64,000 nt of DNA from an uncultured Gemmatimonadaceae bacterium (GCA_963829055.1 CAWHHI010000004.1:672001-736000); one strand, 5' to 3'; counted from the stretch's first letter, positions 1-64,000 are shown. The notes: generated by a model not told the origin, from the letters alone. A program made the numbers and translations.

Positions 1-305
1 CGATCCTCGAATCGTAGACGTCGTCCGCGTGATAGATCGCGACGTATTCGCCACGACTCTCGCCGCACGGCGCGGTTCATCGCTCCATACCCGCCGAGCG
101 TCTGCTCGTTGCGCAGATAGCGCACGCGCGGGTCTCCTGTGCCTTGGGCGATCCTCGGCGTCGCGTCGGTCGAGGCATCGTCGCACACGATCACTTCGAT
201 CGCGTTATGCGACTGCGCGCATACCGATGCGAGCGCCTCCGCGAGGAAGCGCTCGGCGTTATAGGCCGGGACGACGATCGAGACGAGCGGAGAAGTTGGG
301 GTCAT
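1..305 (-). CDS. Glycosyltransferase family 2 (5' part; runs off the window; apparent frameshift near 60)
   Basis: Manual translation from ATG at 305: MTPTSPLVSIVVPAYNAERFLAEALASVCAQ...IVCDDASTD, then GEYVAIYHADDVY (GT2 DxD-type region). Not in the ORF track because it is truncated. Confidence 0.85.
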   Translation of the reverse strand, partial: MTPTSPLVSIVVPAYNAERFLAEALASVCAQSHNAIEVIVCDDASTDATPRIAQGTGDPRVRYLRNEQTLGGYGAMNRAVRRESWRIRRDLSRGRRLRFED

Positions 306-658
306 GCGCAGCTGTGAGCCTGACGAGCGACGGGCGGCCGCGCGCAACGGCCAGTTCCATGCCCTCGCCCGGGCTCGCTCGAAACGGCGCTATGTGACTG
401 GGCGCACGGTCGCGAAGCAACGAATGTTACAGAGGCGCGTCGGCTGTTGCGATATCGCAACGATGTGTGCTTCGTGTGCTTCGAACCCCGGTGCCGCCAC
501 AGCCCGGAACCGGCGTGCGAGACTGCTCAGCCGTGCACGCATCTTGCCCGCCGGGGGCCGAGTTGCAGGTCGCCGGCATGGACGAGCGGCCGCGTACATT
601 TCTCGAAGTCCCTGCGCCCTCCGGTGCACAGGGTCGTCACCCATTGGAGCGAGCATCA

Positions 659-1667
659 ATGAAACGAGCGGTCGTGTGCGGAGCAGGCGGCTTCATTGCG
701 GGCCACCTCGTCAAGCGCCTCAAGCGCGACGGTTACTGGGTCCGCGGCGTCGATATCAAGGAGCCCGACTTCGCACCCACCGCGGCGGACGAGTTCCGCC
801 TCCTCGATCTGCGTGATATAGCCCAGTGCCGCGACGCCGTTTCGCCTGATGACGGATACCCGATCGACGAGGTCTACCAACTCGCCGCCGAGATGGGTGG
901 AATGGGGTTCATCAGCACGGCCGAGTGCGAGATCATGCGGAACAGCGCTCTCATCAACGTCAACATGCCGCAGGCAGCCGCCGAGGCGGGCGTTCAGCGC
1001 TACTTCCTGTCATCGTCGGTGTGCGTCTACCGCGACATGGCCATAGGCGAAGCCGAGATGACGGAAGACGAGGCGTATCCGGCGCACCCGGACAATGAGT
1101 ACGGGTGGGAGAAGCTTTTCGCCGAGCGCGTCGCGCTGGCCTACGGACGCCGCTATGGCACCGCGGTTCGTGTCGCGCGATTCCAGAACTGCTACGGGCC
1201 CGAGGGCACCTGGACAGGTGGACGCGAGAAAGCACCGGCGGCGATCTGTCGCAAGGTTGCTGAGGCGGAGGACGGCGGCTTCGTTGAGGTGTGGGGGGAC
1301 GGCACGGCCGTTCGCTCGTACACCTACGTCGACGATCTCGTCGACGGGATCGTGCGGCTCATGCGGTCCGATCTCGACGTGCCCGCGAACATCGGGAGCC
1401 CCGAGTACGTGAGCGTCCGCGAGCTCGTGGAAACCGTGATCGAGTTGAGCGGCAAGCAGATCGAGGTGCGCTACGTTCCTGGCCCGGTTGGCGTTCAATC
1501 GCGGAACTTCAGCAACGCGCGGATCTACTCACTTGGCTGGCAGGCCGAGCACCACGCTCCGCGACGGCATTGGCGTCACGTACCGGTGGATCGAGCAACA
1601 GGTGCGTGATCGCCTTACCGTGGTCGGCGACAGCTCGTCGGGTGCGCCCGAAAGCGCGCGACGTTAG
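659..1667 (+). CDS. NAD-dependent epimerase/dehydratase, GDP-mannose 3,5-epimerase-like; frameshift near 1552
   Basis: GAGGFIA Rossmann motif, YGWEK (YxxxK) and GGREKAPAAICRK. The natural C-terminus TLRDGIGVTYRWIEQQV continues in another frame to TAG at 1665-1667. Confidence 0.85.
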
Positions 1668-1695
1668 GCAGCCGCTTCGGTCGCGAACGCTGTCG

Positions 1696-2978
1696 ATGCG
1701 AAAGCCGCGCGTGCTGGTACTCGCACGCAACTATCCCAACAACGCCTTCCCGACGCTCGGGCTCTGGACCGAGCGTCTGGTGACGGCATCGTCGGCAGTC
1801 GCGGAGCCGACGGTCGTCGCGCCTGTCCCGTATGCACCGCCGTTCGCGCCGCTCTCATCAATGCGCCGTTTTCGGTCCGTCGAGCGCGTTCGGACCGACG
1901 CTGGAATCACGGTCCATCATCCCCGCGTTCCGGCTGGGCCGGGGCAGTGGCTCCACGCGTTCGACGCGCAACTCGGGTACGCGACGCTTCGGAAGGCGAT
2001 CGTCTCGCTCCACCGCGTGCAGCCGTTCGATGTCATTCATTCACACTTCATCTACCCCGAGGGTGTGATTGCCAGCCGCATTGGCGCGGAGCTCGGCCTG
2101 CCAGTCGTGTCCTCTGAGCATGCCATGTGGCGTCCGTGGCTCGACCGCCATCCGTCTGTGCGCCGGCAGGTCCAACGTGCACTACCAGGCATCTCGCGCG
2201 TGACCGCCGTCAGTGAGGCGCTGCGTTCGAGTATCCGTGAGCTGTTCGGCGACACCGTCGCCGGTTGACGTCATCCCGAACGTGGTCGACGAGCAGATTT
2301 TCGTCCTCCCGCGAGCGGACGAAGTGCGAGACCCGAATCACCTGCTGTTCGTTGGTCTCATTCGCCACGTGAAAGGCCTCGACGTCCTCATTCGCGCGCT
2401 CGGCCATCTCCTCCCGGAGTTCCCTGAGTTGCGCCTGTCGGTCGCGGGAGGATCCTTCTACCGGGCGTATGAGCGCGACGCGGCCGAGGTTCGCTCGTTG
2501 GTCCAGGGGCTCGGGCTTCGGGACCGCGTGGCGTTCCTCGGAGAGGTGGCACCAACAGACGTGGCGACACTGATGCGCCGCAGCGCGCTGCTGGTCGTTC
2601 CGAGTCGGCGGGAGACGTTTTCGCTGGTGACCGCAGAGGCGTTGGCGTGCGGGACGCCCGTTGTCGCGACGCGGTGTGGCGGTCCGGAAGAGATCATCAC
2701 GCCGGAGACAGGTGAGCTCGCGGATGTGGACGACGCGGCGTCGCTCGCAATCGCAGTCCAGCGAGCGCTGGGCCGCTCGTTCGACGGCCCAGGCCTGCGT
2801 CGTTATGCAGTGGACCGCTTCGGCACCGCCGCCGCCGCTCAGCGACTCGGCGTGCTGTATGGTCGCGTCGCTGGCGTCGCGCCAGCGGGCGCTGGCGCTC
2901 GCGAACCAGAACGATCGCGCGACGCTAGACGCAGCGCGCAATCACCTCGAATCGGCGACCGCCGGCGGACTACCGTGA
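1696..2978 (+). CDS. Glycosyltransferase family 4 (TuaC-like); frameshifts near 2262 and probably near 2870
   Basis: N-half MRKPRVLVLARNYP...IHSHFIYPEG; C-half LLFVGLIRHVKGLD...PSRRETFSLVTAEALACGTPVV. The likely true stop is TGA 2976-2978, overlapping the next ATG. Confidence 0.8.
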
Positions 2979-4093
2979 TGCACTGGGGCGTTGACGCACA
3001 TCGACTTGCTGGTCAGCGACTCGGCGTTGGTCGCTACATCGAGTATCTCGTCAAACACTGGCGCTCGATGATGCAGACGGGCGACCGCTGCACGCTGTTC
3101 ACGCGGGAGCCGTACGACGGGACCGGGTGGGAGCCATCCCCAGCCATCGACGTGCGTGCATTTGCGTCGACGCTGCCGCCGAGCGTTTGGCAGCATGGCA
3201 TGCTGCCGCGATTCACGGGTGGAATCGACGTGCTGTTCTGCCCGAGCTACTCCGTGCCGGTTACGTACACCGGCAAGTGCGTCGTCGCGATCCACAGCAT
3301 GAACGAAGTCGAGAGCGGCACGCACCCGTGGTGGTACAAGCTGACCTACAGCAAGTTGTACCGCTTCAGTGCCGATCGCGCCGACCGCATCATCGTCCCG
3401 TCGGAAAGCACGCGACTGGATCTCGAGCGCTACTACGGCATCACGAGCGAGAAGGTCGACATCGTCGTTCAGGGCGCGGACGAATCGTTCCGTCCAATCA
3501 CTGACGAAGCCGTGAAGCGGGCTACCCGCATCAAGTTCCTCGGGACGGACAGGCCCTATATCGTGTTCGTTGGCAAACTCTCGACCCGACGCAACATTCC
3601 CACGTTGATCGAAGCGTTCTCGATCGTGAAGCGGCGAACGTCGTTGCCGCACGCGCTGCTGCTCGTGGGCCCGAACCACGTCGGCGTGCCGCTCGACCAG
3701 GTGATCGCCCAGCACGGCGTGCAGGGGGACGTGATCCAGACGGACGGCAAGTTCGCCAGCCATCTCGAGGTGCCGCCGGTGTACGCGTCGGCGGATCTTT
3801 ATGTGAACGCGTCGTCGTACGAAGGCTTCTCGATGACCCTGGTCGAAGCATTGTCATGTGGTACGCCAGTCGTCACCGTGAATCGCGCGGCCCTCGCCGA
3901 AATCGCGTCCGGCGCGGCAGAATTCGTGGAGGAGCCGACCCCCGAAGCGCTCGCGGACGCGATCGAGCGCGTGCTGACTGATCCTGTGCTCAGCAAGTCG
4001 CTCGGAGAGCGCGGGTACCGGCGCGCAGATGCGTTTCGCTGGGACGTAACGGCTCGTCAAACGCTTGACGTTCTGCGGCGGGTAGCCGCGTGA
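2978..4093 (+). CDS. Glycosyltransferase family 4 (group 1)
   Basis: MHWGVDAHRLAGQRLGVGRY start, FVGKLSTRRN, and the SSYEGFSMTLVEALSCGTPVV GT4 signature. Confidence 0.9.
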   Translation: MHWGVDAHRLAGQRLGVGRYIEYLVKHWRSMMQTGDRCTLFTREPYDGTGWEPSPAIDVRAFASTLPPSVWQHGMLPRFTGGIDVLFCPSYSVPVTYTGKCVVAIHSMNEVESGTHPWWYKLTYSKLYRFSADRADRIIVPSESTRLDLERYYGITSEKVDIVVQGADESFRPITDEAVKRATRIKFLGTDRPYIVFVGKLSTRRNIPTLIEAFSIVKRRTSLPHALLLVGPNHVGVPLDQVIAQHGVQGDVIQTDGKFASHLEVPPVYASADLYVNASSYEGFSMTLVEALSCGTPVVTVNRAALAEIASGAAEFVEEPTPEALADAIERVLTDPVLSKSLGERGYRRADAFRWDVTARQTLDVLRRVAA

Positions 4094-4121
4094 CTTTTCC
4101 TGATCCGCGGGTGGAGGCACG

Positions 4122-4910
4122 GTGAAGACAGTCCTGCTCGCCGGAGGACTCGGTACGCGTCTAGCCGAAGAGTCCGAGTCGAAGCCGAAACCGATGGTCG
4201 AAGTCGGCGGACGCCCGATCCTCTGGCACATCATGCGCACGTACGCCGAGCGCGGTTTCAAGGAATTCGTTGTCGCGCTAGGCTACCGAGGCGACGTCAT
4301 CAAACGCTATTTCCTCGACTATTTCTACCTGCGGAACAGCCTCAGCATCGACCTGCGAACCAACCAGATCGAAGTGCAGGGGTCGGACTGCGAGGACTGG
4401 GTGGTTCATCTCCGGGATACCGGGCTCGACACACAGACCGGTGGCCGCCTGCGACGCCTCGCCGACATGGTTCGTGGCGAGACGTTCATGATGACGTACG
4501 GTGACGGCGTGTGCAGCGTCGACCCACGCGCCTTGCTCGAATTCCATCGGCGACACGGCAAGCTGGCGACGGTGACGGCGGTGCGGCCGCCCGCACGGTT
4601 CGGCGGACTGGTGTTCGATGGCGACAATGTGGCCGAGTTCTCGGAAAAGCCGCAGGTCGGAGAGGGCTGGATCAATGGCGGATTCTTCGTGCTCGAGCCG
4701 CAGGTGCTCGACTATATCGACACCGACGACACGATCTTCGAGCGCTCGCCGCTCGAGCGTCTCGCCGCGGACGGCCAACTCATCGCCCATCGACACGAAG
4801 GCTTCTGGCAGTGCATGGACACACTGCGCGACGTTAGGCTGCTGAACAGTCTCTGCGACGGCAAGCTCCCGCCGTGGGATCCCGCCTACCAGCCAACCTC
4901 CGCGACGTGA
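4122..4910 (+). CDS. rfbF: Glucose-1-phosphate cytidylyltransferase
   Basis: LAGGLGTRLAEE..KPKPMVE, DTGLDTQTGGRL, TYGDG, WINGGFF and GFWQCMDTLRD motifs. Confidence 0.93.
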   Translation: MKTVLLAGGLGTRLAEESESKPKPMVEVGGRPILWHIMRTYAERGFKEFVVALGYRGDVIKRYFLDYFYLRNSLSIDLRTNQIEVQGSDCEDWVVHLRDTGLDTQTGGRLRRLADMVRGETFMMTYGDGVCSVDPRALLEFHRRHGKLATVTAVRPPARFGGLVFDGDNVAEFSEKPQVGEGWINGGFFVLEPQVLDYIDTDDTIFERSPLERLAADGQLIAHRHEGFWQCMDTLRDVRLLNSLCDGKLPPWDPAYQPTSAT

Positions 4911-5885
4911 CACCGCCCGATTTCTGGCGCGAACGGCGAGTCGTTCGTAACCGGCGCCACCGGGATCGTCGGATCATGGCTGGTCCGCGAGCTTCTGGCC
5001 AAGGGCGCCAACGTGGCCGTGCTCGTCCGCGACGCTGATCCGCAATCGGAGCTCCTTCGCAGCGGCGATCTCCAGCGGTGCACAGTATTCAACGGAAGCG
5101 TCGAGGACCTCTGGACGCTCGAGCGCGCGATCAGCCTGCACGAGGCCGAATGCGTGTTCCACCTCGCCGCGCAGACCATCGTCGGCGTCGCACACCGCAA
5201 TCCGTTCACGACGTTCGAGACGAATGTGCGCGGGACGTACAATCTCCTCGAGGCGTGTCGCATTCACAGCTCGGTCGTACACAGCGTTGTCATTGCGTCG
5301 AGCGATAAAGCCTACGGAGAAGTCGAGGCGTTGCCGTACGTCGAGACGATGCCTCTGAACGGAAAGCACCCGTACGAAGTCTCCAAGAGCTGTACGGATC
5401 TCATCTCGACGTCGTATTGCCACAGCTACGGCGTGCCGGTCACGATTGCTCGCTGCGGCAACATCTACGGCGGCGGTGACCTCAACTGGAGTCGCATCGT
5501 TCCGGGCACCATCCGCGCGTTCCTCCGCGGCGAACGACCGACGCTCCGCAGCGACGGAAGCTTCAAGCGCGACTACATCTACGTCAAGGACGTCGCGCAC
5601 GCGTACATGCTCCTCGGCGAGCGCGGGCGCGAACCGGCAGTGAAGGGTCAGGCGTACAATTTCAGCGACGAGTCGCCGCTGACTGTGCTCGACATCGTCG
5701 GCACGATCCGTCGGCTGATGGGCTCCGATCTCGAGCCCGACATCCGCAACGTCGCGCAGGGCGAGATTCGTGACCAGTATCTCTCCGCGGCGAAGGCGCG
5801 CGACAGCCTGAGCTGGCGAGCCACATACGATCTGGAAACCGGACTCGGCGAGACGATCGCGTGGTATCGCGCACTGCTCGCCTAA
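4907..5885 (+). CDS. rfbG: CDP-glucose 4,6-dehydratase-like; frameshift near 4942
   Basis: GTG 4907 gives [12 protein letters not shown], then [12 protein letters not shown] after a 1-nt shift. Also SSDKAY, PYEVSKS and [18 protein letters not shown]. Lies directly after rfbF. Confidence 0.82.
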
Positions 5886-5886
5886 C

Positions 5887-6860
5887 GTGGACTCGCTAGC
5901 GGGACGCCGCGTTCTCGTCACCGGCGCGGCCGGGTTTCTCGGATCCCACCTCGTTCCTCGGCTCATCGATCGCGGAGCCGCCGTCTGCGCCCTCGACCAC
6001 GCCGGCGCGCGCGGGTGGAGGCTGATCGAGCGGGCCGGTATCACCGCTGCGGTCCGCGCGGACGTCCGGACGCTCGCGGACGGAGCCCACGATCGCTTGC
6101 TCGGGCGTATCGACACCATCATTCACCTCGCCGCAATCGGTGTCCTGGGCGAAGTGCCTGACGTTCGCGACATGGTGACGACCAACGTCGACGGGACGGT
6201 CGCTGTGCTGCTCGCGGCGCAGCGGTCGCGCGCGCGAGTCATCTACTGCGGTTCGTGCTTCGAGTACGGCTCGGGTGCCAGGTGGACGGAAGATGCGCTG
6301 CCGGCGCCGACGAGCGAGTACGGCGCCGCGAAGGCCGCCGGTTGGCTCATTGCGCAGGCATTCGCGCGGCGAACGGGTCTGGAGCTCGTCTCGCTTCGAC
6401 CGTTCACGATGTACGGCCCGATGGAGCCACCAGGGCGATTGATACCGTCCGTCGTTAGGTACGCCCTGGCGGGACGACAGATCGACCTCACGCCCGGCGA
6501 TCAGGCCCGTGACTTCGTGTATGTCGAAGACGCCGCGGACGCGTTCGTCGCCGCGGCCACGACCGACGCTGCCATCGGCGGTACGTTCAACGTGTGCACG
6601 GGGAACGCGGCGACGGTTCGCGACATCGTCCATTGCGTTCTGCGGCGGACCGGCAGCACGTCAACGGCCCGCTTCGGCGCACTTTCGTACAGATCGACTG
6701 AGCTTCCGGTACTTTCCGGTGACACGTCACGCGCGGAGCAGATTCTGGGCTGGCGCGCCCGTGTGTCACTCGAAGAAGGGCTCGACCGAACGATCGCCTG
6801 GTTCCGTGCTGTCGGCGCCGGGCTTCCCGAATACCAACTGGCTGACGCTGCCGCTGACCG

Positions 6861-6864
<4 letters not shown>
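5887..6864 (+). CDS. NAD-dependent epimerase/reductase (possible CDP-3,6-dideoxyhexose 4-reductase or epimerase)
   Basis: [16 protein letters not shown] and YGAAK. Located between rfbG and rfbH. Confidence 0.8.
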
Positions 6865-8195
<1,331 letters not shown>

Positions 8196-8241
8196 CGATC
8201 ACGTCGTGCGCGGCCGCATCATCTGACCTGAATTCGACTCA

Positions 8242-9355
8242 ATGACTTCTCCGTTCCGCGTCGCGGTCGTCGGCCTCGGTAACGCCGGGCACACGCTTCA
8301 TCTTCCTGCACTCGCGGGCATGACGGACGTGCACGTTGTCGGCGCATGCGACATCGATGCCGGTCGCCGAGAGCGTGCTGCGACGACGTGGAAAGTGCCC
8401 GTATTCGATGACTTCGAGGACATGCTCGCCCGCGCGAACGCGAACGTCGTGATCATCGGGACTCCGCCCGACTCGCACGCGAGCTACTGCCTCAAGAGCT
8501 TCGCCGCCGGCGCTCACGTGATCTGCGAGAAGCCATTCGTGTCGAGCCTCGACGAGGCTGACCGCGTGATCGCGGCAGGCGATGCGGCTGGGAAGCGCAT
8601 CGCGCTGAATCATGAGTTTCGTGAGATGCCCATCTTCCGCGCGCTTCGCGATGCCGCCGCGCCGAAGGACATCGTGTTCGCCCAGGTGTGGCAGCTCATG
8701 GACCTGCCGCCGTGGGCCGAGCCGGGATGGCGTGGGCAGATGTTGCAGCGAACGCTGTACGAGGCTGGCGTACACCTCGTCGACTTCCTGATGGCGTCTG
8801 TTTGGTGAAAAGCCACGCGCTGTGTCGGGGACTGTGTCGACGTGCGGGGTTCGTGAAGGTGATACCGACGCCGTGGCGCTCGTGACGCTCGAGTTCTCGC
8901 GTGGCCGACTCGCGCAGGTCGTGCAGAATCGGCTGTGCAAGGGCGAGACGCAGTACTTCGAAGTGCGCGCCGAAACGCTGAACGCGTCCCTCCGCGCGTC
9001 GTTCGGAGGACGTGCTCGCGTGACGGCCGGACTTCATCGCAGCACCCGCCCCCACGTGCGGCTCGACTATGGCGTTTCAGGGATGGCGTGGCGCGAGGTC
9101 GGGAACAACCGCACGTTGTTGGCGAGAAACCCGAAAGAGCCCGGCATGATCGCGACGCGATTCGTCTTCGAGAAAACGCTGGCTGCATTTCGAAGCGGCG
9201 GAGCACCGCCGGCGTCGGCGCAGGACGCGCGAGACGTGCTGGAGGTGATCGCCGCGTGCTACCACGCCGCGGCGACCGGGAAGCGCGTTAGGCTGGAAGG
9301 CAGCGCGCCGCCGGAGTTGTCCTCGATGAGAATGGGCGCCAGTCCGGCGGCATGA
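8242..9355 (+). CDS. Gfo/Idh/MocA family oxidoreductase; frameshift near 8800
   Basis: VVGLGNAG and ICEKPF in ORF 8242-8808; ORF 8822-9355 continues the C-terminal domain. Confidence 0.8.
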
Positions 9356-10362
9356 CCCTGCACGGCGGCCCGCGCGCCGCGATCATTGGCGCGGGGCTGA
9401 TGGGCCGGTGGCACGCCGACGCCGTTCGACGCATCGGCGGTCGTGTCACCGTGATCGTCGACCCTGATGCCTCGGCGCGAGAAGCACTGGGGCGCCGTTA
9501 TCCGGAGGCCCGACTCGCCGCTGACGTCGATGCGGATTTCGTCGCGCGACATGCGACCGCCGCGCACGTCTGCGCTCCGTTGCCGACGCACGGGCCGATC
9601 GTAGCGGCACTCATAGACGCAGGCGTTCACGCACTCGTCGAGAAGCCGTTCTGTGAGACGGCGGAGACCACCGCCGAGCTGACTTCACGCGCCCATTCAC
9701 GCGGTGTGATGGTATGCCCCGTTCATCAGTTCCTGTTCCAGGACGGTGTTCGGCAGTTGGCGTTGTGGCTTCCTGAAATGGGCACCGTACGTCGGTTCGA
9801 ATTCTCGACGTGCTCCGCGGGCGCTGCAACGAACGATGCCGCGAGCCTCGACGCGCTGATTGGCGAAATTCTCCCGCATCCGCTCTCGCTGGTTCAGCTC
9901 GTGCTGCGATCCGAGGTCGCCAGCGCGATCTGGCAGATCGCGCATCCAACACCGGGCGAGTTCCGCGCGCTGTCGACTATCGGCGGAGCAATCGTCGACG
10001 TGGCGATCTCGGCGCACGGGCGCCCGACGGAGAACACGCTGCGTGTCGTTGCCGATGGCGGATCAGCCAGCGCGGACCTGTTCCATGGCTTCTCCGTTCG
10101 CGAGTCCGCGGATGTCTCACGCCGGCGAAAGATTGCTGCGCCATTCGTGAGCTCCGGCAAGATGCTTCGTAGCGCATCGGTCAATCTGCTCCGACGTGCC
10201 GTTCGTCGCGAGCCCGCGTACCCCGGCCTTCGAGCGCTAGTGGTGGCGTTCTACTCCACGATCGAGATCGGGGGACCCTGGCCCATCTTGTCCGATGCAA
10301 TCGTGGACGTTGCGGCCGCGCGCGATCATCTCGTGTCTCGGCTCCGAGAATCGACAACGTAA
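9352..10362 (+). CDS. Gfo/Idh/MocA family oxidoreductase
   Basis: IIGAGLMG and LVEKPF motifs; ATGA overlap with the upstream gene. Confidence 0.85.
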   Translation: MTLHGGPRAAIIGAGLMGRWHADAVRRIGGRVTVIVDPDASAREALGRRYPEARLAADVDADFVARHATAAHVCAPLPTHGPIVAALIDAGVHALVEKPFCETAETTAELTSRAHSRGVMVCPVHQFLFQDGVRQLALWLPEMGTVRRFEFSTCSAGAATNDAASLDALIGEILPHPLSLVQLVLRSEVASAIWQIAHPTPGEFRALSTIGGAIVDVAISAHGRPTENTLRVVADGGSASADLFHGFSVRESADVSRRRKIAAPFVSSGKMLRSASVNLLRRAVRREPAYPGLRALVVAFYSTIEIGGPWPILSDAIVDVAAARDHLVSRLRESTT

Positions 10363-10884
10363 CAGGTAGCCCTGCGTCGTTCTCATTTTCGCGAGCGAGT
10401 AGCGACATGGACCCGCCGGTAGGTCCAACCGCTTCGCGCGGATACATCGTCTGTGGTCTCGACCGAATCGATGCGATGCGCCGCGCCGACTTGTTTTCGT
10501 TACGAACGGGAGCGAGGCGGGAATCCAACATCAGTTGGGGCACGTCCGCGACAGTCTCGGTCGGAAGGAGCGACTTTTCGTCCCGCGTCCAGCTCGCATG
10601 CTTCTCAGGCGGTTGTCAGAATTTCCGGGCAAATGTGGCATTTCTAACCAACCCATAACCGAAAACGTCGCGATACTTGGCAGTTGAAACGCTGCAATCT
10701 CCAGCGGTCCATCGGAACGCTTTGTGCCCACGGTCACGTCCACGACACCGCAGTTCGCACGTTTGCGCAGTGACTGCAAACTGGTTCGAATGTGTGACTT
10801 GCGTTTTCGTTAGGCACTTCTCATTATGCGCCGCCCGGTTGTTGGACCACGCCGGTGTTTGGGAACCACGCAAATGAAAGTGCC

Positions 10885-10990
10885 AGGATACTCGCGCTCC
10901 ATGTCACGGTCATGCGACGCGACGGAAAGACGTGTTTTTCGCCAACGCAGTAGTCGTGGGATCACAACGAGACTGGAGATTGAGACACAC
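10885..10990 (+). promoter_or_regulatory. Conserved leader, copy 1 (putative -10 GATACT, stem-loop and RBS)
   Basis: Nearly identical to 12474-12575 over AGGATACTCGCGCTCC-x-TGT-x-ACGGTCATGCGACGCGACGGAA...GATCAC...GACTGGAGA. Confidence 0.55.
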
Positions 10991-11874
10991 ATGCAAATGA
11001 ACAGAGTCGCGCTCATCGCGAGCGCAGGGTTCGGACTGGCCTTCCTGGCCGCGTGTTCCGATTCGCCGACGTCGCCGTCCAACGCCGCGTTCGTTCCGAA
11101 GTCCAGCTTCGCCGTCGGCGACATTACCGACGCAGCACTCCGGCAGCTCGGGAAGGTCAAGATCTGCAAGGCCGGAAACATTGGCGGAAGCTTCGACGTT
11201 ACGCGTCAACGCCATCGGAGGGTCGACTGGGACTGTCTCCGGCCTGAACACGCTGATCACAAACGGTCAGTGCAAGATCGTCGCGGAGGACCAGAGCGGG
11301 TCCGGCGTCGGCTCGGAGGTTGATCATCTCGGAAGATGCAGCCGCCAACGTGGTTTCCAGCGTTACCGGGTGCGTCTTCATCGGCAATCCTGGCGGAATC
11401 GATGCCGCCCCGTGCGCATTCAACCCGACCAGCCGGTTCATCAACCAGTTCCACGGGTACGTGATCACGTACACCAACACCTTCACGCCGCCGCCGTCGA
11501 CCGGCTGCACGTACACGAAGGGCTGGTACCGGAACAACGGCTCGAACACGATCATCGCCGTCGATGGCCGGACGATTGGCCAGGAGCAGCAGATCTTCGA
11601 CGCGACGCCTGGCAAGCCGGGCAACGTGACGTGGGGCGCTGACAACAACAACCTCAATCTCTATCAGCAGCTCCTCGCCGCGCTCAACAACCTGGGTGGG
11701 AACGCCACCGCCGGTCCGGCGGCCGTTGACGCCGCCGTCGCGGCAGCGCTCGCCGCTACGAGTGGGTCGGGCACGACCATCGTCGTCGCTCCTGGGACGG
11801 ATGTGAGTGGCCTGATCGACGTACTGAGCGCCTTCAACGAAGGCACGTTCACGGGCTGGCCGCACTGCGATTGA
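10991..11874 (+). CDS. Uncharacterised secreted lipoprotein, paralog 1; frameshifts near 11205 and 11320
   Basis: Lipobox LAAC-SDSP. Shares KICKAGN, FINQFHGYV, GCTYTKGWYRNNGS, NLYQQLLAALN and FNEG..G.PHCD* with the intact paralog at 12576. Confidence 0.8.
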
Positions 11875-11905
11875 TCGCGCAGCCGGTGTAGTCCAGAATG
11901 TACGG

Positions 11906-11942
11906 AAGCGGGGCGGCCAAATTGGCCGCCCCGTTTTCTTTT
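11906..11942 (+). terminator. Rho-independent terminator
   Basis: GCGGGGCGGCCAA-A-TTGGCCGCCCCGT followed by a T-rich tract. Confidence 0.85.
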
Positions 11943-12473
11943 CAGTCGAGAGCTGAGCATTGGAAGGAGCGGGGCACATTGCCTCGCTCTTTTTTTGTCC
12001 GCACTCTCTGGCCGCGCCGCTTGCGGCTTGTTCCAGTCGAACAACCTGAGGGCGTGCCGCAACGGTTGCGTTAGGCCTTTCCACACTTGTATGAGCCACG
12101 GCGTTCGTGCGCGCGACGCCCGGCGCCTAACGGCCCGAATCGCGTCCGTGTGGGGCAGTCATTCCGACCGCCTCGCCGGCTATCCGGAGCTCGTGAATTG
12201 GGGCGCGCGGGAGGTGTGTCAGCGGTATCGCCGCTCCGGTCAGACATATTGGCCTAACCTCGCCGCGCTCTCCCGCCCAGCCCAACCTAACGGCCCATCC
12301 CGGCGGAATACTTCGTGCTTTTCCTCACCCTCACGAGGCGGCAAATCGCACGAGTTCTTGCGGAATGCGTGCAGCGTTGACGCAGTGACTTGTGCTCTTG
12401 TTAGGCGGTTGTCGTGATTTGCGCCCGTTGGACTGTCGGCCCACTCGCGTTGTGGCCGCCGACTGGTTGGATG

Positions 12474-12575
12474 AGGATACTCGCGCTCCGTGTGACGGTC
12501 ATGCGACGCGACGGAAGAATGTGGTTTCGCCCCGCAGCAGCCGTTCGATCACTACAGACTGGAGACTCGGAAAGA
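12474..12575 (+). promoter_or_regulatory. Conserved leader, copy 2
   Basis: Paralogous to 10885-10990; ends in a GGAG RBS before the ATG at 12576. Confidence 0.55.
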
Positions 12576-13511
12576 ATGCGAATGAACAAGCAGGTTGCGC
12601 TCATGGCGGGCGCTGGGCTCGGAGCAGCGTTCCTCGCAGCATGTTCGGATTCACCGATGGAGCCGAGCGCGTCATCGGCGTTCGTGCCGAAGACGAGCTT
12701 TGTGGTCGGCGCAGTTACCGCCACGCCGGCGCCGGAAGCGGTGACGGGCAAGATCGTCGTTTGCAAGACCGGTAACGCCGGCGGCTCGTTCACGTTCACG
12801 CGCTCGACCGAAGGGCCGAACATCGTTGCCAGCAGTTATGTCGGCGGCGGTGCCGCTAGCGTCTCGGGCGTCAACATCGCCGTGAACACGTGCCTCGAGA
12901 TCGCCAACGATGACAGCCCGAGCGGCAGCGGCTCGCACATTACGGTAACGGAAGCCCCCGCGGCCAACACGGTGCAGACGATCACGGCCTGCCGCTTCCG
13001 TGGCTATGCGCTCGACGGCGTCACGCTCAACGCGCCGGAGAACTGCGTCTACGTCAACGGTGGCGATCTGTTCCTGAACCACTTCCACGGCTACGTGGTC
13101 ACGTACAACAACGTGTTCACCCCGCCGCCCCCGCCGCCGTCCGGCTGCACGTACACGAAGGGCTGGTACCGCAACAATGGCAGCGAGACGGTCAAGGCGG
13201 TCGACGGTCGCTCCAAGGCTGAGGCGCAGAAGATCTTCGATGCGACGCCTGGCAAGCCGGGTGGCGTGACGTGGGAGGGCAGCAACGACGTTCTCAACCT
13301 CTACCAGCAGCTCCTCGCGGCGCTCCTGAACGGCGGCGCGACGTCCGGAATCACCGCGGTCACCGACGCTATCACCGCTGCCCAGAATGGCACGGGCGGT
13401 ACCGGGCTGGCCATCACGACGAACCTCTCGCAGGCGCAGGTCAGTGCCCTGATCAACACCCTCAGTTCGTTCAACGAGGGCTCGTTCGAGGGGTTCCCTC
13501 ATTGCGACTGA
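12576..13511 (+). CDS. Uncharacterised secreted lipoprotein, paralog 2 (intact, about 311 aa)
   Basis: MRMNKQVALMAGAGLGAAFLAAC signal peptide and lipobox, beta-rich Cys-containing N-domain, poly-Pro linker, and C-domain GCTYTKGWYRN...PHCD. Confidence 0.88.
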   Translation: MRMNKQVALMAGAGLGAAFLAACSDSPMEPSASSAFVPKTSFVVGAVTATPAPEAVTGKIVVCKTGNAGGSFTFTRSTEGPNIVASSYVGGGAASVSGVNIAVNTCLEIANDDSPSGSGSHITVTEAPAANTVQTITACRFRGYALDGVTLNAPENCVYVNGGDLFLNHFHGYVVTYNNVFTPPPPPPSGCTYTKGWYRNNGSETVKAVDGRSKAEAQKIFDATPGKPGGVTWEGSNDVLNLYQQLLAALLNGGATSGITAVTDAITAAQNGTGGTGLAITTNLSQAQVSALINTLSSFNEGSFEGFPHCD

Positions 13512-13533
13512 TCTCGGAAACGAATTGATGACC

Positions 13534-13572
13534 AAGAGCGGGGCGGCCATATGGCCGCCCCGCTCTTCGTTC
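13534..13572 (+). terminator. Rho-independent terminator (perfect palindromic stem)
   Basis: AAGAGCGGGGCGGCCAT|ATGGCCGCCCCGCTCTT; same stem sequence as 11906. Confidence 0.85.
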
Positions 13573-14125
13573 GTTCCTCCTCTACTCGCACAACCTGGCG
13601 TGCGAGGTGGCGCGTCAGCGGTCCCGGTTCGTCATGCGCGTTGCCTAACGTTGCGCGGCATCCTGCGGAGCGCTGGGCCGGGGATGCTCGTCGGCGCCCA
13701 GTCCACCGTAACCGGCAGAATGGTAATCGCCCGAGGCCGGGTGATTACGCCGGCGCGGACACAAGGTCCGACCCTGCACCATTTGAGCGGCTCCGGCGCC
13801 TCACGTTAGGCAACGTGCTCGGCGCTCGACCATGCCCGGGCGTCGGCACACGTGCGGCGGCCAGCCACCTGGTGGCGCCAGAGGTCGGCAGCGGAGCGGG
13901 TCCCGGAGCCCTGAGAGGGAAGCCGCAGACGGCTTGTGCTTTCATTCGACAATTTTCATAATACCGCGCCTCCAGGGCCGGGTGCATTGCGCCTGGTCTC
14001 GGCAGTCGAGCGATAGTGCGCCGTTGCCACGGTGCCTGCGGCTCCGGAGGAAAACCCCTACCCAAGGCGGTGCGGCATTCTCAGCCGTTTGGTAGCACGA
14101 TCACACCCGTAGCGAGAGGTACAGG

Positions 14126-15083
14126 ATGCAAATGACTCAGAAGGTGGTGCTCGCAGCAGGGGCCATGACGGCCATGACCATGTTGGCAGCATGCTCGGAC
14201 TCGAGCACAGCGCCACAGACGCCGTCGCCGACGGTTGGCAAGCCAAGCTTCGTGGTCGCCGGTGGCATCAGTGACCATACAACACCCCGGAAGTCGGGAA
14301 GGTCGCGTCTGCAAGACCGGGAACATGGCTGGCAAGCTTCGACGTGACGCGCAGCAGCCGGCACGGATCGCTCGACTGGTTCACTGATCGTCCGGCCTCA
14401 ACGACTCAGATTGCAGCCGAACACGTGCATGCGTCGTCGTCGGAAGACGACAGTCCGGCGAACGTGCGGGCTCCAACGTCATCCGTCACTGAGACGAATG
14501 CAGCGTCCAACGTGGTATCTACCGTTACGGGATGCGTATTCATCGGCGGCGAGCCCCCTGTTATCGACGTCGTCCAGTGCGAGTTGGCGCCCGTTAGCCG
14601 CTTCATCAACCACTTCCACGGCTATGTGCTCACGGTTAACAACACCTACACGCTGCCCCCGTCCGCTGGTTGCACGTTCACGCAGGGCTATTATAGGAAC
14701 CAGGGCGAGCAACGATCGTCGCCGTCGCGGACGCACGAACGGCGAGCAGGCGATTGTCGACAACAGGCTTGTGGTAAGCCAGGGACGGTGTCATTCGGCG
14801 ATGACACTGCGGCTCCGATCGACGCGATCTATGGCACGCCGCCAAAGGGCGGGAATGCTGAGATCAATCCTCGTGCACCGGCAATCCGACGGCCGGTCTG
14901 ACCATCAGGGTGGTGCCGTCGGTGCCCGCGCCTGTCCTCGCAGGCAATCAGACGCCGCGCGGCTCATCATGAATGGCGGCATCACACGCCAGCAGAAGAG
15001 CGACCGATGCGACGTCCTCGCGGAGATTCTGGATGCCTACAACGAGGGTCGTTCACGGGCCGGCCGGTCACTGCGACGACTGA
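14126..15083 (+). CDS. Uncharacterised secreted lipoprotein, paralog 3 (many frameshifts; assembly error or pseudogene)
   Basis: MQMTQKVVL...LAACSDS, VTGCVFIG, FINHFHGYV, GCTFTQGYYRN, LDAYNEG and GHCDD* (TGA 15081-15083), spread over different frames. Confidence 0.72.
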
Positions 15084-15111
15084 TCGCCGTAGCACGGCTA
15101 CCATACGCTCG

Positions 15112-15146
15112 AGCGGGGCGGCGATCCGGCCGCCCCGCTTTTCTTC
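15112..15146. terminator. Rho-independent terminator between convergent genes
   Basis: AGCGGGGCGGC-GATCCG-GCCGCCCCGCT followed by TTTCTT; third copy of the same stem. Confidence 0.8.
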
Positions 15147-15171
15147 TTCGTCGCTCGTGACCGCGCACTCC

Positions 15172-15856
15172 TCAAGCGTCGTTGAGCCAGTCCTCTTGTT
15201 GAAGTCTGCGGGCACGATCGCGCGGGGCGAGGGTGGAGACAGCGAACAGCGCGCAAAGGAACGACGAACGTCCACGGACGCGCTTCTCGATCCACTGATA
15301 GGCCACGCCGTGGAGCAGCGTCAGCGGACCAGGCCCAGTGGTCGCCAGAGCGTGGACCCACCGCCACCTGTCGACGCCCAGACGCCTCAGAGACAGCGTC
15401 GTTCGACGTCGCGAGCAGGAGCGACGAAGATCAGGGTCGCGGCAAGGCCGGTGTAGTTCGCCAGACCAAACGGGTCCAGTCGAGGAAGCAGGATCAGGCC
15501 GCTGACGAGCCTGCGCGAAGTACTCCCACATCTTGCCGCGCATGTGCACCTGCAGCCCGATAACCACGTGCACCACGGCAAGCATGCCGCTCCAGATCCC
15601 GAAGTCGCGCCTGATGTCTGTGCTCAACGGATAGCGCCGTCCCTGTAGCTCCGCGAACGGGCCGAACGCGAGCGTGACAGCGAACAGCGCGAGCCCGACG
15701 TACGCCGTCGCCATGCTCGCCCGGAACATGGCGTCGTCGGATTCGACTAACGCGAAAATCGAATCGCCGTGGCGGCGACACTGCCGCACCTGACCAAGTG
15801 CGGGTGGGTCGTCGCAACTGGCGTGATGCGTCGCTGGTATGGCTGCTCCTCGTCAA
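15172..15856 (-). CDS. Ferric-reductase-like transmembrane protein (MsrQ/YedZ-like); several frameshifts
   Basis: Hydrophobic segments plus RRDFGIWSGMLAVVH, LANYTGL, LRRLGVDRWRWVH and TLLHG, the His-containing pattern of this heme-binding family. Start is uncertain. Confidence 0.6.
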
Positions 15857-15964
15857 CACGCGACTACCCTCTGCGGGACAACAGGCAACGAAAGAACAAC
15901 GCCCGCGTGGCAATTGCCACGCGGGCGTCCTGCAATCTATTCGAACGCCGAAGACGCGTCGCCG

Positions 15965-16780
15965 CTACCAGCCGCGAATCTTCAGCACCATCGTCGGGAC
16001 GGTCTTCGCCATGATTGCAATGTCCGTCATCAGGCTCTGGCACTTCAGGTACTCGAGGTCGTAGCGGACTTTCGCCCGCACGTCGTCCAGGCATGAGTCG
16101 TAGCTCAGATTGATCTGTGCGAGGCCGGTGATACCCGGCTTCACGCGCTGACGCAGCGGGTACTCGCGAATGTCCTCGCGCAGACGGGCGACGATGCTCG
16201 GGCGCTCCGGGCGCGGGCCGACGATGTTCATGTCGCCACGCACGACGTTGATCAGCTGCGGCCATTCGTCGACGCGGAACTTGCGCATGAAACGGCCAAG
16301 CGGCGTCGCACGCGGGTCGTTCACCGTCGCCCACACGGCGCCCGACTTACCCTCGGCGTTCACATACATCGAGCGGAACTTGTAGATCGTGAACGCGGCG
16401 CCACCGAGGTCCTGCAGCCGGCGCTCGCGGATCGCGAGCTCACGACGGCCACGCCGATCGATGCCGACGCGGGTTTGCGTGTAGAAGATCGGGCCGCGCG
16501 ACGTGAGCTTGATCGCGATGGCCACGAGAACGAAGAACGGCGAGAGGATCGCGAGCGCGATCACGCCTAGCGTTAGGTTCACGGCCCGGTTGAGACGATC
16601 CGATCGCTCTCGCGGGACGACATCGATCAACGGCTCCTGAGCTTCGACCTCCCGAACGGTCTCGATCTGGCGCGGGCGCTCGATCGTGCGACCGTCGGCC
16701 GTTTCCGGTCGACGAGTGCGACGCGCGCCGGAAGGCACGCGAACACTGACGTGGTCTGCAAGGTGCGGGTAGGACTCCAT
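15965..16780 (-). CDS. Priming sugar transferase (bacterial sugar transferase family)
   Basis: IKLTSRGPIFYTQTRVG, YKFRSM, DPRATPLGRFMRKFRVDEWPQLINV.RGDMNIVGPRPERP and VKPGITGLAQ. RBS GAGAGG precedes ATG 16780. Confidence 0.92.
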   Translation of the reverse strand: MESYPHLADHVSVRVPSGARRTRRPETADGRTIERPRQIETVREVEAQEPLIDVVPRERSDRLNRAVNLTLGVIALAILSPFFVLVAIAIKLTSRGPIFYTQTRVGIDRRGRRELAIRERRLQDLGGAAFTIYKFRSMYVNAEGKSGAVWATVNDPRATPLGRFMRKFRVDEWPQLINVVRGDMNIVGPRPERPSIVARLREDIREYPLRQRVKPGITGLAQINLSYDSCLDDVRAKVRYDLEYLKCQSLMTDIAIMAKTVPTMVLKIRGW

Positions 16781-16827
16781 ATCCTCTCGAGGGTGCCGCA
16801 GGGTCAAGGTTCGGCCAGCGTGTTCGT

Positions 16828-17674
16828 TCAGCGTCCGGTGATCCAGAAGATAGTAAACGCAATCGAACTGGCAGCTGCAGCTACGGTGGCGATCTTCTGC
16901 CACTTCGAACCGGACAACTTCGCAGGAATAAACAACTCATCGCCAGGTCGCGCTCCGATGTCGCTCAGCGTGTACTCGGATCGGATAGCAGCCTGAATCC
17001 CATCGCGGCTCACGACAACTGTTGAACCGCGTCTCAACTCGGTCTTGTTGATGTCCGCCGAGGTCGACGGACCCCCCGCATTCATGATCACATCACTGAC
17101 AGGCGTGTCGGTGCGAACCGAATAGAAGCCCGGGCTCGCCACGTCACCACTCACTTGTACGCGGAGCATGGTCTGCGCGCGCACAGAAGGGTCCCGAATG
17201 TACTGGGCCAGCTTCGTCTGCAGATAGCCCTGTAACTCGGAATCCAGAATGCCGGCTAACGAAATTTCCGGAAGATTAGGCAACTGCAACTTCTGATCCG
17301 ACCGAACCGTGAACGTGTCCGAAAGCGCGCTGTCTCCGGTCACGAACAGCAAAATGCGGTGGCCCGCCTGGAAGTCGCCCTCAACGAGCCGCTTTCGGAT
17401 CGTCCTCGCTTGTCCCAGATACCCGGCGCGTTTGCCCGCATCCTTTTCGGAGGCGGCGAGCCGTTCGAAGTTCTTCGCTGCCTCTTCGAGAGTCGAGCGC
17501 CGCGCGCTGATCCTCTCCGGAGTCGCGACGGGGGCCACGGGCGTCGACGTCGTTTGCGCTGTTGCCGAGCCAACTAGCCAACGGGCACGCGATAGCGCTG
17601 ATGACCAAGGTGACAAGACGCGAGAGGCGGATCGAACCAATCCGCCTGGCGGAACGAATGAAAGTAGAAATCAT
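16828..17674 (-). CDS. Polysaccharide export protein with SLBB domain (Wza-like); frameshift near 17575
   Basis: GDFQAGHRILL, poly_export-like region, VQVSGDVASPGFY...MNAGGP SLBB motif and a C-terminal hydrophobic helix. The signal peptide from ATG 17674 is in another frame. Confidence 0.75.
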
Positions 17675-17867
17675 GTGTGAAACCCTCGTTGCAGCCTTCG
17701 TGCTACTGGGTGCCTGTCGCACCGGATGCGTAAGTCGCTGCACCCCAGTGCATTGGCATTTCAGTGGTGGCTCACGGCCGAGCTGAGACCGCCCAAATGT
17801 CGTGTGGACACTACACCCTTAGGCAGCGCTCCTACACTCGCGGCCGCACGATCGTTCGTAACGTGAG

Positions 17868-17883
17868 TGCCAGCACCGTGCCG
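17868..17883 (-). promoter_or_regulatory. Possible sigma-54 (-24/-12) promoter for the export/priming-transferase operon
   Basis: Minus strand CGGCACG-GTGC-TGGCA has correct GG-N10-GC spacing; an NtrC-family gene lies nearby. Confidence 0.35.
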
Positions 17884-18180
17884 TTCCCATCCGTGGAGTC
17901 GATACTCACCCGTTCCTTTCCAAACGCCTCACCAAGATAGAGCAGACGAAAGTACCGACTGCTGTGGCTTGAGTAACGCAATTTTACCGAAACTGTAGCG
18001 ACCGATCCTCAAAGCGAGCGAGAGGCCACCCGCGGATATCAGCGTAACCCGCTGCTGTAGCGGTGCTTGAGAATAGGTGGCCTAGCTGCACGAGTCCTGC
18101 AATGATCTACGGACGAAGTGAGCTAGCTCACATTTCCAAGCACATGCTGGTTACCGCGATCGACCGACGCCCGAGGGCGC

Positions 18181-19131
18181 ATGCTCGACCCAGAAAAGCA
18201 CTCCGCCCCTCCGCTCGTCCTGATAGCCAACGACCAGGAATGGTCTGCGCGTTCCCTCGAAAGCATTCTCGGCCCGCAGGGATACGCCGTTGTCCGCGCG
18301 CACACGGGTAGACAGGCGATCGACCTCGTGTGGCGTACGCACCCCGACGCGATCGTCATCGATTCGGGGATGCCTGACATTGGTGGCGTCGAAGTCTGCC
18401 GATTGCTGCGTCGAGACCCGCGCTTCCCGGCGAGTACACCAGTCATCGTGACCGCGGCAGGGCCCACCGCCCGGTCCGAGCGTCTGGAAGCATTCCGCGC
18501 TGGAGCGTGGGAGTACTGCCCCGACCCGATCGATGCGGAGTCGCTGCTGTGCAAGCTCGAGACCTTCATCGCATCGAAGCGGGAGCTGGATCAATGCCAC
18601 GACGAGAGTCTGCTCGATCGCGTCACCGGCCTATACAACGTGCGCGGACTGACACGGCGCGCACAGGAGCTTGGCGCCGACGCCTCTCGTCGCCAGGCGC
18701 CCCTGTCGTGTGTCGCGCTGTCCGCGATGCCTAACGTCGATGTCGGCGACGCGGACGGTGACGAGCTCTCGCAGCGGATTGGGGAGCATCTCGGCGGGAT
18801 CTTCCGCCGGGCCGCTCGCGTGTCTGACATCGTCGGTCACCTCGGTCGATCGGAGTTCGGTATCATCGCGCCCGCGACAGCGGCCGGTGGCGCCGTGCGG
18901 CTGGTCGAGCGTATTCAGGAAATGGTGCGATCGACTCCGCTCGTCGCCGACGGCGGCGACCACCCGCTACAACTTCGTGCGGGCTATTGCGCTGTTCCGA
19001 ACTTCGCGGAGTCGTCGGTGGATGCGGTCGAACTGCTGCTGCGTGCTGCGACCGCGCTGCGCCACGTGAAGGGAAGCGAGGCGCGCGGTATTACCGCGTT
19101 CGAGGACGTCCCTCTCCGGTTCGTGCACTGA
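18181..19131 (+). CDS. Response regulator: REC plus degenerate GGDEF-like domain
   Basis: REC (IANDQ...IVIDSGMP), then LDRVTGLYN and DIVGHLGRSEF in place of RxGGDEF. Confidence 0.8.
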   Translation: MLDPEKHSAPPLVLIANDQEWSARSLESILGPQGYAVVRAHTGRQAIDLVWRTHPDAIVIDSGMPDIGGVEVCRLLRRDPRFPASTPVIVTAAGPTARSERLEAFRAGAWEYCPDPIDAESLLCKLETFIASKRELDQCHDESLLDRVTGLYNVRGLTRRAQELGADASRRQAPLSCVALSAMPNVDVGDADGDELSQRIGEHLGGIFRRAARVSDIVGHLGRSEFGIIAPATAAGGAVRLVERIQEMVRSTPLVADGGDHPLQLRAGYCAVPNFAESSVDAVELLLRAATALRHVKGSEARGITAFEDVPLRFVH

Positions 19132-19179
19132 CCCAACGCTGACCGAAAGCGCCTCGCCGACTGCGCGCACTGCACAAAA

Positions 19180-19221
19180 GAGAGAAGGGCCGGGCGATTC
19201 GAATCGCCCGGCCCTTCTCTC
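19180..19221. terminator. Bidirectional terminator; perfect 42-bp palindrome
   Basis: GAGAGAAGGGCCGGGCGATTC|GAATCGCCCGGCCCTTCTCTC between convergent genes. Confidence 0.85.
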
Positions 19222-19268
19222 GTGCTGGAACTTCACGCCGACGTTAGGCGAATGAAGCCAAGGCAGTC

Positions 19269-21698
19269 CTAGTTCCGGCGCGCCGGCAGCGACGAGCCAC
19301 CGCCACCCGCCTGAACGAGTCGCGGCTCCTCATCCTCGTCGAGCGTGCCGTAGCCATCGAGGTAGGCGTAGTACTTGTACATCCCCTCGGCCTGAATGTC
19401 GTTCAGCACCGCACCGATGAGACGGACCGGGAGTCGGTCCAACGTCGTCAGCTTCGCCTGTGCGAGCTTGCGATCGGTCTGTCCGGTGCGCAACACCAGC
19501 AGCATGCTGCCCGCCGCGGCACCTAACGCGTATGGGTCGATGCCGGCACCGAGCGGTGCGGTATCCACAATGATCGCGTCGAACCGCGAGCGAAGCCCAC
19601 GGATCGTCTTCACCGTCGCGTCGGCCGCCAACAACTCGGGGCCGCGATGACGCCGTGTGCCGCACGGGATCACGAACAGATTGCCGTGCGACGTCTCGCG
19701 GATGACATCCTCGATCGCAACGTCGCCCGTCAGGTGGTCGACGAGCCCCGGACGCTGAGGAATCGAGAACGTCGAGTGCAACTGGCCCCGACGAATGTCG
19801 CCATCGATCAACAGCGTGCGGTATCCCGCTTCGGCGAATGCGAGCGCGAGGTTCGACGAGATGAGAGACTTGCCGTCTCCGGGCCCAGGGCTGGAGATCG
19901 CAAGCATCACCGGCCCAGTGCCTTCGGCCGCGTTGCGTACATTCAGGCGGAGGCCTCGGAAGGCTTCGACAAGCTGCGCCTCGTCCTCCATGCGCGTGGC
20001 GCCGTTCTTCCCGCGACGGATCGTGGGAATGGTACCGAGAATGTCGAGTCCCAGCTCGTGCGTCGCCTGCTCGGGATAGCGGAATCGCTTGTCGAGCAGG
20101 TCGAGGATGATCGCGAGTAGAATCGCGAAGCCCAGGCTCCCACCGATGACGAGCAGCAGGATCATCGGCGCGGTGTTGCTCGCGGGCTGTGACGGCGCGA
20201 CGGCCGAGTCGAGCACGCTCACGTCGGGAATCGCGCTGGCTTCAGCGAGCTTCGCGAGGTTCCACCGACCCTGAATATCCGCGTAGAGGTTCGCCGCCTG
20301 ATCACGCTCGCGAATCAGTCGACCTTCCTCGATCGCCGTCGCGGGTATCTGCTTCATGTCACTCGATGCGGCCGCGATGCGCCGATCGAGCTCGGTTTCC
20401 TCGCTCTTCAGCTGCTCGAGCGTCTGACGCGTGATTGCCGGAATGGTCTGCGTTTTCATGCGCTCGACTTCCGCCTTCTTTGCAATCACGAGCGGCGCGG
20501 AGTCGGTGTACTTCGCGCTCAGGGTGCGGAGATCGGCCTCTGATTTCGTCAGCTCGTCGACGGCATTCTTCAGATTCGGCGACCCGCCCAGTACGCCCGG
20601 AATGCTCAACAGCTGCTCAGGCGTGACTGCGGTGTTCGGTCCTGAGTTCGCCAGGGCCTGGACCGCCTCTCGATTGCGACGCGCGACCTCGGCCTTGACG
20701 CGGAGGTCGAGGAAGCTGAGGATGCCCGGGTTGTCCGTGATTCCGACGCCCGGTTGCACCGTCAACTGGCGCGTCGGCTTCAGAGCGTTCGCGACCTGGA
20801 AATCCTTGAGCTGACGTTCGAGGTTCTGCAGATTGCCTAACGACTGTTCCAGCTGCTCACCGAGCGCAACCCTCTGGTCCGTGAGGTTCCGCTTCTTGAG
20901 CGCGGCGGCCTCGCCAACGAACTCCTCGAGCACGGCGTTCATCGTCCGCGCGAGCTCCTGCGAGCGCTGACCCCGAAGCGACAGTTTGATGAAATTGCTG
21001 TTGGGCGGGGTGAAGACGTTCAGTCGGTTTCGCAGGTCGTTCGCCGCCTCACGCGGCGTGCGGACCGCGAACTTCACCTCCTGACGGGCCGAGAGCTGGT
21101 CAGTCGGCGGAAGCCACGCGAAGCCAACTGTGCGGCCAATGGAATCGCCGAGCGCGCCGCTCTCGACTGTCGCCTTCGTGCGGCCTCGCTTGACTATGAG
21201 GTCGTACTTCTTCGACGCGCGGTTCACCGTCAGGGTGTAGTCGCCCGTCTGCAGGTCGGACGTCGGTTGAAATTCGCGGAACAGCAGCGAGTCGCTGTCG
21301 GATCTGGGCGTGACGTACATCCCGATCTTCCGCGCGACGGGATCCAGAATGGCGAAGCTCTTGAGGAGCTCGCTCCATGCCTGATCGTTGAGCACTACTT
21401 GGGGGCGTACCGGCCCTTTTGGATCAGGCGATTCGCCGACGACGATCGTGGTGTCGACCTGGTAGGTTGGCTTGATGAACCGCGTTGCTACGACCCCGCC
21501 AATGCTGCCCAACAGGACGATGACCGCAATGAGCCACTTGTAGCGTTTCAGCGCCGAGACGTAACGGCCAATGTTGATGGCACCGGGAGCTGGCGGCGTA
21601 GGCGATGCGGGCGGACCCCAGTTCTGACCTGCAAGCGCGCCCCCATCAGGAGCGAGCTCCAATGACGGAGGCGTCGACGGGACGAGAGATCCAGACAT
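19269..21698 (-). CDS. wzc: Polysaccharide co-polymerase/tyrosine autokinase (Wzc family)
   Basis: Wzz-like N-terminal TM, coiled coil, second TM, EAFRGLR, Walker A SPGPGDGKS, IDGDIRR, VDTAP and Tyr cluster YKYYAY. Confidence 0.9.
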   Translation of the reverse strand: MSGSLVPSTPPSLELAPDGGALAGQNWGPPASPTPPAPGAINIGRYVSALKRYKWLIAVIVLLGSIGGVVATRFIKPTYQVDTTIVVGESPDPKGPVRPQVVLNDQAWSELLKSFAILDPVARKIGMYVTPRSDSDSLLFREFQPTSDLQTGDYTLTVNRASKKYDLIVKRGRTKATVESGALGDSIGRTVGFAWLPPTDQLSARQEVKFAVRTPREAANDLRNRLNVFTPPNSNFIKLSLRGQRSQELARTMNAVLEEFVGEAAALKKRNLTDQRVALGEQLEQSLGNLQNLERQLKDFQVANALKPTRQLTVQPGVGITDNPGILSFLDLRVKAEVARRNREAVQALANSGPNTAVTPEQLLSIPGVLGGSPNLKNAVDELTKSEADLRTLSAKYTDSAPLVIAKKAEVERMKTQTIPAITRQTLEQLKSEETELDRRIAAASSDMKQIPATAIEEGRLIRERDQAANLYADIQGRWNLAKLAEASAIPDVSVLDSAVAPSQPASNTAPMILLLVIGGSLGFAILLAIILDLLDKRFRYPEQATHELGLDILGTIPTIRRGKNGATRMEDEAQLVEAFRGLRLNVRNAAEGTGPVMLAISSPGPGDGKSLISSNLALAFAEAGYRTLLIDGDIRRGQLHSTFSIPQRPGLVDHLTGDVAIEDVIRETSHGNLFVIPCGTRRHRGPELLAADATVKTIRGLRSRFDAIIVDTAPLGAGIDPYALGAAAGSMLLVLRTGQTDRKLAQAKLTTLDRLPVRLIGAVLNDIQAEGMYKYYAYLDGYGTLDEDEEPRLVQAGGGGSSLPARRN

Positions 21699-22159
21699 TA
21701 GAGACGGTAGGAGCGTGAGAAGGCCTAGCCGAAGTCTACCACAAAGTAATACCGCGCCGTGTGTCGAACGTCGCACGTGAGCGCGGTGGAAGACTGAACG
21801 AGAGCCCTTTCCGCAAAATCAGGCCCACGGTCGAGGGCGTCCACTCGCTCTTCGGCACGGCTATTCCGGGCACTGCAGGGACTCCCAAGAGCTGGTATTC
21901 AGAACCCGTTGTCGTTGTGACGCACCACACGGTGTCGACGGTGATACACAACCACTGTTGCCAACCCGCTATGCTGTAGCTTCGTGGCAGCATTTTTTCG
22001 TTGTGGTTACACACATTTGGTCGTCGTAACGGATGAGTCGCGCGGGCCCCGTCGATGAACTGGGGGCGGCAGTCCCGCTACAACTGATCCAATCCTGATG
22101 AATCGGCGCGACGGCCGGCATGAATGGGCCGCGTGTCTCATACCTCAAGGAGTTAGTCG

Positions 22160-23698
22160 ATGTCGTCTTCGGCCGCGGTACTAGGTGACTCGGGGCGCTC
22201 ACTCGCCGCAGCGGATGGGGAAGCCGCGCGAGATCCGCTGTCCATCTCCGCCGAGGTCAAGTCGAGCCTCAGCCTTCTGATCGTGGACGACGACAGGACG
22301 TTGCGCGAAGGCTGCGCCAGCGTGCTGCAGATGGATGGGTTCAACGTCACGACACTCGGTCGGGGTGACGAAGCGCTCGAGTTGGTCCGGCGTCGGAAGT
22401 TCGACATCGTGCTGGTCGATCTCTATATGACCCCTGTCTCGGGCATGGAGATCCTGCGGGCGACGTTGTCGGCGCACAAGGAAACGATCGTCGTCGTCAT
22501 GACCGGCAATCCGAGTGTGACGACCAGTATCGAGGCGTTGCGGGCAGGCGCGTGGGACTACCTGCCCAAGCCGTTCTCAGCGACCCACCTCCAGGTGCTG
22601 ATCGGCCGTGCCTCACACGCGGTCATGGTCGCGCGCGAGACGCGCGACCTGCGTATCCAACTGCTCAAGCAGAACGGGAACAGCGACAAGCTGACTCTGC
22701 TTGGCGTGTCGCCCGCATTCAGGAAGGCGGTCGATCTCGCGCGGCGGGTTGCGAGCACGGATGCGTCCGTGATGATCATGGGCGAGAGCGGAACCGGTAA
22801 GGAAGTCATCGCCCAGTTCATCCATCAGCACAGCCGCCGCGCGAGCCGACAGGTCGTGCCGATCAACTGCGCAGCGCTTCCGGAAGGGCTGCTCGAGAGT
22901 GAGCTCTTCGGGCATCGAAAGGGCGCTTTCACGGGCGCAGACCGCGATAAGCCCGGCCTGCTCGAGATCGCGAACGGGGGCACGTTGTTTCTGGATGAGC
23001 TGACTGAGATGTCTCTCCCCATCCAGGCCAAGCTGTTACGCGTGCTCCAGGATGGTGTCGTACGACGAGTTGGGAGCGAGCAGCAGGACGCCGTCGTCGA
23101 CGTGCGCTTCATCTCTGCGACGAACCGCGATCCCGCCGAGTGCGTGGCCAAGGGTACGCTGCGCGAGGATCTGCTGTACCGGCTTCGCGTCGTCCCGATC
23201 AAGCTGCCGCCGCTGCGCAAGCGCCTCGAGGATATCCCGCTGCTGGCGAATCACTTCCTGACGCACTTCTGGGAGCGCCATCGCCAGCCCGGCGAGCCTG
23301 CCCCGCGCCTCACGGAGGCGGCGATCGAGTTCCTCCGGTCGCGCCCATGGCGGGGCAACGTGCGTGAATTGCAGAACGTGGTGGAGCAGCTTGCTGTGTT
23401 GGCTGAGCCCGGCCAAGGTGTTCAGCCTGATGATGTGCCCCAGTACGACGACGCGACCGTCGCGCCCGCGACCGCGACGGGGTTGCCCGTGAGCATCATG
23501 ACTGAGAGCTTCCACCTGGCCAAGGAGAAGCTCGTGGCGCATTTCGAGAAGGAATATCTGACGCAGCTCATCGCGCGGGCCGGGTCGAACATGTCGAAGG
23601 CAGCACGGCTCGCGAGCATTGATCGAACGACGCTCTACCGCCTCATGGAGAAGCACGGTTTTCGTCGCGACGAATTTGGTGGCACTGTCGACGAGTGA
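22160..23698 (+). CDS. Sigma-54-dependent response regulator (NtrC family)
   Basis: REC domain, [36 protein letters not shown] and a Fis-type HTH. Confidence 0.95.
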
Positions 23699-24859
23699 GC
23701 CCCAGATCCGATCAGGGACGAGTGTCGCCGCAGCGCACGCAGAAGTCCGCCTCTCGCGCGAGCGCCGTCATCGACCAGGTCGACAGCGAATCTGACGTGT
23801 TCGCGACGAGCCCGGTATGGCGCGCCGTCACGGCGGCGGCTCAGGACGTCTGTGCCGAGTGGCCGCACACGGAGCATGGGGCGACCTCACCGGCCGACGT
23901 CCGTGTCACCGTCAGCGCACTGACCGAGAGCGTTAGGCAGGCGTGCGTCGGCGACTCCATCACGTTCGGATCGTTGCCGCCGTTCGTGCCGGTGCGGAGG
24001 GCGCTCGAGCTGCTGCGGCGTGCCTTTCTCGAGCGTGCCGGCTCCCCCGACGTCGCTTCTGCGGAGCCTGGTAGCGTGCTGGAGGTCGTCAAGGCAATGG
24101 AGCGCGTGCAGGACGCGCTCGATGACGACGCCGCGCACCGTTTCGCGGCCCGACTCTCAGGCGAGGATGCGCAGCAGCTCGTCGTGGAGATGGCGCATGA
24201 CATGCGCTCGCCGCTCGGCTCGATCCTCATTCTCGCCGAGCGTCTTCGCTACGGGTCGGGTGGAACGCTGACGCCCATTCAGGAGCGGCAGCTCGGGCTC
24301 GTGTACTCGGCTGCGTTCGGGCTGAGCGCGTTGGCCGGCGATGTGATCGAGCTGGCGCGTGGCGGAACGACGCTCATGGACCAGCCGCCAATGCCGTTCC
24401 TGGTTTCGGACGTGCTGCAGTCGATCATGGACATCCTCAGGCCAATGGCCGAGGAGAAGCGCCTCGTGGTGCGTTGTGTAGGACCTGAGGCGGATCTGCG
24501 CGTCGGATACCAGGCGGCGTTGAATCGGGTACTGCTCAACCTCGCTACCAACGCGATCAAGTTTACGAATGTCGGCTCGGTGGACGTGACGTGTCGCCAG
24601 CTCGACCGGAGCCGCGTCGAGTTTTCCGTGAAGGACACGGGCCGCGGGATTCCGACGCACGTGATGTCCAACCTCTTCGAGGCGTTTCGCCAGCGGCAGG
24701 TCACGGGCGACTACGCGTTCTCGAGCGCGGGGCTCGGCCTCTCGATCTGCAAGAAGCTCATCACCGCCATGGGTGGCGAGCTCGGAGTGGACACGGAGCT
24801 GGAGAAAGGGCACGCGATTCCACTTCGTGCTCGATTTGCCGCAAGGATCGAGATTGTAG
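23695..24859 (+). CDS. Soluble sensor histidine kinase; frameshift near 24810
   Basis: H-box AHDMRSPL, N-box NLATNAIKFT, DTGRGI and GLGLSIC. Corrected end GTRFHFVLDLPQGSRL* at TAG 24857-24859. No TM segments seen. Confidence 0.85.
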
Positions 24860-24986
24860 GGAACGGGGAACCGGGAACGGGGAACCGAGGCTGGACGTTC
24901 GCTGCTACGTGGCTGCAGTTTGGCTGTGCGAGGTCGGCTTCGCGTCGAAGCGGAGTCTCCCGGTTCCCAGTTCCCCGATCCCGGTT
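24859..24986. repeat. Inverted heptamer-repeat element (GGGAACC-type arms)
   Basis: GGGAACGGGGAACCGGGAACGGGGAACC ... CCCGGTTCCCAGTTCCCCGATCCCGGTT. Confidence 0.6.
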
Positions 24987-24994
24987 GCCCGCTC

Positions 24995-26290
24995 ATGTCC
25001 CATCGTCGCGACTTCATCGCCACACTCGCCCGCGCAGGGCTGGCAGTCCCGGTCTTTCGTTCCACCGCGCTGGGCTCTGTACTCCGTGCGGAAGTCGTTG
25101 CCGGTGGGCGCGCAGCGGCGCCGCTGGCGGAGGACGAGAGCTACTGGGGCGAGATCCAGCGCGCATTCGACGCGGACAGAACGCTCATCAACCTCAACAA
25201 CGGCGGCGTCAGCCCTACGCCGTCACACGTGCTCGAGGCAATGATCCGCGACCTTCGCTTCTCGAACGAAGTGCCGGTCGAACACATGTGGGGCGTGCTC
25301 GAGCCGCGGATCGAGAGCGTTAGGCGGGAGCTGGCCAAGGAGTTTGGCTGCGACCCGGAGGAAATGGCGATCACGCGCAATGCCTCTGAGTCGAACGAGA
25401 CGATGATCTTCGGCCTCGATCTCAAACGAGGCGACGAAGTCATCGTCACGACGCAGAACTACGGCCGCATGATCACGTCGTGGGATCAGCGTGCGCGCCG
25501 TGAAGGCATCGTGGTGAAACAGATCAAGTTCACCGTGCCGCCACCATCGGACGACTACATCGTCGACCGATTCCGCGAGGCGATCACGCCGCGCACGCGC
25601 GTCATCGAGATCACGCACATCACGAATCTCACGGGGCAGATCCTCCCTGTGGCGAAGGTGGTGGCGATGGCGAGAGCGAAGGGCGTCGAGGTGTTCGTGG
25701 ACGGGGCCCATGCCTTCGCTCACTTCCCATTCACGCGCGACGAGCTCGGATGTGACTACTACGGCACGAGTCTCCACAAGTGGTTGTTGGCGCCGATCGG
25801 AACCGGATTTCTGTACGTTCGCAAGTCGAAGCAGAAGTCGCTCTGGCCGCTCATGGCGGCACCGGCGAGCATGGATGAGAACGTACGGAAGTACGAGGAG
25901 ATCGGCACGCATCCGGCCGCGAACCACAACGCAATCGCCGCGGCCCTAGCGTTCCATCGCGCTATTGGTGGAGAGCGGAAAGTCGCGCGGCTTCGCTACC
26001 TTCGCGACCGGTGGGCCAAGCGACTCATGGCGGAGAGCTCGCGTGTACGCGTGCTCACGCCATTGGACGGGAAGCAGGCTGGAGGTATCGCACTCTTCAA
26101 CGTCGACGGCATCGACAGCGCGAAGCTGCAGGGCTGGCTGTGGACGAAGCACCGAATCATCACGACGCCGATCATCCACGCGGAGTTCAACGGGCTCCGC
26201 GTCACACCTAACGTCTACACCACGCTCGACGAGGTCGACCGGTTCGGCGAAACGGTGCTCGAGGCGGTCGCGCGTGGTGTGAACGCCTAA
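24995..26290 (+). CDS. Aminotransferase class V PLP enzyme (isopenicillin-N-epimerase-like) with Tat signal
   Basis: MSHRRDFIATLA twin-Arg signal, NLNNGGVSP, VDGAHAF and SLHKWLLAP (PLP Lys). Confidence 0.88.
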   Translation: MSHRRDFIATLARAGLAVPVFRSTALGSVLRAEVVAGGRAAAPLAEDESYWGEIQRAFDADRTLINLNNGGVSPTPSHVLEAMIRDLRFSNEVPVEHMWGVLEPRIESVRRELAKEFGCDPEEMAITRNASESNETMIFGLDLKRGDEVIVTTQNYGRMITSWDQRARREGIVVKQIKFTVPPPSDDYIVDRFREAITPRTRVIEITHITNLTGQILPVAKVVAMARAKGVEVFVDGAHAFAHFPFTRDELGCDYYGTSLHKWLLAPIGTGFLYVRKSKQKSLWPLMAAPASMDENVRKYEEIGTHPAANHNAIAAALAFHRAIGGERKVARLRYLRDRWAKRLMAESSRVRVLTPLDGKQAGGIALFNVDGIDSAKLQGWLWTKHRIITTPIIHAEFNGLRVTPNVYTTLDEVDRFGETVLEAVARGVNA

Positions 26291-26930
26291 CGTTCGGCAA
26301 GCGCCGGCGTCCGGGGCATATGTGTGCCGTCCTGTTCGCTGGCGATGTTCACCGTGCCCCCACCACTCAGTTTCGCGGCGTAGAGCGCCGCATCAGCGCG
26401 CTGCAACCACGAGATCGCGGAGCCGCCACGCGCGAGCTCGGCGACGCCAACGGACAGGTTCAGGGAGAGCGTTGCCGCGCGTTCTGGAAGGCGCGCCTCG
26501 CGCACGACGCGACCCGGTCTCCAAGCGTCGCTGCCTTGACGCTCGGCGTTTCCGTCAGCAGCACCGCGAACTCGTCGCCGCCGTAGCGACACACCAGATC
26601 ACCGCGACGCAGGAAGACGCGAGCGAGGCAGTCGCCGACCGTCCGCAGCGCGGCGTCGCCGATGTCGTGGCCGAACGTGTCATTGGCGACCTTGAACTTG
26701 TCCATGTCGAGCATGGTCACGTGCCGCATCCAGTCCCTGACTTTCGCCTTCGACGCTTCGGCATCCAGCGTCTCAGTATCGAGTGCAAACCGCGCGCACG
26801 TCTGCAGCACGTTGCCCAAGGCGTCGAGGACGATGGACGCGTCACTGGATGCAGGCGTCGACGGTGGGGGCGCGTGCGCAACTATCGACGCGCGGGCTAC
26901 GGGCTTGGCTGGCTTGCCTGTGAAAAACAT
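26287..26930 (-). CDS. Diguanylate cyclase (GGDEF); frameshift near 26510
   Basis: [20 protein letters not shown] and RYGGDEF; C-part SVGVAEL...[10 protein letters not shown] is in ORF 26287-26592. Confidence 0.8.
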
Positions 26931-26997
26931 AGCCGAGGTGATGGGTTGACCCTCAGTGTCGACACAGCCCTCGCGAAACTAGAGGATTCCAATCGAC

Positions 26998-27816
26998 TCA
27001 AACTTTGGTCACAAGCCACAGCGAGCTCGCGAGCCCGATCACAATGATCGCCTGACGAATGCGCTCTTGAGAGACGCGTTGCGCGACACGTGATCCACCA
27101 TAGCCGCCTGCTGTGGCGCCGATGGCCATCGCGCCGGCGACAGGCCAGCTGACAAGCCCGCTGAACGCGAACGTTCCGGCAGCCATCGCGTTCGCGCACA
27201 GCCCACCCCAGTTCTTGAGCCCATTCATGCGGTGGATGTTCCGAAAACCCATGAACCCCAGGGCCGCGAGCATCAGGATGCCGATGCCGGCGCCGAAGTA
27301 TCCGCCGTAGACGGCCACACCGAACTGATAGGCCAGCACTTTCGCGTCGGGTCGCACGGCTCGATCGGCCTCGTGGTCGTCCGCAATTGCGGACCGTGCT
27401 GGAGTCTCGCTGCGACGCACCAGGCGATCCGCCAACGGCTTCTGAACCATGAACAGCACCGTGGCGCCGAGGACAAGCCACGGGACGATCGCATCGAAGC
27501 GAGCGGGTGGGGTGTGGATCAGCAGGACCGCACCGAGCAATCCACCGAGCAGGCTTGGGATCGCGAATCGCGTGACCCACGATCGCATCCCGACGAGGAG
27601 GTCACGGTATCCCCACATGCTGGCAACCGCGCCAGGCCAGAGCGCAACGGTACTGGTCGCGTTCGCGATGACGGCCGGGATCCCCAGACCGATCAGCGCC
27701 GGGAACGTCAGGAGCGTGCCCCCGCCAGCGATGGAATTGACCGCTCCACCAACGACCGAGGCGACAAGGATGAGCGCGAGTCGCAGTGGGTCGATGTGCA
27801 CAGAAGCGGGCGCCAT
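26998..27816 (-). CDS. Sulfite exporter TauE/SafE family membrane protein
   Basis: GAVNSIAGGGTLLTFP, ANATS and YGGYFGAGIG; multiple TMs. Confidence 0.9.
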   Translation of the reverse strand: MAPASVHIDPLRLALILVASVVGGAVNSIAGGGTLLTFPALIGLGIPAVIANATSTVALWPGAVASMWGYRDLLVGMRSWVTRFAIPSLLGGLLGAVLLIHTPPARFDAIVPWLVLGATVLFMVQKPLADRLVRRSETPARSAIADDHEADRAVRPDAKVLAYQFGVAVYGGYFGAGIGILMLAALGFMGFRNIHRMNGLKNWGGLCANAMAAGTFAFSGLVSWPVAGAMAIGATAGGYGGSRVAQRVSQERIRQAIIVIGLASSLWLVTKV

Positions 27817-27977
27817 GGCGGCGGAAGAAAGCGACGCGAGCCAGGCGCGGCAATCCCTGATCCGCGTGGGTCAACTCACGTCGCGAGTTGCAGATCGGTA
27901 ATGCCGTTCCGGGAAGCGGCTCGCTACTTTTCAGCGCACGTGAACCGAGCCTCGAGATCGATCAGGGAGAACGCGGC

Positions 27978-29321
27978 ATGACGAAGACGGATACGGTTGG
28001 TGCTCCTGCGGCTACCGACGCGCTGGAGATTCGCGATACGCGAACGGGGAAGTCATACACGGCACCGATTGCCGACGGCGCGATTCGCGCCAATGACCTC
28101 CGACAGATCAAAGTCGATGCCGATGACTTCGGCCTGATGAGCTACGACCCGGCGTTCATGAACACGGCGTCGTGTCGGAGCGCCATCACGTTCATCGACG
28201 GCGACAAGGGTATCCTCCGCTATCGAGGCTACCCAATTGAGCAGCTAGCCGAGAAGGCCAGCTATCTCGAGGTCGCGTGGCTGCTCCGGAATGGCGAGTT
28301 GCCTAACCAGGAGCAGTACGACCAGTGGGTGCACGACATCACGTTCCACACGTATGTCCACGAGAACATCAAGCGCTTTCTCGAGGGGTTCCGCTACGAC
28401 GCGCACCCGATGTCGATGTTGTGCAGCAGCATCGCGGCGCTCTCGTCGTTCTATCCGGAAGCGAAGAACATCTTCGACCCCGATCAGCGCTACATCTCGA
28501 TCATTCGTCTGCTCGCAAAGCTCCCGACGTTGGCGGCGTTCATCTACCGACACAACAAGGGGCTGCCGTTCATCTATCCGGACAACGATCTCTCGTACTC
28601 GGAGAACTTCCTCTCCATGATCGCTCGCATGAGCGAACCGAAGTACGAAGCGAGTCCGGTGTTCGCGAAGGCGATCGAGATCCTGTTCATCCTGCACGCC
28701 GATCACGAGCAGAATTGCTCGACGAATGCCGTGCGTGCCGTCGGTTCGTCGCATGTCGATCCGTTCTCGGCGGTCGCGGCGGGTGTTGCGGCGCTGTATG
28801 GACCGCTGCATGGCGGCGCGAACGAAGCGGTGCTGCGAATGATTCAGGAGATCGGCTCGGTCAAGAACGTGCCGGCGTTCATAGACGAGGTGAAGGGAGG
28901 GAAGGGCGGCCGGTTGATGGGCTTCGGCCACCGGGTGTACAAGAGCTATGACCCGCGCGCCAAGATCGTGAAGCAACTCGCGAACGAGGTGTTCGAGTCG
29001 GTCGGGATGGATCGCGACCTCGAGATCGCGCTCGAGCTCGAGCGGATCGCGCTGAGCGACGACTACTTCGTGTCGCGCAAGCTCTACCCGAACGTCGACT
29101 TCTACACTGGGCTCATCTACCGGGCCATGAAGTTTCCCACTGACTTCTTCACCGTGCTGTTCGCGGTGGCACGAACGTCGGGCTGGCTCGCGCAGTGGGA
29201 AGAGATGCTGCTCGACAAGGAGCAGAAGATCGCCCGCCCGCGTCAGATCTACACGGGCTACGACGAGCGCGAGTATCGGCCGTCGGTGGACTTCCGCAAG
29301 AAATCCGGAAAGCGTGCGTGA
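27978..29321 (+). CDS. gltA: Citrate synthase
   Basis: IDGDKGILRYRGY, LHADHEQNCST, GPLHGGANE, GFGHRVYK and YPNVDFY. Confidence 0.96.
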   Translation: MTKTDTVGAPAATDALEIRDTRTGKSYTAPIADGAIRANDLRQIKVDADDFGLMSYDPAFMNTASCRSAITFIDGDKGILRYRGYPIEQLAEKASYLEVAWLLRNGELPNQEQYDQWVHDITFHTYVHENIKRFLEGFRYDAHPMSMLCSSIAALSSFYPEAKNIFDPDQRYISIIRLLAKLPTLAAFIYRHNKGLPFIYPDNDLSYSENFLSMIARMSEPKYEASPVFAKAIEILFILHADHEQNCSTNAVRAVGSSHVDPFSAVAAGVAALYGPLHGGANEAVLRMIQEIGSVKNVPAFIDEVKGGKGGRLMGFGHRVYKSYDPRAKIVKQLANEVFESVGMDRDLEIALELERIALSDDYFVSRKLYPNVDFYTGLIYRAMKFPTDFFTVLFAVARTSGWLAQWEEMLLDKEQKIARPRQIYTGYDEREYRPSVDFRKKSGKRA

Positions 29322-29956
29322 GCGGGGCTGCTACGTCGGAGTGGGCCGACTTCATCCTCGATGAGTTCAGTTTTTCCGCGTTCCCGCCCGGCTCGCGCGT
29401 GCTCGACGTGGGGTGTGGCAGTGGCGATCAACTCAGGATGCTCCGAGAGGCGGGGCTCGACGCAATAGGCGTCGAGCCCCGTCGCGAGTTGGTCGACTCG
29501 CTCGTCGCCGAGGGATACGACGTTAGGCAGGGCGTAGCCGAGCAGTTGCCATTCGACGACGCGTCCTGCGACGGGCTCATATGCAAGGTGGTCGTGCCGT
29601 ACACGGACGAGCGCAAAGCTGTCGCCGAATGGGCGAGAGTGCTCCGTCCGGGGTCAGTCGCCCGCGTCAGCTATCACGGCGCTGGATACTACGTTCGTTA
29701 TGTGGTCGACGGGCCGGGCGCCTTGCTTCGCATCTACGGCCTGCGCGCGCTCGTGAACACCTGGTGGTATGCCACCACGGAGCAGCGGTTGCCGGGATTC
29801 ATCGGCGATACCCTCTACCAATCGACGAAGCGGCTCTCAAGGTACTATCGCGAGTTCGGCCTCGCGCTCGAACGGGCAGCGCCGGCGCCGCTCTACCGAG
29901 GCAAGCCGGTGTTCATCTACCACGAGCTTCGGCGATTGCCGACACCCGCGCGTTAG
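29318..29956 (+). CDS. Class I SAM-dependent methyltransferase
   Basis: VLDVGCGSG, AEQLPF and RVLRPG; GTGA overlap with gltA. Confidence 0.8.
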   Translation: MSGAATSEWADFILDEFSFSAFPPGSRVLDVGCGSGDQLRMLREAGLDAIGVEPRRELVDSLVAEGYDVRQGVAEQLPFDDASCDGLICKVVVPYTDERKAVAEWARVLRPGSVARVSYHGAGYYVRYVVDGPGALLRIYGLRALVNTWWYATTEQRLPGFIGDTLYQSTKRLSRYYREFGLALERAAPAPLYRGKPVFIYHELRRLPTPAR

Positions 29957-30713
29957 TTGCCGTCTCACGTTCTGCGTGGGGCTCGTCGGCAGCACGGGTC
30001 GCGCAAAGCCGCGCCACCGGACAGCGGTCGCAGTGCCTAACGCGCGCTGTACAGATGAGCGCGCCGAGCTCCATCAGTGCCTGGTTGTGCACCCATGCGG
30101 TGCGACCAGTTCGCGGCAGCAGCTGTGCGGCGATGGTCCATCCAGCGCGCTGGCCAAGCGTCGATTTCGGATCGATTTCGGGCAGGAACGCGCGATGCAG
30201 CACCCGCGCGACGTTCGTGTCGACCAGCGGGGCGCGTCGCTCGTACGCGAACGAGGCCACTGCACCAGCGGTGTAAGCGCCAATACCTGGAAGCTCTCGT
30301 AGCGCGGTGGGGTCGGCGGGTATGGGAGTGCCGTCTCGCGTGACACGCCGCGCGAGTGCGTGGAGGTTGCGCGCACGGGCGTAGTAGCCGAGACCCTCCC
30401 ACGAGGCCACGACGTGCCGCTGCGGCGCTTCGGCGACGTGCTGCAGCGTGGGGAAGCGGGTGAGGAATCGTTCGTAGTAGTCGATGACCCGAGAGACCTG
30501 CGTCTGCTGCAGCATGAGCTCAGAGACCAGAACGCGATACGGATCGCGTGTGCGGCGCCACGGAAGGTCTCGTCCGTGCTTTCGAAACCACGTGCGAAGT
30601 CGCCGTGAAAACTCACGAAGTCGGGCCGGGTCGAGCTCGGGCTCCACGGGTGAGTGCTGCTTGGCGCGTGAACGCGGTTGTCGTGAAACGCGTTCGCTCA
30701 CCGCGGGACCCAC
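29913..30713 (-). CDS. mutY: A/G-specific adenine glycosylase (MutY-like, lacking the C-terminal NUDIX-like domain)
   Basis: RDLPWRRT.DPY.VLVSELMLQQT, WEGLGYYARARNL, LPGIGAYTA, VDTNV and an Fe-S Cys motif. Confidence 0.85.
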   Translation of the reverse strand: MGPAVSERVSRQPRSRAKQHSPVEPELDPARLREFSRRLRTWFRKHGRDLPWRRTRDPYRVLVSELMLQQTQVSRVIDYYERFLTRFPTLQHVAEAPQRHVVASWEGLGYYARARNLHALARRVTRDGTPIPADPTALRELPGIGAYTAGAVASFAYERRAPLVDTNVARVLHRAFLPEIDPKSTLGQRAGWTIAAQLLPRTGRTAWVHNQALMELGALICTARVRHCDRCPVARLCATRAADEPHAERETATNARVSAIAEARGR

Positions 30714-31336
30714 ACGGGCGAAGCGGAGAAGAGACCGTTACCGGCAAGTTGTACGGCGATCAAGGTCCCCGCGATCACGCTTGCCGCGCCGGATGCCAGC
30801 ACGAGGTATCGCCGCAGTGCGGTGACACGGGTCGCGGCGTAGGCCGCCGGCACCGCGATAGCCGTCGTCACGGCAATCATGCCGACGATCGTTCCGAGTC
30901 CGAACAGCATCAGATAGCCGATCGCCCAGGCAGTGTCGCGAACGGCGGCGAGTACAAGCAGCGCCACGGCAGCCGATCCTGCGAGGCCATGTACCATCCC
31001 CACCACGACCGGGCGCGCCGAGTTCCTTGGCGGCGTCACCTCGGCGCGCGAGAGCAGATTCGCCAGTCCGAGCACGATCAGTACGATGCCGACGGCAAAC
31101 TCGAACGCGAGGCCGAGCCGCGGCGGAATGGCGATGCGGAACACGATGATCGCGCCGCCGACGAGCAGAATGGTGAACGTGTGCCCGACGCCCCACATCG
31201 CGCCGATCATGCCGGCGTTCCGAACCGACCGTTGGCCGGTGGCGATCGCGGTCACGGCGACGACGTGGTCAGGGTCGACCGCGTGTCGAATACCGAGCAG
31301 GAGACCGAACAGGCTGAGCCCGAGGGCGGAGAGCAT
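30698..31336 (-). CDS. High-affinity nickel/cobalt transporter-like membrane protein (NiCoT/UreH-like)
   Basis: LGIRHAVDPDHVVAV, WGVGHT and GMVHGLAGSA. Confidence 0.82.
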   Translation of the reverse strand: MLSALGLSLFGLLLGIRHAVDPDHVVAVTAIATGQRSVRNAGMIGAMWGVGHTFTILLVGGAIIVFRIAIPPRLGLAFEFAVGIVLIVLGLANLLSRAEVTPPRNSARPVVVGMVHGLAGSAAVALLVLAAVRDTAWAIGYLMLFGLGTIVGMIAVTTAIAVPAAYAATRVTALRRYLVLASGAASVIAGTLIAVQLAGNGLFSASPVWVPR

Positions 31337-31404
31337 CGCACAATATACAGCGGACGCTTCTCGCCTCGGGCGGCCCTTCTCGCACGACGATTCGTTGCCG
31401 CTGG

Positions 31405-32589
31405 TCAATACTGCGGAATGTCGGGGTCGACCTCGCGCGCCCATTGCAGAATACCGCCGCTCACGCTCCATACCTGATGGAATCCAGCCTCCTGGAGATC
31501 GCGGACGGCGAGTGCGCTTCGTGTGCCGCCCTTGCAGTAGACGGCAACGGGGGCGTTGGCGTCGATGGTCGCGATCGCCGACTGAATACGATGGAGCGGG
31601 ATGAGTCGCGCGCCGTCGATGTGGCCGATCTCCCATTCGTGTGGCTCGCGGACGTCGAGGAGCTGAATCGCCTCGCCAGCCGCGCGTCGAATGGCGAGCT
31701 CGCGCGGCTCGATCTGTGGCACGGCGTCGAGGCCGGCGCCAATGCCGCCACTCGCGGCACAGAACTGGTCGTAGTCGATCAGCTCCTTGATCTCGCCGGT
31801 GGCGCATGCCGGGCACGTCGGATTGCGGCGCACTGTCACCGAGCGGAACTGCGCATCGAGCGCGTTCACGAGCAGCAAACGACCGACGAGCGGCGTGCCG
31901 ATACCGAGAATGAGCTTGATGGCTTCGGTGGCTTGAACGGTGCCGACGAGCCCCGGCAAGACGCCGAGCACTCCGCCCTCCGCGCAACTCGGGACGAGGC
32001 CCGGCGGTGGCGGCTCCGGGTACAGGCACCGGTAGCACGGGCCGTCCTCTGTCGCGAATACGGAGGCCTGACCGTCGAATCGAAAGATGCTGCCGTAGAC
32101 GTTAGGCTTCCCGAGCAACACGCAGGCGTCGTTCACCAGATACCGCGTTGCGAAGTTGTCGGTGCCGTCGAGCACGAGGTCGTACTCGCGCACGATCGTG
32201 AGGGCGTTCGCCGCGGTGAGTCGCGTGGCGTGCAACTCGAGCTTCACGTTGGGATTCGCGTCGTGCAGCCGATCTCGCGCCGCGTCGAGCTTCGAGCGTC
32301 CGACATCCCCAGTGCCGTACAGGAGCTGACGCTGGAGATTCGTAACCTCGACGATATCGAAGTCGACGAGACCGATGGTTCCGACGCCGGCCGCCGCGAG
32401 GTACAGCGCGGCTGGTGAACCGAGCCCTCCGGCGCCAACGATCAGTACGCGCGCAGCCTTGAGTTTTCGCTGGCCATCGATGGCGACTTCGGGAAGCAGC
32501 AGATGCCGGCCGTAGCGCAGCAACTCCTCGCGCTCGAGTGCGGGCGCGGTGCGGGACCGAATCAGGGGATTGTCGAGTGTCGCAGTCAT
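31405..32589 (-). CDS. moeB: MoeB/MoeZ adenylyltransferase with C-terminal rhodanese domain
   Basis: RYGRHLLL, GAGGLGS, NLQRQ, CYRC, and rhodanese LLDVRE...YCKGGTRS. Confidence 0.92.
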   Translation of the reverse strand: MTATLDNPLIRSRTAPALEREELLRYGRHLLLPEVAIDGQRKLKAARVLIVGAGGLGSPAALYLAAAGVGTIGLVDFDIVEVTNLQRQLLYGTGDVGRSKLDAARDRLHDANPNVKLELHATRLTAANALTIVREYDLVLDGTDNFATRYLVNDACVLLGKPNVYGSIFRFDGQASVFATEDGPCYRCLYPEPPPPGLVPSCAEGGVLGVLPGLVGTVQATEAIKLILGIGTPLVGRLLLVNALDAQFRSVTVRRNPTCPACATGEIKELIDYDQFCAASGGIGAGLDAVPQIEPRELAIRRAAGEAIQLLDVREPHEWEIGHIDGARLIPLHRIQSAIATIDANAPVAVYCKGGTRSALAVRDLQEAGFHQVWSVSGGILQWAREVDPDIPQY

Positions 32590-32591
32590 TC

Positions 32592-32867
32592 TCAGCCTCC
32601 AGCGACGGCAGAAACGATGATGAGCTCATCGCCATCGGTTACCGTCGCCTGGAATCCTCCGCCGAAGCGGATGTCTTCGTCGTTGAGATAGTAGGTGACG
32701 AAGGGATAGGGCTCGCCACGATCATCGACGAGTCGCGGGGATAGTGACGGGAAGCGACGCGTGAGGTCGGCGACGGCTTCTCCGACGGTGGCGCCCGACG
32801 CTTGAAGGGCGCGCTGGCCGTCGGTGAGGCGGGAGAGAACGCTCGGAAGAGAGATCGTCAGAGACAT
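32592..32867 (-). CDS. MoaD/ThiS-family sulfur carrier (CysO-like)
   Basis: 91 aa ubiquitin-like size, YLNDEDIRF and C-terminal AVAGG. Confidence 0.9.
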   Translation of the reverse strand: MSLTISLPSVLSRLTDGQRALQASGATVGEAVADLTRRFPSLSPRLVDDRGEPYPFVTYYLNDEDIRFGGGFQATVTDGDELIIVSAVAGG

Positions 32868-32875
32868 AGAAAGGC

Positions 32876-32960
32876 GCTGGGTGCTGGGTGGTCTTGCCGG
32901 TGCTGGGTGGTCGTGCTGGTGGCTGGGTGTGGCTACGTGCGAGCGTGCTGCGTGCTGACA
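32876..32960. repeat. Degenerate GCTGGGT heptamer repeats (intergenic)
   Basis: GCTGGGTGCTGGGT...GCTGGGT...GCTGGTGGCTGGGT...GCTGCGTGCTG. Confidence 0.5.
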
Positions 32961-32963
32961 GGC

Positions 32964-34242
32964 TTATGCCTGGTTGACCAACGCGGCGACCGCACTCAGG
33001 CGCGGCGCGATCACCGGAGCGGGTGGAAGTGCATCGGCTACCGCGTCGAGTGTCTTCAGGCCGTTTCCCGTTATGCAGAGCACGACCTCGTCATCAGGAC
33101 GCAGGCGCCCAACGCTCGCGAGCTGCTTCGCGGCGGCGACGGTGACACCACCCGCGGTTTCGGCGAAGATGCCCGTGGTCTCGGCGAGCAAGCGTATTCC
33201 GGCGACGAGCTCCGCATCGGAAACCGCGGCCGCCCAGCCATTCGTCTCCGCGATACCGCGGGCCGCGGTGAGGCCGTCCGCAGGGTTGCCGATCGCGAGC
33301 GAACGCGCGATGGTCGAAGGGATCTCCGGCTCGATGCGCCCACTGCCTCGCTCCACGAGCCTAACGATCGGTGCACAGCCGGTTGCCTGAGCGCCGTGCA
33401 GCCGCGGCAGCGGGCCAGTGAAGAGCCCTGCCTCGGAGAATTCCCGAAAGCCACGATGGAGCTTGGTGACCAACGCACCACCGGCCATCGGGGCAACTAC
33501 GGCCGTCGGCGCGCGCCACCCAAGCTGCTCGATGATCTCGAATGCCATCGTCTTCGAGCCTTCGCCGTAGTACGCGCGAAGATTCACGTTGACGAGCCCC
33601 CAGCCGAAGCTGTCGGCTACCTGTGCGCACAGTCTGTTCACGTCGTCGTAGGTGCCGCGAACGCGCACGAGCTTCGGTGCGAACACGCTCGTGCCGAAGA
33701 CCTTTGCAGGCTCGAGATCGTGCGGAATGAAGATCCACGCCTCGAGTCCAGCGCGCGCCGCGTGTGCGGCGACGGCATTGGCGAGGTTCCCGGTAGACGC
33801 ACAGCCGATGACACCGAGCCCGAACGCGTGGGCCGCGTTGATCGCGGTCGATACGACACGGTCCTTGAACGACAACGTCGGGATGTGAGACGGCGTCGTT
33901 CTTCACCCACACGCGTGCGACACCGAGCCTTCGCGCGAGCTCGGGCGCTTCCACCAGCGGCGTGAACCCGGAGTCCAGCGACAGCGATGGCGTCCCGGTG
34001 AACGGGAGCCACTCGCGGTATCGCCAGAGCGATGGCGCGCGGCGCGCGATCTCCTCCCGGCCCGGAAGTGTTCTCGTCGCATCATATTCGGGTACGAGTG
34101 GCCCAAGACACTGCAGGCAGATCGCGCTCGGCTCCGCGTCGAAACGGCTTTCGCAATTGGAGCAGACGAGTGGAAGGGCAGTGCATGCAGACTGAGGACG
34201 GCGCGTGGACGACTCGACGCCATCGAGAACGGTGGCAGACAT
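32964..34242 (-). CDS. thrC: Threonine-synthase-like PLP enzyme; frameshift near 33880
   Basis: N-terminal CxxC...CxxC, SLWRYREWLP, GFTPLV, SFKDR, CASTGNLA, EGSKT and ITGNGLKT. Confidence 0.85.
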
Positions 34243-35237
34243 CAGGCGACTCCTGCGTAGGCTGTGGTTAACGCGCGCGTCGAGTACACACGTGCGGCGG
34301 CGATCGTATCAGCGAGAAGAGCGGACGCGGTCGAGCGCCCGCCTGCGCCCGCGCCGTGCCATGTGAGAGTGCCCGCGAGTGCCGCTCGCACCTCGACGAC
34401 GTTGTGCACGCCGGTGCCCGTCGCGAGCGCGTCGCCAGCGTCGAGCACTGTGGGTTCGACCGATGCGTGTATCTGCCCGTTGCGTTCGGCCGTTGCGACC
34501 AGTCGGACGCGCCCGCCTCGACACCGGGCGGCGTCGACGGTCTCGGCGAGTGATGCGTCGATCCCACGCACCCTAACGCGGTCGAGCGTCACCGGTTCCT
34601 TCCAGGCAATCGAGCAGAGGATCGCGAGCTTCGCGGCGGCGTCTGCGCCACTGAGATCGTCGGTTGGATCGCGTTCGGCGAATCCTGCTCGCTGTGCGTC
34701 GCTCACCGCCTCGGCGAACTGACGGCGCTGCTCCAGCTGCCCAATGACGAACGTGGTGGTGCCGTTCAACACCCCGCGCAGGCCGTGAATCTCCTCGCCG
34801 GCGAGTGATTCACGGAGCGCGCGGACGATCGGCACGGCTGCAGCAACGGCACCCTCGCAGTGCAGGCGAGAGCCGGGGTCAGCGAGCGTCGCGAGCAGAT
34901 ACGGATCGCGCGCGAGCGCCTGCTTGTTCGCGGTGACCACCGCGGCGCCTCGGTCCAGGGCGGTGCGGATCCAGTGCGCGGCGTTAGGTGCACCGCTGGC
35001 CTCGATGACGATGTCGATCGACGGATCGGCGGCGATCGCGGCGGCGTCGTCGGTGAGCGCACCCAGTGCCTGCCGAGGATGACGCAAGTGGGGCCTGAGC
35101 ACGGCGATACGCGCGAGCCGCAATCGCGAACTCGTCAGGCGCTCCAGGGATGTGCGTCGTTCGGCGAACGACGAAGCGAACGCGGTGCCAACGGTGCCGC
35201 AGCCGATGAGACCGAGGCGCAACTCGACGGGTGACAC
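34242..35237 (-). CDS. hom: Homoserine dehydrogenase (no ACT domain)
   Basis: LIGCGTVG, VVTANK, EGAVAAAVP, GVLNGTT, DAAAKL and GAGAGG.STA; RBS GGAAGGAG before GTG 35237. Confidence 0.9.
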   Translation of the reverse strand: MSPVELRLGLIGCGTVGTAFASSFAERRTSLERLTSSRLRLARIAVLRPHLRHPRQALGALTDDAAAIAADPSIDIVIEASGAPNAAHWIRTALDRGAAVVTANKQALARDPYLLATLADPGSRLHCEGAVAAAVPIVRALRESLAGEEIHGLRGVLNGTTTFVIGQLEQRRQFAEAVSDAQRAGFAERDPTDDLSGADAAAKLAILCSIAWKEPVTLDRVRVRGIDASLAETVDAARCRGGRVRLVATAERNGQIHASVEPTVLDAGDALATGTGVHNVVEVRAALAGTLTWHGAGAGGRSTASALLADTIAAARVYSTRALTTAYAGVA

Positions 35238-35283
35238 AGTGGTTCTTCTCCTTCCACCCGTCTCCACCGCGTCGCCCGGAGAC

Positions 35284-35390
35284 AAAAAATCCCCGAGGCG
35301 AGAAAAGCCGCGGGGACGCGTGGCCTTTTAGCTGTTTGTTTAACGTGGCCGCAATACGCCGTAAATCACCACGAGTGAACTTCGATTGTG
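35284..35390 (-). promoter_or_regulatory. Putative transcription attenuator (terminator plus possible leader peptide) upstream of hom
   Basis: Minus-strand hairpin TCCCCGCGGC/GCCTCGGGGA followed by TTTTTT about 50 nt before the start codon. Short frame ..SSLVVIYGVLRPR* ends at 35340. Confidence 0.55.
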
Positions 35391-35440
35391 CTCGAATTAC
35401 TAAATGGGGCCGTGCGCAATTGCAAGGGCCAGCAAGAACA

Positions 35441-35560
35441 ACTGGTAGCTGGTCGCTCGTGCTGGTCGCTGGTCGGAAGCGGACTGGGATGCCTGTTCGT
35501 GGCGTCACTCGGGGTCTTGCTCTCGACCAGCAACCAGCACGCAGCACCCAGCGACCAGCT
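35441..35560. repeat. Inverted heptamer-repeat element (GCTGGTC/GACCAGC arms)
   Basis: CTGGTAGCTGGTCGCTCGTGCTGGTCGCTGGTCG ... CGACCAGCAACCAGCACGCAGCACCCAGCGACCAGC. Confidence 0.65.
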
Positions 35561-35569
35561 CCTGCCGTT

Positions 35570-36850
35570 CTAACTGACGGTTTTGGTTTTTCTCCGCAGG
35601 AAATCCATCAGGATGAACTGGCCTAACGTCATCGTATTCGTGAAGTACGCCTTGCCCTTGCTGATCTCGGAGACACGCTTCACGAACTCCACCAGGGCGC
35701 GATCGCGGGCGAGCATGAACGTATTGATCATGATGCCCGACCGACGGCAGTTCGCGACTTCCTTGAGCGTCTCGGCGATGACCGTCGCATCGAGGCCCAT
35801 CGAGTTCTTGTAGATCTGCCCATTCGGCATCGTGAGCGCGCTCGGCTTCCCGTCCGTGATCATGACGATCTGCCGCATGTCCTTCTTCTGCGCGAGCAGA
35901 ATGCGGCGCGCCAGCTTCAGGCCTTCGGCCGTGTTCGTGTGATACGGGCCCACTTGCGCGTGCGCGAGCGTCGGCAGCGGAATCTCTTCGGCCGAGTCGT
36001 GAAAGAGCACGACGCGAATCGTGTCACCGGGAAACTGCGTGCGAATGAGGTGCGTGAGCGCGAGCGCGACTTTTTTGGCCGGTGTGAACCGGTCTTCTCC
36101 GTATAGGATCATGGAGTGCGATGTGTCGAGCATGAGCACCGTCGCGCATGACGACCGATACTCCGCCTGACGCACCATCAAGTCCGAATACTCGAGGTCT
36201 ATTGGAACGCCGATTGTCCCCGTTCGGGCGAGCGAATTCTTGAGCGTTTCGTTCACGTCCAGATTCAGGACGTCGCCGAACTCGTACACCTTGCTCCAGC
36301 CGTCGGACTCGATGCCGGTGGCGAGGTACGGCGTGTCGTGCGCACCAATGCTCGACTTGCCGAGTGACCCGAGGAGGTTGCGTAAGGTTCGGTATCCGAG
36401 GAAGTCGATGCCCTTGTCAGTAAGATTGAACTGCACGTCACGCGACGCCGCGTGCGCCAGGCTTCCACGGCCTTCCAGGGGTTGATGTGTATCCGGAACC
36501 TGGGGCGGTGCGTCGATGTTCAGATAGCCCTCAGCGGTGAGGCGCTGCACGAGTTCGTCGAGGAGCTTGGCAAGTTTCGCCTGCGCCTCCTCGTCGCCAT
36601 CGCCGCGGAGCGCTTGCAGCATCTCGGGGGTGAACTGGCCACTCTCGATCAGCGCGTTGAGGATTGCCTCCTTGAGCGCATCGAGTGATCGGTCCGCTTC
36701 GCCTCCGAAGTCGCCCCAGTACGGGTGCGACATGCGTCCGCCGGCGAAACCAGACTGTAACAGGAAATCGGCCAGCTTTTCGAGGAGGGACTGCAGATCG
36801 ACCGCGTCCGCCAACTCGGGGCTGAACTTGGAGTAGGTGTGGAAGCGCAT
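35570..36850 (-). CDS. VWA domain protein (partner of MoxR/Mg-chelatase-like ATPase)
   Basis: MIDAS motif [16 protein letters not shown] and MITDGKPS. Confidence 0.88.
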
Positions 36851-37004
36851 AGCAGCAGAGACGGGGGACTGGGGACGAGAGACGAGCTGGCACCGACTCG
36901 AGCACGAGCGGGCGAGCGCCGGTGGACTCGTCTCGATTCGCTGGTCGCCGTGTACCGAAACGTACTGCCGGGTCTCGGGACGCGCACGACCTATACTGCG
37001 CCGG

Positions 37005-38263
37005 ATGGCCACTCGAGTCCGACGACGCACGCGCCATCCTCCAAGTCGATCAACCCGTTTCGTGTGCTGCTCACGCACCGAAACTTCCGGCTGTTCTGGA
37101 TCGGACAGACGCTGTCGCTCATCGGCACGTGGATGCAGACGATGGCGCAGGGGTGGCTCGCGCTCGAGCTGACGAACAACGCGTTTCTGGTCGGGCTCGT
37201 CGCGTCGATCGGGTCACTCCCGATTCTCGTGCTCTCGCTACCGGCCGGCGTGCTGGCGGATCGCGAACACAAGCTCCGCCTGGTGACGATAGCGCAGTCG
37301 CTGCTATTGATCGAAGCAATCGTGCTCTGGTGGCTGACGTTCACGGGGCATGTCACGATCGGCTGGCTGCTCGCGCTCTCGGCGGCGAATGGGGCCATCA
37401 GCGCCATCGAGATTCCGGCGCGCCAGGCGATGATGATCGACCTGGTAGGTCGCGAGGACCTCCGAGACGCGATCGCGTTGAACTCCAGCGGGTTCAATCT
37501 CGCACGGATCTTCGGCCCCGCCGTAGCGGCGGTCGTGATCGCGAAGGCGGGGATCTCATGGTGCTTCGGCCTGAACGCGCTGAGCTATTTCACCGTGTTG
37601 CTCGGGCTTTCGCGCATCCGGCTGCCGGCGTGGCATCCGCCGCTCACGACCGGGTCGCCGTTACACGGTATGCTCGAAGGGCTGCGCTACGTTCGCGCGA
37701 CGAAGAAGGTCTCGACGCTCATCAAGTTCATCGCCGTGTTCTCGGTGCTCGGCGTGCCGTACATCACGCTCATGCCCGTTGTCGCACGCGATCTGCTCGG
37801 CCTCGATGCCAGCGGGTACGGGCTCCTGCTCTCGTCGCTTGGCCTCGGTGGGCTGAGCGGGGCCCTTGCTCTCGCGGCGGTCGGTGGGCGCATGCCGCGC
37901 GGCAAGCTGCTCGTGGCGTCGTCGTATACGTACGCCTTCCTGCTGATCATGTTCTCGCTCGTGCGCGTCTCGTGGATCGCCTACCCGATTCTGTTCGTCA
38001 CAGGGTTCAGCATGATCCTCACGAACGCGCTCGCGAACAGCATGTTGCAGTCGTTCGTCATCGATCGTTTCCGCGGACGACTGATGTCGGTCTACTCGCT
38101 CATCTCGGTAGGACTCTCGCAGGTCCTCGGCGCCTTCGCGGCGGGTGCGGTCGCGAGCGCGGTCGGTGTCGACTGGGCTATTGGCGGTGGGGCAGCCATC
38201 ATGCTCGCGTTCGCGATGTACGCCTTCCGTCGCGAGAGCAGCTGGATCGTGACGGAGCACTAG
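37005..38263 (+). CDS. MFS transporter (MFS_3/DUF894-like); start uncertain, possible frameshift near the 5' end
   Basis: HRNFRLFWIGQTLSLIGTWMQ, PARQA and AIALNSSGFNLARIFGP; about 12 TMs. Confidence 0.88.
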
Positions 38264-38278
38264 CCCGCGACGCGGGCG

Positions 38279-38902
38279 TTAGGCGAGGAGCGCCCGCGCC
38301 GCCTGGGCAATCAGGTCGGCGGCACCTTCGACGCCGAGTCGCTCCGTGTTCACGCACAGATGGTAGTTCTCCGGCGCGTGCCATGAGCGCTGCCAATGGC
38401 GGCGGACGTACTGCTCGCGGCGCTTGTTCATCTCGTCGACGCGACGTGACGCTTCCTCCGCCGTCGTGTTCTCGCGCTGCATCACGCGTGCGACGAGCGC
38501 CGGCTTCGCCGCGTAGCAGAAGACGTGAAGCGCGTCGGTCCGTTGGGCGAGATACGACTGGGCCCCACGACCGACGAGCACAACGGGCCCACGAGCAATC
38601 GCGTCGTCGATCACGTGCTCAGTGACCTCCAGGAGTCGCTCCTCCGTCGGCGGCAGGGGTGCCGACAGGGAAGGGGACACGATCTCGGGCGACCCGAGCG
38701 CGAGCGCATCGGCAAGGCGTTCGGCGAGTGACGGCACGCGCTCCTCGATCGCCTGCACCTCTACCGGCGTGCGTCCAAGGCGCGCGGCTACGCGCTCGAC
38801 GAGCGCGTTGTCCAGGAGAGTCCAGCCGAGCGCGTCGGCGACACGTCCTGCTACTTCCGACCCGCCCGAGCCGAACTGTCGCGAGATCGTGATGACGGGC
38901 AT
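38279..38902 (-). CDS. Cytidylate-kinase-like family protein
   Basis: ITISRQFGSGG, VLVGRGA and YHLCVNT. Confidence 0.88.
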   Translation of the reverse strand: MPVITISRQFGSGGSEVAGRVADALGWTLLDNALVERVAARLGRTPVEVQAIEERVPSLAERLADALALGSPEIVSPSLSAPLPPTEERLLEVTEHVIDDAIARGPVVLVGRGAQSYLAQRTDALHVFCYAAKPALVARVMQRENTTAEEASRRVDEMNKRREQYVRRHWQRSWHAPENYHLCVNTERLGVEGAADLIAQAARALLA

Positions 38903-38911
38903 GGCTCCCGC

Positions 38912-39517
38912 CTAACGTTGTTTCAGCGAGCGAACGCGAAGATGCTCTACGACCTCGAACCCGAGCGCCTCCCAGGCGGCGTTGGCGAGTGGGTTGTCAG
39001 CCGCATTGTGCAGTCGCATCTCCTCGAGTCCACGGTCGCTGCACCACTGCTCCGCTTCCTTCATGAGCGTGTGCAGCACTCCCCGTTCGCGCGCCGACGG
39101 CACGACGTACACGGAAGACACGTACGCGTACTGCGATGGATCGAGCAGTGGCGATCCGGAGGAATGAATGCACCGCAGTACGCCGACCGTTTCTCCCTCC
39201 AACTCGGCCAGAAAGAGCACCTCGTTGGGCGATTGGAGTTGCGCGGCGAACAGCCTGGCCGCGCGGGATTCTGCGTCCGCGCGAAGGCGGCCGTAGATCG
39301 CGTTATGCGCGTGCTCGCGCAGCAATGCCATGCGCAGCGTAAGAATTGCCGGGAGGTCCTTCTGGCTAGCACGACGCACGACAACGCTGGCGGCCGCCTT
39401 CGGCACGTGCGCGGTCTGCCCGTTGCTCGAGAGCGCAGGCGGCCGGGGGCCAACCCGCGATGTCGGTGCTCCGACGTCGCTGTCCCGTCTGCCGGCCCCG
39501 CCACCCTTTCGCGTCAC
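38912..39517 (-). CDS. GNAT family N-acetyltransferase
   Basis: YVSSVYVVPSARERGV motif A and N..ANAAWEALGF. Confidence 0.85.
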   Translation of the reverse strand: MTRKGGGAGRRDSDVGAPTSRVGPRPPALSSNGQTAHVPKAAASVVVRRASQKDLPAILTLRMALLREHAHNAIYGRLRADAESRAARLFAAQLQSPNEVLFLAELEGETVGVLRCIHSSGSPLLDPSQYAYVSSVYVVPSARERGVLHTLMKEAEQWCSDRGLEEMRLHNAADNPLANAAWEALGFEVVEHLRVRSLKQR

Positions 39518-40988
39518 GCGGACATGCCACCACCAAACAGATCCTGATTCGGGCGACGTCGCTGTTCCTGCACCGCACGGCCATAGCGACCGGCATCGGT
39601 GCGAGAAATTTTCTTGCGAGCAACGAGCGCTTCGAGCACGAGCTCGCAGGCGGCCGCCGTGAATGCAGGATCGCTCTTCGGTGCGAGTCCCACATCACTG
39701 CACGATGTCGAGCAACGTCGGCACGTTCGCGAACCCCTTCACGAGCGCCTCGGCGGACGTGTCGTCGGTCACCTCGAGCGCTCCGCCGACGTCGAACCAC
39801 ATGACGATCTCGTCGGCGTTCACGACACCAGCACGCTCACGGAACGTCGCATCGGCCGCGCGCCGGATGAGCTCTCGCGCAATCGTCTGTCCGCCGACGA
39901 GCTCACCCTCGTACTCGAGCTCGATCTTTCCGGTGATCGACGGCATGGCGGCGTAGACATCGGCGATGCGCGGGACCACTTCCGTCTCGCCGGTTCGCAA
40001 CGTGCGCCGCTCGGCGTTCGAGACGATGTTCTCCGTGACCGTGATCGGCATGCGCTGCGACACGCCGGACCGCCGATCGATGCGCTTGTCGGTCCGCGCC
40101 TCGAACGCGACGCGCTCGACGACCTCGCCGATGAAGTCGGGAATGCGTACCGTGCGATCGCCGCGGCCGGTCCATGCTTCCTGGCTCGTGATCGCCATGC
40201 CGATGTCGACCGTCTCTGGATAGTGCGTCTGAATCTCGCTGCCGATGCGGTCCTTGAGCGGCGTGATGATCTTCCCGCGCGCCGTGTAGTCCTCGGGATT
40301 GGCGGTGAAGCACAGCAGCACGTCGAGCGGCAGGCGCACCGGATAGCCTTTGATCTGGACGTCGCCTTCCTGCATGATGTTGAACAGGCCGACCTGCACC
40401 TTGCCCGCGAGATCCGGCAGCTCGTTGAGCGCGAAGATGCCGCGATTCGCACGCGGCAGCATGCCGTAGTGCATCGTCAGCTCGTCGGCCAGGATGTGGC
40501 CACCGCGCGCTGCCTTGATCGGATCGAGGTCGCCAATGAGATCGGCGATGGTGACGTCAGGCGTCGCGAGCTTCTCGACGTATCGACTGTCGCGATCGAG
40601 CCAGGCGATCGGCGTGTCGTCGCCGGCTTCCGCGAGACGCATCCGACCGAACTTGGAGACGGGTCGCGAACGGATTGTCGTTCACTTCGCTGCCCTCGAT
40701 GATCGGAATCGCCTCGTCGAGGAGCGTCGTCAGCGCGCGCAGAATCCGGCTCTTCGCCTGACCACGCAGGCCGAGCAGGATGAAGTTGTGCTTCGAGAGA
40801 ACGGCGTTGACGATCTGCGGCATGACGGTGTCCTCGTAGCCGAGAACACCCTCGAACAGCGGGCCGCCCGCGCAGATGCGGTTCAGAAGATTTTGACGAA
40901 GCTCATCCTTCACGGAACGCCGCTGAAGTTCAGGGGCGCCGAATGGTGAGCGCTTCAACGCGCCGAGGGTCGAGGGATAGGACTGCAA
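39514..40988 (-). CDS. Mg-chelatase-like/MoxR-type AAA+ ATPase; frameshifts near 40660 and 39700
   Basis: GLRGQAKSR Walker A, YVEKLATPD, ALNELPDL and TANPEDYT.RG; corrected end ...DLFGGGMSA* at 39514. Confidence 0.82.
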
Positions 40989-41060
40989 CTGAATACTCCG
41001 TCGCTGGAATGCGTGCGCGAATCGTTCGATTGCGCTTTGATCGCTGTTGCAAGATAGCGC

Positions 41061-43155
41061 TCAGTCAGCGAGCGCCACCTCGACGAGGTTGTCGTAGAAC
41101 ACTGGCCCGTGGCCCAAGTCCGTCTCGCGCTGCGACGTCGTGGCGTTCGCGTTGGTGCCGTCGGGCGAGAGCTTTCCCCACCAGATCGACGGTGCCCACA
41201 CGACGCCTTCACGAATCGCGTCACCGACGCGCGCGACGGCCGTGAATTCACCGCGGTCGTTGAACACGACCACGCGAGCGCCGGCGGAGATGCCGCGCCG
41301 CTCGGCGTCCGCCGAATGGAGGACGCACTCGGGCTCGGCGTTCTTTCTCAGCGACTCGATGTTCACGAACGTCGAGTTCAGGAAGTAGTGGCGCGGTGAC
41401 GAGATCAGGACGAGCGGGAACCGTGCCGCAAGCTCGGGCGCCGTTTCGGGCAACTCGAGCGGTGGTGTGTAGGTGGGAAGGGGATCGATGCCCATTTCGG
41501 CGAGGCGTGCCGAGTAGAACTCGCACTTGCCGCTGGGCGACGGGAAATTTCCTTCTGCATACGGAAGGTAGGGGCGGGGAACACCGAGGCGTACCCACCC
41601 GCGCTCCTTCAACACGTCGAAGGTCACGCCGCGCATGCGCTCGTGCGGCGTGTCGAGTGCCTGTTTGATGAGCGTGATATCGTCATCGGCGAGCGCGGGA
41701 TGCGTCATCCCCATGCGCTTCGCGATGAGACGGAAGATCTCGCTGTTCGGCTTCGCCTCGCCGAGCGGCTCGATCGCCGGCTGGTTGAGCGACGCGTAGA
41801 GATGTCCATACGCGAGATGGATGTCCCAATGCTCCAGCTGCGTCGTCGCGGGAAGGACGATGTCAGCGTAGTCCGCGGTGTCCGTCTGGAAGTGTTCGAG
41901 CACGACGGTGAACAGGTCCTCCCGAGCGAGCCCACGAAGGACGGCGTTGCGGTCCGGGGTGACCGCCGCGGGGTTGCAGTTGTAGACCACGAGCGCACGC
42001 ACCGGCGGCCCACCTAACGCGCCGTCGGGACTACTCAGCGCTTCGCCAAGCCGGATCATGTTGATCGTGCGGACGGGCGGCGACAGGTCCGGTCGCTCGA
42101 TCGCGGCGTTGTTGAAGCGGAACGTGGCGCTCGTGGAGAGCTGCACTCCGCCGCCTGGCCGTCGCCAGTGCCCCGCAACGCCGGCAGGCATGCAATGGTG
42201 CGCACCGCCATTCCGCCGCCGTAGTGACGCTGCAGCCCGTAGTTCACCCGGATGAACGCTGCGCGGGCGCGCCCGAACTCGCGTCCCAACTCGCGAATCC
42301 GCTCGACCGGCAGGCCGGTGATCGCCGCCACTCGCTCCGGCGGGTACTCGCGTACGCGCTCGCGCAGCTGCTCGGCGCCTAACGTGTACCGCTCGAGGTA
42401 GTCGCTGTCCTCGAGGCCCTCGTCGAAGATCACGTGCATCATCGCGAGCGCGAGCGCCCCGTCAGTGCCAGGCCGGATCGGCAGCCACTCGTCGCACTGC
42501 TCCATCGTCCGCGTGCGCACCGGGTCGATGCCGATGATCGCGCGCACCACGCCGCCGCGCTTCCAGCACGAACGGCCAGAGGTGTGGGTTCGACGTGAGC
42601 GTGTTCGTTCCCCAGAGCAGGACCAGATCGCTCTCCGGGATGCCCTCGCCGTCCGCGCCGAGGTTCGCGCCGACGGTCATCCGCATGCCGACCGTGCCGG
42701 CCATCGAGCAGATCGTGCGATCGAGCTTCGACGCGCCAAGCAGATGGAAGAACCGCCGATCCATCGACGATCCCTGCACGAGCCCCATCGTTCCGGCGTA
42801 CGAATACGGCAGAATTGCCTGCGGACCGTCAGCCGACGTGGCGATCGCGTTCAGACGCTCGGCGATCTCCTCAATCGCCTCGTCCCACGAAATCCTAACG
42901 AATGATCCGGAGCCCTTTTTGCCCCGTGCGTCTCAGCGGGTGCAACACGCGATCTCGATGATACGTTCGCTCGAGATAGCGGTTGACCTTGGCGCACAGG
43001 AAGCCGTTGGTGAACGGGTGCTGCGGGTCGCCGGCGATGCGCGTCGCTCGGCCGTTCTCAACGGTCGTGAGTGTCGCGCATGTGTCAGGGCAATCGTGCG
43101 GACAGGCTCCACGCACGACGCGGGTATCGCTCTCAGGGAGAGTCGCTGTGCTCAC
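41061..43155 (-). CDS. Molybdopterin-dependent oxidoreductase; frameshifts near 42925, 42545 and 42180
   Basis: [11 protein letters not shown]...LCAKV Fe-S motif, [26 protein letters not shown] and a C-terminal MGD-binding domain (FLNSTF). Confidence 0.87.
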
Positions 43156-43424
43156 GGACGGGCACGTTCGAGGACAGGATCGGGTCTCTTCGAAAAAGGT
43201 ACGTTGTGGGCACTCGGCGGGCCACGTTGGAATTCCGTCCACCTAATACGTTCGACGGCATTGAGTTACCGCCGGCCCCGAGGTCTGGAACGAGCTCGAC
43301 TGCGCCAAGCGAATGTCGAGTCCCGAGAGTCGGCTGCTCGCGGACATGACGGGACGGAGTTTGCATCAGCGGACTGCATCGGGAAACGCATTGGTGTCCT
43401 TACACTTGGACAACGTGGCTGGCC

Positions 43425-43452
43425 TTGACACAGGGTATCGCCGCCGTAGTTT
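43425..43452 (+). promoter_or_regulatory. Putative sigma-70 promoter for the small lipoprotein
   Basis: TTGACA-N16-TAGTTT, 70 nt upstream of the AGGAG-ATG at 43523. Confidence 0.5.
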
Positions 43453-43522
43453 TCCCCCCGATCCTGGTACCGCGTGCGCGGTCCATGGCAACCGCTGATA
43501 ATCCCGCTCAAGGAGACTCTCA

Positions 43523-43714
43523 ATGAAGCGCCTGGCCCTTGTCGCCGCCGTACTGGCACTCGCAGCCTGCAAGACGAAGGAAGAGACCCCGGCCGTCGAC
43601 ACCACCGCTGCCCCCGCAATGGCTCCCGCTCCCGCGGACAGCGCCATGAAGATGGACAGCGCGATGAAGATGGACACGAGCATGAAGAAGGACACCACCA
43701 CGAAGAAGCCGTAG
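43523..43714 (+). CDS. Small lipoprotein with Met-rich MKMDSA repeats
   Basis: MKRLALVAAVLALAAC lipobox, strong RBS and its own terminator. Confidence 0.85.
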   Translation: MKRLALVAAVLALAACKTKEETPAVDTTAAPAMAPAPADSAMKMDSAMKMDTSMKKDTTTKKP

Positions 43715-43735
43715 GCTGGTTTCCTGATCCACAAT

Positions 43736-43765
43736 GAAGGGCGCGACTTCGGTCGCGCCCTTTTG
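43736..43765. terminator. Rho-independent (bidirectional) terminator
   Basis: AAGGGCGCGAC-TTCG-GTCGCGCCCTTTT. Confidence 0.88.
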
Positions 43766-43803
43766 CGTTTCATGCTGTTGGCGCCAGGCGCGCCAACGCG
43801 ACG

Positions 43804-44868
43804 TCAGTCGGGGAAGGGAAGCGTGAGAACGCTGGCGGTCGATTCCCCACCATCCCATCGCACGCGGACCGCCGTCGCCGGCGCGACCTCGCGACGCACC
43901 ATCGCGATCGCGATGCCGCCGAGTCGCGGCGATGCTGCGCTACTGCGGACGTCGCCAACGGGCTTGTCATTTTCGTCGAATAGCAGCGCCCCGCGCGGGA
44001 CCGGCGTCGTGTCGGAATACGTTAGGCCACGCAAATGCCGATTGACGTGCCCGCGGAAATGGACGCGCGCGACCGTTTCCTGGCCTGTATAGCAGCCCTT
44101 CGTGTACGAGATCGCGTGCAGCTCATCGAGGTTCGCTTCCTGTGGAATGGTCGACTCGTCGATGTCGATCCCCCACTCGGGGCGTCCCGCCTCGATCCGC
44201 GCGATCTCCCACGCTTCGAGTCCAGCGGGCACCGCGCCAAGCTCCACCGCGCGGCGCCAGATCTCTCCAACCGTGTCCGCCGGCAGGAACAGGTCGAATC
44301 CTTCCACGCCGACGTCCGGCGTACGCGCGACGAGCACGGGCATGCCGTCGCACTCGGTCACCATATGCGCGAAGGGCGCGAGTGCAGCGAGAGCGTCGGG
44401 ACTGGCGCCGGTGAGCGCCGCGACGATAGCGCGTGCCCGCACACCGAACACGCCAATGTCGGCGAGCACGTCGGTGCGATCCGCATAACGAGTGGCTCGC
44501 GGATTCACGTATTTCTTGATCATCGCCATCCAGCCCGCGGCGGCGCGGACGGGAACGTCGACCAGCAGTTCGTGATCGCGGGCGAATATCCGTATGTCGG
44601 CGATGATCTTTCCGCGAGGCGTGAGCGCGGCCGCGTACTGACCCGTTCCTGGTGAAAGCGCCGCGACGTCGTTGGTCACGAGGCCCGTGAGCGTGTCGAC
44701 TCGCTTCTCACCCTCGAACGACATGCGTGCGCGGTGAGAGCGATCGACGAGGATCGCCGCGCGTCGGAGTGCGGCGTACTCGCTCTCCACTCCCGCGTAC
44801 CGAAGGGCAACGGGGCGACCGGAGATGTCGCCGACGACTGCTTCGGAATGCGCGACCGACACTGTCAT
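43804..44868 (-). CDS. YgfZ/GcvT-family folate-binding protein
   Basis: LTGLVTND and ISYTKGCYTGQE signature. Confidence 0.9.
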   Translation of the reverse strand: MTVSVAHSEAVVGDISGRPVALRYAGVESEYAALRRAAILVDRSHRARMSFEGEKRVDTLTGLVTNDVAALSPGTGQYAAALTPRGKIIADIRIFARDHELLVDVPVRAAAGWMAMIKKYVNPRATRYADRTDVLADIGVFGVRARAIVAALTGASPDALAALAPFAHMVTECDGMPVLVARTPDVGVEGFDLFLPADTVGEIWRRAVELGAVPAGLEAWEIARIEAGRPEWGIDIDESTIPQEANLDELHAISYTKGCYTGQETVARVHFRGHVNRHLRGLTYSDTTPVPRGALLFDENDKPVGDVRSSAASPRLGGIAIAMVRREVAPATAVRVRWDGGESTASVLTLPFPD

Positions 44869-45554
44869 CGCTCGGCTCCGTGCACGCCGTGTGTCACCAG
44901 GTCGAGCGAGCGGACTGCGAGCCCGACGAGGGAAGGGATGAGCGCATCGGCGTCGAGGGCGAGGTGCATGGGCAGAGCTCCGACCACCGCACAACGCAAA
45001 CCCGCGGCCTTCGCGGCGCGAATGCCGGCCGCGCCGTCTTCCAGCGCCACGACATTTCGCGGGACGACCGGCTTCCGACGCGCGAGCCGTTCGAGCGCAC
45101 CGGCGTATTGGGCAGGCGAGGGCTTGGGCGTGAACGCGTCATCATCCGCGATGATGAACTCGAACGCATGGTCCAACTGCGCGAGGTTCAGCGTCTGCTC
45201 GATGTCCTGCCGCGCTGCCCGCGAGACGATACCAAGCCGCGTAGTCCCCTGAAGCGCTTCGATCGCGGCCTGCGCGCCTTCCATGAGGGAGATGCCGGTC
45301 TCGACGAGCGTGGCGAATCGGCGGTCGGCCCGCATGCCTGCAAGCTCAATCCCGGTTTCGTCGATGGCTATCCCGCGGAGCGCGAATGCCGCGCGAATCG
45401 CTGCGCGCACCGGCAGCCCGCTACAGCACTCGCCGTACTCCTCTTCAGTGAGGGTGACGCCGTCGCGTTCAATCGTATCCGTGAGGGCCCGGCGCCGAGC
45501 AACCCGGGTATCCGCTATGACACCATCGAATTCGAAGAGAACGGCATCGATCAT
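44865..45554 (-). CDS. HAD family hydrolase (Asp nucleophile position is Glu: FEFDG)
   Basis: VLFEFDGVIADT, KPSP and LEDG..GI.AA.AAG. Confidence 0.82.
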   Translation of the reverse strand: MIDAVLFEFDGVIADTRVARRRALTDTIERDGVTLTEEEYGECCSGLPVRAAIRAAFALRGIAIDETGIELAGMRADRRFATLVETGISLMEGAQAAIEALQGTTRLGIVSRAARQDIEQTLNLAQLDHAFEFIIADDDAFTPKPSPAQYAGALERLARRKPVVPRNVVALEDGAAGIRAAKAAGLRCAVVGALPMHLALDADALIPSLVGLAVRSLDLVTHGVHGAER

Positions 45555-45612
45555 GGGTAGAACAATAACGGGGCGTGAACGCTCACGGGAAACGCCCCCG
45601 TGCCGACAGACG

Positions 45613-46941
45613 TCAGTCCCCGTCCTGACGAGTGGGTTCCGATTGCCGGGTTTCACTCGCTCGTGCGTACGAAGCATCGAGCAGGTCGATCGGGTGAACC
45701 GCACGCGCGCGCGCGTGGGCCAGCCTGAGTCCCGCCCCGATCTGCATGAGACAGCCGGGATTCCCTGTGGCTACCCAGTCTGCACCGGTCGACGCGATAT
45801 GGCGGAGCTTCGGCGCGAGCACGGCATTCGAAGTGGCCGGCTCGAGCAGGTTGTAGATGCCCGCAGCGCCGCAACACTGCTCGGAATCCGTGAGCGGAAG
45901 CAGGGTGAGCTCGGGAATGGCGCGAAGCACCGCCAGGGGCGGCGCCACGACGCGCTGGGCGTGCAGCAAATGGCAGGGCGCATCGTACGTGACGCGCAGC
46001 GGTAGCGGCGCCCCCGGGCGGGGGCCGGCGGCCGCGAGCAGCTCACTCACGTCGCGCACGCGCGCAGCCATCGCGGCGGCTCGATCTGCCCAATGCGGAT
46101 CATCTCCGAGTAGGTGCCCGTACTCCTTCATCATCGCGCCGCAGCCTGCCGCGTTGACGCCAATGAACTCGGCGCCGCTCTTCTCGAACGCCTCGACGTT
46201 CTGTCGGGCGAGCGTGCGCGCGGTCTCGAGGTCGCCCGCATGTGCATGCAGCGCCCCGCAACACGCCTGGTTCGGTGCGCCTCGTACACGATAGTCGTTG
46301 GCTCTGAGCGTGCGACGCGTCGCCCGATTGGTGCGAGCGAACAAGCCGCTCATGACGCAGCCCTCGAGCAGCGCGACGGCGCCCCGCGTTCCCTCCATGC
46401 CAAAGTCGTACTCGCGCTCCGGCAGAGGAAGGCGGGTCGAGGCCAGCATCGCCGAGGCGAACCCGAGCCGACCACCCATGCTCGCCGCGAGAGACGGCAA
46501 ACGGGTCGCGCGAATGATGCGAGACGCGATGAGCATAACGCGGAGCAACGCCTTCTTCGCAAAGACGCCGAGTACGAGCCGTCCCAGCAACGGCGTTGGC
46601 CTAACCTCGCGAAGCGTCGCGCGTGTGGCCTCGAGCAACTGCCCGTACGGGACGCCCGACGGGCACGCAGTCTCACAGGCGCGGCAGCCGAGGCAGCGAT
46701 CGATGTGTGTTTGAAGGCTGGGGTCGTCGAGCGGGATCTCGCCCTCGACTGCTGCGCGCATCAGCACAATGCGACCGCGGGGACTGTCGTTCTCGTCCTC
46801 CAGGTTCACATACGTCGGGCAGGCCTGCAGGCAGAAGCCGCAGTGGACGCACGTCTCGATGCCCGGGATGGCCGCAGCGAGCGGGGTGTCGGGGATCGCG
46901 CAGGGGAGCGATCGACGTCCAGGCAGCGCCGTAGTGGTCAC
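45613..46941 (-). CDS. glcF: Glycolate oxidase Fe-S subunit
   Basis: CVHCGFCLQACP, CLGCRACETACP and two CCG domains. Confidence 0.88.
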   Translation of the reverse strand: MTTTALPGRRSLPCAIPDTPLAAAIPGIETCVHCGFCLQACPTYVNLEDENDSPRGRIVLMRAAVEGEIPLDDPSLQTHIDRCLGCRACETACPSGVPYGQLLEATRATLREVRPTPLLGRLVLGVFAKKALLRVMLIASRIIRATRLPSLAASMGGRLGFASAMLASTRLPLPEREYDFGMEGTRGAVALLEGCVMSGLFARTNRATRRTLRANDYRVRGAPNQACCGALHAHAGDLETARTLARQNVEAFEKSGAEFIGVNAAGCGAMMKEYGHLLGDDPHWADRAAAMAARVRDVSELLAAAGPRPGAPLPLRVTYDAPCHLLHAQRVVAPPLAVLRAIPELTLLPLTDSEQCCGAAGIYNLLEPATSNAVLAPKLRHIASTGADWVATGNPGCLMQIGAGLRLAHARARAVHPIDLLDASYARASETRQSEPTRQDGD

Positions 46942-48161
46942 GCTCGGGCGTCTCCGAGGATTCCGGGATTGAGCAGGCGGTGTGGGTCGAACGCGTCCCT
47001 TACCCCGCGCGACAGGGCATCCGACACCACGTCAGGCGACAGCGTAGGCCACAGTGAGGCGGGCAGGCGCTCGAAGATACGAACGTCGCGAGCAGTCGCC
47101 TGCAGGGCATCCACCGCGGCCGACGGCAAGTCTCCGTCCGCGTGAGGCAGGATCACTCTGGCGACCGCGCGGAGCAGACTTCCATGCGCAACGCCATCGC
47201 CAGCCGCGGCCAACCTGCTGGCTGTGGCCCACGTCTCGGCAAACCGAGCCACAGGACTCGAGAGTCGCACGGTTGACGCGTCGGGTGGCTCAATGACTCG
47301 TAGTCGGTTCCACATCTCTGTTGGTACGTCGCTCACGTCTCCGAATTGCGCGAGTGCGTCACGTTGCGCCGCCACCGCTTCCGCATTTCCCGCCAGGCGG
47401 GCGACGATGACGGTGTCGGTTCCGAGGCCGAGGTTCCGAACGAGCGCAGCACTCAGGATCTCGAGCGCGAGCGGCGCAATCGGGGCCGTGCGAAGCCGAG
47501 CGAGGAGGTCGGCGAGCGCGGACTCGGCGTTAGGCACGGCGAGGGCGACGGAGGCGTCCTGCTCTGGAAGGCCGCGCAGTCGGACCGACACCTCGGTGAG
47601 CACACCAAGCGTCCCCCACGCTCCGATGTTGAGCCGGGTGAGGTCGAAGCCGGCGACGTTCTTCACCACGCGGCCGCCGCCCCGGATGATGTCGCCGACG
47701 CCCGTCACGGCCTCCAACCCAAGGACGATGTCGCGCGGAGCCCCCAGGGTTCCGCTCATCGGGCCGGCGGATGCGGTCGCGGCCGTTGCGCCTAACGATC
47801 CGGCGTCGCCGCCCCACGGCGTGAGCGCAAGCCACTGCCCGTGCTGCGCGGTCGCCGCGGAGATCTCGGCCAGCGTCGTTCCGGCGCGCGCCGTGAGGGT
47901 GAGGTCCCCGGGCGTATAGTCGACGATACCGGTGAGGCCGTCGAGCTCTATCCGCCGGGCGTCACGAACCGGGCGGCCCGCACCGAGCCACGTCCCACGA
48001 CCGACGATGCGAAGAGGTGTCCGCCGATCGATCGCGTCGCGCACGATCTCACGGACATCGGCGACGCTCGTCGGACGGGCGGCGGCCGGTGCCGCCGACG
48101 CCGGCAGCGGAGCCGCGGCGGTCGTACGGGCAGCGGCGGCGTCAAACGTTAGGCGTTCCAC
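46938..48161 (-). CDS. glcE: Glycolate oxidase FAD-binding subunit
   Basis: YTPGDLTLTARAG, GGRVVKNVAGFDL and FDP..LLNPG. Confidence 0.85.
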   Translation of the reverse strand: MERLTFDAAAARTTAAAPLPASAAPAAARPTSVADVREIVRDAIDRRTPLRIVGRGTWLGAGRPVRDARRIELDGLTGIVDYTPGDLTLTARAGTTLAEISAATAQHGQWLALTPWGGDAGSLGATAATASAGPMSGTLGAPRDIVLGLEAVTGVGDIIRGGGRVVKNVAGFDLTRLNIGAWGTLGVLTEVSVRLRGLPEQDASVALAVPNAESALADLLARLRTAPIAPLALEILSAALVRNLGLGTDTVIVARLAGNAEAVAAQRDALAQFGDVSDVPTEMWNRLRVIEPPDASTVRLSSPVARFAETWATASRLAAAGDGVAHGSLLRAVARVILPHADGDLPSAAVDALQATARDVRIFERLPASLWPTLSPDVVSDALSRGVRDAFDPHRLLNPGILGDARA

Positions 48162-49579
48162 GCTGCCTTCCGTACGCCGTGCCATTCGCGGCAACTGTGA
48201 ACAGGGACAACCTTTCCTGGGTTGGCCCTTCGGTCGGGATCGAAGACCTCGCGAAGCCGGCACATCGCGGCGAGCGACTCGGACGAGAAGATGAGGTCCA
48301 TGTAGTCGAGCTTGTCGAGGCCGATGCCGTGCTCGCCAGTGATCGTGCCTCCAGCCGCGACACAGGCCGCCATGATCTCGCGCATCGCGGCGTGGACGCG
48401 AGCCTGCTCATCGGGATCGTTCGCGTCGTAACCGATATTCGGATGCAGATTACCGTCCCCGGCATGAAACACATTGCACACCGTGATGCGCTGGCGGTGC
48501 GCGATCTCGTGAATGGTCGCCAGAACGTCCGGTAGCCGAGTGCGCGGAATGACCGCGTCCTGCACGACCAGATGCGGGGAGATGCGCCCCATCGCGCCAA
48601 ACGCCTTCTTCCGCCCCTGCCAGAGACGTGCGCGCTCGGCTTCGTCGCGCGCGATCCGGACCGTGCGCGCGCCGGCGGTTTTGCACATCGCCTCGACGCG
48701 CGCGACATCGGTTTCGAGGCCGGCGGTGAGCCCGTCGAGCTCGATCAGCAGGATGGCCTCGGCGTCCACCGGGTAGCCGGCGGCGTAGATCGATGCTTCG
48801 ACGGCGCGGATCGTGGCGCCGTCCATCATCTCGAGTGCCGCCGGGACGATACCAGACGCGATGATCTCCGATGTCGCACGCGCGGCGTCGCCGACTGACG
48901 TGAAGTCGGCGAGCAGCGTCCGTACGGATTGCGGATTCGGCGAGAGTCTGACGGTGACGTCGAGTGCGATGCCGAAGCAGCCCTCCGATCCGACGAAGGC
49001 ACCGAGCAGGTCGTAGCCGTCCGCCTCGCCCTCGGCATTCCCGAGCCGCACGATCTCGCCGTTAGGCAGGATCGCCGTGACCGCGCGAACGTGGTTCAGC
49101 GTCACCCCGTACTTGAGGCAGTGCGGGCCCCCGGCATTCTCGGCGACATTGCCGCCGATCGTGCACGCCGCCTGGCTGGAGGGATCTGGCGCGTAATGCA
49201 GGCCGTACGGCGTCGCTGCTCGCGTCAGTGCGACGTTCACGACGCCGGGTTCCACGACAGCCAGCCGCTCGACGGGATCGACCGAGAGGATGCGCGTGAG
49301 GCGATTGAGTCCGATGAGCACGACATCGTCCGCGAGCGCGCCACCCGACAATCCCGTGCCCGCGCCGCGCGGTACGAACGGAATGCCGCGTTCGGCGAGC
49401 AGCCTAACGACGGCGACCAGCTCGTCGCGCGTGCGCGGAAAGACGCCAAGGCGCGGCTGCTTCGTGTAGCCGGGCAACCCGTCGCTACGGTAGACGACCA
49501 GCTCGCTCGGTCGCGCAAGGACGCTCCGTGCACCGACAATGTCGGCGAGGAGGCTGGGCAACTCGGATGTCACTGTCAC
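48149..49579 (-). CDS. glcD: Glycolate oxidase subunit GlcD (FAD-linked oxidase)
   Basis: PRGAGTGLSGG, APDPSSQ.ACTIGGN.AENAGG, HAGDGNLHP and GEHGIG. Confidence 0.9.
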   Translation of the reverse strand: MTVTSELPSLLADIVGARSVLARPSELVVYRSDGLPGYTKQPRLGVFPRTRDELVAVVRLLAERGIPFVPRGAGTGLSGGALADDVVLIGLNRLTRILSVDPVERLAVVEPGVVNVALTRAATPYGLHYAPDPSSQAACTIGGNVAENAGGPHCLKYGVTLNHVRAVTAILPNGEIVRLGNAEGEADGYDLLGAFVGSEGCFGIALDVTVRLSPNPQSVRTLLADFTSVGDAARATSEIIASGIVPAALEMMDGATIRAVEASIYAAGYPVDAEAILLIELDGLTAGLETDVARVEAMCKTAGARTVRIARDEAERARLWQGRKKAFGAMGRISPHLVVQDAVIPRTRLPDVLATIHEIAHRQRITVCNVFHAGDGNLHPNIGYDANDPDEQARVHAAMREIMAACVAAGGTITGEHGIGLDKLDYMDLIFSSESLAAMCRLREVFDPDRRANPGKVVPVHSCREWHGVRKAAWNA

Positions 49580-50244
49580 TTGGCGACGTACGGGCCGCGA
49601 CCGTTGCCCTTCGCTCGTCCGTGCACCTTCGCGCGCGCCTCCAGTGAATCGACGGCGCCTGCGAGCATGGTCCCTAACGTTTCCAGCCGCTCGGACGCCA
49701 GCCGCGACTCGAGCAGCGCCTGGCGACGAGAGGGCTCGATGTCGATCAGCGCCGCGATGCCAAACGACAACGAGTTGGCGTCGTCCGGCAGTGTCGGCAG
49801 CGGATCGTGATCATCCGCGAGCGTGCGAGCCGCGCGCCCGACCCGATCGAACAGCCCGCGGACGCGTTTGGCGAGCGGGGCGAGTACTGCCTCGTCCTCC
49901 GGCACATCGTCGTATTCGTCGACTTCCGCGACGCGGTAGGGCGCAGCGGTGACTACGAAGCGCAGCAACGAGAACCGACGGACCCCGTGGACGACGATGT
50001 TGGAGCGCCCGTCCGGCAGGGTGTGCGCGTCGTCCACCTCGGCAATGCAGCCGACCGTGCCTGGCACGAGGTCCGCCTCGCTGACGCCTTCGGCGCGGAA
50101 GACGATGCCGAATCGCGAATCGCCCTCGACGCAATCGGCCAGCAGCTGCCGATACCGCGGCTCGAAAATGTGCAGCGGCAGCGGAGCGCCGGGGAACAGC
50201 ACCAGCGGCAGGGAGAACAGTGGCAGGAGAGAGAGGGGCACCAC
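49576..50244 (-). CDS. LON peptidase substrate-binding domain protein
   Basis: LPLFSLPLVLFPG.PLPLHIFEPRY and PDGRSNI. Confidence 0.88.
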   Translation of the reverse strand: MVPLSLLPLFSLPLVLFPGAPLPLHIFEPRYRQLLADCVEGDSRFGIVFRAEGVSEADLVPGTVGCIAEVDDAHTLPDGRSNIVVHGVRRFSLLRFVVTAAPYRVAEVDEYDDVPEDEAVLAPLAKRVRGLFDRVGRAARTLADDHDPLPTLPDDANSLSFGIAALIDIEPSRRQALLESRLASERLETLGTMLAGAVDSLEARAKVHGRAKGNGRGPYVAK

Positions 50245-50259
50245 GGAAAGGTAAAACCC

Positions 50260-51186
50260 TCAGGCAGTTGTTGCGTCCTCCGGTGGAACGACCAGCAGAA
50301 GCGCATCACGATCGATCCTGTACTCGAGCGGCGAGTTCAACTCGACCAGCTCACCATCAACGGCGACACGGCCGGCACGACGACGAAGCTCGATACGGCA
50401 TTCGTCGACTACGAACGTATCCATGAGCTTTCCGCGATCGATCGCCATGTTGCCTCGCAACGCCGCCGTCACCCCGGCGGCGACCAGGCGCGCGAACGTC
50501 CCGCCGCGCACGACGATCACGTGCAGCCCCCGCCGACCATCCTTCGCGCGGCCTCCCATCGAAGGCAACTGAAGCTCTCGTTCGCCGACGCCCACGAAGA
50601 CGAGCGCGCTCCGATAGCGCCGCATCTCGCCGTCCAGTCGCAGCTCGACCGTGAATGGGCGTACTCGGCCGAGCAACCGAAGTCCGGCGATCAATGTCGC
50701 GAGGCGATATCCGAAGTACCGCTCGATGCGTTCGCGAGTTCGCACGAAAACCACGTACGCACCGACGGAGCTCGTATTGAGGAAGAGTCGGCCGTTGACG
50801 GTGGCGACGTCGGCGGTGATGGTGGTACCGGTAGCCGAGATCCGTGCCGCCTCGGCATGATCGGTTGGGATGCCGTGGTCCTTCGCGAAGTGGTTGAGCG
50901 TGCCGCCAGGAACGACCGACAGCGCCGTCTTCGTCCCCACGAGGGCGGCTGCGGCTTTGGCAACGGTGCCGTCACCTCCAGCGACGACGATGCGATCGGC
51001 GCCAGCACTGACGGCGTTCTCGATCTGCTCGTCCATGGACTCGGGGTCACACGCCTCGACAGTGAAGGCGCCTACCGCTTCAAGGGCGTCGCGTGCTGCC
51101 TTACCGGAGCCGGACTCGAGGTTGACGAAGGCCGGAATTGGCCGTTGTGACACGGGTGACTCCTGGAGAGGGCGACACGCGCTCAC
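50260..51186 (-). CDS. Diacylglycerol/lipid kinase family protein
   Basis: VAGGDGT, PGGTLNHFAKD and VDGE. Confidence 0.88.
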   Translation of the reverse strand: MSACRPLQESPVSQRPIPAFVNLESGSGKAARDALEAVGAFTVEACDPESMDEQIENAVSAGADRIVVAGGDGTVAKAAAALVGTKTALSVVPGGTLNHFAKDHGIPTDHAEAARISATGTTITADVATVNGRLFLNTSSVGAYVVFVRTRERIERYFGYRLATLIAGLRLLGRVRPFTVELRLDGEMRRYRSALVFVGVGERELQLPSMGGRAKDGRRGLHVIVVRGGTFARLVAAGVTAALRGNMAIDRGKLMDTFVVDECRIELRRRAGRVAVDGELVELNSPLEYRIDRDALLLVVPPEDATTA

Positions 51187-51246
51187 TCCACAGGGCGAAA
51201 AGCGTACCCGTCAATTGTCGAGCGGGGCAGCTGTCCTGCCAGCTGC

Positions 51247-51687
51247 CTAACGACCGAGAATCCGGTCGATGGTCGTGCGGAGCTTCGAGAATTCGAATGG
51301 CTTCTCGATAATCTCGCACGACGTCTCGCGCGCGAAATCCGCCGCCTCATCGGAGACGAGGTCGCCCGTGGAGAAGACGAGGCGGGGCAGGACTTCGGGG
51401 CAATCCTTCTCGATGCGGTCGTGCAGCTCGATACCGGAGAGGCCAGGCATCCGCAGGTCGGACACCACGAGCGAATAGGGAGGCGTTGCGCGCTGGCTTC
51501 GGTCGTGGAGGATCATCTCGAGCGCTCGGCCACCGTCGCCGGCCTCTTCCACTTCCCAGCCCATTCGCGTGAAGAATCGTCGCAGGGCGATCCGGATTGT
51601 CGACTCGTCATCGACGACCAACACGCGTGGCGGCGTGATCGACGGCATTCGGTTGGTCGGATCGGGCTCGTTTGTGCGCTCCATCAC
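51247..51687 (-). CDS. Single-domain response regulator
   Basis: LVVDDE, SDLRMPG and KPF. Confidence 0.88.
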   Translation of the reverse strand: MMERTNEPDPTNRMPSITPPRVLVVDDESTIRIALRRFFTRMGWEVEEAGDGGRALEMILHDRSQRATPPYSLVVSDLRMPGLSGIELHDRIEKDCPEVLPRLVFSTGDLVSDEAADFARETSCEIIEKPFEFSKLRTTIDRILGR

Positions 51688-51762
51688 ACCCTGACGACCG
51701 TGGTGAACTCGCGATACATCGCGTCGAGATGATCCCGACCATCAGAACAACCAGAGATGCAA

Positions 51763-51790
51763 AAGGGCTCGGCGATCTGCCGAGCCCTTC
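51763..51790. terminator. Rho-independent terminator after the sigma factor gene
   Basis: AAGGGCTCGGC-GATCT-GCCGAGCCCTT with an A-tract on the + side. Confidence 0.8.
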
Positions 51791-51811
51791 GACACGAGAC
51801 GGCGGCGTATG

Positions 51812-52705
51812 TCAGGCCGCGGTCCAGAAGCCGGCGAGCGCCGACCCATCCGGGGACTCACGGAGCTTTTCGAACGCGCGCTCCCGAATCTGACGGATTC
51901 GCTCACGGGTAACGCCCATGAGTGCGCCGATCTTTTCGAGCGTCATGGCCTCGGAGCCTTCTTCGAGACCGTAGTAGAGATAGAGGATCTTTCGCTCACG
52001 CGGAGTGAGGTACTGTCTGAACACGCGATCGATGAACTCGCGCATCAGCTTGAAGTCGGTGACTTCCTCGATCTCGGTGCCATCGACGCCAGCGAAGCGC
52101 TCGCCGAGCGTGCAGGCTTCGCGATCGGAGCGGTCGATTGGTGCATCGAGCGAGACTTCGGTGGCGGACATCTGCTTCGCCGCGCGTACAGCTTCCGGGG
52201 TCTCCTCGAGGAGTCGACCGATCTCGCTGTCGGTGGGATCGCGCTTGAGCACCTGCGAGAGCACCGTTTCGGCGCGAGCGAGCCGGATGAGCTGAGAGTT
52301 CTGGTTGAGCGGAATTCGCACAGAGCGAGTCTGCTCGGCCAGCGCTTTCAGGACGGCCTGTCGTACCCACCAGACGGCGTACGAAATGAACTTGACGCCC
52401 TGGTCGGGATCGAATTTTCGGACGGCCTTGAGCAGGCCTTCGTTCCCGATAGCCACCAGCTCGCTCAGGTCGAGTCCGTGGCCCTGGTACTTCTTCACGT
52501 AGGAGATGACGAAGCGGAGGTTTGCCGTCACCAGCCTTTCAGCTGCCTTCTCGTCGCCTTTCTGGGCGCGTCGTGCTAACCGTCGCTCTTCTTCGGGATC
52601 GGTTATGAGAGGGAGCTTTTGTATATCCTGTAGATATTGATCGAAAGCGGTGGAGGGGGAAGAACGGAAGAACCCTTTAGACCTGCTCTCGGTCACTTGC
52701 TGCAT
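51812..52705 (-). CDS. RNA polymerase sigma factor, RpoD/RpoS-like (no region 1.1)
   Basis: ANLRFV, KFDPDQGVKFISYAVWWVRQA and GVTRERIRQI. Confidence 0.93.
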   Translation of the reverse strand: MQQVTESRSKGFFRSSPSTAFDQYLQDIQKLPLITDPEEERRLARRAQKGDEKAAERLVTANLRFVISYVKKYQGHGLDLSELVAIGNEGLLKAVRKFDPDQGVKFISYAVWWVRQAVLKALAEQTRSVRIPLNQNSQLIRLARAETVLSQVLKRDPTDSEIGRLLEETPEAVRAAKQMSATEVSLDAPIDRSDREACTLGERFAGVDGTEIEEVTDFKLMREFIDRVFRQYLTPRERKILYLYYGLEEGSEAMTLEKIGALMGVTRERIRQIRERAFEKLRESPDGSALAGFWTAA

Positions 52706-52898
52706 ACACGCCCCTTACCATGCGGAAGGTTGATGCGAGCTCGGTCGGGATCGCTCGCGGGCTTGGTCAGCAGAGGCGGCACGATAACACGGGTGTACAA
52801 TCAAGGTCAACAGGTTTTTTGACGGTGACTTCTGCGCGACGCGCTGCGATGTGGGATGTCGTTGGCGAGTAACGATTTGTGATGTTTCGCACGCGCGC

Positions 52899-52938
52899 AC
52901 AAAAAACGGGGAGGCATGAGGCCTCCCCGTCGTTTTTC
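52899..52938. terminator. Rho-independent terminator
   Basis: AAAAAACGGGGAGGC-ATGAG-GCCTCCCCGT. Confidence 0.8.
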
Positions 52939-52951
52939 AGCCGAAAATTGG

Positions 52952-53131
52952 TCAGACCGCCGGCGGATCGCGCGGTTTCGTCCGCGAAGTTGCCATCAGA
53001 ATGCCGATGCCGAGCAGCACGACGACGCCGACGAGGATCCATGTCGGAGGCACGTTGAGCAGGTACGCGGCGATCCCAAGCCCGATGATCAGAATGATGA
53101 AGCCGACGAGATAGGTGCCGAAGGACGACAT
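52952..53131 (-). CDS. Small two-TM membrane protein
   Basis: MSSFGTYLVGFIILIIGLGIAAYLLNVPPTWILVGVVVLLGIGIL; GGAG RBS. Confidence 0.75.
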   Translation of the reverse strand: MSSFGTYLVGFIILIIGLGIAAYLLNVPPTWILVGVVVLLGIGILMATSRTKPRDPPAV

Positions 53132-53191
53132 TGCTGTCTCCGGTGGAGTCACCCCATGCATGAGCAAGCCGCGTTCCCTGACCCCGACGAA

Positions 53192-54298
53192 CTACGCCAA
53201 CGCGCGAATGATCTCGAGCGAGCGTTCGTCCGGAACGTGAACACCCCATCCTGACGTTTCCCCGGCCATCTCGCCCACGCGCTTCGGCAAGGCGTACTCG
53301 AGCATGCCGCGGCGCCGCTTCTTGTCGGCGCGCATGAGTGCGAAGACCCGGTCTGCGCTGAGCGCACGCGGCATCGTGCAGGGGAGTCCGATGCTCTCGA
53401 CTGCCCGCTTGATTCCCGCAGCCGTGCCGGCGTCCGCGATGCCGACGTGCTCCGCGAGCCTCGCTTCGGCGACCATGCCGATGGCGACCGCCTCACCGTG
53501 CAGCAGCGAGTAGTCGCTCCCCGCTTCCACGCCATGACCGATGGTGTGCCCGAAGTTCAGCACCTTTCGAAGGCCGTGTTCACGTTCGTCGGTTGCGACC
53601 ACGCGGGCTTTGATACGGATGCTTCGCTCGATGAGCGGCTCGAGTGTGGAGACTGGTGTGTTCCCGGCGAGCAAGCCAGGCACGAGGGCGATGACCGCGT
53701 CGATCTCGGATTCGTCGGCGATGACGGCGTGCTTGATCACTTCCGCGAAGCCCGCGCGCAACTCGCGTGGTGGGAGCGATGCGAGCGTAGACGGATCGAT
53801 CACGACGAGCGCCGGCGGGTGAAACGCGCCGACGGTGTTCTTGCCGGCCGGCGTGTCCACGGCTGTCTTGCCGCCAACGGACGCATCGACCATCGCGAGC
53901 AGCGTCGTGGGCACCTGCACGACCGGGACGCCACGCATGTACGTCGCGGCGACGAACCCGGCGAGATCTCCAATGACGCCGCCGCCCAGCGCGATGATGG
54001 TCGTGTCTCGGGCGCAGCCTCGCTCGAGCAGTGTGTCGGTGATCGCGCTCCACTGTTCTCGCGTCTTGTGCTGCTCGCCGGCGGGGATGACGACCGTGTG
54101 TACGCGGTCATCGCTCGTGCCGAGCGACGCGCTCACGAGCGCGTCGTGCACGGCGCCGAGGTAGTGCGGCGCGACGTTGTCGTCCGTGACGATCGCGTAC
54201 TGGTGTGCCGATGCATGCTCGCCGACAAGCTCGGCGAGCCTGCCCAGCGCGCCGCTGGCGACGACGATCGGGTAGCCGAGAACGTCGATGGACGTCAC
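53192..54298 (-). CDS. aroB: 3-dehydroquinate synthase
   Basis: GGGVIGDLAGF, PTTLLAMVDASVGGKT, LNFGHTIGH and HGEAV. Confidence 0.95.
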   Translation of the reverse strand: MTSIDVLGYPIVVASGALGRLAELVGEHASAHQYAIVTDDNVAPHYLGAVHDALVSASLGTSDDRVHTVVIPAGEQHKTREQWSAITDTLLERGCARDTTIIALGGGVIGDLAGFVAATYMRGVPVVQVPTTLLAMVDASVGGKTAVDTPAGKNTVGAFHPPALVVIDPSTLASLPPRELRAGFAEVIKHAVIADESEIDAVIALVPGLLAGNTPVSTLEPLIERSIRIKARVVATDEREHGLRKVLNFGHTIGHGVEAGSDYSLLHGEAVAIGMVAEARLAEHVGIADAGTAAGIKRAVESIGLPCTMPRALSADRVFALMRADKKRRRGMLEYALPKRVGEMAGETSGWGVHVPDERSLEIIRALA

Positions 54299-54302
54299 AC
54301 GG

Positions 54303-54854
54303 CTACCAGGTGACCTCGCCCGCGCCCGCCCGTCGGTTGGCGACGCGCGAGAGCACAAAGAGCAGGTCTGACAGGCGATTCAGGTAGATGACGACGAGTT
54401 GCGGGATGTCATCCTCGCGGCGCAGGTGGACGACACGTCGCTCGGCGCGGCGGCAGACGGTTCGTGCCACGTGGAGCGCCGCGGCCTTCGGAGTACCGCC
54501 CGGTACGATGAAGGCCTTGAGCGGCTCGAGCTCACTCTCGCCGTCGTCGATGGCGCGTTCGAGCTGGGCGATGCGGTCCTCATCGACGCGCGCCTTGATG
54601 AGCTGCTCGCGCATCTTGTCGGGGTTGGGCGTCGCGAGGAGCGCGCCGATCGCGAACAGGTCACGCTGAATGGGCACGAGGACCTCGTCGATGCGCGGCA
54701 TCATCTCCACGGCGCGCGCCATCCCGAGAATCGCGTTCAGCTCGTCGATGTCACCGTAGGCCTCGACGCGCGGGTGATCCTTTCCGACGCGTCCACCGCC
54801 GAACAGGCCGGTGTCGCCGGTGTCGCCGGTCTTGGTGTAGATCTTCGTCGTCAT
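54303..54854 (-). CDS. Cob(I)alamin adenosyltransferase (PduO-type)
   Basis: KIYTKTGD.G.T, AYGDIDELN, RTVCRRAER and YLNRLSD.LF. Confidence 0.92.
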   Translation of the reverse strand: MTTKIYTKTGDTGDTGLFGGGRVGKDHPRVEAYGDIDELNAILGMARAVEMMPRIDEVLVPIQRDLFAIGALLATPNPDKMREQLIKARVDEDRIAQLERAIDDGESELEPLKAFIVPGGTPKAAALHVARTVCRRAERRVVHLRREDDIPQLVVIYLNRLSDLLFVLSRVANRRAGAGEVTW

Positions 54855-54920
54855 GCGGATAAAGTAGCCGTGCTGTGACGGGTTCGCCGCGACTCGGGCT
54901 GCTGCGTACTGAAAGCAATT

Positions 54921-55053
54921 CACCACCGAGGACGCGGAGGACGGAAAGGACCGCTTCACCAACCATCCAGAACCAAGGGTGTGAACGGAAACGGCCGGAA
55001 GCATCGGATCGGTGCCAAAGCAATTCTTTGCGTGCTCCGCGTCCTTTGCGGTG
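54921..55053. repeat. Imperfect 30-bp inverted-repeat element (REP-like)
   Basis: CACCACCGAGGACGCGGAGGACGGAAAGGA versus the reverse complement of 55024-55053: 24/30 identical. Confidence 0.6.
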
Positions 55054-55135
55054 CATCACTGTTGGACGCGTCTCTGCGTGTTCGGCGACACCGACTGGCT
55101 TCGCAAATCCGCGAAGAACCTTATTCTTCCACCGC

Positions 55136-56155
55136 ATGACGACCCACGATCTCACCGACATCACGATCATCGGCGGCGGACCGACGGGTTTGTTCGCCCA
55201 GTTCTACGCCGGCATGCGAAAGGCGACATCGCGCATCGTCGACGCGTTGCCGGAGCTTGGCGGACAACTCAAGGCGCTGTATCCCGAAAAGCTGATCTTC
55301 GACGTTGGTGGGTTTCCCAAGGTTCTCGCGAAGGACCTCGTCAATCAGCTCGCCGCGCAGGCGGGACAGTTCGGGTCGAAGTCGTACCTCGGAGAACGGG
55401 TCGTTGGGCTGACCCAAGAGAACGGGCATTTCGTCGTCGCCACAGAGCGGAACCAGTTTCCATCGCGGGCGGTGGTCATCGCAGGTGGCATTGGCGCGTT
55501 CTCGCCACGGCGTCTGCCGCAAGCGTGCGCCGAGCCGTGGTATGGCCGTGGTGTGCACGAGATCGTGACGGATCCCGAGGAGTTTCGCGGGCGCCGCATC
55601 GTGATCATCGGTGGTGGTGACACCGCGTTCGACTGGGCGCATCAGCTGCTCGATCGCGCGGCGTCAGTGACGCTCGTGCATCGGAGTGACCGATTCCGCG
55701 CGCACGCCGCGACGGTGAGCGAAGTGGAATCCGCGGCGGCACAGGGTAGGGCACAGCTGCTCACGTTTCATGAGCTCGCCGACATCACCTCCACGGGCGA
55801 CCAACTGAGCGGCGTGGTGCTCAAGGACATCAAGGGCAAGACGACGCGCGCGCTCGAAGCCGATGCGATCCTGCCGATGCTCGGTTTCGTCAGTGATCTT
55901 GGTGCGTTGACGGAGTGGGGGCTGCAGATCGTGAATGACGAGATCGTGGTCACGAGCACGATGGAGACGGGTCGCCCGGGGATATACGCCGCGGGAGACA
56001 TCACGACGTATCCGGGGAAGCTCAAGCTCATCGCCACGGGATTCGGCGAGGCGGCCATCGCGGTGAATCAGGCCGTGCACTGGATCTATCCGGACAAGAA
56101 GGTGAATCCGGGGCACAGCTCGAACCTCGCCATCTTCGGGCAGAAGGACGACTAG
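55136..56155 (+). CDS. Ferredoxin-NADP+ reductase (thioredoxin-reductase-like, YumC type)
   Basis: IIGGGPTG, LGGQL.ALYPEK.I.DV.G, GGGDTA.D, GIYAAGD and GHSS C-terminus; no CxxC. Confidence 0.88.
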   Translation: MTTHDLTDITIIGGGPTGLFAQFYAGMRKATSRIVDALPELGGQLKALYPEKLIFDVGGFPKVLAKDLVNQLAAQAGQFGSKSYLGERVVGLTQENGHFVVATERNQFPSRAVVIAGGIGAFSPRRLPQACAEPWYGRGVHEIVTDPEEFRGRRIVIIGGGDTAFDWAHQLLDRAASVTLVHRSDRFRAHAATVSEVESAAAQGRAQLLTFHELADITSTGDQLSGVVLKDIKGKTTRALEADAILPMLGFVSDLGALTEWGLQIVNDEIVVTSTMETGRPGIYAAGDITTYPGKLKLIATGFGEAAIAVNQAVHWIYPDKKVNPGHSSNLAIFGQKDD

Positions 56156-56170
56156 CAGGCTGATTCGCCG

Positions 56171-56566
56171 CTACTGCTTCGCGAGCACCACCTGCACGCG
56201 CGACCCGCCGAACGTGTCGTCCGCGACCAGCAGGTTGCCGGCGACCTGGAATGAGAGGTCCTGGATGAAGATGTCGGACGGGACGCCGTCGATCTTCACC
56301 TCGCCTTTCGTGATCTTCCACGTGCCCGCGAAGTCCTTATCGACTGCTTTACGCGGGATGGTAGCGTGACCGCGCACTGATCCCGCTGGATCGAATGCCG
56401 CGGACAGCGACCCGCCGGACTGCAGGATGTTGTCGGCGCCTAACGCGGTGGTCACCGTGAACGTGGTCGCGCGGTAGCTGCCGGGGACGTGCAGGGCCGT
56501 GGGCGATTCCGAGTTGTTTTCCCTGCATGCAGTGCCTAACAAAAGCGTGCCCATCGTCGCGAGCAT
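56171..56566 (-). CDS. Hypothetical lipoprotein
   Basis: LLLGTAC lipobox-like signal followed by a beta-rich domain. Confidence 0.65.
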   Translation of the reverse strand: MLATMGTLLLGTACRENNSESPTALHVPGSYRATTFTVTTALGADNILQSGGSLSAAFDPAGSVRGHATIPRKAVDKDFAGTWKITKGEVKIDGVPSDIFIQDLSFQVAGNLLVADDTFGGSRVQVVLAKQ

Positions 56567-56600
56567 AGCGATTCGCCGCAGGTCCCGCGCGCCACCAGCG

Positions 56601-56969
56601 CTACGTGTCTTTTCGAGCATTGCTCGCCTCGTCCGAATAGCCTTCGGGATAGCGACGACTGAGCTTCGCGAGATTCACGGCCGCTATTTCATCGAGCGAT
56701 ACGCCGAGTGCGCCGGCCGCCGCCGTTAGGCACCAGAGCGCGTCGCCAAGCTCCGTCACGAGCCGCACGACGTCGAGCTCGTGGTGCATGAACGCGTGCT
56801 TGCGTACGAGCCCGAGTGCCTCGCCTGCTTCCTCCGCCAGCCCAGCGGTCGCGTCGAGTAGACGCTGATCACGTGGGAGCGCTGTATTGAGTGTGCGAGC
56901 GGCGAGACGCTGGTACTCGACGAGCGTGAGCGGAGCGTGGTCGGGGCCACCAGTTCGCGAGTCACTCAT
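56601..56969 (-). CDS. MazG-like nucleoside triphosphate pyrophosphohydrolase
   Basis: YQ..A.RT, GLAEEAGE, ELGD.LW and N.AKL..RYP.G. Confidence 0.88.
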   Translation of the reverse strand: MSDSRTGGPDHAPLTLVEYQRLAARTLNTALPRDQRLLDATAGLAEEAGEALGLVRKHAFMHHELDVVRLVTELGDALWCLTAAAGALGVSLDEIAAVNLAKLSRRYPEGYSDEASNARKDT

Positions 56970-57882
56970 AAGCGACGCGTGGATCCGCTTTGGCGTACGC
57001 GATGTCCGTCAGGAGGTTCACGGCGACGAACACGACACTGAGGAACAGCACCGAGCCCTGAATCGCCGGCAGGTCGCGACGAGAGATGGCGTTCACCACG
57101 TACCGCCCCAGCCCTGGCCAACTGAATATCGTCTCGGTGAGAATGCTGCCGGTGAGGTAGTATCCGAAATCGAGGCCGAGCACGGTGATGACCGGGATGA
57201 GCGCGTTGCGCAGGGCGTGTCTGACGACGACCGCTCGCTCGACGAGTCCCTTGGCGCGCGCCGTTCGCACGAAGTCGCTGCCTAACACCTCGAGCATCGA
57301 TGAGCGTGTGACGCGCGCGAGGAACGCGATGGATCGGGAGCCGAGGGCGAGGGCCGGAAGCACGAGATACTGAGCGCGTCCGTACCCTGATGGCGGAAGC
57401 CAACGTAGCGTGACGGCGAACAACAGGATGAGCAGCAGCCCGACCCAGTAGACCGGAAAGGAGATGCCGAGGTAGGCGGCACCGAGCGAGATGCGATCGA
57501 TCCAGCCGCCCGGCCAGCGCGCGCTCACCACGCCGATCGTGATGCCGACGAACGCGGCGAGAACCATCGCGGTTGCCGCGAGCAGCAGCGTCTTCGGGAA
57601 ACGCTCCGCGATATCGCGCAGAATGGGTCGCCCCGTGATATAGGAGGTCCCGAGATCACCGCGCAGCACGCCACCGGCGTAATGCGCGAACTGCAGGTGG
57701 ATCGGATCATCGAGGCGAAGCTCGCGACGCAGTCGCGCGATGGTTTCGGCGTCGGCGCGTTCGCCGACCATCTCCTGCACCGGGTCGCCGGGCGCGACGT
57801 ACAGCAGTAGGAAGACAACGACCAGCACGCCCGCCAATGTGGGAATGGCGAGCAGCACGCGCCGCAGGAGAAACGAAGGCAA
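56962..57882 (-). CDS. Peptide/nickel ABC transporter permease (DppB/OppB)
   Basis: PGDP, GDLGTSY, DFVRTARAKG, HALRNA and ETIFSWPGLG. Confidence 0.93.
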   Translation of the reverse strand: MPSFLLRRVLLAIPTLAGVLVVVFLLLYVAPGDPVQEMVGERADAETIARLRRELRLDDPIHLQFAHYAGGVLRGDLGTSYITGRPILRDIAERFPKTLLLAATAMVLAAFVGITIGVVSARWPGGWIDRISLGAAYLGISFPVYWVGLLLILLFAVTLRWLPPSGYGRAQYLVLPALALGSRSIAFLARVTRSSMLEVLGSDFVRTARAKGLVERAVVVRHALRNALIPVITVLGLDFGYYLTGSILTETIFSWPGLGRYVVNAISRRDLPAIQGSVLFLSVVFVAVNLLTDIAYAKADPRVAYE

Positions 57883-59448
57883 CTACTGTCTCTGTTCCGG
57901 ACCCACGATCTTCACGTCGGTCCAGCGTTGACCGTTGAAGATCGTCGGAACCTTGAAGTTCCGGATCCAGGGTTGAACCGCGTACAGGTCGTTGAAAAAG
58001 AAGAGCGGCACCATCGGTGCGTCGGCGTACGCGAGCGAGTCGGCAGACCGATAGAGCGTTGCACGTTTCGCATCATCCTGTTCGCGACGAGCGGCGAGCA
58101 TAACGCGGTCGAACGCCGGGTTCGCGTAGAACGACACGTTGCCCCCGGGCCCTTTGCTGCCGGAGTAGAGCAGCGGATACAGAAAGCTGTCGGCGTCGGG
58201 ATAGTCGGCGTACCACGTCTTGAGCGTCATGTCGGTCTCGCCTTTGCGCGCGGCCTCACGCGCCGACGACGCATCGCGCTGCACGAGCTTCGTGCGAATG
58301 CCGGCGGCGTTCAGATATCCCTGCACAGCCTGTGACAGGCGCGCGATCGTCGCGTCCTGCGAGTGCCAGAGCTCGACGTCGATCCCGTTCGGATGGCCAG
58401 CGGCCGCCAGCAGCTGCTTCGCTTTCGCGGGGTCGTATGCATAACGACTGCGGGTGGAGTCACCACCGTCGAGGATTGGTGAGACGACGCCGCGGGCGAG
58501 AAATCCCCGCCCACCCATGAGTTGGTCGAGGATGGTTTTCGTATCGACAGCGTGGTTGATGGCCTGACGAACGCGAGCGTCCGTGAGCGGTGGCCGCGTG
58601 GTGTTGAGCGCGAGGTAATAGAGAATGAGCGCGGGTGCGCTCTGTAGCATGGCGCTCTTCTCGTCCGTCTGCTCCCAAGCCACAGTCTCGCCTTGGGGAA
58701 TCACCAGGACGTCCACGTTCCCGCTCTCGAACTCCGCGACCGCGGTGCTCGGTTCCGGAATGATGCGCGCGATCAGCGTGTCCGTTGCAGGAGCGCCGCC
58801 CCAGTACGTCGGATTGCGCGTGAATTTGAGATAGTCGTCGTGCTTCCATTCCACGAACGTCCACGGTCCCGTGCCGACGGGATGTTGTCCGAAGTCCGCG
58901 GGAATGGAGTCGGGCACGATGGACGCGACAGGCATCGCGAGCAACTTCGGAAAGGACGCCAACGGCTGAGACAGCGTGATGACGACGGTCGAGTCGTCAG
59001 GGGCCGACAGTCCCGAGATCGATTTCGCCCGACCCGCCGCGAACTCGGCCGATCCGCTGATCGGGGCGAGCGGCTCGGCTCGACCGCCCTTGGTGCTCGG
59101 GTCCAAGGCACGTTGGAATGTGCGGACGACGTTCTGAGCCGAGAACGGTGTGCCGTCGTGGAACTTCACGCCGCGCCGGAGATGGAACGTGTACGTGAGC
59201 CCGTTCGGCGAGATGTCCCATCGTTCGGCGAGGCCCGGTTCGACGCGCGCATCCGGCGTGAACCGCGTCAGCCCATCGAAGACGTACGAGACGGCGCGCC
59301 CGGTGGGGACATCGGTCGAGAGCGCTGGATCCAGCGACCGCGGGTCGTATGTATCCCGCGAGTCGACGATGGAGCGGCGCTGCGGGGCCGATTCGCCTCC
59401 GCGGCAGGCGAGCGTTGCGAGGGCCAGCAGGATGAGGCGAATGCGCAT
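57883..59448 (-). CDS. Peptide ABC transporter substrate-binding lipoprotein (family 5)
   Basis: LAC lipobox, SLDP, YTFHLRRGVKFHDG, PVGTGP and RVRQAINHAVD. Confidence 0.93.
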   Translation of the reverse strand: MRIRLILLALATLACRGGESAPQRRSIVDSRDTYDPRSLDPALSTDVPTGRAVSYVFDGLTRFTPDARVEPGLAERWDISPNGLTYTFHLRRGVKFHDGTPFSAQNVVRTFQRALDPSTKGGRAEPLAPISGSAEFAAGRAKSISGLSAPDDSTVVITLSQPLASFPKLLAMPVASIVPDSIPADFGQHPVGTGPWTFVEWKHDDYLKFTRNPTYWGGAPATDTLIARIIPEPSTAVAEFESGNVDVLVIPQGETVAWEQTDEKSAMLQSAPALILYYLALNTTRPPLTDARVRQAINHAVDTKTILDQLMGGRGFLARGVVSPILDGGDSTRSRYAYDPAKAKQLLAAAGHPNGIDVELWHSQDATIARLSQAVQGYLNAAGIRTKLVQRDASSAREAARKGETDMTLKTWYADYPDADSFLYPLLYSGSKGPGGNVSFYANPAFDRVMLAARREQDDAKRATLYRSADSLAYADAPMVPLFFFNDLYAVQPWIRNFKVPTIFNGQRWTDVKIVGPEQRQ

Positions 59449-59526
59449 TGACAATGGCAGGTGAAACACGAGAACTTACCGATCCCCAGTTCGTTCCGCC
59501 AATCTACGCTAGGCTGCTGTCTGACC

Positions 59527-60453
59527 GTGAGTTACCTGCTGTTCGCCGACGATAACGAGGACATGCGGTTGATGCTGCGTGACCTCTTTCACTCGTCGGG
59601 GCACGAGGTCAGCCTGGCCGAAGACGGGCTCGCTGCTCTCGCGTCGATCCGCGAACGCGAGCCCGACCTTGTCATTCTCGACCATAGCATGCCGGGAATG
59701 TCAGGGTTCGAGGTGTGTCGAAACGTGAAGCGAAATCCATTCACGTCACGCATCCCGGTACTCATGTTGACGGCACAATCGGAGATCGAAAGCAAAATCG
59801 AAGGGTTCGCTGCAGGCGCCGACGATTATCTCGCCAAGCCATTTGATCCGCGCGAACTGCGGGCGCGAGTCTCAGCGTTGCTCAGACTGGTGGAGCGCGA
59901 GGGTGACCGCAACCCGACCAGTGGCTTACCCGGCGGGCACGCGATCGAGAAGGAGATCGCGCGCCGAGTCGGGAAGGCGGAACCGTTTGCCGTATGCTAT
60001 CTCGATCTGGATAACTTCAAGGCGTTCGCTGATACGTTCGGCTTCGCCACTGCCGATATCGTCATTCGCGGACTGGGGGCGGCGATCCGAGATTCCGCAT
60101 ACGCCATCGCGGGTGAGGGCGGGGGCGACTTCGTCGGCCACATTGGCGGCGATGACTTCATCGTTGTCACCACGGAACCGCACGGCGAGGCGATCGTCAA
60201 GGAATGCGCGCGCCGGTTCCGCGATGTGATCGCGCGCGCGGTCGGTGATGAGGCGGCCGAAAGCGGGTACTTCACTGGCGTCGATCGCGACGGCCACATC
60301 AAGCGCTTTCCGCTGGCTCACGTGTCGGCCGCAGTGATGCTCGTACGTCCGGAGTGCTGGGTCAATCTCGCGCACTTCGGGATGGCGGCCGCAGACGCCA
60401 AGCGTCGCGCGAAGCAGCAAGGTGCCGGGAGCATCCTCGTCGAGACGGTGTAG
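59527..60453 (+). CDS. Response regulator REC-GGDEF
   Basis: REC (ADDNE, LDHSMPG, KPF), NPTSGLPG, DLDNFKAF.D and HIGGDDF. Confidence 0.88.
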   Translation: MSYLLFADDNEDMRLMLRDLFHSSGHEVSLAEDGLAALASIREREPDLVILDHSMPGMSGFEVCRNVKRNPFTSRIPVLMLTAQSEIESKIEGFAAGADDYLAKPFDPRELRARVSALLRLVEREGDRNPTSGLPGGHAIEKEIARRVGKAEPFAVCYLDLDNFKAFADTFGFATADIVIRGLGAAIRDSAYAIAGEGGGDFVGHIGGDDFIVVTTEPHGEAIVKECARRFRDVIARAVGDEAAESGYFTGVDRDGHIKRFPLAHVSAAVMLVRPECWVNLAHFGMAAADAKRRAKQQGAGSILVETV

Positions 60454-60506
60454 CTCGTCGGGAGATGGGATTGGGAAGTGGGTCAAACGCATCGACAACG
60501 CCGGCA

Positions 60507-60722
60507 ATGCTCAAACGGGAAGCGCCACGCACCAAAAGCGAGTACGTCTATCGTCGCAAGCTCGAGCCGCAGGAGCTGCTACCCGCTCTTGGCGTCGCTG
60601 TGGGCGTTGGTGCGTTCGCCTTCTACGTCGCATACCTGTTCCTCCAGCGCACACCGCTCGACCCGAACACCATAGCCGCGACGACGCCACGCAGACGACT
60701 GTCCAGCGGGGCGTCCGACTGA
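60507..60722 (+). CDS. Small single-TM hypothetical protein
   Basis: YVYRRKLEPQELLPALGVAVGVGAFAFYVAYLFLQRTPL; TGATG overlap with the downstream gene. Confidence 0.6.
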   Translation: MLKREAPRTKSEYVYRRKLEPQELLPALGVAVGVGAFAFYVAYLFLQRTPLDPNTIAATTPRRRLSSGASD

Positions 60723-63044
60723 TGGAGTGGCGCCGAGCGCTGCTCGCACTCGGCTTGGTCGTCGCTGGTCACTGCGTGGTCGCTCCGGCAACGTTGTCGG
60801 CGCAGGACATCGCGTGCGACAGCGGCGACCTCGAAGTCGTACGGGTCGGCTTCAGCGGGAACACCGCGTTCCCCGACGCGCAGCTCGCGAATGGGCTCGT
60901 GACGACTCCGTCCACGTGGGCGCGGCGCATGTTCCGCATCATCGGCACGAAACACTGTCTCGACACGGCAGAGGTCAAAGTAGATCCCGTCCGGCTGCTG
61001 CTGCTGTATAGCAGGCACGGGTTCACGGGTACCAAGGCTGCGGCGCGCATCGATACGGTGGCGCCCGGAAAGGTCTCGGTGGTGTTCGGCATTCAGGAAG
61101 GTGCGCCGATCATCCTCCAGCAATTCACGATCACGGGGCTCGATTCGGTCCCTCGAAGCGATCGGATCACGGCGGGGCTGCCAGTCAAAGTGGGCGCGCG
61201 GTTCGACCAGGTCGCGGTCGAGGCATCGCGCGACACGATCCTGCGACGGCTCCGTGACAACGGGTACCCGAACGCGGACCTGCTGCGTAGCTACGAGTCG
61301 GACACGGCGAGGCGCGTCGCGACGCTGAAGCTCGACGTGGCCACAGGTCCGCGCGCACGCATCGGTGCCGTGAACGTCGCGGTAACACCGCGCGACGGAG
61401 AGCATCAACAGATCTCCGACGATCGCGTCCTCAGCACGCTCGGCTTCGAAACTGGCGATCTGTATCGCGAGCGTGAGCTCGAAGACGCGAAGCGCGCGTT
61501 GTATCTGTCGGATGCCTACCGCCACGTCGAGGTGACGCCGGATACGACGAGTCTCTCGTCAGCGGGAGACTCTACGATCGACGTCAACGTCTCGCTCGCC
61601 GAGAGCTACATGCGGTCGCTGCGTCCTTCGGCGGGATGGGCGACATTGGACTGCTTCCGGACGCAGGTCGACTATTCGGACTTCGCGTTTCTTGGCGCGC
61701 TTCGGCGCCTCGACGTGAGTGCCCGCGCCTCCAAGATCGGCGTCGGCTACCCGACGGACCTGGACGGCTCGATGAAGCAGCTGTGTTCGGCCAGCGCGCG
61801 GAACGACACGTACAGCGATACGCTCAACTACTACGTGGGTGCAACGCTCCGTCAGTCGTCGCTGTTCGGGCTGCGCGCCGTGCCGACGATCACGTTGTAC
61901 AGCGAATTGCGTTCGGAGTACAAGGTATACGTACGGTACACGCCCATCGGCACCATCCTGTCGCTCAACCAGCAGCTTCGCCCCACGCTCGGCGCCACAT
62001 ACGCGTATCAACTCGAGTACGGACGAACGAGTGCAGAGCCAGCGATTTTCTGTGGTGTCATCGGCGTCTGTGATGTCAACGAACAGAACCTTCTGAAACG
62101 GTCGCAGCGTCTCGCGACGGCGAGTGTCACGTTCGGTCGCGATCGGCGGAACGACGCGTTCTATCCGACGGCAGGCTCCTCGATGTCGCTGGAGCTGCGC
62201 ACTGCCAATGAGGCTCATCGGGTCCGACCCCGATCTGCAGTTCAACAAGATCGTGGCGGACGCGAGCTGGTACTGGGCGCTCCCTAAGAACTCGGTGCTC
62301 GCTGCACGCGTCCGCGCTGGCCTGGTCGTTGGACAACGTATTTCTCTCGGCACGTCCGAGACGGTGTTCATTCCCCAACAGGAGCGGCTGTACGCGGGCG
62401 GCGCGAACACCGTTCGCGGCTACAGGCAGAACGAGCTGGGGCCGGTGGTCTATCTTCCGGATACGCTCCAGGTCTGCATCGCACCAAAGGGAGTCTGCGT
62501 CGAACCAACCGCGGCGGCGATGGACACCGTGTACTTCACATCGAAGCCCAGCGACTCGCCGCGCACGCTACCAGTGGGTGGTAACACCGTCGTCGTAGGC
62601 AACCTCGAGCTCCGCATGCCGAGTCCCTACATTCCCGACCGGTTGCAGATCGCGTTCTTCGCGGACGCGGGGCAGGTATGGACGCGTGGTGGCACAGGCG
62701 CCGAGGAATCGTTCGGCGGCCTGAAGGTCACGCCAGGGTTCGGTATGCGACTGGCGTCGCCGGTCGGGCCAATTCGGTTGGACGTCGGCTTCAACCCGTA
62801 CAACCGGAAGTCGGGCTCAGCGTACTTCGATGCGCCGGCGAGCGGTGGAGAGGCGCCGCTGTATTGCATCAGCCCGAACAACGGCCTTCCGGTCACGGGG
62901 TGGGTTCGCAACCCTGAGCCTGACGCCAAACCGCCCACGCAGGCGATTCCCCCGGGTGGATGCCCGACGTCGTACGAGCCGACCAAGAGCAACGGTTTTT
63001 TCCGGCGCCTGAGCTTCCAGGCGTCCATCGGGCAGGCGTTCTGA
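60722..63044 (+). CDS. Omp85-family outer membrane protein (TamA/BamA-like); frameshift near 62210
   Basis: Signal peptide, POTRA-like repeats (GFSGN, LRDNGYP), YAGGANTVRGY motif, SPVGPIRLD and C-terminal SIGQAF. Confidence 0.88.
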
Positions 63045-63057
63045 GCCTCGGAGACGC

Positions 63058-64000
63058 GTGACTCGACGCCGACTCGTCGTTATCTCGAGCGCTGTCTCGA
63101 TACTCGGACTCGGTCTCGTCGCCGCGCTGGCGGTCGTGAGCGTGCTCAAGACGCAGCTCGGGCGGAATTTCGCGCGTGACTACGTCGCGCGACTCATCGC
63201 GCCGCGCATCAAGGGCAAGGTGTTCGTCGGGAGCATCACGAGTCTCTCGTTCGGCAGTGCGTCTATCGACTCCGTCGAGATTCGCGGACCGGACGACTCG
63301 TTGTTCGTCGCCGCGGGCCGCCTAACGGTTCGGCTCGATCCGCGCGATCTGCTCGACAAGCGCCTGCTGCTGAGTCTCGTGGAGATCGACCGTCCCGTCG
63401 TGCACTTCCGAAAGGACGCAAACGGCAAGTGGAACTACAAAGGCATCTTCGCGACGGGTCCGAGCAAGAAGCGGGTGCCGGGTGCGGAGCGTGGGTGGGG
63501 TGAGTATTTCGTGGCGGACTCGCTCATCCTCCGACACGGGACATTCCTGCTGTCCATGCCGTGGCACCCGGATGACTCACTGCATGGCGCCAAGCGCGAC
63601 AGCGCGATCGCGCGAAACCTCACGCGAAAGGACAAGGTCATCAACCGCACCGCGTCGGGGTTCGAGCGCACGTGGCGGTGGGAGAACATCCATCTCGTGT
63701 CCGGCTACACGCGTCTCGCCGATCCTGATAGCGTGGGTCGCCTGGTCCAGATCGCGAAACTCGACGCCGACGAATTCGATCCGCCGTTCAACTTTCGGAA
63801 CGTGCGTGGCGGCGCGCGGCAGACCGCCGATTCGCTGTGGCTCGACCTCGTGCACTTCGACCTGCCGGGATCGACCGGGAAAGGCGGCTGGCAAGGTCTG
63901 GTGGGGTGGCCCGGACCCGACGAAGTACGACCTGCGCATCGTCGGCGACTCGGTGTCGCTCGCCGACGTCAACTGGGTCTATCCGACGCTGCCGACGACG
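63058..64000 (+). CDS. TamB/AsmA-like translocation and assembly protein (5' part; runs off the window; possible frameshift near 63890)
   Basis: GTG 63058: MTRRRLVVISSAVSILGLGLVAALAVV signal anchor, then beta-rich sequence (..LVEIDRPVVHFRKDANGKWNY). Directly downstream of the TamA-like gene. Confidence 0.75.
   Translation, partial: MTRRRLVVISSAVSILGLGLVAALAVVSVLKTQLGRNFARDYVARLIAPRIKGKVFVGSITSLSFGSASIDSVEIRGPDDSLFVAAGRLTVRLDPRDLLDKRLLLSLVEIDRPVVHFRKDANGKWNYKGIFATGPSKKRVPGAERGWGEYFVADSLILRHGTFLLSMPWHPDDSLHGAKRDSAIARNLTRKDKVINRTASGFERTWRWENIHLVSGYTRLADPDSVGRLVQIAKLDADEFDPPFNFRNVRGGARQTADSLWLDLVHFDLPGSTGKGGWQGLVGWPGPDEVRPAHRRRLGVARRRQLGLSDAADD

Follow-up and report, generated by a model that had tools for sequence, protein, structure and literature searches.

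The octamer GCCTAACG, best read as a double-strand DNA tag rather than as a motif of proteins, RNA or repeat elements, recurs throughout the genome of an uncultured Gemmatimonadaceae bacterium, where it is imposed against codon usage and kept at orthologous sites. Only few genome words are known to be hyper-abundant, and all of them have opened new biology, such as self-specific DNA uptake with USS and DUS, recombinational repair with Chi and chromosome segregation with KOPS, while the role of HIP1 is still debated after 30 years. The present word is a strong new case, enriched 20-50 fold in the poorly studied soil phylum Gemmatimonadota, and it combines three unusual properties, as it is the same in separate lineages without dialects, is spelled like the end of an integron cassette site and fills some phages. 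The initial annotation of the window (the whole stretch of 64,000 nt that was analysed) had proposed a DNA-level word under selection or drive, comparable to DUS, USS and HIP1, and this general kind is supported by our data; literature searches agree with its view that the word has not been described in this lineage.

Abundance and position of the word

An exact-match search of the window for GCCTAACG/CGTTAGGC bore out the 33 copies first counted there, 16 on the plus and 17 on the minus strand, spanning 1662 to 63327. Dinucleotide-preserving shuffles of the window (n=100) gave a mean of 1.15 copies (sd 1.01, max 4) and never reached 33. The window has 49 CCTAAC/GTTAGG cores, 33 within exact words and 16 elsewhere, and all 16 positions listed earlier as near-copies are such cores with one flank changed. 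The earlier density of about one per 1.3 kb holds for exact and near-copies pooled but not for exact copies alone, which occur at 1 per 1.94 kb compared to about 1 per 1.56 kb genome-wide. In the whole genome (G000, an assembly 86% complete), 5004 exact copies were found, spread over all 20 contigs (7,784,024 bases), and the strand balance claimed for the window extends to 2457 forward versus 2547 reverse words. Order-3 and order-2 Markov nulls predict 257 (z about 296) and 102 words, respectively, which corresponds to 19-49x over-representation, and the word is the top 8-mer of the genome. All nulls used (Markov, synonymous-codon and dinucleotide) were exceeded. GCCTAACG differs from its own reverse complement, being a non-palindromic octamer, and its flanks carry almost no information, so the copies are not pieces of a longer repeat, in agreement with the initial annotation. 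Genome-wide, one-mismatch variants of the core are mostly depleted (0.2-0.8x), and the enriched variants comprise only flank variants, GCATAACG and GCCTGACG.

The signal lies on the DNA rather than on protein or codons. In G000, words on either strand occupy each of the four open reading registers, as well as non-coding DNA, and only the two stop registers are avoided (9 copies versus 622 at random positions). The coding and non-coding proportions match those of random positions (nc/nc 21.3% versus 22.3%), and the density is flat along genes and over codon-adaptation quintiles. In 4245 confident genes there are 2643 coding words, whereas synonymous-codon shuffling leaves 110 +/- 9 (n=20, max 123), and half of the TTA codons (1112/2199) lie inside the word. 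A base-calling artefact is an unlikely source of the words, since just 9/5002 copies form in-frame stops within coding sequence compared to about 620/5000 random positions, since the fragmented assemblies of relatives carry the word and since contigs from 16 studies contain the window's stretch.

The individual copies in the window illustrate this use of registers. Val-Arg is encoded (C GTT AGG C) by the minus-strand words at 4832-4839, within a nucleotidyl-transferase gene (4122-4910, plus), and at 9286-9293, within an ORF at 8822-9355 (plus), and by the plus-strand word at 49402-49409 with its AGG codon, within a GlcD-like FAD oxidase gene (48149-49579, minus). The Pro-Asn register (G CCT AAC G) is used at 18729-18736 (plus) in a response-regulator/GGDEF gene (18181-19131, plus), and by minus-strand words at 32100-32107 in a ThiF/MoeB-like gene (minus strand; assigned by local frame), at 47528-47535 in an FAD-binding oxidase gene (46938-48263, minus) and at 49060-49067 in the GlcD-like gene. 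Leu-Gly (CG TTA GGC on the coding strand) results from plus-strand words in minus-strand frames: 20835-20842 in a Wzz-like gene, 35621-35628 in a VWA-domain gene, 42377-42384, 47790-47797 with its TTA codon in the FAD-binding oxidase gene, and 56438-56445 in an ORF at 56171-56566. Leu-Thr (GC CTA ACG) is found at 44020-44027 (minus) in a glycine-cleavage T gene (minus strand), in a copy private to G000, and at 63320-63327 (plus) in a DUF748-type ORF (63058-63999, plus). Further words lie at 23931-23938 (minus), within a histidine-kinase ORF (23695-25323), and at 29521-29528 (minus), within a small methyltransferase gene (29318-29956), the latter present among the aligned genomes in G000 only.

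Several words provide the stop codon of a gene. TAA stops are given by the plus-strand words at 5880-5887 (stop 5883-5885; dehydratase/epimerase gene 5013-5885) and 26285-26292 (stop 26288-26290; class-V aminotransferase gene), and by the minus-strand words at 38277-38284 (cytidylate-kinase-like gene 38279-38902, minus) and 48147-48154 (the GlcD-like gene). TAG stops come from the plus-strand words at 33359-33366, in which CTA at 33361-33363 ends an ORF at 33361-34242 (minus) and which is kept within the genus, at 38910-38917 (GNAT acetyltransferase gene 38912-39517, minus) and at 51245-51252 (response-regulator gene 51247-51687, minus). At 25318-25325 (minus) the word ends the histidine-kinase ORF with TAG (25321-25323) and at the same time reads Val-Arg in an overlapping aminotransferase ORF. 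Upstream of, downstream of or between genes, minus-strand words are positioned at 1662-1669 (53 nt past the end of an NAD-epimerase gene, 674-1609), at 10808-10815 (non-coding, with the first of a duplicated pair of lipoprotein-like genes following about 180 nt downstream), at 19242-19249 (20 nt past the end of the Wzz/tyrosine-kinase-like gene, 19269-21776, minus) and at 56724-56731 (between the ORF at 56171-56566 and an ABC permease gene), and the non-coding DNA between the two lipoprotein-like genes holds one at 12069-12076 (minus) and one at 12125-12132 (plus). The words at 13643-13650 (plus) and 13804-13811 (minus) pair with each other as the left and right ends of a well-folding 169-nt element (13643-13811).

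Conservation, spacing and spread among relatives

In within-genus comparisons 20/26 word sites were conserved, compared to 18-20% of all 8-mers at 79-81% identity, and this site conservation speaks for selection or drive on the word. Gains relative to the ancestral sequence changed 2-5 positions, some of them non-synonymous, and at the word sites of rich lineages the word-poor genomes have GCCGAGCG-type sequence. The word at 32100-32107, for example, is kept in four other aligned members of the genus and in G014, while other genera read CGTTSGGC, and the one at 35621-35628 is kept within the genus with GCCGAGCG-type sequence in word-poor genomes. The word at 42377-42384 is kept in G001, G005 and G014 and replaced by GCCGAGCG in G293 and G008, and at 30035-30042 (plus) G001 has GCCTGACG and G003 GCCGAGCG.

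Spacing between words is more even than Poisson (CV 0.93). Compared to chance, intervals below 200 bp occur at 0.19-0.55x, those of 0.5-1.5 kb at 1.26x and those of 3-10 kb at 0.67-0.9x, so that the spacing is quasi-regular and every word is surrounded by a zone of about 200-250 bp in which others are rare; short-range exclusion was absent for two control 8-mers. Like Chi and KOPS, the word is an asymmetric 8-bp sequence over-represented on the chromosome, but its replichore polarity is almost nil, about 53:47, with large contigs balanced, and its enrichment is far stronger than that of Chi. Bins with GC-skew above zero hold 776 forward and 884 reverse words and those below zero 1324 and 1258, and these near-even counts agree with the earlier distinction from replichore-polarised sites.

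The word was expected also elsewhere in the genome and in relatives, and it is found throughout G000 and in 10/31 relatives and 16/401 Gemmatimonadota genomes that are word-rich, defined as having at least twice the reversed-control count. The trait is patchy and graded, from about 10 to more than 6000 copies among related genomes, and within one genus G293 has 4141 words versus 66 in G289. The spelling is identical in every rich lineage among the 401 genomes, with G014, the densest carrier, and G010 both enriched for the same GCCTAACG, and the positions are lineage-private. No alternative hyper-abundant 8-mer was detected in 100-kb samples of six word-poor relatives.

USS and DUS are the uptake sequences of Pasteurellaceae and Neisseriaceae, and in the latter the minor pilin ComP recognises DUS. 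The present word resembles them as a short non-palindromic word found about once per kb on both strands, in any open register and against codon preference, with sites that are conserved yet turn over, spacing that is more even than random and competence core genes present. Uptake sequences are missing from foreign DNA, and the present word is absent from three foreign-looking blocks of 31-50 kb but dense in at least two genuine phage contigs. In contrast to USS and DUS, it has no dialects but one word in every rich lineage, equals the attC end, fills phage contigs, forms no terminator-type inverted pairs and belongs to another phylum. HIP1 (GCGATCGC) of cyanobacteria is, according to PMC5861425 and PMC13756078, an octamer over-represented 15-300x, and a role in DNA uptake or horizontal transfer has recently been put forward for it after its function had long been unsettled. 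Our word shares with HIP1 the over-representation in genes and spacers, the conserved sites that speak for selection and the non-random spacing. HIP1 differs in being a palindrome read by two methyltransferases and in occurring phylum-wide, whereas the word here is asymmetric and patchy within one order, G000 lacks matches to three main DNA methyltransferase families and no Vsr was found in the word-rich genomes.

Integron ends and phage contigs

The boxes R'' and R' of attC sites have the consensus RYYYAAC / GTTRRRY, which is matched by GCCTAAC/GTTAGGC. In word-poor relatives with genuine attC arrays next to IntI, R'' reads GCCTAACG in 29/36 sites, and R' has GTTAGGC in 27/33, of which 26 are TGTTAGGC; on the other strand this is GCCTAACA, which is 15x enriched genome-wide. 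The word is therefore identical at every letter to the R'' box and the base that follows it in this order's own attC sites, an identity absent from the initial annotation. G000 also has an intact IntI (C20:208041-208958, 265.7 bits) adjoined by a few attC-like sites. However, the approximately 5000 words are singletons without partner box, hairpin, cassette or nearby integrase, and the genomic words arose through substitution within conserved genes; they are found within ordinary genes of all 20 contigs, while the single intI is on C20, which means that there is no cassette-array setting. In attC sites R'' and R' form inverted boxes 57-141 nt apart that fold into a hairpin. Close inverted word pairs, however, are depleted, not enriched, in G000, GTTRRRY is no commoner downstream of words than upstream, and the folding energy of 120 nt at words equals that of random genomic DNA. 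Possible hairpin exceptions are the element at 13643-13811 in the window and, on C20, a small number of sites next to intI.

The word fills at least two genuine phage contigs, within structural genes and at or above the density of the putative hosts; the contigs were located with a probe requiring two words. Contig L273 has 31 words in 17 kb, 17 of them in ORFs versus 1.3 expected, with 22 forward and 9 reverse, and in L341 there are 16 within 14 kb. Phages and islands usually contain few uptake sequences, and Chi, a self tag, can occur in phages too. Word-filled phages fit better with a tag needed by any DNA in these cells than with transformation drive.

The putative reader and possible explanations

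The range from about 10 to more than 6000 copies among related genomes makes a putative reader findable by phylogenetic profiling and the question directly testable. No gene tracked the trait among IntI, Vsr, three DNA methyltransferase families, RecC, AddAB-like nucleases, FtsK-like translocases, VirB4 and competence genes. ComEC occurs in 31/31 genomes, and DprA, a ComEA-type HHH domain (HHH_3) and secretin in 5/5 (the HHH_3 match in G000 is weak, 35 bits), but the competence genes do not discriminate because they are equally present in word-poor genomes, leaving the uptake-type readers first proposed without gene backing. A methyltransferase or repair reader, suggested at the same time, fared no better: G000, at 86% completeness, has no match to PF00145, PF01555 or PF02384 at E<=1e-5, no C5 methyltransferases were found in G014 and G293 (the panel's only ones are in word-poor G289), and Vsr has three matches among 31 genomes, all word-poor, and none in any word-rich genome. 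The readers of Chi are RecBCD or AddAB; in a further difference from Chi, RecC was found in 0/5 genomes, and AddAB-like genes do not track the word, as PF12705 is present in 12/31 genomes, including word-poor G008, G009, G011 and G016, and a pair was not found in word-rich G014. FtsK, whose gamma domain recognises KOPS, is single-copy in word-rich and word-poor genomes alike. IntI exceeds the cut-off in 18/31 relatives, at least 11 of them word-poor; it is intact in 5/5 complete word-rich genomes, and in G014 it is split into three frame-shifted pieces.

We tentatively favour the word as a self-DNA tag like USS, DUS and HIP1, which may be placed and kept on essentially all resident DNA of this genus, and of a small number of further Gemmatimonadota lineages, by selection or transfer-biased drive. 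A putative sequence-specific protein would read the duplex word, DNA with a word every 0.5-2 kb would be favoured on exchange or retention (uptake, recombination or survival of incoming DNA), and new words would in this way spread and old ones be kept. USS and DUS act by this mechanism, which has now been proposed for HIP1 as well. The missing reader, the lack of dialects among relatives and the word-dense phage contigs speak against this, and in a plain uptake model the R'' identity serves no purpose; the fixed spelling common to the word and attC ends suggests that the putative reader belongs to the integron world or targets it. The words could then be duplex attC/attI R boxes, the binding sites of IntI or of a protein that derives from IntI or is associated with integrons, and spread via an IntI-dependent process, such as DNA capture or exchange at R boxes or a chromosomal role of bound IntI, which we find possible but rather doubtful. 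All eight letters are shared with the R'' end plus one base, R'-type GCCTAACA is enriched too, the integrase is intact in G000 and the complete word-rich genomes, a reader conserved across the order would account for the same word in separate lineages, and chromosomal integron integrases act on DNA acquired by transformation, according to PMC12614218. Yet IntI is common in word-poor relatives and fragmented in the densest carrier, and IntI1 requires only GWT on genomic double-strand sites, as stated in bioRxiv 10.1101/2022.09.11.507474. Imprecise excision at such sites gives deletions, not substitutions, the natural attC variant seen most often, GTCTAAC, is under-represented in the genome (24 copies, 0.42x), the singletons have neither R' partner nor extra folding, and IntI gives no reason for the word in phages. 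Phages are better accommodated if a nuclease, a helicase-nuclease or a defence system of the host leaves word-bearing DNA intact or makes it more stable, Chi-like without replication polarity, since the chromosome and surviving phages would then both be selected for dense words. The word-filled structural genes, the word-free foreign-looking blocks, the conserved and evenly spaced sites and the 22:9 skew of L273 are in line with such protection, but the nearly absent chromosome polarity, the failure to find RecC in five genomes, the patchy AddAB-like pairs, the missing reader and the merely putative hosts of contigs found with a two-word probe make it unlikely.

A link with integrons would also arise if the word were the recognition tag of a DNA-acquisition or retention system aimed at integron cassettes, with some Gemmatimonadota having evolved or repeatedly switched on a reader of the duplex attC end, so that cassette-end DNA is preferentially taken up or kept. 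We regard this as decidedly unlikely; if true, genomes and resident phages would be driven to about one cassette end per kb as an automatic by-product, natural DNA exchange and integrons would be joined by one 8-bp address, and the same spelling in separate lineages would be explained. Very improbable is a mutation or repair bias, the explanation initially offered for HIP1, in which a methyltransferase with a mismatch nuclease, or other repair, turns near-words into the word on any replicating DNA. Depleted core variants beside a hyper-abundant word, the graded trait and words in phages, which could reflect amelioration in the host, suit such a bias, whereas no Vsr was found in word-rich genomes and no match to the three methyltransferase families in G000, independent conversions would not give even spacing and short-range exclusion, gains alter several positions at once, non-synonymous ones included, and site conservation favours selection, as is argued for HIP1 in PMC5861425. 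It is similarly hard to believe that the word is a chromosome-structuring site bound every 0.5-2 kb by an abundant nucleoid-associated or DNA-wrapping protein. The lack of strand, gene or replication polarity, the exclusion zone with quasi-regular spacing and the uniform density over coding and non-coding DNA and expression classes would be expected of it; however, it has no candidate protein, the contrast between G293 and G289 sits oddly with a core architectural system, the lineage-private positions imply no conserved positional role, and the attC identity and the phages are left unexplained.

The word also has a practical use as a sharp marker of self versus foreign DNA in these metagenome-assembled genomes. 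Three blocks of 31-50 kb in G000 are without the word and foreign-looking, all at contig ends, and their genes for FtsK, FolD, PepA and DAHP-synthase have second copies elsewhere at 46-59% identity. These three contig ends are likely the result of chimeric assembly.

Abundance, reading frame and spacing of the octamer

The octamer GCCTAACG, counted together with its reverse complement and called the word here, occurs 33 times in the window (16 on the + strand, 17 on the - strand), in line with the at least 33 counted by eye in the initial annotation, and the 16 near-copies named there were all genuine when their coordinates were checked. In 100 dinucleotide-preserving shuffles of the window 1.15 exact copies were expected, the largest value being 4. 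The window holds 49 CCTAAC cores, 33 of them within exact words. The genome under study (G000; 7,784,024 bases, 20 contigs, 66.5% GC, 86% complete), of which the window is C4:672001-736000, contains the word 5004 times, 2457 times in forward and 2547 times in reverse orientation, and the balance between strands first noticed in the window thus extends genome-wide. The word is present on all 20 contigs at 0.48-0.80 per kb and no other 8-mer of the genome is as strongly over-represented, with 257 copies expected from an order-3 and 102 from an order-2 Markov model; by raw count it ranks 18th of 32,697 8-mers despite its TAA content. The sequence flanking the copies holds almost no information, and therefore the word is not part of a longer repeat, in agreement with the initial annotation; a longer repeat or MITE as its source was rejected on these grounds. 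No literature describing the word as a genomic signature was found, the best 20 of 478 text matches being primers or oligonucleotides. The citrate synthase of the window has its closest named relatives in Gemmatimonadota MAGs, at 76-80% identity.

Genes were called with a simple codon-usage caller and the local reading frame was classed on both sides of each copy. All four stop-free registers are occupied; with the same frame on both sides, CG-TTA-GGC (Leu-Gly) accounts for 783 copies, G-CCT-AAC-G (Pro-Asn) for 497, GC-CTA-ACG (Leu-Thr) for 320 and C-GTT-AGG-C (Val-Arg) for 231. The two registers with an in-frame stop hold 9 copies versus 622 at random positions. DNA without a clear frame also carries the word, and the split between coding and non-coding DNA equals that of 5000 random positions (non-coding on both sides 21.3% vs 22.3%). 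In 4245 confident genes we found 2643 copies versus 110 +/- 9 expected (maximum 123) in 20 within-gene synonymous-codon shuffles, and the enrichment therefore stands against the codon-aware null that the initial annotation had called for. Rare codons are drawn in by the word, which contains 1112 of the 2199 TTA, 473 of the 2515 CTA, 348 of the 3950 AGG and 710 of the 5650 CCT codons of these genes. It also supplies 138 of 556 TAA and 102 of 1155 TAG stops in the genome, among them the stops of the window genes ending at 5885, 26290, 38279, 38912, 48149 and 51247. Its density stays flat from one codon-adaptation quintile to the next (0.50-0.63 per kb) and from the start to the end of genes. A protein motif was rejected as its meaning, as four registers are used on both coding orientations; the word is a DNA-level signal.

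Only eight of the 24 one-mismatch variants counted in the genome are enriched. These are ACCTAACG (827 copies, 17x), GCCTAACA (435, 15x), CCCTAACG (428, 9x), GCATAACG (583, 7.7x) and GCCTGACG (1763, 2x), together with the remaining flank variants GCCTAACT, TCCTAACG and GCCTAACC, in which enrichment is mild (3.1x, 2.5x and 2.1x). The ratio for the other core variants is 0.2-0.8x; CCTAAC is a strict core, without any build-up of decayed words.

A systematic base-calling error would place in-frame stops within genes. A consensus base-calling artefact is unlikely to lie behind the word and was rejected, because the word keeps out of registers that would give in-frame stops and is found in independent assemblies as well, including fragmented assemblies of relatives in 300-1170 contigs. 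Positions 30001-40000 of the window recur in contigs from rhizosphere, soil and sediment samples (20 runs, 16 studies), at least half of their 31-mers being present in 18 of the 20 runs.

Replichore polarity, which would have moved the word towards known polarised motifs, is nearly absent. Bins with positive GC skew hold 776 forward and 884 reverse words, and those with negative skew 1324 and 1258. Chi and KOPS are replichore-polarised, whereas the orientation of the word barely tracks GC skew, and it is therefore unlike either. The copies are spaced out (CV 0.93, one internal gap above 20 kb being excluded from the spacing statistics): gaps occur at 0.19x below 50 bp, 0.26x at 50-100 bp, 0.42x at 100-150 bp, 0.55x at 150-200 bp and 0.81x at 200-250 bp, those of 0.5-1.5 kb are in excess (1.26x), and those of 3-10 kb are depleted (0.67-0.9x). 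No short-range exclusion was seen in two frequency-matched ordinary 8-mers. Close pairs are depleted to a similar degree in all four orientations, and the words thus do not form inverted pairs of a terminator or attC type.

Conservation, spread and word-free DNA

Positions 27000-46999 of the window were aligned with syntenic DNA of ten genomes, four from the genus and six from other genera. In the alignments with the four, where nucleotide identity is 79-81%, the exact word is kept in 20 of 26 site comparisons, against 18-20% for 8-mers in general; the comparisons are non-independent, since they all draw on the 8 alignable word sites among the 9 in the stretch. G014, a word-rich relative from outside the genus, keeps the word at 2 of 4 sites versus 11% of 8-mers. 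Differences at word sites are substitutions, not indels. Word positions in this stretch are mostly private to each rich lineage: 37545 and 40333 in G300; 36359, 41760, 42735 and 46496 in G319, the first three common to G014; and 32407, 33036, 35821 and 38693 in G293. In the word-poor G289 and G008 no word was found at any of 31 sites, the usual sequence there being GCCGAGCG, which reads Leu CTC-Gly on the other strand. G293 (4141 words) and G289 (66 words) belong to the same genus by placement and are 74% identical over an aligned 14.7 kb, where each of seven G293 words stands opposite a G289 sequence with 1-5 differences.

We call a genome word-rich when it has at least twice as many words as copies of the reversed control. 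The word is shared by related genomes, as the initial annotation had proposed to survey: 10 of the 31 closest genomes are word-rich, namely all seven of the genus, with 2501-5112 copies each, and also G014 (6360 in 5.1 Mb), G010 (605) and G030 (345), while the rest have 6-194 words versus 42-433 for the reversed control. Phylum-wide, 16 of 401 genomes reach the ratio, 13 of them in one family (f1; genera g1, g30, g33, g37, g39, g40, g42, g43 and g45) and three in genus g73 of a second (f2), with none in families f4-f12. Of 80 named loci from other phyla that were compared, not one is rich in the word. Both genome tallies take in the unpublished genomes G013, G079, G118 and G199, and no claim is made on any of these singly. 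In 100-kb samples no hyper-abundant 8-mer was found in the word-poor G008, G029, G020, G017, G028 and G026, and the top 8-mer of G014 (93 copies) and G010 (9 copies) is the same word; there are therefore no dialects.

Three blocks of 31-50 kb at contig ends of G000 are free of the word, C6:5440-55037 (GC 0.70) and C6:591808-623330 (GC 0.73), both above the genome average, and C11:1-46789, where GC is not raised (0.66). They encode housekeeping genes, many of them fragmentary, and their FtsK, FolD, PepA and DAHP-synthase have second copies elsewhere in the genome at only 46-59% identity; G000 is alone among 101 family genomes in having two full FtsK matches (PF01580). The blocks are probably foreign DNA, acquired by chimeric assembly joins or old transfer. 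Both 16S genes also lack the word. The word is a sharp marker of self and foreign DNA in this MAG. A likeness to a universal 16S rRNA stretch was rejected, the 16S genes of G000 being without the CCTAAC core. There are nearly no multi-copy mobile elements in the genome, whose 19 repeated regions add up to 48 kb.

Integron sites and phages carrying the word

The few copies in word-poor relatives form same-strand arrays at 400-700 bp spacing, some of which adjoin integron-integrase matches. Typical attC sites lie on G021:C80, G021:C95, G019:C26 and G019:C3, two such relatives; each is an imperfect palindrome, about 90 nt long, starting with GCCTAACG and ending with GTTAGGC. To score the end boxes without reference to their own sequence, the inner arms were used as anchors, 3 of 39 being false. 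The R'' box is spelled GCCTAACG in 29 of 36 sites, GTCTAACG in five and otherwise in two, and the R' box GTTAGGC in 27 of 33 (preceded by T in 26) and GTTAGAC in six. Low-GC contigs of the viral collection (IMG/VR) have same-strand arrays with the identical R'' spelling. On L210, L233, L254 and L234 of this collection, some at GC 0.30-0.43 and up to 198 kb long, the GCCTAACG arrays are spaced at about 400-600 bp and have the look of integron cassette arrays, the contigs being large viral ones or else misclassified.

An integron integrase (IntI) of G000 itself lies at C20:208041-208958, scoring 265.7 bits against a cut-off of 265, and a few attC-like sites adjoin it. An attC site has paired boxes and a hairpin, whereas the other approximately 5000 words of G000 have neither R' partner nor fold: GTTRRRY is equally frequent upstream and downstream of them, and the folding energy of the surrounding 120 nt is that of random genomic 120-mers. 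As singletons of this kind they were rejected as attC sites. GTCTAAC, the commonest natural attC variant, is depleted in G000 (24 copies).

In the window, a 169-nt non-coding element at 13643-13811 is closed by two inverted words and folds at -49.6 kcal/mol (z = -4.2; none of 200 shuffles as good). It follows directly on a lipoprotein-like gene and its terminator, and may represent an attC-like site, over-long and standing alone. Upstream of it, at 10800-13560, two paralogous genes of lipoprotein-like type stand in tandem (about 10990-11874 and 12577-13511). Neither has a Pfam family; their upstream leaders are nearly identical, and both have GC-rich terminator hairpins. The GTTAGGC with which each unit begins, about 180 nt upstream (at 10810 and 12400), recalls a cassette boundary. 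The pair at 12285-12406 folds no better than shuffles.

The viral collection was probed with word pairs, a sample biased towards word carriers, and a few of the contigs so obtained proved rich in the word in both orientations. L273, a complete contig of 16,975 bp with scaffold, portal, and large and small terminase genes, has 31 words, more copies than of any other 8-mer; of these, 17 fall in 11 ORFs versus 1.3 expected (maximum 4) in 200 synonymous shuffles. L341 has 16 words in 14.2 kb of its 28.5 kb, with genes for small and large terminase, portal, protease, major head protein and adaptor, and L251 has 10 words in 10.4 kb with phage replication genes. A portal-based search for relatives of L273 recovered only L273 itself. 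The closest cultured phages are only 30-44% identical and therefore give no host; there is no related prophage in G000, and 200 family genomes gave two short weak matches only. Among 31 phage ORFs, Pfam revealed no lifestyle marker or shared DNA-reading enzyme.

Candidate readers of the word

These results show the word to be a tag in duplex DNA. It overrides codon usage, is conserved between genomes, keeps its copies apart and is absent from foreign-looking DNA; its spelling is always the same and is identical to the R'' end of attC sites in the order. By analogy with USS/DUS and HIP1, a sequence-specific reader may favour tag-bearing DNA during exchange or retention. In USS/DUS systems tagged DNA is favoured, and the word would have the same role; for HIP1 such a role is now proposed (PMC5861425 and PMC13756078), and PMC13756078 applied phylogenetic profiling to it. 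The fixed spelling in separate lineages, the identity with attC and the saturated phages argue against a plain uptake sequence, and point to an integron-linked reader or to a tag needed by any DNA in these cells.

Candidate readers and writers were tested by co-occurrence with word richness. That IntI itself reads the word would fit its intact gene in all five complete word-rich genomes, but a TIGR02249 search found it above cut-off in 18 of 31 relatives, of which at least 11 are word-poor, and in G014 it lies in three frame-shifted pieces; this reading is weakened, as IntI does not track the word. According to bioRxiv 10.1101/2022.09.11.507474, IntI1 needs only GWT at genomic sites and imprecise excision deletes DNA. 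Writing of words by cassette insertion and excision was rejected on this basis, as the sites differ by substitutions without indels and imprecise excision gives deletions. A solo IntI N-terminal domain at C4:2862-3170 was also rejected as reader; it is a truncated remnant of about 104 residues that ends in stops, found only in G000 and, at a contig edge, in G002.

A Chi-like protective tag is weakened in that RecC (PF04257) is found in none of five genomes, and AddAB-like PD-(D/E)XK pairs (PF12705) occur in 12 of 31 genomes, word-poor ones included, and were not found in the word-rich G014. A repair bias is weakened too: Vsr (PF03852) is present in 3 of 31 genomes, all word-poor, and the 7.8-Mb G000 has no match to the three major methyltransferase families PF00145 (C5), PF01555 (N6_N4) and PF02384 (N6_Mtase), none of which tracks the word; the only C5 enzymes of the panel are in the word-poor G289. 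An orphan methyltransferase and competence genes had been suggested as correlates in the initial annotation. ComEC is found in 31 of 31 genomes and DprA, the ComEA-type HHH domain and a secretin in five of five, and none of these tracks it as a reader would. Neither does FtsK/SpoIIIE (PF01580), present once per genome and twice in G000, and VirB4 (PF03135) was found in 3 of 101 genomes, none word-rich. The tallies of IntI, ComEC and FtsK take in the unpublished G013, G425 and G426. A nucleoid protein site was also weakened by test; it and the other three rivals are less probable readings, not refuted ones.

Some further observations lie outside the word. A BamA-like outer-membrane protein at 60422-63044 of the window is split over two overlapping frames (POTRA ORF 60422-62287, Omp85 ORF 62124-63044), and only the C-terminal part of a molybdopterin oxidoreductase is present at 41061-42191; both may be assembly frameshifts or real breaks. 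A second over-represented family of about 14 nt, with the core CGCTCGGAATGACA, occurs in G000 with no copy in the window (818 copies of CGGAATGAC and 481 of CTCGGAATGACA). Of the 481 CTCGGAATGACA copies, 441 lie outside called genes, without a tie to gene starts. The family is possibly a REP-like or regulatory intergenic element.
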